46,239 nt of DNA from Nocardioides sp. (GCA_025937085.1 JAICSC010000001.1:1-46239); one strand, 5' to 3'; counted from the stretch's first letter, positions 1-46,239 are shown. Program-made: numbers and translations. The notes: generated from the sequence alone by a model not told the origin.

Positions 1-66
1 ACCTACGCAGCCGAACGACAGCGCAAACCCCCATTCAGAGACTTCGGATAACCCGACGTTGCCAGC

Positions 67-538
67 TACCACCGCCGCCTCAAGCTGCTCGACGGGCACC
101 TGCACCTGCCGGCCTCGGGGCCCGATCCGGGTGGTGGCGTGCTCAGCGAGCCAGCCGACGATCTCGGCCGCAGCCCGATCCTGGGCCACGTCGTAGGCGG
201 CCGCGACCTCGGGATGCAGGGTCGCCGCCAACGACCAGGTCTTCGGGCCGTTCACGGTGACCTCCACGAACCGCAGCGCGTTCGCGTCCTCGCGCAGCCG
301 ACCCTTCGCCGCGCCCGTCTCGACGTCGTACCCGGCCACCCACCGCTCGTACGCCTGGCCGTCGAGATCGCCGACGGGCCTCACAGCAGGGCTCCCGAGT
401 CGCTCACATCAGCGACGTAACACCGCGCGACACCGGAGCCCTCGGCCAGGTAATAGTCGTCGGCCGGGAGTGATCGGCCTCCACGTAGGCACGGGCCGCA
501 GTAGCCGAGCCGCGGTAGAACTTCATCCCACCATGCAC
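67..538 (-). pseudogene. MobF/TrwC-type relaxase N-terminal remnant (2 frameshifts, truncated before the HUH motif)
   Basis: Three frames join to give (V)HGGMKFYRGSATAARAYVEADHSR/ADDYYLAEGSGVAR.../VRPVGDLDGQAYERWVAGYDVETG...FVEVTVNGPKTWSLAATLHPEVAAAYDVAQDRAA...TTRIGPRGRQVQVPVEQLEAAVV. DYY (catalytic Tyr) and the PKTWS motif match MobF relaxases. Similarity stops at ~67. Confidence 0.8.
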
Positions 539-1184
539 GCCGACCACCCATTCCGGTGCCGGACGAGGCGACAACCACTGCCAACAACGTCCAACAACTA
601 CCCTTGGAACGACTCGTGGGCCCGTCCCCGGGCGACCCATCCACGTCCTTCGTAGCATGCGTGCCGACGCTTTCGGGGGTCTGACAGGCGTGTCTCGGGG
701 GTGCTGAATCAGAAAGTTGAGCGACCGGCAACGGTCAACGAAGACCAGTCGTTCGGATCCTTGAGGTGGGGTGCCAGAGCGTCCGAGCGCTCAATCTCTG
801 TCGCATGCGGTATCGCGCAGCAGCGGTCGCCGTCAGCCACCACGCCTGTCGACGGGCATGCGGGTTCGCAGAGCCCCCCGTCACCGGGAATGTCTCCGGA
901 CGGCCTATACGGACGCGAGCAACCGACTGAGAGCGCCAAGCGGCCCGGTCGCCGTTTGTGGTTCCGCTTGCGGGACGACCGATAGGGACCTTCGCTCATC
1001 GTTGCGTCGGCACGCTAAACGGGCGGCGTCGTCGAAGCCGGTGATCCTGTGACGCAGAAGTTTCCGGTGAGCATGCCTTGCAACGGTGCGAGAGGCGCAG
1101 TGGGCAATGGGATGAGGATGGCCTACGCGCCCCTACTCCAGCGCCGATGCACGTCGTCGAGTGTCTCTGCAGGGCCGGGCCCCA

Positions 1185-1856
1185 TCAGCGTCTACCCAGG
1201 CCGCTGTCACGGGCTCGCACGATGGCTTGCGCCCTGTCCGCGACTTGCAGCTTCATGAAGATGTTGGACACGTGGTTGCGGATGGTCTTCTCCGAGAGGA
1301 CGAGTTCGGTGGCGATGGCGTGGTTGTTGAGACCGCGGGCGACGAGCTCCAGCACCTCGAGTTCGCGGGCGGTGAGCTGCGGGAACTGCGGCGGTTCGTC
1401 GACGACCCGGGCTTCGAGCCCGGCGAAGTAGGCTGTGATGCGCTCGGCGAGGGCCGGCCCGAAGATGACGCCACCGTCGTCGACGGTGTGGATGGCGCGT
1501 TCGATCTCGAGCTGGTCGGCGCCCTTGAGGAGGTAGCCGCGGGCACCGGCCTGCACGGCGGTGAAGACCGACTCGTCGTCGTCGTGCATGGTGAGCACGA
1601 GCACGGCCACCGAAGGGTGGGCAGCTCGGATGGCCCGTGTTGCGCCGACACCGTCCAGCTCAGGCATGTTGAGGTCCATCACGACGACGTCGGGCAGCAG
1701 TTCGGTGCAGCGTGCGACGACCTCGGTGCCGGTCGCGGCCGTGCCGATCACCTCGATTCCCTCGACGGTGCCGAGCAGCAGCTCCAGCCCTTCCCGGTAG
1801 ACGGGGTGATCGTCGGCGATCACCACCCGGACAACCGGCTTCTCTGCGGCGCTCAC
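1185..1856 (-). CDS. NarL/LuxR-family response regulator
   Basis: VVIADDH, DVVVMDLNMP, GARGYLLK receiver motifs; LTARELEVL...LSEKTIRNHVSNI HTH. GTG at 1856 overlaps the kinase stop (GTGA). Confidence 0.95.
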   Translation of the reverse strand: MSAAEKPVVRVVIADDHPVYREGLELLLGTVEGIEVIGTAATGTEVVARCTELLPDVVVMDLNMPELDGVGATRAIRAAHPSVAVLVLTMHDDDESVFTAVQAGARGYLLKGADQLEIERAIHTVDDGGVIFGPALAERITAYFAGLEARVVDEPPQFPQLTARELEVLELVARGLNNHAIATELVLSEKTIRNHVSNIFMKLQVADRAQAIVRARDSGLGRR

Positions 1857-3919
1857 GTCGGCTCCATGGGGAGGCGGGCGGTCACCACGGTTCCCCCGTG
1901 TTCGCCGGTCGCCACGTCGCAGCGGCCCCCCACCTCGGCGGCCCGCTCGCGCATCGAGGACAGGCCGACGCCGTGCCGGCGCTCGCACGGGAGCCCGCGC
2001 CCGTCGTCGGTGATGGTCAGGTCGAGGTGGCTGCCATCGAGGCGTTCGAGTCGTACCTCGCAGCGGCGTGCCGCCGCGTGCCGGGCCACGTTGGTGAGGG
2101 CCTCGCTGACGATCCGGTAGGCGGCGACCTCGACCGCGGCGGGCAGTTCGCCGAGACAGGCGGGTGCTTGGATGACGAGGTCGAACCCGGCGGGTCCCTC
2201 TCCCTGGGTCGCGCCTTGCCTGAAGCGTGAGGCATGCTGCTCGAGGGCGCCGACGAGCCCGACCTGGTCCAGGGCCGGCGGCCGGAGGTCGTGCACGAGC
2301 CGGCGGACGTCGTCCACGGCCTCCCTGGCGTCGGACTTCGCGGCGGCGACCAGGTCGAGCGCCCGGTCGGGGTCGTGTCGCATCAGGTTGCGGATCGCGT
2401 CGAGCTTCAAGGTGAGTCCCGCCAGCTGCGGACCGAGCCCGTCGTGCAGGTCGCGGCGCAACCGGCGCCGCTCCTCCTCGCGAGCCGCGACCAGCTCGGC
2501 GCGTGCTTCCTGCAACGACCGGGTCGTCGAGACCGCCTGCACCACCGCGGTGGCGTGCCGGACGAGGTCGGTGATCAGCATTAGGTCACGATCGGACGGG
2601 TAGCCGCCGCGTGGCAACGCCAGCTGGAGGCTGCCGGCGTGGTCGCCGTGAGCGTCCAGCGGCAGCTGGAGTGCCGACGGCGTAGGGGTGCCGCTCTCGG
2701 CGACGATCGTCTCCTCGCCGGGGACCTCGATCCGCACCCAGGTCGCGCGGAACGCCGTGGACAGGGTCTCGACGGTGGCGCGCAGCACCTCGGCCGGGTC
2801 ATGGCTGGACTCGAGCCGGCGCGACAGCGTGGACACGACTCGGTAGGGGTCGGTCCGATCCCCGCGTAGCCACCGGTTCACCAGGTCCTGCAGCCGGGTG
2901 CGCAGCGGCGCGAACGCCACCGCCACCACCGCGGCCGCGAACCACGGGGCAGCGCCACCGCCGAGCACGACGGTCACGGCCGCGACGACCGCGGCGTAGA
3001 GCCCTACCACCAGCCCGGTGAGCAGCAGGTAGACGAACGAGCGGTTCAGTGCCAGCTGCGCGTCGCCGAGCCGATACCGCAGCACAGCGACAACGATCGT
3101 CCCGGCCAGCACGAGCGTGGCCACAGCCGAGACCACCATCCCCACCGGGGCCGGGGTCAGCCGCGACACGATGACGCCGACGACCATCGCCAAGCCACCG
3201 ACGGCGAACCACCGCAGCTGGGCCGTCGTGGTTTCGTCGGCCCGGCGGTACCGCGCGACGAGGCTGGCCACCGCGACGACGAGCGCGACCAGGTCCAGTA
3301 CCAGCACCGCCGGCAGCACGACATCCCAGACAGCCCCCGGCAGGCCAGTGAGTCCAGTGAGGTCAGGAACCGTTCGGAGGGCTGAGGGCACCTCGCCGGG
3401 AGCGGCGTCGGCGAACACATACTGCAAGGGCACCGTCACCGAGGCCAGGGTGAGCAGCAGGGCGCTCACCACCACCGCTATCGCCACCGGACGCCACCCT
3501 GAGGATGGCAACCGGCCGTCCGGGAAGAGCAGCAGCAGCAGCGGGACGCCTACGTCGCTCAGCGCGGCGAGCCGCATCAGCACCATCCCGGCGGCGGCCA
3601 GCGGCAGATCCCGATGCACGCCGGACGCGTAGACCGCCCAGCCCGCCCCCAGGCTGTTGAGGACCAGCGCGACCGCGGCCGACATCAACATCCAGCCCGC
3701 AGGATGCCGGGGCACTCTCAGCAGCAGCCAGCCGCCCGGGACACCGTAGGCGAGCACCATCACGGTCTGGGCCAGCATCTCCTCACGGAACACTCCGGGC
3801 ACGTCGTGCGAGACGGCGGCGAGCAGGAGCAGCGAGCCAGCCAGCGCCGCCGCGGTCAGACCGACCACGGCGCGACCGGCTCCCTGCAGCCAGCCCTCGT
3901 GCCCTTCAGAGCGGGTCAT
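1853..3919 (-). CDS. Multi-pass membrane sensor histidine kinase (HisKA_3 type)
   Basis: ERRRLRRDLHDGLG H-box, EALTNVARHA N-box, DDGRG and GVGLSSMRERA; long hydrophobic N-terminus. Start placed at MTRSEG (3919). Confidence 0.93.
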   Translation of the reverse strand: MTRSEGHEGWLQGAGRAVVGLTAAALAGSLLLLAAVSHDVPGVFREEMLAQTVMVLAYGVPGGWLLLRVPRHPAGWMLMSAAVALVLNSLGAGWAVYASGVHRDLPLAAAGMVLMRLAALSDVGVPLLLLLFPDGRLPSSGWRPVAIAVVVSALLLTLASVTVPLQYVFADAAPGEVPSALRTVPDLTGLTGLPGAVWDVVLPAVLVLDLVALVVAVASLVARYRRADETTTAQLRWFAVGGLAMVVGVIVSRLTPAPVGMVVSAVATLVLAGTIVVAVLRYRLGDAQLALNRSFVYLLLTGLVVGLYAAVVAAVTVVLGGGAAPWFAAAVVAVAFAPLRTRLQDLVNRWLRGDRTDPYRVVSTLSRRLESSHDPAEVLRATVETLSTAFRATWVRIEVPGEETIVAESGTPTPSALQLPLDAHGDHAGSLQLALPRGGYPSDRDLMLITDLVRHATAVVQAVSTTRSLQEARAELVAAREEERRRLRRDLHDGLGPQLAGLTLKLDAIRNLMRHDPDRALDLVAAAKSDAREAVDDVRRLVHDLRPPALDQVGLVGALEQHASRFRQGATQGEGPAGFDLVIQAPACLGELPAAVEVAAYRIVSEALTNVARHAAARRCEVRLERLDGSHLDLTITDDGRGLPCERRHGVGLSSMRERAAEVGGRCDVATGEHGGTVVTARLPMEPT

Positions 3920-4823
3920 GAGGCTCAGTGTCGGGGCAAATACCGGAAGGCACCAGCGTCGCCGGCAACGTGGCGGCAACGTGGGCGGCGAGCAACGTGA
4001 ACAGGGAACCGCCAACCAGGACCACGGCGCCAGCAGCCCAGGGGTTCGTCTCGGGGACGGCGGCCTGCCCCACAAAGGTGACCGGGACTGCGAGGCCGGC
4101 TCCGCCGACCGCCCAGCCGACGCCCGCGCCGCGACGGCGGCTCGCCACAGCGAGGACGACACCGCGCACCACGCTGAGCAGCACGGCGTAGAGGAACATC
4201 AGCGGAACAAGCAGCTGCACCACACCCGACCACGACGCGGTCACCGGCAACGCCAGCGGGTTGGCGACCCGCGTGCTGTCCAGGGTGTGAGGCAAGAACG
4301 CCTCGACCAGCATGGTGAGCCCCGTCAGGGTCAGCAACACAACGACCGCAGCCCGGTCACGGCCCCGCGGTCGCACGTCCGGCAGCAGACTCACCACGAG
4401 CCCGAGCAGCCCGACGTCGCAGACAGGGAAGAAGACATCCGCGAGCCACCCCACCCCGGCCACCGGCAACGCGGCACCCTGCGGCGTCACCGCCAAAGCA
4501 AGAACAGCGATCAGTACGGCGTTGACGGCATACGCGGCTCCCACCAGCCGCACGATGCCTGCCCAGCGCGGCGCGCGGGGGGCGCAGCGTGCGGCCACGG
4601 CGCACAAGACCACGGCCAGTCCGGCAGCGAAGAACGGGTAGCCGTGGTGCACGGCCGTGTTCCCCGGCCCCAACGGCAATCGAGCCTCGATCGTGCCGAC
4701 CGCGATGCCAGCAACGCTCGACGCGACGGTCAGAACGGTCAGCACGGTCACCGCGCCCGGCAACCTACGGGACCCTTCGCTTCGTCGGGGACTCGGCCGG
4801 AACTGAACACGCGTCAAGGTCAT
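3906..4823 (-). CDS. Integral membrane protein resembling the kinase sensor domain
   Basis: Multiple hydrophobic segments; AGAGGAG RBS before ATG 4823; stop overlaps the kinase start. Confidence 0.7.
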   Translation of the reverse strand: MTLTRVQFRPSPRRSEGSRRLPGAVTVLTVLTVASSVAGIAVGTIEARLPLGPGNTAVHHGYPFFAAGLAVVLCAVAARCAPRAPRWAGIVRLVGAAYAVNAVLIAVLALAVTPQGAALPVAGVGWLADVFFPVCDVGLLGLVVSLLPDVRPRGRDRAAVVVLLTLTGLTMLVEAFLPHTLDSTRVANPLALPVTASWSGVVQLLVPLMFLYAVLLSVVRGVVLAVASRRRGAGVGWAVGGAGLAVPVTFVGQAAVPETNPWAAGAVVLVGGSLFTLLAAHVAATLPATLVPSGICPDTEPHDPL

Positions 4824-4889
4824 CGGAACTCCTCTTGTGAACTGAGTGGCGCCATCCTGACCCCACATGGCCGTGCGCCACATCCGACT

Positions 4890-4956
4890 GCTGTCCCGAC
4901 TTCACAGCCGCACAACCGGGACACACGTCGGGACAGCGGTCACTGGTCGTCCCGGT
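4890..4956. promoter_or_regulatory. Candidate response-regulator binding sites in a divergent promoter
   Basis: Inverted repeats GCTGTCCCGAC (4890-4900)/GTCGGGACAGC (4927-4937) and ACCGGGAC (4915-4922)/GTCCCGGT (4949-4956). Confidence 0.5.
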
Positions 4957-5010
4957 CCGCGGCGCGCCACCTTGAGGCATGGCACATCCACACCCGGTAA
5001 GGAGCACGCC

Positions 5011-5655
5011 GTGACCACCCAGCACAAGTCAGACATATCCAGCATGCTGGCCGAATCCCCGGCTCGCGGTCCGTCCCGGACCAGGCTGCGCCTCACCGGC
5101 TGGTCGTTCGCCGCGCTCCTGCTCGTCAGCGCCGGGATGGCCGACGTTCCCGACCGCACCGCGGGGAGCGCCGTCGTGCGCACCTTCTACCAGCACACCG
5201 GCGTCATCATGCTTGCCCAGGCGCTCTCGGTGGCCGCGGCGCTCTGCTTCGCGTTGTTCGCGACCACGCTGGCGCATCACCTCGACCGCTCGAGGGCCGT
5301 GGCTCGTGCCGGGTTGTCCGTCGCCGGCGCGGCGGTGCTCACCAGCGTCCCCGTCGCCGTCCTGGCGGTCGCGCACGACCCGGCCGACCCGACGCTACGC
5401 GCACTCGTGACAGCCTGCGATGCCACCGACGTCCTCCTTTTCGGGGCGATCGCCGCCTTTGCCGCAGCGGTTGCGCGTAGCATCGGCTCGCCCGCCTGGC
5501 GAATGCTCAGCGCCACTTGCGCGGTCATCAGCCTCGCCCGGGCCGTTCTGCTCGCGTTCGGCTCAAGCACTCTGTCGCTGGTCGCCCCCGCCTCGTTCCC
5601 GCTGCTGGTCGCGGCCCTCGCCACTCTGACCCCCACCCGTCGATCGCGACACTGA
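5011..5655 (+). CDS. Hypothetical membrane protein, divergent from the two-component operon
   Basis: AAGGAG RBS before GTG 5011; several hydrophobic segments. Confidence 0.7.
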   Translation: MTTQHKSDISSMLAESPARGPSRTRLRLTGWSFAALLLVSAGMADVPDRTAGSAVVRTFYQHTGVIMLAQALSVAAALCFALFATTLAHHLDRSRAVARAGLSVAGAAVLTSVPVAVLAVAHDPADPTLRALVTACDATDVLLFGAIAAFAAAVARSIGSPAWRMLSATCAVISLARAVLLAFGSSTLSLVAPASFPLLVAALATLTPTRRSRH

Positions 5656-6038
5656 CCGCACCGCCACCGACACCACTGCCGGCGGAGGGCGCTCGCCCGG
5701 AAGAGACCGAATGATGCGGAGGCCAGAACGGCAACGGCACCTCGAGAGCGACTCCGACGAGGGTGAAGGACGGCACCTCGTCGAGCGGTGAGGACACCGC
5801 GCGGGTGCTCAGTCTGGGCGAGTCGATCAGGCTGACACGCCCCCGGGGGGCTCTTGCCGGGTGATCACTGTTGCCGATGGGTTGCACGGTCATCACTCAT
5901 CTTCCTTGGCCGGGGATAGAACCCGCGTATGCCCCGCTACGGGATCGATCCGGCACGCTCCGCGAGCCCATCCCCTATCGGGGATCACGGCGCACACCCC
6001 ACTGGGTCACGGTCTCCGACCCTGAGGATGGCGCGACG

Positions 6039-6401
6039 TCATCGACCCAGCTGATGCCTCAGCCTCTGGAGAGCGCAGAACCGGTAGCTCTCGGTCAGCT
6101 GCTCGGCCACCTCGTCCCAGTCGGTGTCGCCGTCGAGCACCATGCCGACAACGGTGGGCGACCACGGCGGCTGGTAGAACGGCGGCCCGGCGTGGACCAT
6201 GGCTAGCAACTCGTCGCCGGAAGACCGGAAGGTCAGCACCGTGGTGGGCTCGGTCACCCCGGTCATCTCGCGGTACGCCGATGTGTAACCCTCCTGGGCG
6301 ACCAGGACGTGGGCGAACGTTCTGCTCCGCACCCGCCACCTCACGCCAGTCCAGGCGTCCTCCTCGTAGGCGTCGGGTAGCGCCAACGCGATAGACGCCA
6401 C
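6039..6401 (-). CDS. MmcQ/YjbR-family protein, copy 1 (original start probably lost)
   Basis: ALALPDAYEEDAWTGVRWRVRSRTFAH...DWDEVAEQLTESYR. The codon equivalent to the copy-2 GTG start is GTT at 6449-6447. Confidence 0.8.
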   Translation of the reverse strand: MASIALALPDAYEEDAWTGVRWRVRSRTFAHVLVAQEGYTSAYREMTGVTEPTTVLTFRSSGDELLAMVHAGPPFYQPPWSPTVVGMVLDGDTDWDEVAEQLTESYRFCALQRLRHQLGR

Positions 6402-6455
6402 CCGGGCAACGTCGTCGCCGGGGGGCTCGATGCGCGGCGGCCTGGAAACCCCCCG

Positions 6456-6477
6456 AGTCTGTCAGCAGATGCCGACA
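6456..6477 (-). promoter_or_regulatory. PafBC/RecA-NDp-like promoter motif
   Basis: TGTCGG-N10-CAGACT, 6 nt upstream of the ancestral start position. The mycobacterial consensus is TGTCGG-N10-TANNNT. Confidence 0.45.
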
Positions 6478-6762
6478 AGTAGTCGCATGTCATGTGTTAG
6501 TTCGTGCGTCTTCCACCGGCGTACCCCGGCTCAGCGCAGGGTCCAGCCGCGACGCAGTTGTCCCCAACTCGTGATCGACGGAAAGCTCACTCGCCTTCGG
6601 TGCTGCGTGCCGGTGCGGGATGAACTTGCGGCGATCCCATTCGTCGTCCCGTGGCGCGTGCAACCGGACCCACAAGGCGTTCGGCGTACGGGACTGCCAT
6701 GGACACGAGCGTTAGGCGCACGGCGGCCTTGCGCTTGACAGTCATACCGGCCCAGAAGGTCG

Positions 6763-6842
6763 TGTCAACGGCAGCTGAAAACTGACCCCCTCGCCTTAGA
6801 ACTCGCCTGCCGTCTGGGGGTCAGTTTCACGTGCCACCGACA
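6763..6842. mobile_element. 80-bp IS21-family miniature (internally deleted) element
   Basis: Left end TGTCAACGGCAGCTGAAAACTGACCCCC; right end reverse complement TGTCGGTGGCACGTGAAACTGACCCCC. TG...CA termini; flanks ggtcg/agtcg are a 4/5 candidate target duplication. Confidence 0.8.
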
Positions 6843-6900
6843 AGTCGCGGGCTCCTCGCGCGACGCCAACGCGGCGTTGAGGAGCGGCACGCGAGGCACT

Positions 6901-6928
6901 ACTGCTTCGAACCCGGTATCGCCCACCA
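6901..6928 (+). other. Degenerate tRNA 3'-end fragment (tRNA-Val-like), probable old att remnant
   Basis: ACTGCTTCGAACCCGGTATCGCCCACCA has a T-loop (TTCGAAC), an acceptor 3' strand and CCA, but no 5' half upstream. Confidence 0.6.
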
Positions 6929-7103
6929 GAGAGAAACGGCCCCTGAACTGCGGAAACGCAGAGTATGCCGGGCGACGCTGGAGCGAGTGACTGAGGTCAA
7001 CTCCAGCCTGTCTTCCCCACCACTTGACGGCGTAACCGGTAGCGGCGACCAAATGCCGCCGAGGACGTCGCCCTGCCGCCTCGTCCTGCATGCGGCAGCG
7101 CGC

Positions 7104-7637
7104 TCAGACCGAGGCCCTCGGGGACTCTGCTCGAGCGCTCGCGGCGGCGTCGCGAATCGAGCAGACGATGCTTTGATACCCGGTGCAGCGGCACAGGTTG
7201 CCCGCGATGGCCTCGCGGATCTCGTCGTCGCTCGGGGCGTCGTTCGACTCGATCAGGTTGCGAGCAGCGAACAGGTGGCCCGGTAGGCAGAACCCACACT
7301 GGAAGCCGTCGTTGTTCCAGAAGGCTTCCTGGACGGGAGCCAGTTCGTCAGGGCTGCCGAGGCTCTCGACTGTGTTAACCTCCCCACCGTCGGCGCTCGC
7401 GGCGAGCATCAGGCATGACTTCACGATTTGGCCGTCGAGCTCCAACGTGCAGGCGCCGCAGTCGCCGTTCATGCAACCCACGTGAGTGCCCTTGAGCGCC
7501 AGCTGGTCGCGCACGACCTCGACCAACAGCTGACGGTCGTGGCACTCGACGGAACGGCTTTCACCGTTCACGCGCAAAGTGATGGACCTACCTGGCGTGC
7601 TCTGGGGGCTGAGGTTCGATGCTTGCGAGGTGCTCAT
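7104..7637 (-). CDS. Molybdenum hydroxylase small [2Fe-2S] subunit (CoxS-like)
   Basis: GCMNGDCGAC...C and QCGFC...NLCRCTGY; ATGA overlap with the medium subunit. Confidence 0.95.
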   Translation of the reverse strand: MSTSQASNLSPQSTPGRSITLRVNGESRSVECHDRQLLVEVVRDQLALKGTHVGCMNGDCGACTLELDGQIVKSCLMLAASADGGEVNTVESLGSPDELAPVQEAFWNNDGFQCGFCLPGHLFAARNLIESNDAPSDDEIREAIAGNLCRCTGYQSIVCSIRDAAASARAESPRASV

Positions 7638-8491
7638 TGCTCTCCGTCCTGAATGGTCTCTTCCCATGCTCGGCGCGCAACGACGCCGGCCACCTGCTGG
7701 CGGTAGCTGGCTGGTGCCAACTCGTCGTCCCACGGGTCCTCGAGGTGCTGCTCGATGAGCTCGGCCCACTCACGGTCGCTGACGGTCAGCACGCCGCGCT
7801 CGTCCACGCACTCGGTGACGTCGACGGTGACCGGCGTGGCGCAGACACCACCCAGCGTCACCGTCGCCTGGGTGAGACGGCCGTCGGTATGCGCCGCCAC
7901 AGCGGCTCCAGTGGCGATGGGCCAGCTGCTCTCAGACAGCTTCAACTTGAAGTAACCGGTCCGCGCATCGTTCTTGGGAATGCGGATTTTCGTGACGATC
8001 TCGTCGCCTGCGAGTACAGTCTCGAAGGCATCTCGGAAGAACTGCGCGGCGGTGACCTCCCGCACTCCGTTCGCCCCGTGCAGCGACAGTCGGGCCCCGG
8101 TGGCCACCAGCGCTGCGGGTACATCCGACGACGGGTTTGCATAGCTGGCTGATCCGCCCACCGTCCCCTGGTTGCGGAGCTGGGGGCCACCTGTGATACC
8201 TGCGGCGAGCCTCTTCAGCAGGTTCGCCGGACCGTCGACGTCAGCGGCGAGTACGGCCGAGTATGTTGTCATAGCGCCGAGCTCCACCTCGTCCGCCGTC
8301 GAAGTCACCCCAGAGAGGCCTAGGCGGCGAAGGTCCACGACGTGGTCATACGTCCTTTCACCCCGTCCCATGGCAGGCACGAGCATGGTGCCACCGCCGA
8401 GGACGGCGGTAGTGCCGTCGAGTCCGCCGAGCAGGTCGCCGGCCTCTCGGAGGGTATGGGGCATGTGGTGGGTCAGTGCCGTGCGGATCAT
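7634..8491 (-). CDS. Molybdenum hydroxylase medium FAD-binding subunit (CoxM-like)
   Basis: VLGGGTML and QLRNQGTVGGS...ANPSSD FAD motifs; ATGA overlap with the large subunit. Confidence 0.92.
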   Translation of the reverse strand: MIRTALTHHMPHTLREAGDLLGGLDGTTAVLGGGTMLVPAMGRGERTYDHVVDLRRLGLSGVTSTADEVELGAMTTYSAVLAADVDGPANLLKRLAAGITGGPQLRNQGTVGGSASYANPSSDVPAALVATGARLSLHGANGVREVTAAQFFRDAFETVLAGDEIVTKIRIPKNDARTGYFKLKLSESSWPIATGAAVAAHTDGRLTQATVTLGGVCATPVTVDVTECVDERGVLTVSDREWAELIEQHLEDPWDDELAPASYRQQVAGVVARRAWEETIQDGEQ

Positions 8492-10902
8492 GAGCGTTCT
8501 GCCCTTCGGATTGCGGCGAGCACATTGGGTGCGCTCAGAGGCATCTGGTCTATGACGGCGCCCAGGGGTCGCAACGCGTCGTTGACAGCATTGGCGAGGG
8601 AGGCGATGGCGCCGGCTACGCCGCTCTCGCCGACTCCCTTCATGCCGAGCATCGCGAACGGCGACGGCGTGACCTCGTGCCCGACCTTGATCCATGGCAG
8701 GTCGTTGGCCCGCGGCATCAGGTAGTGCTTGAACGACTTCGTTGCGAGGCGGCCGTCTGGGGCGTACTTCAACTCCTCCCACAACGCTCCACCGATGCCC
8801 ATGGTGATCGCACCGAGGAACTGGCCCTCCACCATTTTCGGGTTGATGATCGTGCCGCAGTCGTGGACGCCTGCATAGTTCTGGAGCTTGACTAATCCGG
8901 TCTCCCGGTCGACCTCGACGGTGGAGACGTGCGCGGAGTATGGGAAAGAGGGGTAGGGGGACGACCGTCCCAGTTCGTCAGGAACGTTGTGCACGTTGGA
9001 CGGCGCGTAGGTACGCGTCGACTCGAGCTGCGCTTGGTCGAGACCATGTACGGCGAGGGTCCGCACGAACACGGCACGTGTCAGTTCCTCGATGCTCAGG
9101 TTGCGGTCGGGCTCGTAGACGACGGATGCGCGGCCGTGCGCAAGACGTACTTGTTCGGGAGTGGTCTCGAGGAGTACGCCGGCGGCGGTCACAAGCGTGG
9201 CCCGCACGTCCCTCGCCGCCAGCAAGGCAGCCGCCCCTCCCACCGTCATTGAGCGACTACTGAAGTTGCCGTAGCCGTAGGGGCACCGATCCGTGTCGCC
9301 CTGGACCACGGTGACGTCGTGCGGCGAGACGCCGAGCTCGGCGGCCACCACCTGGGCGATACCCGTCTCGTTCCCGGTACCGGGGCTGGTTACACCGGTC
9401 AGCACGGTGACCGTGCCGGTCGGGTCCATCCGCACCGTCGAGGTGTCGAAGCCGCGGAGCAGGGTCCCCGAGAAGTCACCGCCCTCCGGCGTGAGCTCGA
9501 AGCCGACACCCACGCCGACGAGCCTGTTCTGGGAGCGCGCCTGCGCCTGCTCCTCACGCAGTTGGTCGTAGCCTCCCAGCTTGAGGACGTGATCCAGCGC
9601 TGCGGCGTACTCGCCACTGTCCAGGTGCTTCATCGACGTCCAGTACGGGAACTCCTCCGGGGGGATGAAGTTGCGCCTGCGGATCTCGGCCGGGTCGAGG
9701 GACAGCTCGGCGGCGACGAGGTCCATGATCCGCTCGTAGGCCAGGGCAGCGGACTCCTTGCCGTAGCTGCGAGCACCGTTCCACGGAGCCTTGTGAGTGA
9801 CGACCGCGGTGGACTCGACGTCGTAGTGCTTGACCCGATAGGGACCCGGCAGCGCCATGCCGGCGATGAACGCCATGCCCCAGCCGCCGCTGGCTCCCAG
9901 TGCGCCGATGTCGGCGATGATCCGGTCGCGCAGCGCGAGGATCTTGCCGTCCTCGTCATAGGCGACCTTGAAGCGGTGGATGAACTCACGAGCGCCCACG
10001 AGCATGCACTCGGCCCGGGTCTCCAGCCACTTCACGGGCGCTCCGACGGCGCGCGAGAGCAGCGCGACGAGCGGTTCCTCCGGGTAACCGTGGAACTTGT
10101 GGCCGAACCCGCCACCAACGCGCGGCGCGATCACACGTATCTGGTTCTCGGGCATGCCGAGGGTCTTGGACAGGTGTGAGCGCAGCGGGTGTGGGTTCTG
10201 GGCCGACGCGTGCAGTGTCAGACGGCCGTCGGTGCCCCAGGAGGCGATGTAGCCACGAGTCTCCAGGGGGGCGGTCTGGTATCGCTGGATCCGGAGCTCG
10301 CCCTCGAGGGTGTGCTTCGCGGAGTCGATGATCGGTCCCGCGTTGCCCTCGACGAAGGGAAGCCGGATCATGGCGTTGTCCTCCCAGGTGTCGAACACCT
10401 TAGGGGCACCCTGCTCGAGTGCCTTCTCGGCGTCGATCACGAAGGGCAGCGGCTCCCAGTCGACCTCGATGAGCGCGACCGCCGCTTCCGCATCGTTGAG
10501 CGTGACGCCCACCACGGCTGCCACCGGTTCGCCTGCGTAGATCACCTCGTCGACGGCCAGTGGCCTGAAGTCGGCGGTGCGTCCACCGACCAGTGCAGGA
10601 TCGAAGTAGTGGGGAATCGGGCTCGTTTGGTCCTTGGCCTGGGCGCCGGTGAGCACGAAGCGCACTCCACTCGCTGCCTCGGCCGCGGACGTGTCGATGC
10701 CACGGATCCGCGCGTGGGCGTAGGGGCTGCGGAGGATCGCCGCGTGCAGCATCCCGGGCAGGACGGTGTCGTCGAGGTAGCCCCCGCGACCGGTAAGCAT
10801 CAGGTCTCCGTCCTTGCGGCGGATCTGCTCCAGCTCGGGTCGTACCGACTCCGGCCGAGGGTCGTCGGTGGCGACGAAGCGAGGGGTGATGGTCTCAGTC
10901 AT
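8488..10902 (-). CDS. Xanthine oxidase-family molybdopterin-binding large subunit
   Basis: LRSPYAHA, VGGGFGHK, VVQGDTD, DCGTIINP, KGVGESG (catalytic Glu). Confidence 0.95.
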   Translation of the reverse strand: MTETITPRFVATDDPRPESVRPELEQIRRKDGDLMLTGRGGYLDDTVLPGMLHAAILRSPYAHARIRGIDTSAAEAASGVRFVLTGAQAKDQTSPIPHYFDPALVGGRTADFRPLAVDEVIYAGEPVAAVVGVTLNDAEAAVALIEVDWEPLPFVIDAEKALEQGAPKVFDTWEDNAMIRLPFVEGNAGPIIDSAKHTLEGELRIQRYQTAPLETRGYIASWGTDGRLTLHASAQNPHPLRSHLSKTLGMPENQIRVIAPRVGGGFGHKFHGYPEEPLVALLSRAVGAPVKWLETRAECMLVGAREFIHRFKVAYDEDGKILALRDRIIADIGALGASGGWGMAFIAGMALPGPYRVKHYDVESTAVVTHKAPWNGARSYGKESAALAYERIMDLVAAELSLDPAEIRRRNFIPPEEFPYWTSMKHLDSGEYAAALDHVLKLGGYDQLREEQAQARSQNRLVGVGVGFELTPEGGDFSGTLLRGFDTSTVRMDPTGTVTVLTGVTSPGTGNETGIAQVVAAELGVSPHDVTVVQGDTDRCPYGYGNFSSRSMTVGGAAALLAARDVRATLVTAAGVLLETTPEQVRLAHGRASVVYEPDRNLSIEELTRAVFVRTLAVHGLDQAQLESTRTYAPSNVHNVPDELGRSSPYPSFPYSAHVSTVEVDRETGLVKLQNYAGVHDCGTIINPKMVEGQFLGAITMGIGGALWEELKYAPDGRLATKSFKHYLMPRANDLPWIKVGHEVTPSPFAMLGMKGVGESGVAGAIASLANAVNDALRPLGAVIDQMPLSAPNVLAAIRRAERS

Positions 10903-10994
10903 GCGACCTGCCTTCTGGCGACAACATTGTGAGGAACGTAACTCCCCGTCGGCGGCTGTAACGATGGTTGCCTGGACAGTCTCCTGGGGCCTCG

Positions 10995-11012
10995 CATGTG
11001 GGTCCACACATG
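10995..11012. promoter_or_regulatory. Palindrome upstream of the large subunit, candidate operator for the adjacent regulator
   Basis: CATGTG-N6-CACATG, ~90 bp upstream of the ATG. Confidence 0.4.
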
Positions 11013-11033
11013 GAGACTCGGTGACTCCGCGCG

Positions 11034-12953
11034 CTAGGTGCGCCGGTCCACGCCGACACGCCCGATGTCGTGCGCCATCAGGGCCGCGTTGAGTTGCAAG
11101 AGGGACTCGGGGCGCGCCAGTTGGAGGCCGAGCAGGGACTCGATGCGCTTCAGCCGCAGCGTCACGGTGTTGGGGTGCACGAACAGTGCCTTGGCTGTCC
11201 TGGCTGTGCTCAGGTCGTGGGCCAGGTAGGACCGGAGCGTCTCGACCAGGTTCGTCTTGCGGGCGTCGTCGTAGTCGCGCAGCGGGCCGAGAGTCTCATC
11301 AGCGAACCGGCCAAGCACCGACAGATCATCGAGCTGCAGCAACAAGCCGTAGAACCCGAGGCCTGGCAGGGTGATCGTGCGGTCGCGGTACCCTTGGAGA
11401 CGCGCGAGCTCGAGGGCCCCTCGCTGCCTCCGAAACGCCTGTGCGTACCCGGTTAGGTCCTGACACGGCTCACCGACGGCCACACTGATCGTTGATCGGG
11501 ATCCGCCTTTGGAGACGTGCTTCCGGATGGACTCGGCCACCTCCTCGGACGTGAGGTCTCCGGCCTTGCGCGGTAACGGCCAGAGCATGACGACGTACTC
11601 AGCGCTGATGGTCGCGAGCGCGGGTGACGCCGTGGACTGGGCGGCCGTCCGGACCAGGCCGAGGATCCGGCGCTGCTCGCTGCTGGTGGAGGAGCGGGCG
11701 TCTCCGTCCTCGGGATCGGCACGTATCACCAGGACGGTGTGGGGTTGTGACAGGTCGTGCCCCAGGTGGCGGGCCCGCGGAATCAGGGTGACGCTGTCCG
11801 AGGGGTTGTCCGCGAGCAGTTCAGCGAGCAGATCTCCGCGCAAGGCCCACTCGACGTCGAGGGCAGTGCGTTCGCGGATCATCTGAAGGGCGCTCACGAC
11901 GACGGCGTGCTCGATCGCACGTCGCTGGAGGGCGCCTAGGTCGTGGGCCCGACCAGGCATCCAGAAACGCGCCACCAGTTCCTCGTCGAGGAACACCGGC
12001 ACTGAGATCCGCGGCAGGTATGGCCTTGCGCCTGGCCAAGGTGGAACCTCGATGAGACCACCCTCGGTGTCGAGGGCCGGCTCCAGGTCGGTCCGCTCGG
12101 ATGCGGGGGGCGCGTCGACCGTGGCGCCCTGGTGTACCGCCATGGCGAGGACGCCGAGGGCCGCGTCCTCGACCAGCACTGGCCGGTCGAGCAGCCCGGC
12201 CAAGACGCTGACCAAGGCCTGGACGCCTCCGGAACCCAGCGCCACTGCTGTCAGCCGCTGGTGGATCTCCTCAGCCTGCTGAAGGAGACGCGCCTGCGCC
12301 CGGAGAGAGGAGTTGAGGGTCTGCAGCTGGCCGATCGTGGCTTGTTCGTGCTCACGCAGCCTCGCGGTCTCGATGGCCGTGCCGGCCAAGTTGGCCAACG
12401 CCCCGAGGAGCAGCACCTCGTCCTGCTCGAAATGATGCGGCTTGGACCGGTAGCCGTTCAAGGTGCCCACGGCGCGGCCGTTGACCATCAGAGGTACGGC
12501 GATCAACGAGCCGATGCCCTGCTTCTTCGCGATCCTGCCCCAGGGCCGGAAGCTTGGGTCGCGCAGCACGTCCTCGACCGCGACGGGTAGGCCGGTCAGG
12601 AAGGCGCGGCTGGACGGCGTCTCCCCAGAGGGCTGCGGGCCGAGCCGGAAGGAGAGGGAGCTGCTGACTTGGGACTCGTACTCGGCCGAGAGGCCGTAGG
12701 AGCCGCTGATCTCCAGCATGCCCTCCGACTCGTTGGCCAGGAGCACTGCGCAGAAATCGTAGCCCATCAGCTCACCGCCGCTGCGAGCCAGAAGGTCGAG
12801 GAGCGCCGACAAGGGCTGGTGCAGTGTGACGGCGCCGGCGATGTCGGTGACGGCACGCAACCACGTGCGCAGCTCTTGGTGGACGGTCGCCGGGTCGGCT
12901 GCCGGAAGCATCCCCCTTGGCTTCGCATCGTGCTGGTGAGACTCACCGGGCAT
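11034..12953 (-). CDS. GAF-domain PucR/CdaR-family transcriptional regulator
   Basis: N-terminal GAF (SLIAVPLMVNGRAVGTL); C-terminal LVETLRSYL...TAKALFVHPNTVTLRLKRIE HTH. Start approximate. Confidence 0.9.
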   Translation of the reverse strand: MPGESHQHDAKPRGMLPAADPATVHQELRTWLRAVTDIAGAVTLHQPLSALLDLLARSGGELMGYDFCAVLLANESEGMLEISGSYGLSAEYESQVSSSLSFRLGPQPSGETPSSRAFLTGLPVAVEDVLRDPSFRPWGRIAKKQGIGSLIAVPLMVNGRAVGTLNGYRSKPHHFEQDEVLLLGALANLAGTAIETARLREHEQATIGQLQTLNSSLRAQARLLQQAEEIHQRLTAVALGSGGVQALVSVLAGLLDRPVLVEDAALGVLAMAVHQGATVDAPPASERTDLEPALDTEGGLIEVPPWPGARPYLPRISVPVFLDEELVARFWMPGRAHDLGALQRRAIEHAVVVSALQMIRERTALDVEWALRGDLLAELLADNPSDSVTLIPRARHLGHDLSQPHTVLVIRADPEDGDARSSTSSEQRRILGLVRTAAQSTASPALATISAEYVVMLWPLPRKAGDLTSEEVAESIRKHVSKGGSRSTISVAVGEPCQDLTGYAQAFRRQRGALELARLQGYRDRTITLPGLGFYGLLLQLDDLSVLGRFADETLGPLRDYDDARKTNLVETLRSYLAHDLSTARTAKALFVHPNTVTLRLKRIESLLGLQLARPESLLQLNAALMAHDIGRVGVDRRT

Positions 12954-13033
12954 CACGTTCGCGACTCTATCCGGACCTCGGATCACGCCCTGGGGTCGGT
13001 TCTTCTCGAGGCCGTCTGGCCGACGAGCGGGTT

Positions 13034-13603
13034 TCAGGCGTCGGGTGTGCCGACCCGGAACACACGCATCATCTGAGCCAGGGTGCGGTAGTAACCGACC
13101 AGCACGATGAGCTCGAGCACCTGCTCGGCCCCTACGGCCTCCTGGAGTACGTCGAACGTCGGGTCGTCGACGTCCCCGTCGTCGAGCAGGGTCTCGCACA
13201 TCCTGACGAGGCTCGCTTCGACCGGGTCCTGGGAGCTGAACGTGCCCGCCCGTAGGCTGTCCATCTCCGCTGGACTGATGCCGGCCTCTCGGCCGGGCCC
13301 CGCATGCGCGTGCCACTCGAAGTCGCTCCGGGTCGCCGCCGCGACCAGGAGAATCACCAGCTCACGCGTCCGGTCCCCGAGGCCGGTCCGGAAGCGCAGC
13401 GCGCTTCCGAGGTCCTGCAGCGGCAGGCCGACCTTCGGCGCGTGCAGCATCAGTCCGAACGGTCCGACCAGGCTCCCGTCGTCGTCCACCAGTGGGAACG
13501 AGGACTGGCCACGACCCCGGGCTCCCTCGGTGATCAGCCGGAAGAGCACCTGCTGCTCCTGGTCTAGGTCTGACTGACCTAGACGAGGCAGGCGTTCGTT
13601 CAT
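13034..13603 (-). CDS. Carboxymuconolactone decarboxylase/AhpD-like protein
   Basis: GPFGLMLHAP, RTRELVILLVA...FEWHAH, ELIVLVGYY. Confidence 0.85.
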   Translation of the reverse strand: MNERLPRLGQSDLDQEQQVLFRLITEGARGRGQSSFPLVDDDGSLVGPFGLMLHAPKVGLPLQDLGSALRFRTGLGDRTRELVILLVAAATRSDFEWHAHAGPGREAGISPAEMDSLRAGTFSSQDPVEASLVRMCETLLDDGDVDDPTFDVLQEAVGAEQVLELIVLVGYYRTLAQMMRVFRVGTPDA

Positions 13604-13626
13604 GATCGACCCGACCCGACCGCGAC

Positions 13627-14556
13627 TTAGCGAAGCGGGATGACGTCGCTGCCGTGACGGATCGTGGTCGAGATGAAGCCGAGCTCCTCGACCTCGAGGC
13701 GGACCTCGTCACCGACCTTCAAGAACGGGTACTGGTCCTCGCCGTGGACGAGCGAGAGCTCGAGGATGCAGCCGGTGCCGACCGTTCCGCTGCCGATAAT
13801 GTCGCCGGGTACCAACAGGGTGCCGCGCGAGGCATAGGCCAGCATCTGGCCGAACGACCAGTGTAGGTCGCCGAGGTTGCCCTCGCTGTAGGGGCGTCCG
13901 TTCACAGAGGCGGTCATCTTGAGGTCATAGGCCGTTGCGCCCCGACGCCCACTCAGTTCGTCAGGCGTGACCAGCCAGGGACCGTAGCTGGTAGCGGTGT
14001 CCTTGCCCTTGACCGGCCCCATGGTCTGTTTCATCTCACGGGCCTGCAGGTCGCGAGCGCTCCAGTCAGACATCAGCATGTACCCGGCGATGTGCTCTTC
14101 GGCCTCCTCAGGGTGGAGGTCACGGCCGGCCCTGCCGACGACCGCGGCCACTTCCAGCTCGAAGTCGAAGCGGGTCGAGCCCGGCGCCATCTCCACATCC
14201 GCGCGGTGTCCGCGTGTGGCTTGGGGGTTCTGGAAGTAGAACACCGGGAGCTCGTACCAGTCCGGGTTGATCGGTTGGTCCAGGGCCTTCGCGCAGGCAA
14301 GCACGTGGGACTCGAACGCGTAGAAGTCACGGACGGAGGGCGGGACCGGTACGGGCGCGAGCACCTCGGCGGTCTCGAGCTCGAGCACGTCGATCGGGTC
14401 GCTCTTGGCTCGCTCGGCCGCCGCAGCCATGGCCTCGGCGTCGTCGAGCAGCTCGATGAGCTGCGTCGTGTCCCGCACCCCGTGGAGCTTGTTGTCGTCG
14501 ACCAGGGCAACGTGGGTGGTGCTGTCGGAGGGCGAGACATAGGTTGTCCAGCGCAT
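13627..14556 (-). CDS. Fumarylacetoacetate hydrolase-family protein
   Basis: RDFYAFESH, DFELEVAAVVG, DWSARDLQ, KGKD, GDIIGSGT. Confidence 0.93.
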   Translation of the reverse strand: MRWTTYVSPSDSTTHVALVDDNKLHGVRDTTQLIELLDDAEAMAAAAERAKSDPIDVLELETAEVLAPVPVPPSVRDFYAFESHVLACAKALDQPINPDWYELPVFYFQNPQATRGHRADVEMAPGSTRFDFELEVAAVVGRAGRDLHPEEAEEHIAGYMLMSDWSARDLQAREMKQTMGPVKGKDTATSYGPWLVTPDELSGRRGATAYDLKMTASVNGRPYSEGNLGDLHWSFGQMLAYASRGTLLVPGDIIGSGTVGTGCILELSLVHGEDQYPFLKVGDEVRLEVEELGFISTTIRHGSDVIPLR

Positions 14557-14590
14557 GGATGGTCCTTTCGATTGCGAGCAGGCAGGGCGT

Positions 14591-15532
14591 TCAGGCGTAA
14601 CAGGTGAGCCGCTGGCCGCCGTTGTAGGCGACCATGTCGGTGAGGGCGGCGCGGGTGTCGATCCGCGCGCCCCGCTCGGCGCCGCCGAGCTCGGCATACG
14701 CACGGTGCAGGTTGCCAACGATCCGCTCGGGGTCGAGCAGGCCGGCGAACCGACCCAGATCGGTCTCGAGCGCCGCCTCGAGGGGGGACACCCCCGACTT
14801 GAAGCCGTCCTCCGCGACCGACATCACGAAGTTGAGATAGTCGAGGACATCGTCGATCAGCTCGGGACCGCAGACGTCCCCGTGTCCGGGCACGATCGTG
14901 GTCGCGGGTAGCGGCTTCACGACATTCTCCAGCACCTCGATGGCCCCTGCGACGGATCCCATAAGAAGGAACGGCGTACCGCCGTTGAAGAGCAGGTCGC
15001 CTACGAACAGCGTGCTCCGATCGGGGACCCAGACGAGGGAGTCGTTCGTCGTGTGGGCGGGCTGGCCCACGTAGCTTAGCTCGATCGGCAGGTCGTCCAC
15101 CCACAGCGTCACGCCGGACTCATAGGTCACAAAGGGGGGTGCCAGCTCCACCGGGCCCCATTCGACGTCCTGGAAGATCGGAGCGTCGAACGGCAGACCA
15201 TAGTGCAGCACGTCCTCGCGGGTTCGTTCATGTCCGAGGATCGTGGCGTTCTTGAAGAGAAAGTTCCCGAACGTGTGGTCGCCGTGGTGGTGGGTGTTTA
15301 CCAGCGTGCGCACGGGCGCCTTGGTCACCGACGAGATCGTCTCGAGGTAGCGCTTGGTGCGGGCCGCCGTCGAGCAGCCGTCGATGCTGATGACGCCCTT
15401 CTTGCCGACGAAGAAGCCAGTGTTGTTGATCCACCAGCTCCCATCGGGTTGCAAGTAGGCGTAGATATCTTCGCTGACCTCAACCAGTCTCGGGTCGCCG
15501 AGCTCGGGAAGGTCTTCGGTCGAGGAACTCAT
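14591..15532 (-). CDS. Metallo-beta-lactamase-fold hydrolase/cyclase-like protein
   Basis: NTHHHGDH, AHTTND, GDLLF, VPGHG. Confidence 0.92.
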   Translation of the reverse strand: MSSSTEDLPELGDPRLVEVSEDIYAYLQPDGSWWINNTGFFVGKKGVISIDGCSTAARTKRYLETISSVTKAPVRTLVNTHHHGDHTFGNFLFKNATILGHERTREDVLHYGLPFDAPIFQDVEWGPVELAPPFVTYESGVTLWVDDLPIELSYVGQPAHTTNDSLVWVPDRSTLFVGDLLFNGGTPFLLMGSVAGAIEVLENVVKPLPATTIVPGHGDVCGPELIDDVLDYLNFVMSVAEDGFKSGVSPLEAALETDLGRFAGLLDPERIVGNLHRAYAELGGAERGARIDTRAALTDMVAYNGGQRLTCYA

Positions 15533-15800
15533 GGCAGGACGCTAAGTCTTCGGTCGGCCCTGTCGCGATGGTCCCAGCCACAGGCTTCCGCGCATCCCGC
15601 TGTGGAGTGCCATACCGCGGACATGTGTCAGGAGCGAGTCGAACGACGGACTTGTACCCACACGCTCCCCCAATTCCCAGGGTCAGATATGCGCACCTGT
15701 CGGCGGCATCCGTGAAACGCTCCAGTTGCCCGTCTGGGGATCCGACGTATCGGCTACCTCGCGCTGAGGTTCCCCCCGGACCGTAGAGGCATCTCCCTGT

Positions 15801-16489
15801 GGCACGCTCCGCGTGCCGATCCCGCTGTGGAGGAGTAGAGCGCACGATCCCACTCGGTGACCGTGTCTACCACCAGGACCGTGCAACGTCATCGATCCAG
15901 CCGGTGCCTCAGCTTCTGCGGAGCGCAGAACCGGTAGCTCTCGGTCACCAGCTCGGCCACCTCATCCCAGTTGGTGTCGTCGTCGAGCACCATGCCGACG
16001 ATGGTGGGCGACCACGGCGGCTGGTAGAACGGCGGCCCCGACGTGGGCCAAGGCCAAGAGCTCGTCGCCGGATGACCGGAAAGTCAGCACCGTGGTTGGC
16101 TCTCTCACTCCGGTCGCGTCGCGGTACGCCGAGGCGTAACCCTCCTGGACGACCAGGACGTGAGCAAAGGTCTTGTTCCGGACTCGCCACCTCACGCCGG
16201 TCCAGGCGTCCTCCTCGTAGGCGTCGGGCAGAGCCAACGCGGCGGATGCCACCCGAGCCACGACATCGCCGGAGGGCTCGATGCGCAGCGTCCTGAACAC
16301 TCTCCGAGTCTGTCAGCGAAAGCCCGACAAGTAGTTCGCCGGGTCCGATCAGATCCCGCGGGCGCCTCCGCCGGCCCAAACCGCCTTCATCGCTGGGCCA
16401 CCCGCGACGGACTTGCCACCGACTCGTGATCCAAGAGAGGCAACTCCACTCCGGTGGCGCGTCCCGTTGCGGGGATCGGCATGTGGAGT
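15801..16489. repeat. MmcQ/YjbR unit, copy 2 (homologous to 5952-6634)
   Basis: Same orientation as copy 1; bounded by inverted motif copies at 15806-15832 (+) and 16461-16489 (-). Confidence 0.85.
15889..16300 (-). pseudogene. MmcQ/YjbR-family gene, copy 2, +1 frameshift
   Basis: 412 nt against 411 nt for copy 1 (6039-6449). Extra base near 16036-16040 (ggcggccccg vs ggcggcccg); the downstream frame still matches copy 1. Confidence 0.85.
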
Positions 16490-16669
16490 CAGTCGGTCGC
16501 ACCCACCCTGGGTTGGGCCAGCTGGGACTAAACGACGCCTTGCCGGCCCCTCCAGCTGATGCGGGGCACCTCCGGATCGGCAAGGCCACTCGAACCACAC
16601 GAATAAGCGCCGTCGGATGCGGTGGCAATACCGGCAACTCGGCAGCCCTATCGTCGGAACCGGCTGAGT

Positions 16670-16963
16670 TTACGGCTGAGCGTCGACCAAGTCCAAGATC
16701 TCCAGCCGCAGACGTCGCACATCGGCATGAAGTCGAGTTGCCTCAACGAGATGGGCGGCCTCTGAGGCAGGGGACTGATCCCCCGGCACGAGGGAGTGAC
16801 GAGACGATGCGTAGATAGCATCCTCGTAGTCGGACAGCAGCGCCATGGCAGCAGTGAGCAGCTCGGGCTCCGCGGGGTTCTGGGCCGTAGGCGCCGGGTC
16901 GAGTCCATTCGCCACCCGGCGACTTGCCCAACGGCGCGCGAAGCGGGAGTCCTCAGTGGTCAT
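16670..16963 (-). CDS. Small hypothetical protein
   Basis: 97-aa ORF with protein-like helical composition; no recognised motif. Confidence 0.4.
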   Translation of the reverse strand: MTTEDSRFARRWASRRVANGLDPAPTAQNPAEPELLTAAMALLSDYEDAIYASSRHSLVPGDQSPASEAAHLVEATRLHADVRRLRLEILDLVDAQP

Positions 16964-17220
16964 CGGGCAAGGCTAGGACACTTCTGCGGGCTCTGATCCC
17001 TGTTCGACGTGAATCAGGTGGTCGCCACAAACACGCAAATCTTGACAGCACGGAGACATAACCTCACCACGGTGGATCGCCGCTATCAAAGCAATGGGGC
17101 GCCGAACGACGGGCGGTGAGCGAAGAGCCGAATCCCTCACCGCTTGAGCATCCGTCTGCGGCGACTCGCCGGCACCGCGTGGGTGAACGACTGATGGCCA
17201 CGTGGTCATCGATCGGGTAA

Positions 17221-18699
17221 CTAACGGGGCAGCTGTCCGGCCTGGATATCGGTTCTGTTGAGGAGGTCTCGGTCGTTCGTGAAAGTGGCGGTGGTGACGA
17301 ACTTCGTGGCCGTCCCGGCCAAGCCTTGATACTCCCCGAGGAAGAATCCCCCGTTGTAGGGCGCGGTGCGTAGGTCGAACGGATGGGAGTTGACCCGTTG
17401 CCGCTGCGACCAAGTCGCGCCACGGTCGTCAGACTTCGAGAACCAGTAATCCGTGCGCAGCGCTCGAGACGTCACGGAGTCGGACGTGAGGTCATAGTAG
17501 GTGACGCCGACTCGGCCCTGTCCGGTGACTGCGACCGACGGCACGAACGCCTGCGTGTGATGATTGCTCGACACGTCGCGTGGGGTGCTCCACGTGCGGC
17601 CTCCGTCCGTGGACCGGACCAGTGCGATCTGCTGGCTTCCGTCCGCGGTGAATCGCGAGTCGCCCCAGACGATGTACACGTTTCTGGCGTTGACACGGGG
17701 GTCGACGGCCACGTCGGTGAAGCTGTCTCCGACCCGGACCGCGTCGCCGGTGCGCGGGTCTTCCACTCCCTTCACATACGTTCGGGCCACCGCCGTCGGT
17801 CGCGACCAGGTCCGGCCGGCGTCGGTGGAACGGATGACCAGGATGCGGTCGTGACGGGGATGGGTTGAGCCGGCGCCCAGACCGAGCTGAGTGAAGATGT
17901 TGAGCAGGTCGCCGTTCGGCAGCACGAGGATCTGGTTGGCTGACGTCTGCTGTCCCAGCGGTGCGCGGTGGATCGCACGTGCGGCTGACCAGTTTCGACC
18001 GCTGTCGCGCGTCACTGCGAAGTAGACGCTGCCCCGGGCCTTGTCCGCTGGGGCGCTGAAGTGCCGTTCCCAGACGACGTACGCCGTTCCGGCGCGTGTC
18101 GGGTCTGCAGTGACCGCGGGGCGGTCGTCGATGAGGTTGTCTTGGTTGTCGCGGATGAGCGTGGCAGGTGAGCTCCAGGTGCGGCCCTGGTCATCGGACG
18201 TCGACACCAGTTCAGCGGTGTCCCAGTTCGAGTCGTTGTAGGAGACCGCCGCGAAGTAGGCGCGCCCGTCCGGGCCGTAGGAGACCCACGGGTCGGTCGC
18301 CTTCTCGAAGTCGCCACCGTTAGCGGCGTCGCCCCCCGAGCAGCGGGCGAACGATGGTTGTGCCGACAGTCGGGGCGCCGACCAAGTGACTCCCGCGTCC
18401 GACGTCCATGCAGCCAGCACCCCGTTGGCGCCGTCGTTGGGATACCTGTCTTCTTGATAGACCGCGATCATCTGCCGCTCATGACGCGGGTCGACCGCAA
18501 CATAGGGTTCAACCTCGGCATTGACGTACGCCGCAGTCGGCGGGCGCGCATCGTTGCAGTCAGCTACGAACGGCGTGGACTTCGACACGCGGGCCGGCTC
18601 GTGACCCACCGCGCTCTCGGCTTGGGGAGTGGCCACGAGGCCCGCGCCTCCGAGCCCGAGGACGACCAGTCCGAAAGTGATGAGTCCCATCCGAGGCAT
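17221..18699 (-). CDS. Secreted BNR/Asp-box repeat (sialidase-like beta-propeller) protein
   Basis: GGAGGAGG RBS; signal-peptide-like N-terminus; six S/T-x-D-x-G-x-T/N-W boxes (SDAGVTW, DDQGRTW, RDSGRNW, TDAGRTW, TDGGRTW, DDRGATW). Confidence 0.88.
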   Translation of the reverse strand: MPRMGLITFGLVVLGLGGAGLVATPQAESAVGHEPARVSKSTPFVADCNDARPPTAAYVNAEVEPYVAVDPRHERQMIAVYQEDRYPNDGANGVLAAWTSDAGVTWSAPRLSAQPSFARCSGGDAANGGDFEKATDPWVSYGPDGRAYFAAVSYNDSNWDTAELVSTSDDQGRTWSSPATLIRDNQDNLIDDRPAVTADPTRAGTAYVVWERHFSAPADKARGSVYFAVTRDSGRNWSAARAIHRAPLGQQTSANQILVLPNGDLLNIFTQLGLGAGSTHPRHDRILVIRSTDAGRTWSRPTAVARTYVKGVEDPRTGDAVRVGDSFTDVAVDPRVNARNVYIVWGDSRFTADGSQQIALVRSTDGGRTWSTPRDVSSNHHTQAFVPSVAVTGQGRVGVTYYDLTSDSVTSRALRTDYWFSKSDDRGATWSQRQRVNSHPFDLRTAPYNGGFFLGEYQGLAGTATKFVTTATFTNDRDLLNRTDIQAGQLPR

Positions 18700-18878
18700 G
18701 TCGTCCTCCTCCTCCCACCACCCGCGGCGCCACGGCCCTCCCAGCATCGCGCCCCTGGCAATGTGCGTCAATCAGCTGCCAGGACTCCGTCACCGCCTGC
18801 GTTCCGAAAGCCGAACCCCGGGTTCGTGCGGTGGTCGCAACACCCACCTGATTGCTGGATTCTTGTGAGGTGTTGACG

Positions 18879-20036
18879 ATGCCTGTGCGTTTCTCCAACC
18901 AGCTTGTCGCCGAGCTGTATCAGCCGTTCTGGGCGGCGTGGCAGGGTGGTGAGTTCTTGACCGACGCGGCTGCGGTTGCCGGTACGTATCGCCACCGCGG
19001 CCTGGCCTGGCTGAGCCAGGCCGGCGGGGTGCGGCCGAGGCGGGGCCGGGACCTGCAGGGACGCTGCTTGTCGTTCGCGGAGCGTGAAGAGATCGCGCTG
19101 GGTCGTGCGGCGGGTGAGTCGATGCGGGCGATCGCCGCGCGTCTGGGCCGCAGCCCCTCGACGATCTCGCGGGAGCTGGGCCGCAACGCCGATCGTGCCG
19201 GCCGGTATCGGGCGAGCGCGGCGCAGGTGCTGGCCTATCAGCGGGCCTGCCGTCCCAAGCCGGCGAAGCTGGTGATCAACCCCGTGTTGCGCCAGCGGGT
19301 GCAAGCCGATCTGGCGAAGCGGTACTCCCCGGAGCAGATCGTTGGCCGGCTGCGCAAGGATTTCCCCGACGAGCCGGAGATGTGGGTGTCGACCGAGATC
19401 TATCAGTCGCTGTACGTTCAGTCGCGCGGGGCGCTGCGCCGCGAGCTGACGAAGTGTCTGCGCACCGGACGGGCGCTGCGGGTCCCGAACCGGCAGGGCG
19501 CCCACCGCAAGAACCGGGTGCTGCCCGACATGGTCACATCAGCGAACGGCCCGCCGAGGCCGTCGACCGCGCGGTGCCCGGGCATCGGGAGGGCGATCTG
19601 ATCCTCGGGAAGGGCAACGCTTCGGCGATCGGACGCTGGTCGAGCGCTCCACCGGCTACACCCTGCTCGTCCCGCTGCGCGAGGGGTTCAAGGCCGAGCA
19701 AGTCGCCCCCGCGCTGGCCGCGAAGATCAAGACGCTGCCCGAGGCGCTGCGCCGGTCACTGACCTGGGACCAGGGTGTGGAGATGCGCGACTGGAACAGG
19801 TCAAGATGGCCGCCGACATCGCCATCTTCTTCTGCGACACACTCCACTTGGCAGCGCGCCACCAACGAGAACACCAACGGCCCGCTACGACAGTACGCAC
19901 CCCTTGCGGCACCGACTTGTCGGTGCACTCCGCCGCCGACCTGGACTGGGTCGCCGCCGAGCTCAACGACCGGCCCCGCAAACGCCTCAAGTACGCCAAG
20001 CCGAGCGAGCAGATCGGTCCCTTGCTGCTCGGCTGA
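18879..20036 (+). pseudogene. IS30-family transposase with multiple frameshifts
   Basis: LSFAEREEI...RSPSTISREL HTH, SPEQI, PGH(R)EGDL, SLTWDQGVEM, WQRATNENTNG and LNDRPRKRL are spread over different frames. Confidence 0.92.
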
Positions 20037-20224
20037 CCGTTCTACCGGGACGCTTCCTCGCAGCAGCCCGTACTCTGGTCACCGCGCAGGAGAAGTCAAG
20101 GTGCAGCCCCCACAGCCGCTTGCGGCGAGGAGGAACGACCTTGACACCGACAAGCGGTGACCCATCATCGACAGCGAGGAGCGCCCAGGAGCCCCCGAAG
20201 GTAGTGAGAAACCAGAGCAAGTGC

Positions 20225-20435
20225 TCAGTCGTCGTCCTCGCCGAAGAGCAGATGCCCGTCATCCCCGCCGAGCAGGAACCTGACCCGGCCCAGATCCGCG
20301 CACAGCTGCGCCACGTCGTAGCGCTCGCTGCCCACGAACCGAGCCAACGCCTCGCTATCAGGGCCGCCGAGCCAGTCTCGAACAAAGCCGAGCAGCTCAA
20401 CGTGAAGCGCCGTCGCTGGCCTCCAGCCCCCTCAC
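20225..20435 (-). pseudogene. Small frameshifted hypothetical gene inside the IS30 ends
   Basis: Frame ELLGFVRDWLGGPDSEALARFVGSERYDVAQLCADLGRVRFLLGGDDGHLLFGEDDD* lacks its own start; the putative N-terminus (VRGLEASDGA) is in another frame. Confidence 0.45.
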
Positions 20436-20668
20436 CAGCCGCCACCTCCCCAGTATCCACCCGGAGCGCCCGCAACTAGGCTGAAACCACTCGCCGACCA
20501 ACCGCTCGACGAAAGATCGTGTGTTGCGAGCACCGCCAGAACCCGCCGATCCCGCTGCGGGACGTGTCGAGCCCCTCGGGCCGAGCGGATGCCTGCCGGC
20601 CCTCGCTGTGCGAGAGCTGATCTCGCCAAGGTCGCCACGCCGCCTTCGTCAACCTGATGGCAACTGGT

Positions 20669-21394
20669 TCACCTGGATGCACGAGGGTTCGCAAGCTGGT
20701 TGGCTTCTTGGGGCGCGCCGTTCTTGCGGATGAGTAGCCACTGCGTAAGGAGGAGGTTGGGGACCCAGCACAAGAACGGCATCACCGTGTACGCGCGGTT
20801 CCAGGCCGCCGTGGCGTCCAGGCCGAGCGCGGTGAGCAGGCCGGTAAGCAGGGGTTGCCAGATCCTGAGGGTGACGCCGGCGTAGGTGAGTGCGAAGGTG
20901 CGGATCATCCACCGGCGGTGTTCGTCGACTTTGCCTCGTCGGATGGCACGGAACGCCGAGAGCGCGGACCCGATCCAGAAGACGCCCAGGAGCCCGAACC
21001 CGATCGTGCCCACCAGCCCGGCCTCGCTGACGGTGCTGATCACGATGCCGGCACTTCCGCCCAGGGCGATGGCCACGAGGACCACACGCCCGATGACTCG
21101 GTGCACTCTGGGGGCGCGAGTGCGGATCCGCGTCGCGAACTGCATTGGGGAGAGGACGAGTGCGAGCCCCGCGCAGGCCACGTGCACGTACAGCGCGGAG
21201 TGGATGAGCAACCCCCGGTCGAGGTAGTTGCGGGAGAGACCGACGTTTCCCTTGGCGAGAACGGGCAAGGACGAGACCAGGTACGGAGTCACCGCGAACG
21301 TGGCGATGGCGAGGCTCGACAGCACGATCCACCAGTAGGCAGGGATGCGCCAGCGGGCCACCACCGGCTTCCCCGGATGCTGCAACGTCGTCAT
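20669..21394 (-). CDS. DUF2306-family membrane protein
   Basis: LYVHV, PRVHRVIGR, HRRWMIRTFALTYAGVTLR; RBS-like AAAGG before ATG 21394. Confidence 0.85.
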   Translation of the reverse strand: MTTLQHPGKPVVARWRIPAYWWIVLSSLAIATFAVTPYLVSSLPVLAKGNVGLSRNYLDRGLLIHSALYVHVACAGLALVLSPMQFATRIRTRAPRVHRVIGRVVLVAIALGGSAGIVISTVSEAGLVGTIGFGLLGVFWIGSALSAFRAIRRGKVDEHRRWMIRTFALTYAGVTLRIWQPLLTGLLTALGLDATAAWNRAYTVMPFLCWVPNLLLTQWLLIRKNGAPQEANQLANPRASR

Positions 21395-21555
21395 GGCAGG
21401 GCCTTTCGTCCAGTGACCGGGCCATGAGGAGCTCGATCGAGGTGATGCGGTCGTCCTGCCCGTCCGGTGCGCCGTTCCGGAGGACACCGCGTTGATGAGG
21501 CGCGTGAGGGGTGAGGCCGCTGGCCGCGGCGGGATGCTGTGAGACGGGTGGGCGG

Positions 21556-22659
21556 TTACCCGGTGGGTGGGTCGTGCTGGCGGTAGGCGTCGACCACGCG
21601 GGTGAAGAACTCGTGGTAGGGCCAGGCGGCGGTGTTGTTGGTCATGGCGACGATGGCAACACCGAGGTCGGGGTAGATGCGCATCGCGTTCCAGAACCCG
21701 CCACCGGTGCCGTAGTGCTCGACGAACGCGGGGGTCCGGTCCGCATCGGCCGGCTTGCGGAACCAGCCGATGCCCTGATCGAAGGGCTTGCCCCGCTGGG
21801 TGATCGACCTCATGTGCTGGAGGTCCCCGAGTGGGCTCGTGTCGCTGAGATGAGCGGTAGCGAGCTTGACGGCGTCCGACGCCGGCCCGATGAGCCCGCC
21901 GTAGGCGGCTCCCTCGACCAGGAACGGGCGAAGGCTGCTGTAGTCCCCCACTCGGTCACCGACGATCCCTGCTGGCAGGAGCCACTTGAGCAGCGGGTGC
22001 GCCAGCCGGGGCGCGCGGACGTATCCGGTGGCACGCGGCCGGTCGTGGTCGAAGTCAAAGCCGGTCTCGGTCATGCCCAAGGGGTCGAGGACGAGGTCGG
22101 CGATCGCCTGCTCCAAGCGCTGGCTGGTCACCGCCTCCAGGACCCGACCCACCAGCAGGTAGCCGATGTTGGAGTAGGCGGCGCGCTGACCCGGAGCCCG
22201 ACGCGGAGCGCCGTGCTTGGCCGTGATGGTGTCGACCAGGGAGGTATCGGCCGGACGCCCCGCTGGGCGGACCCACCGGATCGGAAGTGGGTTGGACAGC
22301 CCGGCCGTGTGGGTAAGCAGCTGCCGAACGGTCGGCGTCTGGTGTCTGCCTGCGTGGTAGCCGGGCAGGAAGGTGTCGATGGCGGCGTCGAGGTCCAGCC
22401 GTCCGGCCGCCGCGAGCCTACTGGCCGCGGTCGCCGTCGCGATCTTGGTCATCGAGAACCACGGGTACTGATCCCGGGTGCTCGCGGGCCGAGCGGTGGC
22501 GAGGTCGGCGATGCCTACCGCGCCGACGGCGTGGAGCCCGCCGGTGGAGGCGACCGCGAAGGACAGCGCGGGCGTGTGCCTGCCCTTGGTGGCGGACGCC
22601 GCCTGCGTGAGCCTGCTCGTGAGCAGGACGTCGGTTCCACGCAGGCCGTGAGTGTTCAT
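21556..22659 (-). CDS. Serine hydrolase (beta-lactamase/esterase family)
   Basis: SMTK (SxxK), LLTHTAGL, YSN, HYG. Confidence 0.92.
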   Translation of the reverse strand: MNTHGLRGTDVLLTSRLTQAASATKGRHTPALSFAVASTGGLHAVGAVGIADLATARPASTRDQYPWFSMTKIATATAASRLAAAGRLDLDAAIDTFLPGYHAGRHQTPTVRQLLTHTAGLSNPLPIRWVRPAGRPADTSLVDTITAKHGAPRRAPGQRAAYSNIGYLLVGRVLEAVTSQRLEQAIADLVLDPLGMTETGFDFDHDRPRATGYVRAPRLAHPLLKWLLPAGIVGDRVGDYSSLRPFLVEGAAYGGLIGPASDAVKLATAHLSDTSPLGDLQHMRSITQRGKPFDQGIGWFRKPADADRTPAFVEHYGTGGGFWNAMRIYPDLGVAIVAMTNNTAAWPYHEFFTRVVDAYRQHDPPTG

Positions 22660-22660
22660 G

Positions 22661-23260
22661 TCAGGTCCGTTCCGGTTGGAGACGCAGGAAGTCGATGTAG
22701 CGCCGGGCCTCGTCCTGCTGCTCGGGCGTGAGCTCGGGGCCGAGGTAGGTCAGCGTGTGGGCGGTGGCGGGGCCGCCGTCATGGGGATCCACGGTGTAGG
22801 GACGCGAGTCCAGACCAGTGACGTCACGCAGGATGCGGTCAAGGTCTTGCAGGACCAGTCGCTCCCGCAGCGTGTCGGGGACGAAGCGGGGCCTGAGCTC
22901 GTGCATGGCGGCGAGGAACGGCCCTGTTGCCTGCCGCAGCGCCGCCGTCCCGTCCGGAGCGAGGGCGACCAGAAGGGACCTGCCGTCGTTCGGGTTCGGC
23001 TGCCGCTCGAGGTGTCCCCGCTGATCGACACGGCCGAGATGGGCGGAAACGGTGGTGGTCGGCCAGCCGGTCCAACGGTGGATCTGCGTGGGCGTGGCGG
23101 GGCCGAACGCCCCGAGCAGCGAGTACAGCCCGAAGTCGTTCCCAGACAGGCCGCTGCCGGCCAGGACGTCGTCCAGGTAGCCGACGGAAAGCCCGGACAG
23201 GAGCCACACGTCGAACAGGAGAGACATGGGGCCGTCGCTGCGGGGCGCCGCGCTGGACAT
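22661..23260 (-). CDS. MarR-family regulator with C-terminal extension
   Basis: TTVSAHLGRVDQRGHLERQPNPNDGRSLLVAL winged helix; stop 1 nt before the hydrolase start. Confidence 0.85.
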   Translation of the reverse strand: MSSAAPRSDGPMSLLFDVWLLSGLSVGYLDDVLAGSGLSGNDFGLYSLLGAFGPATPTQIHRWTGWPTTTVSAHLGRVDQRGHLERQPNPNDGRSLLVALAPDGTAALRQATGPFLAAMHELRPRFVPDTLRERLVLQDLDRILRDVTGLDSRPYTVDPHDGGPATAHTLTYLGPELTPEQQDEARRYIDFLRLQPERT

Positions 23261-23534
23261 GCAAGCAACATACTTCCTTCTCGCATCAAAGTCATGCACT
23301 CTCGCAGTAGGACGCCGAGCGACTAGACCAGGCCGCGACCTCATCGACGTCGAGCAGGAAGCCGGAGACCGATCCCTTGTGGGACGCGGGCAGCCCGAAC
23401 CTGCCAAGCTGCGGGTGCCTCGACCGCGCCCGGGTCACCGTTCTTGCTCAGGGACGGCCATGGGGGGTCTGACCGTCACGTAGGCGCCGGGCGTACTGCC
23501 GAGGTGGCGGACTTCTTGGCCACGTTGTCGTACA

Positions 23535-24152
23535 CTAGGTACTGCCTGAGGCGCTGAGCTTCAGGAAGTAGAGCCCGAGACCCGGCCGGACGACCGTGGC
23601 GCTCGGCTCAGCGCATTTCTGCACGTCGGTAGTGCCGGCGATTACCGAGCTGATGCGTGCGCGCCAGTGACCGCCCTTGGCGTAGCACCAAGCGATGGCA
23701 TCAGGCAGAGCGAGCAGCGGTTCCGTGGCCGCCCGTTCGTGGCGGTAGTGCAGTTGGTCGGCGCAGCCGGTATCGCGGGTCACCTCGATCAGTTGCTGGC
23801 GATCGGTGCTGAGCAAGGTCTCGTCGAGCTCGAGTGTGAACTGCACTTGACCTTGGTCGGCCAGATCTCTAACCAGCTGCTCCAGGCACGCGCGTCGTCG
23901 CTGGAGGTCGGTGCGGTATCGGCGCCCGGCGCTGTAGACCGTAGCACTGAGGGGCAGGGACGCGATGGTGTCGGCCAATGCTCGCTTTCGAGCGTCGCGT
24001 TCCGCCTTCATGTGCAGCCTCCGCTGGCCTGGGAGCATGTGGTCATTGAGCTTGCGACGGATCGTTCCAAGGTCGCCAGGAACGACGACCGCGGCAACCA
24101 TGATGTAGTCACGTGCCTTGGTCTCGTCCACGAAGACATGAAGCGTCGACAC
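23535..24152 (-). CDS. DUF3800-like (RNase H-fold) protein
   Basis: N-terminal HVFVDET, RRLHMK, C-terminal EPLLALPDAIAWC: the acidic DE...D pattern of DUF3800-like proteins. Start at GTG 24152. Confidence 0.7.
   Translation of the reverse strand: MSTLHVFVDETKARDYIMVAAVVVPGDLGTIRRKLNDHMLPGQRRLHMKAERDARKRALADTIASLPLSATVYSAGRRYRTDLQRRRACLEQLVRDLADQGQVQFTLELDETLLSTDRQQLIEVTRDTGCADQLHYRHERAATEPLLALPDAIAWCYAKGGHWRARISSVIAGTTDVQKCAEPSATVVRPGLGLYFLKLSASGST
23540..23618 (-). ncRNA. Structured RNA at the 3' end of the DUF3800-like gene (DUF3800-RNA-like)
   Basis: Minus strand: GAGCCGAG/CTCGGGCTC stem enclosing a CGGTC-GTCC-GGCCG hairpin, then a CCTGA/TCAGG hairpin. GCGCTGAGC is perfectly complementary to GCTCAGCGC. 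Confidence 0.55.
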
Positions 24153-24438
24153 GAGACCATCTTCGCGGCTGCGGTGACAGGCTCCACGTAGCCCTTGCAT
24201 CGGGCGCGGCGTGAGCGCCTGCCGTGTGCAACCTGATGCGAGGACGACTTGCCACAGCACCAACGCCACAACAGTTCAAGGGCTGAGGGTGGACTGCGGA
24301 CAGGGGTGGTGGCGGGCGGCGCGATAGCTGGAGCCTCGACGGCGATCCTGCTCGGACGGGGCCGGGCACAGCGTGAGCGTGGCCGAGCAGGTGCCGAAGC
24401 AGCCTCGAGTGGGAGACCACCGGACGCGCCGGGCCCAG

Positions 24439-24550
24439 AGTCCGCAGCCAGTCCGCAAGAAGTCCGCGAGCCGCCAACGGTTGCCAACTCCAGCCACCGG
24501 CATAATCGCAGGTCAGGTGCCGTATTCACCGATTGCCGATGTTTGCCGAC
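24439..24550. repeat. Phased short direct repeats next to the att junction (candidate integrase arm and excisionase sites)
   Basis: AGTCCGC at 24439, 24450, 24461 (11-bp period); GCCAAC/GCCAAC/GCCACC at 10-bp period within 24471-24498; TTGCCGA twice within 24533-24550. Confidence 0.6.
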
Positions 24551-24562
24551 ACGCCCTGGAAG

Positions 24563-24603
24563 GGTTTAGGAAACCGACGCTCTATCCCCTGAGCTACGAG
24601 GGC
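24563..24603 (-). tRNA. tRNA-Arg(CCT) 5' half only, interrupted in the anticodon stem
   Basis: GCCCTCG TA GCTC AGGGGATA GAGC G TCGGT TTCCTAA ACC, then non-tRNA sequence (cttccaggg...). No T-arm or 3' acceptor strand follows. Confidence 0.88.
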
Positions 24604-24802
24604 CGAGCAAGACAGTCCCAAGCCGAGGAATCCCAGCCCGACGCCAGCCCTGCTCCAGCGAGGATAGTCGAGCCCGGGCGCGTCCGGGCAGCGGCCAGCG
24701 CTGCGACCCAGGCCCCCGACCTTGACGGTGCCCGACGATGATGGTGGGGCGAGGACGCCGCCGACACATCGCGTGGCGAGGACCGATGGGAAGGCATGAG
24801 CC

Positions 24803-26311
24803 GTGACAGGCACGCTGGAGTCCGTCAACCCGTCGACAGGTGAGGTCGTGGGTGTGTACGTCGTCGACGACGCTGCCTCGGTGGAGGCAGCGGTCGCCCG
24901 CGCTCGTCATGACGCAGACTGGTGGACGCGGGGGACGTTCGCCGAGCGTCGGCAAGTGCTCGACCAGTGGCGACGGGTGCTGGCTCGACGGATGCCGGAG
25001 CTCGCGGACCTGGTGCACCAGGAGACCGGGAAGCCGCACGCCGACGCCCAGCTGGAGATCGGTCTCGCCGTCAACCACCTGGCGTGGGCCGCCGCGCACG
25101 CCGGGAAGGTGCTCGGTCGTCGCCGGGTGTCATCGGGACTGCTGATGGCGAACCACGTCGCGACGGTGGAGTACCTCCCGTTGGGCGTCGTCGGCGTCAT
25201 CGGTCCGTGGAACTACCCGGTCTTCACGCCGATGGGGTCCATCAGCTACGCGCTCGCCGCCGGGAACGCGGTCGTCTTCAAGCCCAGCGAGCTCACCCCC
25301 GGCGTCGGCGTCTGGCTCGCGGCGAGCCTCTGCGAGGTGCTGCCCGGCCAGGGCCTGCTGCAGACGGTCGTGGGACGCAGGGAGACGGGCGTCGCCCTCT
25401 GCCGCGCGCCGATCGACAAGGTGGCCTTCACCGGCTCGGCGGCGACGGGGAGGAAGGTGATGGCGACCTGCGCGGAGAACCTCGTCCCGGTGATCATCGA
25501 GGGGGGCGGCAAGGACGCGCTGCTCGTCGACGAGGATGCGGACGTGCACCTGGCCGCGGATGCCGCCGCCTGGGGTGCCTTCTCCAACGCCGGCCAGACC
25601 TGCGTAGGCGTCGAGAGGGTGTACGTCCACGAGCGGGTGTACGACGGGTTCGTCGCCGAGCTCACCCGTCGGGCGCGCGACGTGCACGCGGGAGCGGAGG
25701 ACGGGGCGCAGCTGGGTCCGATGACGCTGGCCGGCCAGGCGGACGTCGTACGACGCCACATCGACGACGCGGTCAACCGGGGCGCCGAGGTGCTGGTGGG
25801 AGGCCCGAGCGCCGTGGGCGAGAGGTTCGTCCAGCCCACCGTGCTGGCCGGGGTGCCCGAGGACTCGTGCGCGGTCACCGAGGAGACGTTCGGGCCGACC
25901 GTGACGGTGAGAAGGGTGCACGACATGGAGGAGGCGGTGACCCTCGCGAACGCCAGCCGGTACGGGCTCGGGTCTGCCGTGTTCTCCCGGTCGCACGGAG
26001 CGGACCTGGCCCGGCGGCTGCGATCGGGGATGACGTCGGTGAACGGGGTCATCTCGTTCGCCGCCATCCCGGCGCTGCCCTTCGGCGGCGTGGGCGACTC
26101 GGGGTTCGGGCGGGTGCACGGGCCGGACGGGCTCAAGGAGTTCACCTTCGCCAAGTCGGTGGCGCGGCAGTGGATGAACCCGGCGACGGCGCTCACGACG
26201 TTCGACCGGACCCCCAGGACGGACGCCCTGTTCGCGGGGCTGATCCGGGTGCTGCACGGTCGGTCGAGGCTCTCCCCGAAGCGACCGCGCTGGGACCGCG
26301 GCGATCCCTGA
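24803..26311 (+). CDS. Aldehyde dehydrogenase
   Basis: GPWNYP, KPSE, FTGS, EGGGKD, NAGQTC, EETFGP, PFGG. Confidence 0.95.
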   Translation: MTGTLESVNPSTGEVVGVYVVDDAASVEAAVARARHDADWWTRGTFAERRQVLDQWRRVLARRMPELADLVHQETGKPHADAQLEIGLAVNHLAWAAAHAGKVLGRRRVSSGLLMANHVATVEYLPLGVVGVIGPWNYPVFTPMGSISYALAAGNAVVFKPSELTPGVGVWLAASLCEVLPGQGLLQTVVGRRETGVALCRAPIDKVAFTGSAATGRKVMATCAENLVPVIIEGGGKDALLVDEDADVHLAADAAAWGAFSNAGQTCVGVERVYVHERVYDGFVAELTRRARDVHAGAEDGAQLGPMTLAGQADVVRRHIDDAVNRGAEVLVGGPSAVGERFVQPTVLAGVPEDSCAVTEETFGPTVTVRRVHDMEEAVTLANASRYGLGSAVFSRSHGADLARRLRSGMTSVNGVISFAAIPALPFGGVGDSGFGRVHGPDGLKEFTFAKSVARQWMNPATALTTFDRTPRTDALFAGLIRVLHGRSRLSPKRPRWDRGDP

Positions 26312-26394
26312 CCCCCTCGGCGCCGACGTCGACGTGACCCGGCGATCACCCCGGGACATCCGATGGCGGAGGCCGCCATGACAGGCTGCGGACC

Positions 26395-28107
26395 ATGCAC
26401 CTCGACATCCGCAGCCCCGACTGGTGGAAGTCGGCGGTCGTCTACCAGGTCTATCCCCGCTCGTTCGCGGACAGCGACGGTGACGGCGTCGGGGACATCC
26501 CGGGCATCACGTCGCGCCTGGACCACCTGGCGCAGCTCGGCGTCGACGTGCTGTGGCTCTCACCTGTCTACGCCTCGCCGATGGACGACAACGGCTACGA
26601 CATCAGCGACTACCAGGACATCGACCCGCTGTTCGGGAGCCTGGCGGACCTCGACGCCCTGGTGGCCGGCCTGCACGAACGCGGCATCCGGCTGGTCATG
26701 GACCTCGTCGTCAACCACACCTCCGACGAGCACCCGTGGTTCGTCGAGTCGCGGGACCCGCAGTCGCCCAGGCGGGACTGGTACTGGTGGCGGCCGGCCC
26801 GCGACGGCCACCAGCCGGGCACCGCGGGCGCCGAGCCGACGAACTGGGAGTCTGCCTTCTCCGGCTCCGCGTGGGAGTACGACGAGCGCAGCGGTGAGTA
26901 CTACCTGCACCTGTTCAGCCGCAAGCAGCCGGACCTCAACTGGGAGAACCCGGTGGTCCGCGACGCGGTCCACACCATGATGCGCTGGTGGGTCGACCGC
27001 GGGGTCGACGGGTTCCGGATGGACGTCATCAACCTGATCTCGAAGCCCGCCCGGCTCGTCGACGGGGTGCCGCCGCCGGGCCGCCGCCTGACCCCGGCGT
27101 TCCACCCGGTCGCCAACGGCCCGCGGCTGCACGAGTTCCTGCGGGAGATGAACGAGCGCGTCGGGCTCAGCGAGCGTCACCTGCTCACGGTCGGGGAGAT
27201 GCCCGGCAGCAGCGTTGCGCTGGCCCGTGACGTCACCGACCCGGCCCGTCGCGAGCTCGACATGGTCTTCACCTTCGAGCACGTGCAGCTCGACGAGGAG
27301 CCCGGCTTGGGCAAGTGGGCACTCAGACCTCTCGCGCTGCCGGTGCTCAAGGCCAACCTGGACCTCTGGCAGCGCGGGCTCGAGGAGACGGGATGGAACT
27401 CGCTCTACTGGGACAACCACGACCAGCCGCGGGCGGTGTCCCGCTTCGGTGACGACAGCCCAGCGCACCGGGTCGCCTCGGCCAAGACGCTCGCGACGGT
27501 GCTCCACCTGCACAAGGGCACGCCCTACGTCTACCAGGGTGAGGAGCTCGGCATGACGAACGCCGACTTCACCGACATCGGACCCTACCGTGACATCGAG
27601 TCGCTCGGCTTCCACGGCGACGCGACCAGCCTCGGCACGGCGCCCGACACCGTGCTCGCGGCTCTCGCCGCCAAGTCGCGGGACAACGCTCGGACGCCGA
27701 TGCAGTGGGACGACTCGGAGCACGCCGGCTTCACCGCCGGGGAGCCCTGGCTGCCGGTGAACCCCAACAAGGACGTCATCAACGCGGCCGCGGCGGTCGC
27801 CGACCCCGACTCGGTGTTCCACCACTACCGGAGGCTGATCCGGCTCAGGCGCGACGAGCCCGTGGTGGTGCACGGCCGCTTCGAGCTCCTGCTCCCCGAG
27901 CACGACCAGCTCTGGGCGTTCACCCGCACCCACGGGGACGACGTCCTGCTGGTCCTCGCGAACTGCTCCTCGCTCCCGGCGTACGTCGACCCCGTCGACG
28001 TACCGGACCGCGGCGGAGCCAAGATCCTGATCAGCACCCACGTGGAGGGGGACCCGGACCGGCTGCGCCCCTGGGAGTCGAAGGTCTACCGGCTCACCGG
28101 CGCCTGA
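26395..28107 (+). CDS. GH13 alpha-glucosidase/oligo-1,6-glucosidase
   Basis: YQVYPRSF, DLVVNH, QPDLN, GFRMDV, VGEM, DNHD. Confidence 0.95.
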   Translation: MHLDIRSPDWWKSAVVYQVYPRSFADSDGDGVGDIPGITSRLDHLAQLGVDVLWLSPVYASPMDDNGYDISDYQDIDPLFGSLADLDALVAGLHERGIRLVMDLVVNHTSDEHPWFVESRDPQSPRRDWYWWRPARDGHQPGTAGAEPTNWESAFSGSAWEYDERSGEYYLHLFSRKQPDLNWENPVVRDAVHTMMRWWVDRGVDGFRMDVINLISKPARLVDGVPPPGRRLTPAFHPVANGPRLHEFLREMNERVGLSERHLLTVGEMPGSSVALARDVTDPARRELDMVFTFEHVQLDEEPGLGKWALRPLALPVLKANLDLWQRGLEETGWNSLYWDNHDQPRAVSRFGDDSPAHRVASAKTLATVLHLHKGTPYVYQGEELGMTNADFTDIGPYRDIESLGFHGDATSLGTAPDTVLAALAAKSRDNARTPMQWDDSEHAGFTAGEPWLPVNPNKDVINAAAAVADPDSVFHHYRRLIRLRRDEPVVVHGRFELLLPEHDQLWAFTRTHGDDVLLVLANCSSLPAYVDPVDVPDRGGAKILISTHVEGDPDRLRPWESKVYRLTGA

Positions 28108-29974
28108 GCGACCGGGCGCGCTGCCTGGGCAGCCGGAACGGCGACGTGGACGCCCCCGCGCCCCGGAGCAGCGCCTCCAGGTCCGCCGCCGCCACCGGTC
28201 GGGCGTAGAAGTAGCCCTGGGCCAGCTCCGCGCCGACCTGCACAGCCGTCAGCCGGTCGATCTTGGTCTCGACACCTTCGATGACGACCTGCAGGCCGAG
28301 CGCGTGCGCCAGTGTGGTGAGGGCCGAGATCACCTCGCTGGACCGGCCGACCCCTCCATTGCTCTCGATGTGCTGACGGTCGATCTTCAAGATGTCGATC
28401 GGCAGCCGGTTCAGGTAGCTCAGCGACGAGTAGCCGGCCCCGAAGTCGTCGAGGGCCACCCGGACGCCCAGCGCCTTGAGGTCCAGCAGGACCAGCCGGG
28501 CCCGCTCCGGGTCCTCGACCAGGACGCTCTCGGTCACCTCGAGGACCAGGCGCTCGGGCACCATCGCGGTGCGGTCCAGGATCCGGCCCACCTCACCGGC
28601 GACGTCCGGAGCCATCAGCTGCACGGTCGAGATGTTGACCGCCAGGTCGAAGGCACCGTCGGGGTCGTCCTGCTGCCAGCGGACCCAGTCCCGGCAGGCC
28701 CGCTCCAGGACCCAGGCGCCGAGCTCGGACACGACCCCCGTGCGCTCGGCGACCGCGATGACGGACGCAGGAGGCATCGGGCCCTCGACGGGATGGGTCC
28801 AGCGCAGCAGCACCTCGACCGCGGAGAGCACCCCGTTGGCCGGCTCGACGATGGGCTGGTAGGCCACGTCGAGTCCCTTGCCGGTCAGGGCCGCCCGCAG
28901 GTCCCGGCCGAGGGCCACGCTTCGACCTCGCGAGGGCAGGCTGTCCAGATCGGACGTGGCGCGACCGAGCGCGCTCTCGCGCTTGATCTGGTACATCGCC
29001 TGGTCCGCCTCGGCGATCAGTGCCCCGGAGACGAGGTCCCCGGGGCCCGCGTAGGCGACTCCCACGCTGGCCGAGATGGAGACGCTCACGCCGTCGAGGG
29101 TGAACGGCGGGTCGAACGAGCGTCGGATGCGCTCGGAGACCCGGTCCACGTCGGACTGGTCGCGCAGGTCCTCGCAGAGCAGGACGAACTCGTCGCCGTA
29201 CACCCGGGCCAGGGTGTCCCCGGGGCGTACCACGTCGGTGAGCCGCACCCCCACCGCCCTGAGCAGCTCGTCGCCCATGTCGTGGCCGTAGGTGTCGTTG
29301 ATGCTCTTGAACCTGTCCAGGTCGACGAACAGCACCGCGGCAGGGGCGTGCGAGCGACGGGCGCGCTCGGCGGCGTGGTCGATGCGCTGGAGCAGCAGCA
29401 TCCGGTTGGGCAGACCCGTGAGGGCGTCGTGACTGGCGAGATGGCGCATCTGGTCGGAGCTCTGGTGAGCCTCCTCGCGGGTCCGTGCGTTGAGCAGGTA
29501 CGCCGTGGCCACGTTGGCGAGCGTCTGTGCCGCGGACATCGCGTCGGCCGACAGGGACCCCACGGACTCGTTGTAGAGGTCCAGAGCACCGAGCCGGACC
29601 CGGCCATGGTTGAGCGGGAAGGCGAACACCGACCCGAGTCCCGCCTGCGAGGCGGCGGTCGCGAACCGGGGGAACCGCTCCTCCACCGACAGGTCCGCCA
29701 CCGAGACCGCCGCGCCCGAGCCGTGGGCCAGGACGCAGGGCCCGTCCGACAGCTCCGTCTGCAGCCTCTCGAACCGCAGGGCCGCGTCGTTCGACGCGGC
29801 GACGAGATGGGGGTGCCCGTCCTCCTCGATGAGGGTGACCCCCGCGGAGGTGACCGGCACGACGTGGACGATCTGACGGACGAGGTGGTCGAGGATGGAG
29901 GCGATCGAGAAGTCCGTCGCGATGGTGTAGGCGAACTCGCTCAGGACAGCCGACAACTGCCGGTCGTCGACCAT
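28094..29974 (-). CDS. GAF-GGDEF-EAL protein
   Basis: HDALTGLPNR, DLDRFK, RVYGDEF; EVLLRW, DDFGAGYSS, EGVE. Start approximate. Confidence 0.92.
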   Translation of the reverse strand: MVDDRQLSAVLSEFAYTIATDFSIASILDHLVRQIVHVVPVTSAGVTLIEEDGHPHLVAASNDAALRFERLQTELSDGPCVLAHGSGAAVSVADLSVEERFPRFATAASQAGLGSVFAFPLNHGRVRLGALDLYNESVGSLSADAMSAAQTLANVATAYLLNARTREEAHQSSDQMRHLASHDALTGLPNRMLLLQRIDHAAERARRSHAPAAVLFVDLDRFKSINDTYGHDMGDELLRAVGVRLTDVVRPGDTLARVYGDEFVLLCEDLRDQSDVDRVSERIRRSFDPPFTLDGVSVSISASVGVAYAGPGDLVSGALIAEADQAMYQIKRESALGRATSDLDSLPSRGRSVALGRDLRAALTGKGLDVAYQPIVEPANGVLSAVEVLLRWTHPVEGPMPPASVIAVAERTGVVSELGAWVLERACRDWVRWQQDDPDGAFDLAVNISTVQLMAPDVAGEVGRILDRTAMVPERLVLEVTESVLVEDPERARLVLLDLKALGVRVALDDFGAGYSSLSYLNRLPIDILKIDRQHIESNGGVGRSSEVISALTTLAHALGLQVVIEGVETKIDRLTAVQVGAELAQGYFYARPVAAADLEALLRGAGASTSPFRLPRQRARSLRRR

Positions 29975-30138
29975 TCCCGGTCCCTTCATGGCGCGTCCTC
30001 GTGCCGCCCCGCGCGTGGTCTGGACGGGCGCTCTCGTGAGCGTGGCTACGAGCCTACGCCGTCCAGTCCCACTCGATGGCCTTCTCGCGCAGGCTGGGCG
30101 CGGCAGGAGGCGACGGAGCCCCGGCCGGAGCTGTCTCC

Positions 30139-30795
30139 TCACACGTCCTGGTTCGGTACCCCCGTGAGCCCCGCCTGGGTGCAGTGCTTCTCCAGGTAGC
30201 TGGTCACGAAGGCGATGGTCTCCTCGATGACACGGCAGTCGCCGTCGAAGGAGTCCTCGAAGGCGACCTGGAACAACCGGTCGGCCGCCTCGGTGGCGAG
30301 CTCGACGTAGAGGCCGGTGTCGGGGTCGGTCACCATGTCGAACCGGCACGCCATCTTGAACAGGTCGCTGGCGACCCGGCGGTTGTGCTCGCGGCAGAAG
30401 GCGTTGATCCTCGGGTTGGTGCGGCCACGTAGCCAGATGACGACGAACGCCGGACAGCGGCGGTAGACCTCCGCGTGCGTCCGCATGGTGGTCTCCACGA
30501 TCAGACGCACACTGAGCACCGGGAGAGTGGCGAGCCGCTCGTCCATCAGCTCGTCGATCTGGGCGAGGTCCCGCTGGACCAGGGCGAGCAGCACCTGCTC
30601 CTTGTCCGCGAAGTACTGGTACAGCGACGCCACCGGGATCCCGGCGGCGGCCGCGATGGCCCGGGTGTTCGCCGCCTCGACACCGTGGGAGACGACCAGG
30701 TCCGCGGTCGCCTCCAGGATCCTCTCGACGCGGTCGCGGCTCCGCTCCTGCTGTGGTGTGCGCCGTTTCAGTGGTGCGCGGACTTCGTGCGGCAT
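30139..30795 (-). CDS. TetR/AcrR-family regulator
   Basis: RILEAT...AIAAAAGIPVASLYQYFADK. Confidence 0.92.
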   Translation of the reverse strand: MPHEVRAPLKRRTPQQERSRDRVERILEATADLVVSHGVEAANTRAIAAAAGIPVASLYQYFADKEQVLLALVQRDLAQIDELMDERLATLPVLSVRLIVETTMRTHAEVYRRCPAFVVIWLRGRTNPRINAFCREHNRRVASDLFKMACRFDMVTDPDTGLYVELATEAADRLFQVAFEDSFDGDCRVIEETIAFVTSYLEKHCTQAGLTGVPNQDV

Positions 30796-30836
30796 GGTTC
30801 CCCCGTCTTCACAGGTCCCGAGGACCTCCACGGTCC

Positions 30837-31382
30837 CTACGACCCGATGAGCTCGACGAGTCTGGCGTTGAAGGCCGGCAGGTCGTCGGGCTTGCGGCTG
30901 GTGAGGAGGTTGCCGTCGACGACGACCTCCTCGTCGACCCAGGTGCCCCCGGCGTTGCGTACGTCGGTCTGGAGGCTCGGCCACGACGTGAGGGTCCGAC
31001 CCTCGAGCACACCGGCCTCGATGAGGGTCCACGGCGCGTGGCAGATCGCGGCGACCGGCTTGCCCGACTCCACGAAGGCCCGCACGAAGTCGACCGCTCC
31101 CTTGTCGGTGCGCAGCGCGTCGGGGTTCGCAACCCCGCCCGGCAGGACCAGAGCGTCGTACGACGCCGGGTCCGCCTGACCGACGGCCTCGTCGACCTCG
31201 AACGTGTCACCCTTGTCGAGGTGCCGGAAGGCCTGCACCGTGCCGGTCTCCGGCGAGAGGAGCCGCGGGGTCCCGCCGGCCTCCTCGACGGCCTTCCAAG
31301 GCTCCGTCAGCTCCACCTGCTCGATGCCCTCCGTGGCCACCAGGAACGCCACTGTCGTGCCGGTGATGTCGGGCGCGGTCAT
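30837..31382 (-). CDS. PfpI/DJ-1 family (type 1 glutamine amidotransferase-like) protein
   Basis: GIEQVEL, LVLPGG, AAICHAPW, TSRKPDD; AAAGGAG RBS. Confidence 0.93.
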   Translation of the reverse strand: MTAPDITGTTVAFLVATEGIEQVELTEPWKAVEEAGGTPRLLSPETGTVQAFRHLDKGDTFEVDEAVGQADPASYDALVLPGGVANPDALRTDKGAVDFVRAFVESGKPVAAICHAPWTLIEAGVLEGRTLTSWPSLQTDVRNAGGTWVDEEVVVDGNLLTSRKPDDLPAFNARLVELIGS

Positions 31383-31499
31383 GATGGGACTCCTTTCGTT
31401 GATGCTTGAATGCTGTGTTACCAGAGCCACCGGCAGGCAAACCTGCGTTTCGCGCGGGCGCGTGTGGGTGGACGTGACCGACAAGGGGGTGGGTCGTCG

Positions 31500-32645
31500 G
31501 TGTTCTCGGCGCGGGAGCTGCGCCCGCTCGTAGGTTCCGCGGTGCGCGATCCGGTGCGCTGGACCGAGCTGATCCAGCTGGTCAAGACAGCCGTGGCCGC
31601 GGTGGCCGCCTGGGTCGTCGCCTTCGACGTCCTCGGGCTCCAGCAGGCGTTCCTGGCACCGTGGGCGGCGCTGCTGGTCGTGCACGCGACCGTCTACCGG
31701 ACCTTCTCACGAGGGGTCCAGCAGGTGAGCGGGGCCGTCCTCGGGGTGCTGCTGGCGTGGGTCGTCGGCCACTTCCTGGGGCTCAGCCCGGTTTCGGTCT
31801 CGGTGCTGCTGGTCGCCGGCCTGTTCGTCGGTGCGCTTCGCTGGTTCCGCGACGAGAGCACCGCGGTCGCCGCCACCGCGCTGATCGTGCTGACCACCGG
31901 TGCCACCACCCGTGACCTGGTGCTGCTGGACCGGCTCCTGGACACCGCGATCGGGGTCGCTGTCGGGCTGGTCGTCAACCTCGCCGTCTGGCCGCCGCTG
32001 CGCGACTACGCCGCCGTCCGAGCGATCGACGCCATCGACGACGCGGTCGGGGAGCTGCTGTGCGACATGGCCGAGGAGCTGAGCGGCGCGTGCGACGAGT
32101 CGGCGGCGACCCGGTGGGTGGACCGCACCCGCGACCTGGACGACGAGATCGAGCGGGCCTGGGCGTTGCTCCGGCAGGCCCGGGAGAGCAGCCGCCTCAA
32201 CCCCCGCCGGGCAGCGGCCGGGGTGCGCAGGAGCGCGGTGCTCGACGACGTGCTGCGCGACAACGAGCAGGCCGTCGCGGAGACCAGGAGCATCGCGCGG
32301 ACCCTCGGCCACAGCATCGACAACGTCGTCGAGTGGGAGCCGGTGTTCCGGACCGGCTGGCTCCGGCTACTGCGAGAGGCCGGCACCGCCATCCTGGCGC
32401 CGGACTCCGTCCGGGTCGCCGCCGTGCGTGCCGACCTCAACCTGCTCGTCGAGGAGCTCAGCACCGCGGACCTCTCTGCCCGGCACTGGCCGGAGTACGG
32501 CGCGCTGATCATGAACCTGCGCAACGTGGTGACGGCGATGAGCCGCGTTGCGGAGCAGAACCCAGTCGTGCTGAAGCGCTACGAGCGGCGCCGGGGCCGG
32601 GCGAGCAGGGTCCGGCCGCCGGTGGAGCGGCCGCTCAGGGAATGA
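31500..32645 (+). CDS. FUSC/aromatic acid exporter-like membrane protein
   Basis: [10 protein letters not shown]...[27 protein letters not shown]; hydrophobic N-half and helical C-half. Confidence 0.8.
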
Positions 32646-33861
32646 CCAGCTGGTCCTTGGCGAGGGCGACGACCCCGTTGTCGCTGACCGTGAAGCCGCG
32701 CCGCAGGTCCTCGTCGGCGTCGACGCCGATCGTGACGCCGTCGGGCACGATCACGTTCTTGTCGAGGATGGCGTTGCGGACGATGCAGCCTCTGCCGATC
32801 GACACGTTGTCGAAGATGACGCTGCGCTCGACCTTGGCGCCGCCGCCGACGTACACGTTCGAGCCGATCACCGAGCTGTCCACGTTGGCCCCGGACACGA
32901 TCGACCCGCCGCAGACGATGGTGTCGCGGGCGAACGCGTTCTCGACGAACTTCGCGCCGGGCAGCTGCGGGTGCGAGGTGAAGATCGGCCAGTCGGTGTT
33001 GTAGAGGTTGAAGACCGGCTCGACCGCGACCAGGTCCAGGTGCGCGTCGTGGTAGGAGTCGAGGGTCCCGACGTCGCGCCAGTAGTCCCGGTCGCGGACC
33101 GTCGCGCCGGGGACCACGTTGCGCTTGAAGTCGTAGACGGCGGCCTGCTTCTGCTCGACCAGCATCGGGATGATGTCGCCGCCCATGTCGTGTCGGGACT
33201 CCGGGTTCGCGGCGTCCTTCTCGAGGGCGTCGACGAGTGCGTCGGCGGTGAACACGTAGTTGCCCATCGAGGCGTATGACTCCTCGGGGGAGTCGGGCAG
33301 GCCGGGCGGGTCGGCCGGCTTCTCGAGCCACTCCTCGATCGTCACGCCGTCGTCGGCTGCCTTGATCACGCCGAACTGCCAGGCTTCCTTGCGAGGCACG
33401 CGGATGCCGGCGACGGTGACTCCCGCACCGGAGTCGACGTGTGCCTGCACCATCTGCGAGGCGTCCATGCGGTAGACGTGGTCGGCGCCGAAGACCACGA
33501 TGATGTCGGGGTTCGCGTCGTTGATCAGGTTCATCGACTGGTAGATGGCGTCGGCGCTGCCGGCGTACCACTGCGGACCGCGCCGCTGCTGGGCCGGCAC
33601 CGGGGTGACGTAGTTGCCGAGCAGCGTCGACATCCGCCAGGTCACGGAGATGTGCCGGTCGAGGGAGTGGGACTTGTACTGCGTCAGCACCGCACAGCGC
33701 AGGTAGCCGGCATTGACCAGGTTCGAGAGCGCGAAGTCGATGAGCCGGTAGCTGCCTCCGAACGGCACGGCGGGCTTGGCCCGGTCGTGCGTCAGGGGCA
33801 TCAGCCGCTTGCCTTCGCCCCCGGCTAGAACGATCGCCAGCACCTTCGGCATGTTGTCCAC
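32635..33861 (-). CDS. glgC: Glucose-1-phosphate adenylyltransferase
   Basis: [39 protein letters not shown]. Confidence 0.97.
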
Positions 33862-33976
33862 ACTCCCGTCCGCGCCGTCCCGGGTCCGTTTCCCGGTCCG
33901 TTGAGGTCGACCCTAGGGCAGCCGGTCCCGCACGACCACATTCCCTGGGCAGTGATTCCCTGGTATGACTTCCTCC

Positions 33977-35140
33977 ATGCGCGCCTCGATCCTGACCCGT
34001 GAGTTCCCGCCCGACGTGTACGGCGGTGCCGGCGTGCACGTCGACTTCCTGGTGCGCGAGCTGCGCAAGCTCATCGACGTGGACGTCCAGGCGATGGGTG
34101 AGCCGCGCGAGGGCGCGACCGCGCACACCGAGAAGGAGGAGCGGCTCGCCGGCGCGAACTCCGCGCTCCAGGTGCTCTCCACGGACGTGGCGATGACGGC
34201 TGCGGTGGGGGCCGCGGGAGGCGTGGACGTCGTGCACTCCCACACGTGGTACGCGAACATGGCCGGTCACTGGGCCAAGCTGCTCTACGACGTACCGCAC
34301 GTGGTCAGTGCGCACAGTCTCGAGCCGCTGCGGCCCTGGAAAGCCGAGCAGCTCGGGGGCGGCTACCGGATCTCCTCGTGGGCCGAGCGGACGGCCTACG
34401 AGGCCGCGGACGCGGTCATCGCGGTCAGCAACGGGATGCGCGGGGACATCCTCGCGTGCTACCCGCAGCTCGAGGAGAAGAAGCTGCACGTCATCTACAA
34501 CGGCATCGACACCGAGTTCTACCACCCCGACCCGGACCGCTCGGTGCTGGAGCGGATCGGCGTCGACCCGTCCCGTCCCTACGTCGCGTTCGTCGGCCGG
34601 ATCACCCGGCAGAAGGGCGTGCCGCACCTGCTGCGCGCCGGGCTCGCCTTCGACCGCGACCTGCAGATCGTGCTGCTCGCCGGGGCCGCGGACACGCCGG
34701 AGCTCAAGGCGGAGACGGACGCGCTGATCGCTGACCTGAAGGCCGAGCGCGACGGGGTCTTCGTGGTCTCGGAGATGCTGCCTCGTGACCAGGTCCGCCA
34801 GGTCCTCACCGGCGCCCTCTCGTTCCTCTGTCCGTCGGTCTACGAGCCGCTGGGCATCGTCAACCTGGAGGCGATGGCCTGCGAGACGGCTGTGGTGGCG
34901 AGCAACGTGGGCGGCATCCCCGAGGTGGTGATGGACGGGGAGACCGGCATCATCGTGCCCTACGACGCCGATGACCCCGCCGGTTTCGAGCGCGGCATCG
35001 CGGAGGGTGTCAACCGGTTGGCCGCCGACCACGAGCTGGCGACGCGGTTCGGCCGGGCCGGTCGCGAGCGAGCCGTCACGTCGTTCGCCTGGGACGCGAT
35101 CGCCACGCAGACGGTCGAGCTGTACCAGTCTCTGCTCTGA
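33977..35140 (+). CDS. glgA: Actinobacterial GlgA/GlgM (GT4; maltose-1-phosphate/glycogen synthase)
   Basis: TREFPPDVYGGAGVHV, HSHTWY, RITRQKG, YEPLGIVNLEAM; divergent from glgC. Confidence 0.95.
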   Translation: MRASILTREFPPDVYGGAGVHVDFLVRELRKLIDVDVQAMGEPREGATAHTEKEERLAGANSALQVLSTDVAMTAAVGAAGGVDVVHSHTWYANMAGHWAKLLYDVPHVVSAHSLEPLRPWKAEQLGGGYRISSWAERTAYEAADAVIAVSNGMRGDILACYPQLEEKKLHVIYNGIDTEFYHPDPDRSVLERIGVDPSRPYVAFVGRITRQKGVPHLLRAGLAFDRDLQIVLLAGAADTPELKAETDALIADLKAERDGVFVVSEMLPRDQVRQVLTGALSFLCPSVYEPLGIVNLEAMACETAVVASNVGGIPEVVMDGETGIIVPYDADDPAGFERGIAEGVNRLAADHELATRFGRAGRERAVTSFAWDAIATQTVELYQSLL

Positions 35141-35359
35141 CGCCCCACCCTCTCGAGACTGTCCCGATTGCTTGACCATTTTCCGGCAATCGTCCGGCGT
35201 CTCCGAGCGTCCGCAGTACAAGTTTCGCCGTCCGGGGCTGAGGCGGCTTGCCGTGACCTCCCCGTTATCGGAGACTGTAACCGGTCAGTAGGTGACCACC
35301 GGCCGCGCGGATGGTGCCACCGGTGCGTCCGGGGGACACGGAACCAGAAGGGATCTTCG

Positions 35360-36274
35360 ATGCGGGTAGCGGTGATCGGCGCCACCGGGGTGATCGGCAG
35401 GTCCGTCGTACCGACGCTGCTGGAGGCCGGGCACGACGTCGTCGGGCTGACCCGCACCCCGGAGAAGGCCGGCCTCCTGACCCGCCTCGGCGCCGAGCCG
35501 TCAGCAACGACGTCGATGGACCACCAGGAGCTCGTCGGCCTGTTCGACGGCGCCGACGCGGTCTGCAACTTCGCCACGTGCGTGCCCGTCGGCCTCGCCG
35601 CCCTGCGCCCGCACGCCTGGGCGGCGAACGACCGGCTGCGGACCGTCGGGGTGCGGCGGGTCGTCGAGGCGGCCCGCGACGCTCGGGTGCGGCGCATCGT
35701 CCAGGAGAGCGTCTCCTTCCTGTACGCCGACCAGGGCGACCTGGTGGTGACCGAGGAGTCACCGGTGGCGATCACGCCCGCCACCGAGCCCGCGTCGGTC
35801 GGGGAGTCGGTCGTCCAGGGCTACTCCTGCGGGTCCCGAACCGGGGTGGTGCTCCGGTTCGGCACCCTCGTGGCTGACGACCCCGGCAGCCGTCTGCGGC
35901 TCCGCTCCGCCGGACCTGGACACGCGCTCGGGCCCGGCTCGCCCGACGGGTGGGCGCACGTGGTGCACGTCGAGGACGTCGGGCCGGCGGTGCTCGCTGC
36001 GTTGGGAGTGCCGAGCGGCATCTACAACGTGGGGGCCGAGCCGGTCCGGCGCGCCGACCTGATGGCCGGCCTGGCTGCTGGGGCCGGCCGTGACGGAGTC
36101 GACTTCGTCGGTCCGTTGCTGCGCCGGCTCGGGGGTGTCCGGCTCGAGCCGCTCGGGCGATCGCTGCGCGTCAGCTCCCAGCTGTTCACCTCGACGAGCG
36201 GCTGGACCCCGGCTCGCGTTCGCTTCGACGCCTCCTGGTTCTCGGCCGCCCAGCCCAGTGAGGCGCTGCGGTGA
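35360..36274 (+). CDS. NAD-dependent epimerase/dehydratase family protein
   Basis: VIGATGVIG Rossmann motif, LRFG, VHVEDV, GIYNV. Confidence 0.88.
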   Translation: MRVAVIGATGVIGRSVVPTLLEAGHDVVGLTRTPEKAGLLTRLGAEPSATTSMDHQELVGLFDGADAVCNFATCVPVGLAALRPHAWAANDRLRTVGVRRVVEAARDARVRRIVQESVSFLYADQGDLVVTEESPVAITPATEPASVGESVVQGYSCGSRTGVVLRFGTLVADDPGSRLRLRSAGPGHALGPGSPDGWAHVVHVEDVGPAVLAALGVPSGIYNVGAEPVRRADLMAGLAAGAGRDGVDFVGPLLRRLGGVRLEPLGRSLRVSSQLFTSTSGWTPARVRFDASWFSAAQPSEALR

Positions 36275-36543
36275 GCGAGCCGACCGGCCGCCCCTCCGAC
36301 CGGCCGGATGCCAGGGCCCAGGCCGAGCACCGCCGCCGCCGGGCTGCCGTCTTCGGTCAGTGCATCCCGTCCGACGAGGCCACCGACCCGGCTGACCTCG
36401 CTGACCTGGCCGGCTCGGGCATCGCAGCGGGCTCCGGTGACCCAGCGGGCTCCGGTGACCCAGCGGGCTCCGGTGACCCAGCGGGCTCGGATGCCGCGGC
36501 CGATGAGTGGCTGCGCAGCCAGGTGCCGCCCCACCACGGCTGA
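36271..36543 (+). CDS. Small hypothetical protein ending in WLRSQVPPHHG
   Basis: GTGA overlap with the upstream gene; RRRAAVFG...PPHHG pattern. Confidence 0.65.
   Translation: MSEPTGRPSDRPDARAQAEHRRRRAAVFGQCIPSDEATDPADLADLAGSGIAAGSGDPAGSGDPAGSGDPAGSDAAADEWLRSQVPPHHG
36425..36488 (+). repeat. 18-bp in-frame tandem repeat, 3.5 copies
   Basis: CAGCGGGCTCCGGTGACC x3 plus a partial copy; encodes AGSGDP. Confidence 0.95.
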
Positions 36544-36562
36544 CCATGCCCCACCCCCTGTC

Positions 36563-36677
36563 GAGTCGGCGCATCCGCAGGCCGAAACGGTGCCGAGTCG
36601 GCGCATCCGCTGGCCGAAACGGTGCCGAGTCGGCGCATCCGCTGGCCGAAACGGTGCCGAGTCGGCGCATCCGCAGG
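36563..36677 (+). repeat. 32-bp intergenic tandem repeat, 3.6 copies
   Basis: GAGTCGGCGCATCCGC(A/T)GGCCGAAACGGTGCC. Confidence 0.95.
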
Positions 36678-36692
36678 AAGGAGGCCGAGACG

Positions 36693-37091
36693 TCAGGTGA
36701 GGCCGCCGCCTCCACGTACGTTGGAGGTGCCGGGCCGACCAGCAAGCAGGTCGCGGATCTCGGTGAGCAGGGCGATGTCCGGAGCCGGCGACGCCGGCTC
36801 CTCACCCCGCGCCATCCGCGCCTGCAGCTTGTTGTAGGGCGTCACCACGAAGAAGTAGATGACGGCCGACACGATGAGGAACGCGATCACGGCGTTGAGG
36901 AACCTCCCCACGTTGACGTCGGCGATGGAGACGCTGCCGAAGTCGGGTTGGCCACCGATCTTGCTGATGAAGCTCATCAGCACGTTGGTGAACGTCGTCA
37001 CCACGCTGGCGAAGGCGCCTCCCACGATGAACGCGACGGCGAGCTCGATGAGGTTGCCGCGCATGATGAAGTCCTTGAAGCCTTTGAGCAT
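36693..37091 (-). CDS. mscL: Large-conductance mechanosensitive channel
   Basis: MLKGFKDFIMRGNLIELAVAFIVG...LLTEIRDLL. Confidence 0.96.
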   Translation of the reverse strand: MLKGFKDFIMRGNLIELAVAFIVGGAFASVVTTFTNVLMSFISKIGGQPDFGSVSIADVNVGRFLNAVIAFLIVSAVIYFFVVTPYNKLQARMARGEEPASPAPDIALLTEIRDLLAGRPGTSNVRGGGGLT

Positions 37092-37126
37092 TGGAGACCC
37101 CTCGGCCGGTTCGTTGGGCTGCCACG

Positions 37127-37756
37127 TTAGCGCGTGAGGACCACCGAGAGGACTGACGAGACACCGGATTGCGCGATCGTCCGTGCTGAGGTCTGGCTCA
37201 CGCCGAGGACGACCAGTGCTCCGTTGCCGACCTCCGGGGTGGCTTCGCTCGACCGGGGAATCGCGAGCACGGGCACCGCATGACCGACCACGGCTGCGGT
37301 CGGCTCGCCCTGCGGGTCTGCGGCGAGTACGTCGATCCGGTCACCGACCCGCAGGAGTCGAACCGCCGCGGCGTCGGCGATCCGGACCGGTAGTGCCACC
37401 AGACCCGGATAGCCGTCGAGCAAGGTGCCCGTGACCAGTCGTGCGTCGGTCAGCGGCTCACCCGCCCGGACCGGCCCGGCCGTCGTACGCCCGACAGCGT
37501 CGGACGCCGTGCCGATTGTCCCGGACGGGACACTGTCGCTGTCGAAAGCGGTGCGGTGCAGGTCGCTCGTTCGGACGACGATCCCGCCGGGAAGCTCGTG
37601 GGCCGCCGTCCACACCATGGTCCGCGGGGGTGCGGGTGCGGCGTTGGCCTGCAGAGCGACCACGACGGCGACGGCGGCGCACAGCGCGGCCAGGGGGCGC
37701 CGCCGCGCCAGGACGACACGACGCAGACGGCGCAGGGAGAGGAGGAGACGGCTCAT
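37127..37756 (-). CDS. SAF-domain/CpaB-like protein (Rv0990c-like)
   Basis: AHELPGG, VRAGEPLTDARL, LRVGDRIDVL; conserved position between fmdB and mscL. Confidence 0.85.
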   Translation of the reverse strand: MSRLLLSLRRLRRVVLARRRPLAALCAAVAVVVALQANAAPAPPRTMVWTAAHELPGGIVVRTSDLHRTAFDSDSVPSGTIGTASDAVGRTTAGPVRAGEPLTDARLVTGTLLDGYPGLVALPVRIADAAAVRLLRVGDRIDVLAADPQGEPTAAVVGHAVPVLAIPRSSEATPEVGNGALVVLGVSQTSARTIAQSGVSSVLSVVLTR

Positions 37757-37819
37757 CCCTGAAGGCTAGGAACTTCGAGGGATCGGCGTCGTCCGTCATC
37801 CACAGGCAGCCGCCACGGG

Positions 37820-38176
37820 TCAGGCGGCGCTGGGTGAGTCCTTCGTGCTGGCGGCCTTGGCATAGCTCTTGGCGGCGGGCTTGTCGGCGCTCGAGGAGTC
37901 GCTGCCCGACGACTCGCCGCTGGAGGAGCCGGGCTTGGAGTCGGACGTGGAGTCGGCGGCCTTCACGGGCTTGCCGTCGGCCTTGCCGTTGGTCTCGGTC
38001 GAGCGGCTGTCGGTGCGGTAGAAGCCCGAGCCCTTGAACACGACACCCACCGCGTTGAAGACCTTCCGCAACCGGCCCTGGCACTGCGGGCACACCGTGA
38101 GAGCGTCGTCATCGAAGCTCTGGAACTGCTCGAACGAGTGGTCACACTCGGTGCAGGCGTACTGGTAGGTGGGCAC
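37820..38176 (-). CDS. FmdB-family zinc-ribbon protein with disordered tail (Rv0991c-like)
   Basis: PTYQYACTEC...CPQC...FKGSGFYRTD; GGAGG RBS. Confidence 0.92.
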   Translation of the reverse strand: MPTYQYACTECDHSFEQFQSFDDDALTVCPQCQGRLRKVFNAVGVVFKGSGFYRTDSRSTETNGKADGKPVKAADSTSDSKPGSSSGESSGSDSSSADKPAAKSYAKAASTKDSPSAA

Positions 38177-38215
38177 TGGTCCTCCATGGAGCTCATGCGG
38201 CGCCCGGTTGGTGAG

Positions 38216-38242
38216 TTGGCACTCTGAGGCGTCGACTGCTAA
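38216..38242. promoter_or_regulatory. CIRCE (HrcA operator)
   Basis: TTGGCACTC-N9-GACTGCTAA against the consensus TTAGCACTC-N9-GAGTGCTAA. Confidence 0.85.
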
Positions 38243-38280
38243 GTATCTCAACACGGCCGCGTTTCGCAAACTTCCCGAAC

Positions 38281-38370
38281 CCTGCGGATGGGCCGACTCG
38301 ACGGGGTTCGGGCCTGCGGATGGGCCGACTCGACGGGGTTCGGGCCTGCGGATGGGCCGACTCGACGGGG
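38281..38370 (-). repeat. 32-bp intergenic tandem repeat, 2.8 copies, same family as 36563-36677 but inverted
   Basis: CCTGCGGATGGGCCGACTCGACGGGGTTCGGG; its reverse complement contains GAGTCGGCCCATCCGCAGG. Confidence 0.95.
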
Positions 38371-38381
38371 CAGAAGGCACA

Positions 38382-41039
38382 ATGGCGGCCGTGCCCGCGT
38401 CCGTAGAGCCCTCGCGACGCGGGGAGCCGGAGACCTCGCCACCCGGACCGACGCGCGGGCTCCGGGCCTGGCCGCGCTGGGGCCGCTGGTCGACGTACGC
38501 CGCGACCGTGCTCGTCCTGGTTCTGGTGGCCGGTCTCGTCGCGGTCGTGGAGGTGGTCCGGTGGTCGTTCCCGCAGACCGACGGGGAGATCGCCGTGCCC
38601 GGTCTGAACAGCGAGGTGAGGGTGCTCCGGGACGACCACGGGATCCCGCAGGTGTACGCCAGCACCGGCCACGACCTGTTCTACGCCCAGGGGTTCACCC
38701 AGGCCCAGGACCGCTTCTTCGAGATGGACGTGCGGCGGCACACCACCGCCGGCCGACTCTCGGAGATGTTCGGCGCCACGACCCTTGGCATCGACGAGAC
38801 GGTCCGGACGATGGGCTGGCGGCGGGTCGCCCAGCAGGAGCTGTCCCGGTTGAGCCCGGAGACCGAGAGCTACCTGCAGGCCTTCAGCGACGGCGTCAAC
38901 GCCTACATCCACCAGCACACCCCCGCCCAGATGTCCCTGGAGTACACCCTGCTTGGCCTGTCCGGCCTCCACTACCAGGTCGCGGACTGGACCCCCGTGG
39001 ACTCCGTCTCCTGGCTCAAGGCGATGGCGTGGAACCTCAGCGGAAACATGCGGGACGAGGTCCAGCGGGGCCTGCTGTCGGGGACCCGCACGCCCGCGGA
39101 GATCGCCAGCCTCTACCCGCCGTACCCCTATGCCCGGCACCGCCCGATCGTCGATCAGGGTGCCGTCGTGGACAACGTCTTCGAGCAGGACGCGACCGCT
39201 CCCGGGACCCGCAAGCCCGCCCGCCCGCCGCTGGGACACGGCGCGCGGCAGGCCCTGCGGCGCGTGGGCCGCGTGCTGGACGCGATGCCGCAGACGCTCC
39301 GGTCCGGCGACGGGCTCGGCTCCAACGCGTGGGTGGTCGACGGGGAGCACTCGACGACCGGCAAGCCGATCCTCGCCAACGACCCGCACCTCGGCGTGTC
39401 GGTGCCCGCCATCTGGTACCAGATGGGCCTGCACTGCACCCGGCTGACCCCGCGGTGCCCGTTCGACGTCACCGGCTTCACGTTCGCCGGCCTACCCGGG
39501 GTGGTGATCGGCCACAACCAGCAGATCGCCTGGGGGTTCAGCAACCTGGGCGCCGACGTGCAGGACCTCTACCTGGAGAAGGTCACCGGCCGGACCTACC
39601 TGTACGACGGGCGACAACGCCCCCTGCGGATGCGCGACGAGGCGATCAGGGTGCACGGCCGCGACAAGCCGTTCCGGTTCACGGTCCGCGCGACCCGCCA
39701 CGGACCGCTGCTCTCCGACGTGGACAGCACCCTGAGCACCGTCGGCGCGAACTCGCCCGCCGGGGCCCACGCCCCGCCGAGGGGCAACGGCTACGCGGTG
39801 TCGCTCGAGTGGACCGCCCTGACCCCCGGCCGCACCGCCGACGCCCTCTTCGGGTTCGACCGGGCAACCACCTGGCGGCAGTTCCGCCACGCGGCGCAGG
39901 ACTTCGCCGTGCCGTCGCAGAACCTCGTGTACGCGGACCGGGCCGGCAACATCGGCTACCAGGCACCCGGCCGCATCCCGATCCGCAAGTCCGGCGTCAC
40001 CGGCGACCTCCCGGCCCGGGGCTGGCTGCGGGCCGACGACTGGACCGGGACCTACGTGCCGTACGCCGCGCTGCCCAGCGTCCTGAACCCCTCCAACGGG
40101 CTCGTGGCGACCGCCAACCAGGCCGTCGTAGCCAAGGACTACCCCTACTACCTGGGCGACTCGTGGGCCTACGGCTACCGCAGCCAGCGGATCTTCGACC
40201 TGCTGACCCGCAAGCCGAGGCTCAGCGTCGCGGACATGTCCCGGATCCAGCTGGACACTCGCAACGGCTTCGCACCGACCCTGGTGCCCTACCTGCTCAA
40301 GATCTTCATGCCCTCGCAGTACCTCTCCGGCGGTCAGCGGCTCCTCCAGGGCTGGAACTTCGAGCAGGGCGCCGACTCCGCGGCAGCCGCCTACTACAAC
40401 GCGGTCTGGAGGAACACGCTCGCACTGACCTTCCACGACGACCTCGAGCGGCCAGTGTGGCCGGACGGGGACGGCCGCTGGTTCGAGGTGATGCGCACGC
40501 TGCTGGCGCACCCGGACAACTCCTGGTGGGACGACTCGAGGACCGACGGCGTCATCGAGGAGCGCGACGACATCCTCAGCAAGGCGATGAAGGAGGCCCG
40601 CGACGAGCTGGTCCGCCGGCAGGCGAGACGCGCCGTGGACTGGACCTGGGGTCACCAGCACCAGCTGGACCTGCGCAACCAGACCCTCGGCCAGTCCCAC
40701 CAACGGCTGGTGCGCTGGCTCTTCAACCGGGGCGGCTACCAGGTCGGCGGCGGCGGCGAGGTCGTCGACGCCACGCACTGGAACGCCGCGGCGACGGGCT
40801 GGGACAGCTACCACGTCACCGCGGCCCCGTCCATGCGGATGGTGGTCTCGCTCGCCGACCTCGACGACTCGAGGTGGGTCAACCTCACCGGCGCCTCAGG
40901 GCACGCGTTCGACCCCCACTACGTCGACCAGACCCGCCTGTGGGCCGACGGTCGCACGCTCGCCTGGCCGTTCACCCACAGCGCCGTCTCGGCCGCGACC
41001 CGCAGGACGCTGACCCTCACACCCGCCGCAGACGGGTGA
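38382..41039 (+). CDS. Penicillin acylase-family Ntn hydrolase with N-terminal membrane anchor
   Basis: RDDHGIPQVYA, AQDRFFEMD, GSNAW (nucleophile Ser), ANDPHL, TAN. Confidence 0.95.
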   Translation: MAAVPASVEPSRRGEPETSPPGPTRGLRAWPRWGRWSTYAATVLVLVLVAGLVAVVEVVRWSFPQTDGEIAVPGLNSEVRVLRDDHGIPQVYASTGHDLFYAQGFTQAQDRFFEMDVRRHTTAGRLSEMFGATTLGIDETVRTMGWRRVAQQELSRLSPETESYLQAFSDGVNAYIHQHTPAQMSLEYTLLGLSGLHYQVADWTPVDSVSWLKAMAWNLSGNMRDEVQRGLLSGTRTPAEIASLYPPYPYARHRPIVDQGAVVDNVFEQDATAPGTRKPARPPLGHGARQALRRVGRVLDAMPQTLRSGDGLGSNAWVVDGEHSTTGKPILANDPHLGVSVPAIWYQMGLHCTRLTPRCPFDVTGFTFAGLPGVVIGHNQQIAWGFSNLGADVQDLYLEKVTGRTYLYDGRQRPLRMRDEAIRVHGRDKPFRFTVRATRHGPLLSDVDSTLSTVGANSPAGAHAPPRGNGYAVSLEWTALTPGRTADALFGFDRATTWRQFRHAAQDFAVPSQNLVYADRAGNIGYQAPGRIPIRKSGVTGDLPARGWLRADDWTGTYVPYAALPSVLNPSNGLVATANQAVVAKDYPYYLGDSWAYGYRSQRIFDLLTRKPRLSVADMSRIQLDTRNGFAPTLVPYLLKIFMPSQYLSGGQRLLQGWNFEQGADSAAAAYYNAVWRNTLALTFHDDLERPVWPDGDGRWFEVMRTLLAHPDNSWWDDSRTDGVIEERDDILSKAMKEARDELVRRQARRAVDWTWGHQHQLDLRNQTLGQSHQRLVRWLFNRGGYQVGGGGEVVDATHWNAAATGWDSYHVTAAPSMRMVVSLADLDDSRWVNLTGASGHAFDPHYVDQTRLWADGRTLAWPFTHSAVSAATRRTLTLTPAADG

Positions 41040-41628
41040 CGCCCGACGGGGTGACGACGGCGGTCACCGGCCGGTCGTGCGGGCCCGCCGGGACCTCGTC
41101 GACCAGCTCGTCGTCGTAGAGCAGGGTGCAGGTGAACGTCCCCACCGGCACCCGGCCGAGCGCCCGGTCGTAGCAGCCACCACCCTGGCCGAGCCGCATC
41201 CCCGTGCGGTCCACGGCCTGCCCCGGCGTGAGGACCACGTCGGCCGTCGCGACCGCGTCGAGCCCGAGCCGGGGTCCCTCCGGCTCGAGCAGCCCGCGTC
41301 GGGCGCGGACCAGGCCGGTCGGTCCGTCGTACACCGCCCAGTCGAGGTCCAGGTCGGGCAGCACCACGGGGACGATGACCCGGCGGCCCAGGTCCAGCAG
41401 CTGCTCCAGCAGGGGTCCGGTGCCCGGCTCGTTGCTGACCGAGACGTAGGCCGCGACGGTGGCCGCCCGTCGTACCTCCGCAGTGCCGAGCAGGTGGTCT
41501 GCGATCGAGCGTGCCGACTGGGCCACGTCCCACAGCGAGCGGCGGTTGCGGGCCGTCACGAGCCGGTCGCGCATCGCCGTCTTGCGCGCGGCCGTCGCGT
41601 CGAGGTTGCCACGAGGGATGGGGTCCAC
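41017..41628 (-). CDS. 5-formyltetrahydrofolate cyclo-ligase
   Basis: EPGT, VDRTGMRLGQGGGCYDRAL, PHD. Start approximate. Confidence 0.92.
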   Translation of the reverse strand: MDPIPRGNLDATAARKTAMRDRLVTARNRRSLWDVAQSARSIADHLLGTAEVRRAATVAAYVSVSNEPGTGPLLEQLLDLGRRVIVPVVLPDLDLDWAVYDGPTGLVRARRGLLEPEGPRLGLDAVATADVVLTPGQAVDRTGMRLGQGGGCYDRALGRVPVGTFTCTLLYDDELVDEVPAGPHDRPVTAVVTPSGVTRLRRV

Positions 41629-41690
41629 ACGCACGACGCTACCCACCACCCGCACACGGTCGGCCGCCTCGGGTCGGTACCCTCGGGCGC

Positions 41691-43064
41691 ATGAGCGACC
41701 AGGGTCTGGAGCAGGCGCGCGCGAAGATGACCGACGCTGGTGTGGACCCGGTCGCAATCGACGTGTTCGAGCACTACTACCGGCAGGTCGAGAGCGGCGA
41801 GACCGGGATGATCCCCGAGTCGACGATCGACCCGGTGGACATCGCGGCGCTCGCCGACGCCGACCTTCCGGACACCACCGACGGGCTGGCCGGCACGGTG
41901 GTCGTCAAGCTCAACGGGGGCCTCGGCACGTCCATGGGGCTGGAGGCGGCCAAGTCGCTGCTCCAGGTGCGCGAGGGACTGACGTTCCTCGACGTCATCG
42001 CGCGGCAGGTGCTGGCTGCCCGCAAGAGCTACGGGGTGGCCCTGCCGCTGGTCTTCATGGACAGCTTCCGCACCTCGAAGGACACCACCGCGGCGCTGAG
42101 CGCCTATGACCTCGCGGTGGACGGCCTGCCGCTGGACTTCCTGCAGAACAAGGAGCCCAAGCTGCTGGCCGCCGACCTCAGCCCGGTCACCTGGGAGGCC
42201 GACCCGGACCTCGAATGGTGCCCGCCGGGACACGGCGACCTCTACACCGCCCTGCGCGGCAGTGGGCTGCTCGACCGGCTGATCGAGGCGGGCTACCGGC
42301 GCGCGTTCGTGTCCAACTCCGACAACCTCGGCGCCACCCCCGACCCCCGGGTCGCGGAGTGGTTCGCCCGCTCCGGTGCGCCGTTCGCCATCGAGGCGGT
42401 CCGTCGGACCCCGTCGGACCGCAAGGGCGGGCACTTCGCGCGGCGTACGTCGGACGGGCGGCTCGTGCTGCGGGAGACCGCGCAGACGCTGGACGAGGAC
42501 AAGGAGGCGCTGGCCGACCTGAGCCGGCACCGGTTCGCGTCGACGAACAACCTGTGGGTCGACCTCGAGGCGCTCCGCGACGAGCTCGAGCGCCGCAACG
42601 GGATCCTCGGCCTCGCGCTGATCAAGAACACCAAGACCGTGGACCCCTCGGACCCAGGCAGTCCCGAGGTGATCCAGATCGAGAGTGCCATGGGCGCCGC
42701 GATCGAGGTGTTCGACGGTGCCCAGCTGGTCGAGGTGGAGCGGTCGCGGTTCATCCCGGTGAAGACCACCAACGACCTGCTGGTGCTGCGCTCGGACTGC
42801 TACCGGCTCACCGACCAGCACCACCTGGAGTTCGAGGACGGCGTCTCATCGGTGCCGTTCGTGGATCTCGATCCGCGCTTCTACAAGCTCGTGCACCGTT
42901 TCGACGAGCGGTTCCCCGACGGAACGCCGTCCCTGCGGGGGGCCGAGGAGCTCGTCGTGCACGGGGACTGGACGTTCGGCAAGGGCGTCACCGTGCGGGG
43001 CCGTGTGGAGCTCGAGGACACCGGCCGGCCCGCCCGGGTGGAGGCGGGCACCTCCCTCGCGTGA
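41691..43064 (+). CDS. UTP--glucose-1-phosphate uridylyltransferase, eukaryote/UgpA type
   Basis: KLNGGLGTSMG...KS, WCPPGHGD, SNSDNLGA, KGG, NNLW, RFIPVKTTNDL. Confidence 0.93.
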   Translation: MSDQGLEQARAKMTDAGVDPVAIDVFEHYYRQVESGETGMIPESTIDPVDIAALADADLPDTTDGLAGTVVVKLNGGLGTSMGLEAAKSLLQVREGLTFLDVIARQVLAARKSYGVALPLVFMDSFRTSKDTTAALSAYDLAVDGLPLDFLQNKEPKLLAADLSPVTWEADPDLEWCPPGHGDLYTALRGSGLLDRLIEAGYRRAFVSNSDNLGATPDPRVAEWFARSGAPFAIEAVRRTPSDRKGGHFARRTSDGRLVLRETAQTLDEDKEALADLSRHRFASTNNLWVDLEALRDELERRNGILGLALIKNTKTVDPSDPGSPEVIQIESAMGAAIEVFDGAQLVEVERSRFIPVKTTNDLLVLRSDCYRLTDQHHLEFEDGVSSVPFVDLDPRFYKLVHRFDERFPDGTPSLRGAEELVVHGDWTFGKGVTVRGRVELEDTGRPARVEAGTSLA

Positions 43065-43087
43065 CGAGAGCCGGTTAGGGTCGAGTC

Positions 43088-44356
43088 ATGTCAGCAGAGC
43101 CTGCCTGGGCAACACACCTGATGCCGTCCGACCGGCTGAGCACCGTTGACGAGCACGTGGAGCGGATCGTCGGCGCGCTGCAGCCGCTCGAACCCTACGA
43201 CCAGCCGCTTCTCGAGTGCCTGGGACTGCCGATCTGCGAGACGGTCGTCGCGCCGATGGACCTGCCGTCCTTCGACAACTCGGCGATGGACGGCTACGCG
43301 GTCTCCTACGACGACGTGGTGTCCGCGTCCGTGGACCAGCCCGTGCACCTGCCCGTCACGGGGGAGATGGCGGCCGGCCAGACGAGGATGCTGGCGTTGA
43401 GCCCCGGGACCTCGGTGCGGATCATGACCGGCGCCCCCGTCCCGCGCGGGGCAGACGCGATCGTGCCGGTCGAGTGGACCGATGCCGGACTCGCCTCGGT
43501 GCGGATCACCCGGGCGCCGCAGCGGGGCGAGCACGTCCGGTACCAGGGCGAGGACGTCAGGATCGGCGACGTGCTCCTCGACGAGGGCACGGTGATGGGT
43601 CCTCGTCAGCTGGGACTGCTCGCGTCCGTGGGTCGGGGGCAGGTGCGCTCGCGTCCGCGCCCACGCGTCGTCGTCATATCCACCGGGGCCGAGCTCCGGG
43701 ATCCGGGCGCGACCCTGGGTCACGACTCGATCTTCGACGCCAACTCCTTCATGCTCGCGGCTTGCGCACGCTCGGCCGGCGCGATCGCCTACCGGGTCGG
43801 CATCGTCTCCGACGACCCGGACGAGTTCCGGGACGCTCTCTCCGACCAGCTGGTGCGCGCCGACCTGGTGGTGACCAGTGGTGGCGTGAGCAAGGGTGCT
43901 TACGACGTCGTCAAGGAGGTGCTCTCCGAGCTGGGCACCGTCTCGTTCGGGGAGGTCGCGATGCAGCCGGGCAAGCCTCAGGGCTTCGGCTTCGTGGGCG
44001 AGGACGCGACCCCGATCATCACCCTGCCTGGCAACCCGGTGTCGTCCTACGTCTCGTTCGAGGTGTTCGCGGTCCCCGCGATCCGCCGTCTGATGGGTCG
44101 TCCGCCGTACTCTCGTCCGAGCGTGGGAGCCGTGTGCACGCAGGGGTTCTCCTCCGCCCCGGACCGCGCCCAGTACGTCCGCGCGCGCCTCGAGGTCGAG
44201 GGCGCCCGGACGACCGTGTCGCGGGTGGGTGGCCACGGGTCGCACCTGATGGGCGACCTCGCCGAAGCGAACGCGCTGATCGTGGTGCCTGCGGAGACCG
44301 TCCGGGTCGACAGTGGCAGCACGGTGCAGGTGCTCGCCCTTGACCGGGGCTTCTGA
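43088..44356 (+). CDS. moeA: Molybdopterin molybdotransferase/gephyrin-like Glp
   Basis: SAMDGYA, IMTGAP, STGAEL, SGGVSKG, QPGKP, LPGNP. Confidence 0.95.
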   Translation: MSAEPAWATHLMPSDRLSTVDEHVERIVGALQPLEPYDQPLLECLGLPICETVVAPMDLPSFDNSAMDGYAVSYDDVVSASVDQPVHLPVTGEMAAGQTRMLALSPGTSVRIMTGAPVPRGADAIVPVEWTDAGLASVRITRAPQRGEHVRYQGEDVRIGDVLLDEGTVMGPRQLGLLASVGRGQVRSRPRPRVVVISTGAELRDPGATLGHDSIFDANSFMLAACARSAGAIAYRVGIVSDDPDEFRDALSDQLVRADLVVTSGGVSKGAYDVVKEVLSELGTVSFGEVAMQPGKPQGFGFVGEDATPIITLPGNPVSSYVSFEVFAVPAIRRLMGRPPYSRPSVGAVCTQGFSSAPDRAQYVRARLEVEGARTTVSRVGGHGSHLMGDLAEANALIVVPAETVRVDSGSTVQVLALDRGF

Positions 44357-44357
44357 G

Positions 44358-44855
44358 ATGACCGACCGGCAGCCACGCCTCACCCACGTCGACGCGTCCG
44401 GGGCGGCTCGGATGGTCGACGTCTCGGACAAGAACGAGACGCGCCGCGAGGCCGTGGCCACCGGAAGGGTGCTCGTGTCCCGGACCGTCGTCGACCTGCT
44501 GCGCGGATCCGGCGTGCCCAAGGGTGACGCCTTGGGGGTGGCGCGGATCGCCGGCATCATGGCCGCCAAGCGAACCCCGGACCTGGTGCCGCTCTGCCAC
44601 CCGCTGGCGATCTCCGGTGTCACGGTGGACCTCGTCCTGGTCGAGGACGCGGTGCAGATCACCGCCACGGTGCGTACCACCGACCGCACCGGCGTGGAGA
44701 TGGAGGCGCTGACCGCTGTGTCGGTCGCGGCCCTCACGGTCGTGGACATGGTCAAGGCCGTCGACAAGCACTCGGTCATCACCGACGTCCGGGTGGAGTC
44801 CAAGTCCGGTGGCCGGAGCGGGGACTGGAGCCGGGCCTCGGGGGAGCATCCGTGA
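44358..44855 (+). CDS. moaC: Cyclic pyranopterin monophosphate synthase
   Basis: MVDVSDK, AAKRT..LVPLCH, TGVEMEAL, DMVK. Confidence 0.96.
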   Translation: MTDRQPRLTHVDASGAARMVDVSDKNETRREAVATGRVLVSRTVVDLLRGSGVPKGDALGVARIAGIMAAKRTPDLVPLCHPLAISGVTVDLVLVEDAVQITATVRTTDRTGVEMEALTAVSVAALTVVDMVKAVDKHSVITDVRVESKSGGRSGDWSRASGEHP

Positions 44856-45322
44856 GAGCCACCGTGGTGTGCGCGTCCAACCGGGCGGCGGCCGGGGTCT
44901 ATGAGGACACCACCGGCCCGGTGATCGTGGGCGCGCTGCGGGACCTCGGGTTCGAGGTGACCGGCCCGGTCGTCGTGCCCGACGGCGACCCGGTCGCGGA
45001 CGCGATCCGGGAGGCCGTCGACGCCGGCGCCCACGTGGTCCTGACCACGGGGGGCACCGGCCTCACGCCGACCGACCTCACCCCGGAGGTGACCCGACCG
45101 CTCCTGGACCGGGAGGTGCCGGGCATCGCGGAGGCGATCCGGGCCCACGGCAGCGCGCAGGGGGTCGGCACAGCCGCGCTGTCCCGCGGGCTGGCCGGGG
45201 TCCGCGGCCGGGCCCTGGTCGTCAACCTCCCGGGCTCGCGCGGAGGGGTCAAGGACGGGCTGGCCGTGCTCGCGCCGATGCTGGTGCACGCTGTGCAGCA
45301 GATCGCCGGGAGCGACCACTGA
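44852..45322 (+). CDS. MogA/MoaB-family molybdopterin adenylyltransferase
   Basis: TTGGTG..PTDLTPE, SRG, NLPGS. Confidence 0.93.
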   Translation: MRATVVCASNRAAAGVYEDTTGPVIVGALRDLGFEVTGPVVVPDGDPVADAIREAVDAGAHVVLTTGGTGLTPTDLTPEVTRPLLDREVPGIAEAIRAHGSAQGVGTAALSRGLAGVRGRALVVNLPGSRGGVKDGLAVLAPMLVHAVQQIAGSDH

Positions 45323-45360
45323 GCTGGGTCAGCAAGCGGCCGGGCGGCCAGGCGTGGCAG

Positions 45361-45942
45361 GTGGAGCTGCGGGCCGGTCGCGTCGGACTGCGTCCGCTGG
45401 CGGCCAGTGACGCGCGGGCGTGGCAGGAGGTACGTCGCCGCAACGCCGACTGGCTGCGGCCCTGGGAGGCCACCGTGCCACCCGGGGACACGTCAGCGCC
45501 GCGGTCCTTCCGGGCACTGGTCCGCGACCTGCGGCGCCAGGCCCGTGACAACCGGGCGCTGCCGTTCGCGGTGACGGTCGAGAACGTCTTCGCCGGTCAG
45601 GTGACGGTGACCAACATCGTCGGTGGCTCGGCGAGGTGGGCCCAGGTGGGCTACTGGGTGGACCGCCGTTACGCCGGCCAGAACGTGATCCCGACGGCGG
45701 TGGCCCTGGTCGTGGACTACTGCTTGCTCGAGCTGAAGCTGCACCGCATCGAAGTGGCCATCCGGCCCGAGAACGTCGCCAGCCTGCGGGTCGTGGAGAA
45801 GCTCGGGCTGACGGAGGTCGGCTACGCCAAGGGCTACCTGCACATTGACGGCGACTGGCGGGACCACCGGCTGTTCGCGATCACCACCGAGGAGGCCGCC
45901 GGCGGTCTGCTGCGGCGATTCAAGGGCTCGCTGCCCGACTAA
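45361..45942 (+). CDS. rimJ: RimJ-like GNAT acetyltransferase
   Basis: WLRPWE, GYWVD, LHRIEVAIRPENVASLRVVEKLG, IDGDWRDH; conserved position after moeA. Confidence 0.88.
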   Translation: MELRAGRVGLRPLAASDARAWQEVRRRNADWLRPWEATVPPGDTSAPRSFRALVRDLRRQARDNRALPFAVTVENVFAGQVTVTNIVGGSARWAQVGYWVDRRYAGQNVIPTAVALVVDYCLLELKLHRIEVAIRPENVASLRVVEKLGLTEVGYAKGYLHIDGDWRDHRLFAITTEEAAGGLLRRFKGSLPD

Positions 45943-46033
45943 CCTCTTGAACCACAGCAGTCACAGGAGTTGCCTCGCGACACACCGTGCTGCCTGCCCG
46001 AGCGGGTCGCTCCAGGCTCCTATCGTTCGTGTC

Positions 46034-46239
46034 GTGGACCTGTCAGGAATCATCTTCGTCGTGCTTGCCGCGGTTTGGGCGGTCTATCTCATCCCCAAGG
46101 CGCTCAGGCAGCACGACGAGGTGGCGCGGCGCCGCTCGGTCGACCGGTCCTCCCCCAATGCGCGGGTCGTGGCTCGTCGCGAGCCCGTGAGCAGGCGCGA
46201 CGCCCGCCTCGTCGTCAACCCGGGTGCCGCGGACCCGGG
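46034..46239 (+). CDS. SepX/GlpR-like membrane protein, 5' part (runs off the window)
   Basis: MDLSGIIFVVLAAVWAVYLIPKALRQHDE...: N-terminal TM helix; position after moeA-rimJ as for Rv0996. Confidence 0.65.
   Translation, partial: MDLSGIIFVVLAAVWAVYLIPKALRQHDEVARRRSVDRSSPNARVVARREPVSRRDARLVVNPGAADP

Follow-up and report, generated by a model that had tools for sequence, protein, structure and literature searches.

Integrons (IntI, attI/attC) form cassette arrays that hold small accessory genes, toxin-antitoxin (TA) pairs and resistance-type genes, as does the locus described here, and multi-site serine invertases (Gin/Hin, Bacteroides Mpi) combine a small serine recombinase with several short sites. 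A serine-recombinase cassette element reportedly exists in Psychrobacter; it was not found in the literature searched. In Acinetobacter, pdif/dif sites of 28 bp lie between unrelated cargo in mixed orientation, with the enzyme in trans (PMC12907356). The res of Tn3/gamma-delta consists of a 28-bp site I, a dyad with a central dinucleotide, and accessory sites II and III, and activated Tn3 resolvase mutants carry out recombination at bare site I, yielding resolution products, inversion products and intermolecular ones (in the available part of PMC2602789). Exchange at res site I is already known: in the available parts of two reports, on Tn3-family transposons (PMC7157771) and on CinH-RS2 (PMC9501444), homology is interrupted at site I's AT, the resolvase and res have TA genes beside them, and the transposons carry one res each and have swapped arms. 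The CinH-RS2 text, citing Kholodii 2001, proposes resolvases as cargo shufflers under the term 'resolvase shuffling'. Arrays of solo res site I were not found described in the literature searched.

The DNA studied here (the window) is a stretch of 46,239 nucleotides from a Nocardioides sp. assembly that is 86% complete, and the original prediction had described in its island part a degenerate ~27-bp dyad motif between cargo modules, as a candidate family of cassette-recombination sites. These repeats are dyad sites at whose central dinucleotide modules have been exchanged exactly, and we consider it likely that each is a solo res site I, the crossover site recognised by a small serine resolvase of actinobacteria. 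They resemble the systems above and depart from each of them. Unlike integrons, they show neither a common orientation nor a fixed attI; the attC core boxes (RYYYAAC ... GTTRRRY) occur in 0/555 site clusters, and no integron integrase was found in the window, a nearby tyrosine recombinase scoring 30 bits against a TIGR02249 cut-off of 265. Unlike pdif, they lack the 11-6-11 XerC/XerD structure, have a 2-bp crossover and probably depend on a serine enzyme. Junctions record module gain, loss and duplication between genomes, beyond the local inversion of Gin/Hin/Mpi. Compared with Tn3 res, there are many sites per island, often in tandem runs of 28-29 bp, most of them lacking canonical II/III, and neither a transposase nor terminal repeats go with them (the scanned ORFs include no Tn3 transposase), and the junctions show insertion, duplication and inversion, beyond resolution. 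Finally, in contrast to the res-exchanging transposons, up to about 20 bare sites lie within 14 kb and delimit cassettes from a single gene to 10 kb, in chromosomal islands and on a linear plasmid.

The features of the window are as follows (sites carry no strand):
67..375, minus: decayed TrwC/MOBF relaxase, N-terminal part (PF08751, E 4e-18), upstream frame with stops, at the left contig end
949..976: crossover site, TT/AA centre 962-963, 19.8 bits, between the relaxase remnant and a two-component module
5931..5958: partial site, AT centre 5944-5945, left half 11.0 bits, bounding YjbR cassette copy 1 on the left
5957..5984: full site, AT centre 5970-5971, 30.1 bits, in tandem with 5931..5958
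6039..6401, minus: YjbR-family gene, cassette copy 1 (PF04237, E 1.7e-9)
6607..6634: full site, AT centre 6620-6621, 17.7 bits, bounding YjbR cassette copy 1 on the right
6667..6694: full site, TT/AA centre 6680-6681, 19.0 bits, absent from the original prediction
7104..15532, minus: cargo block (Pfam) between the sites centred at 6680 and 15791, with a molybdopterin dehydrogenase (three subunits), a PucR/GAF regulator, CMD, FAA hydrolase and a metallo-beta-lactamase-fold protein
15778..15805: weak site, AT centre 15791-15792, 8.7 bits (11.2 bits by a second PWM)
15806..15833: full site, AT centre 15819-15820, 25.7 bits
15875..16324, minus: YjbR-family gene region, cassette copy 2 (repeat families D1/D2; PF04237, E 1e-4)
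16461..16489: site whose left half carries one additional base, AT centre 16475-16476, right half 9.6 bits
17137..17164: full site, AT centre 17150-17151, 15.3 bits, absent from the original prediction
18801..18814: left half-site adjoining the insertion sequence, 14.7 bits
18819..20545, plus: degraded insertion sequence (HTH_38, PF13936), which we take to be IS30-family, with ~25-bp inverted ends (inverted repeat I10) and a 2-bp flanking repeat
20549..20563: AT centre and right half-site adjoining the insertion sequence, 12.7 bits
23359..23386: weak site, AT centre 23372-23373, 8.6 bits
24526..24540: half-site, AT centre 24539-24540, 11.8 bits, adjoining the tRNA fragment at the border of the island
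24563..24603, minus: tRNA-Arg(CCT), 5' 41 nt, broken after the anticodon, at the island border

The unit is a 28-bp dyad, CC-N7-(G/C)AT(C/G)-N7-GG, with AT or TT/AA at its centre, often repeated in tandem with a period of 28-29 bp. All the motif sequences singled out by the original prediction are present at the coordinates it gave, and the family is clearly real once re-registered on the AT centre; its symmetry axis is this central AT and not the 'right-hand dyad' that had been proposed. The register and the list of copies were only partly right. A PWM made from the seven copies first called clear recovers only 2/7 strongly in leave-one-out and gives 70 matches genome-wide at ≥13 bits versus 80 in simulation, and a pattern close to the initial consensus occurs in 21/101 genomes, not above a reversed control. 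Among the 13 copies listed originally, four are full sites (950-976, 5957-5984, 6607-6634 and 15806-15832) and four are partial: 5918-5945, whose register was off (true centre 5944), 16461-16489, with an extra base in one half, 20538-20563, of which only the right half counts, its 5' GAACCC being the end of the insertion sequence, and 23358-23385, at 8.6 bits. Two (15586, 21521) are marginal and three (799, 841, 24191) unsupported, while 6667-6694, 17137-17164, the tandem partner 15778-15805 and the half-sites centred at 18814 and 24539 had been missed.

With a half-site model trained on other genomes, this one being left out, six strong sites (≥14 bits) are found in positions 1-24,550 (Markov null: mean 0.12, maximum 2 in 100) and none in the 21.7-kb core, in agreement with the initial view that the core half holds no convincing copy. 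The rest of the genome (3.45 Mb) gives 18 matches at ≥14 bits and 26 at ≥13 bits, 23 of the latter within ORFs. The sites are intergenic and clustered in islands (20/322 inside ORFs, though 75% of the DNA there is coding), and their half-sites pair in all six class combinations, including like-with-like palindromes. Site 949..976 is the top match of a PWM built without any Nocardioides sites.

Within the window, the two YjbR cassette copies are 83-90% identical, and alignment of one with the other shows homology running from centre to centre of the bounding sites: it begins just past the partial site 5931..5958 and stops at the centre of 6607..6634 in copy 1, and in copy 2 it is bounded on the left by 15778..15805, tandem partner of the next site at a 28-bp period, and on the right by 16461..16489, which aligns with the site centred at 6620 and ends the homology. 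The insertion sequence is placed between two half-sites, and a DUF2306/beta-lactamase-family/MarR module (Pfam) precedes the weak site 23359..23386. The relaxase remnant likely marks the island as a mobilizable element. At the other border, the 41 nt of the tRNA fragment are identical to a full-length tRNA sequence in another locus (L296), and ARAGORN reported no tRNA and Rfam no match over the window; the adjoining half-site is weak, because half-sites of such score also arise by chance in the core. The window's own modules yielded no mappable cross-genome breakpoint, since YjbR homologs in other genomes have sites at 0/19 loci and the cargo at 20450-24560 has relatives of only 66-68%, in 3/200 genomes.

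Breakpoints were read from related islands, by comparing shared blocks of at least 95% identity and 300 bp after 18/129 loci, outside the target taxa or with chance-like matches, had been removed by hand. Block ends fall at a site in 31/62 cases against 1.5 expected, with 28/62 off sites and 3/62 at weak sites only, counts that overstate the number of events because loci were picked around motif or resolvase matches, several pairs concern the same module and kin are non-independent. Near-identical modules of 0.4-10 kb terminate at the site centre in different genomes. Of 36 unique junction pairs, 7 have no match past the central dinucleotide, 13 have one, 11 have two and 5 have 3-5; the right halves are as alike as expected at random, and 33/36 have the centre in common. 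In these alignments identity falls to background directly past the central dinucleotide, the signature of a serine recombinase. One clean insertion, of 1.2 kb, has gone into a single site: where genome G294 has one site, G101 has a pair of hybrid sites separated by 1,175 bp. The record also includes tandem duplications, one inversion and the gain or loss of 28-bp units. The suggestion that cross-genome breakpoints of cargo modules would fall inside the motif is thus borne out in related islands, where modules were gained, lost, duplicated and inverted at repeated recombination sites. No joint at a site centre was found in contigs of eight public runs; one joint there, from 974 to 15798, was not counted, since its short side has only 24 letters and the joint is off-centre.

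The candidate enzyme is a small serine resolvase of ~204 aa (PF00239 and HTH_7), whose best structural match is Gin (E 8e-31), followed by gamma-delta (E 5e-23), with a weak match to the Mpi NCBIfam below its cut-off. Its catalytic motif GYARCS is intact in 115/120 homologs, and one intact recombinase of the clade is encoded at L218:1498-2109, minus strand. Among plasmid homologs, 5/7 have a model-scored site 121-142 bp upstream of the start, and the other two align; the identical dyad lies ~121 bp upstream of tnpR in these homologs, and the pAG1 homolog adjoins a Tn3 transposase. By this sequence match, Tn3-type resolvase homologs of actinobacterial plasmids have the 28-bp dyad as site I of the res upstream of them. 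The resolvase is also the commonest neighbour family of the sites (9/49 loci). A core pattern is present in 58/300 genomes of the genus, namely 22/37 resolvase-positive genomes and 36/263 others (OR 9.2), and loci retrieved by the resolvase protein hold sites in 22/22 cases, against 1/19 and 1/25 in controls.

In the clade concerned, the usual accessory sites are missing upstream and the gene is itself a site-bounded cassette, flanked by a conserved leader and a 27-bp dyad, which may be non-canonical accessory sites. Site density reaches 8.1 per 10 kb near this derived clade versus 1.15 near canonical-res homologs. Replacement of E124 by Leu (gamma-delta numbering), considered as an activating feature, is non-specific, canonical-res homologs also being without Glu there. 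A second array lies on the Rhodococcus plasmid pROB01 (20 sites, none in CDS, null 1.2), and the protein occurs in at least 5/300 genomes of a phylum-wide draw (10 candidates scored in each) and once among phage records; a blastn search of PLSDB plasmids with a 56-nt query did not find the site. Family, protein and tblastn searches found no such resolvase in the 86%-complete Nocardioides assembly, which has no PF00239 match, and no PF00239 match was found in G026 (100% complete) or G286; G026 has nine pattern matches and site-bounded duplications at 99.3-99.5%. In total, 36/58 motif-positive genomes have no match to the query resolvase at E 1e-40. That no cognate recombinase lies in the window, as had been noted, holds. 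The tyrosine recombinase or HUH enzyme then suggested as a search target is not supported; a crossover of 2 bp and agreement with res site I favour a small serine resolvase.

Could the sites simply be by-products, relics of full res left by res-by-res or res-by-site-I exchange among Tn3-family transposons and plasmids, with canonical resolvases acting in trans at a low rate and no dedicated cassette system? We regard this as unlikely, though it would fit the identity of the site with res site I of Tn3-type homologs, the published cases of transposons exchanging modules at this site's AT (available parts of PMC7157771 and, for CinH, PMC9501444), the many degenerate copies and the persistence of arrays in enzyme-less genomes. 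However, the canonical II/III pattern lies within 130 bp of only 17/555 site clusters (its sole match in the window being inside a gene), yet modules 97-100% identical end at bare sites, so that decay of II/III after the event is improbable, and few extra sites accompany canonical-res homologs compared with the derived clade.

The remaining explanations seem very improbable. Sites of pdif type, or of another tyrosine recombinase (XerC/D of the host or an integrase of the island), in an 11-6-11 arrangement, would fit the 28-bp length, the intergenic position and mixed orientation, and tyrosine recombinases are present in 5/5 motif-rich genomes tested, resolvase-less ones included; but 20/36 junctions lose homology 0-1 base from the central dinucleotide, short of a shared 6-bp centre, the six half-class pairings, like-with-like included, differ from fixed XerC/XerD arms, and the site matches res site I. 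No more credible are oriT/nic-like hairpins joined through strand transfer by a HUH relaxase (TrwC), to which the TrwC remnant in the window, a site ~500 bp upstream of TrwC at locus L041 and a tandem linker able to fold as a short hairpin would point: TrwC occurs in 195/300 genomes and is weakly tied to the motif (core pattern in 45/195 with TrwC and 13/105 without, by hand tally; 23% vs 12%), it was not found in the motif-rich G263 and G286, exchange is symmetric on both sides of the dyad centre, and many sites lack the hairpin linker. Intergenic, palindromic copies in tandem arrays also recall a REP/MITE-like dispersed repeat or a transcription-factor operator, with breakpoints made by homologous recombination in the repeat, a reading we hold to be just as remote: the motif is not genome-wide and has no Rfam match, no true motif-free empty site appeared in 448 flank comparisons, no Y1/RAYT transposase was found in five genomes, and breakpoints fall at one fixed dinucleotide between unlike halves.

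Under the resolvase model, the small serine resolvase would cut and rejoin any two 28-bp sites, their compatibility being set mainly by a matching central dinucleotide (AT with AT, AA with AA), and the palindromic AT centre would permit both orientations. Accessory sites II/III, normally present upstream of the gene, may have been lost in its clade, which would recombine copies of bare site I under a relaxed topology. A circle excised between two sites could then re-enter at another, and islands and mobilizable elements may therefore build cassette arrays in this way. The resolvase gene, as a cassette too, could also leave, which would explain the static, decaying, enzyme-less array of the Nocardioides island. 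Whether this amounts to a third actinobacterial gene-cassette system beside integrons and pdif is, in our view, evenly balanced; it would be driven by a Tn3-derived resolvase without accessory-site control, self-mobile and naturally 'activated', building and reshuffling arrays in islands, mobilizable elements and linear plasmids, where bare 28-bp sites would be the points of exchange and the central dinucleotide would serve as a compatibility code.

If true, the repeats would be the places where cassettes are joined in an integron-like system that depends on an unexpected enzyme, and in which a wild resolvase does what Tn3 resolvase needs engineered activating mutations for, and accessory-site control would become directly testable. 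Small serine recombinases have been linked to mobile defence cargo, the mechanism being merely postulated (PMC13552941), and the proposed exchange would provide one. The 204-aa recombinase, with its tolerant 28-bp sites, is a possible tool for actinobacterial genetics. More broadly, such exchange would explain mosaic cargo assembly in islands of soil actinobacteria, with their catabolic blocks, their toxin-antitoxin pairs and their genes of stress or resistance type (such as arr, bacA and crcB).

According to the original prediction, a degenerate dyad separating the island's unrelated cargo modules might mark a family of cassette-recombination sites, in which case gene gain and loss breakpoints would fall inside it; comparison across genomes bears out both points, the 28-bp sites being exchange points between modules. 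Because the compared loci were picked around motif or resolvase matches, several pairs represent one module and some genomes were possibly entered twice (once by handle, once by record name), the counts are not those of independent events; so read, 31 of the 62 ends of blocks shared at ≥95% identity among 213 fetched sequences (2.07 Mb) lie at a site, with 1.5 expected, and 36 unique junction pairs place the exchange at the central dinucleotide. Per-position identity in these pairs is 81-100% for the left halves, and the right halves agree no more than random ones do; the dinucleotide is common to both partners in 33/36, and the first base past it already differs in 7/36. The remaining block ends are at weak sites (3) or elsewhere (28), some of them being ends of insertion sequences.

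Within the window, homology between two YjbR cassettes runs from centre 5944/15791 to centre 6620/16475, with none outside. Where genome G294 has one site, genome G101 has two hybrid sites separated by 1,175 bp, with flanks conserved on both sides, and modules bounded by sites at both ends include DUF4440, a bacA/crcB/LysR block, and a resolvase with toxin-antitoxin genes. Junctions also show tandem duplications, one inverted duplication and changes in the number of 28-bp units. No joint at a site centre was found in eight public runs, which is compatible with a static array but lends the recombination reading no support.

The motif family is real, but its first alignment was weak. All the sequences listed in the original prediction are present where it placed them; its 13 copies comprise 4 full and 4 partial sites, 2 marginal ones and 3 without support. 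Five further sites of the window (full, weak or half) had been overlooked. The 5' GAACCC of the copy at 20538 is the terminus of an insertion sequence lying between two half-sites. The proposed position weight matrix (PWM) from seven clear copies failed: strong leave-one-out recovery was obtained for 2/7, genome counts were no higher than in simulation, and a pattern close to the consensus showed no excess over control among 101 genomes. Real matches occur in tandem 28-bp units, with conserved positions CC, 7 bases, (G/C)AT(C/G), 7 bases, GG. A tighter 20-nt pattern has 129 matches in 58/300 genus genomes versus 12 control matches (hand count), so that about a dozen single matches may be due to chance. 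A 21-nt pattern used in a GTDB scan gave 129 loci, 18 of which were removed as off-target or chance-like; records with the motif, where named, are mostly Nocardioides and related actinobacteria, which suggests a host of this group for the window. At ≥14 bits, a three-class half-site model trained without the genome holding the window finds 6 sites in the island (null mean 0.12, maximum 2 in 100), 18 in the other 3.45 Mb of the genome and none in the core half, where the original prediction had seen no convincing intergenic copy; at ≥13 bits, 23/26 matches in those 3.45 Mb are inside ORFs. Overall, 20/322 sites lie within ORFs, and the 28-29-bp unit forms tandem arrays of up to 9 copies, or 19 in one case.

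The island, with its unrelated cargo, occupies the left 24.5 kb of the window, in an assembly of 3.49 Mb that is 86% complete.

Features of the window
67-375: decayed TrwC/MOBF relaxase; island start, at the left contig end
6764-6842: gene-free 79-bp element with TG...CA inverted ends
18819-20545: degraded insertion sequence with a 2-bp flanking repeat, a left half-site on one side and a right half-site on the other
24563-24603, minus strand: tRNA-Arg(CCT), 5' 41 nt only, broken after the anticodon; right border of the island
36385-36492: 18-bp tandem repeat, core half
36556-36677 and 38281-38376: two mutually inverted blocks of 32-bp tandem repeats, core half

The tRNA fragment is identical at 41/41 nt to the full-length tRNA sequence in locus L296, and its 3' half was not found in the 86%-complete assembly. 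A half-site lies 23 bp past the break. The position of the insertion sequence, which we take to belong to the IS30 family, between two half-sites suggests that it entered a 28-bp site. The 79-bp element, whose ends resemble those of the IS21 family, is a possible MITE; the 18-bp repeat is probably coding, and the 32-bp repeats are a REP-like family distinct from the 28-bp sites. Public metagenome runs on soil and on plants, from several studies, contain a near-identical island (window 1-24750); their long contigs differ from it by only a few single-base changes.

Which enzyme acts on these sites? The original prediction looked to a tyrosine recombinase or HUH enzyme; its cassette interpretation is supported, but the enzyme class is corrected to a likely serine resolvase, since the sites share the geometry of res site I, a dyad of 28 bp with a crossover of 2 bp (PMC2602789; PMC7157771). 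A small serine recombinase, with Gin and gamma-delta resolvase as closest structure-database matches, is the commonest protein family near sites (9/49 loci) and is found in 37/300 genus genomes. The 20-nt pattern occurs in 22/37 recombinase-positive genomes versus 36/263 others (odds ratio 9.2, kin not being independent); to control for island load, TrwC was tallied likewise by hand, and the pattern occurs in 45/195 genomes with it and 13/105 without it. The tallies of pattern, recombinase and TrwC over the 300 genomes include one unpublished genome, G178, as a single row. Loci fetched by the recombinase protein hold sites in 22/22 cases, versus 1/19 and 1/25 control loci, as scored by a second PWM built from plasmid res sites and from sites of plasmid pROB01 originally chosen by the half-site model. 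As predicted for the window, no cognate recombinase was found, here in the whole 86%-complete assembly. PF00239 is also absent from genomes G026 and G286. Yet G026 holds recent site-bounded duplications, which leaves a transient action of the enzyme, its later loss, or the work of a different protein.

The likely resolvase has plasmid homologs of 72-77% identity that carry the same dyad 121-142 bp before the gene start (5/7 scored), followed in most by conserved boxes resembling accessory sites II/III; in pAG1, the gene adjoins a Tn3 transposase. The enzymes associated with arrays group in one clade (25 rows, support 100/98) without upstream II/III-like boxes, whose gene is itself flanked by sites on both ends and whose nearby site density is 8.1 per 10 kb, versus 1.15 for canonical homologs. 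At loci L204-L232 from other genomes, two conserved elements flank the resolvase gene: a GC-rich leader containing a short palindrome, about 115 bp upstream of the start, and a 27-bp dyad directly after the stop, 46-57 bp from the next site. These could act as non-canonical accessory sites or as an RNA element. A non-Glu residue at gamma-delta position 124 was rejected as a sign of activation, being also found in canonical homologs. In another genome (G008:C9, L042 1800-19600), an island with three resolvase copies and many sites carries at least five PemK and PIN toxin-antitoxin pairs and a rifampin ADP-ribosyltransferase gene.

The plasmid pROB01 holds an array around an array-type resolvase gene, whose enzyme is the sister of the array clade with modest support (87/90):

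NC_012520.1 ~502,500-516,700 (L291 16579-30690): site array of Rhodococcus opacus B4 pROB01, 20 sites in 14 kb

Its sites lie between small hypothetical genes, with 0/20 in annotated CDS (71% coding; null 1.2 sites), some in pairs 36-69 bp apart, and a 1,008-bp duplicated cassette (99.3% identity) starts at a site centre.

Judged by the defining features of attC, the sites are not those of an integron, which they resemble in their way of working. The same holds for pdif modules, compared by site geometry (PMC12907356). Nor do they form a full Tn3 res system, since the canonical II/III pattern lies near only 17/555 site clusters. Small serine recombinases have been postulated to mobilise defence genes, in a paper whose main text has no mention of 'res site' or 'recombination site' (PMC13552941), and a search of mainly open-access literature gave no account of arrays of solo sites from actinobacteria.

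What the data show is the anatomy of the sites, their clustering in islands, an exchange that falls on the central dinucleotide, and a dyad identical to res site I; the chances that the sites belong to a dedicated serine-resolvase cassette system appear about evenly balanced. By the mechanism that we propose as likely, a derived resolvase would recombine bare sites, as activated Tn3 resolvase mutants do (PMC2602789), excised circles would re-enter at other sites, and the central dinucleotide would set compatibility between sites. The enzyme cassette could itself leave, after which the array would decay, as in the window.
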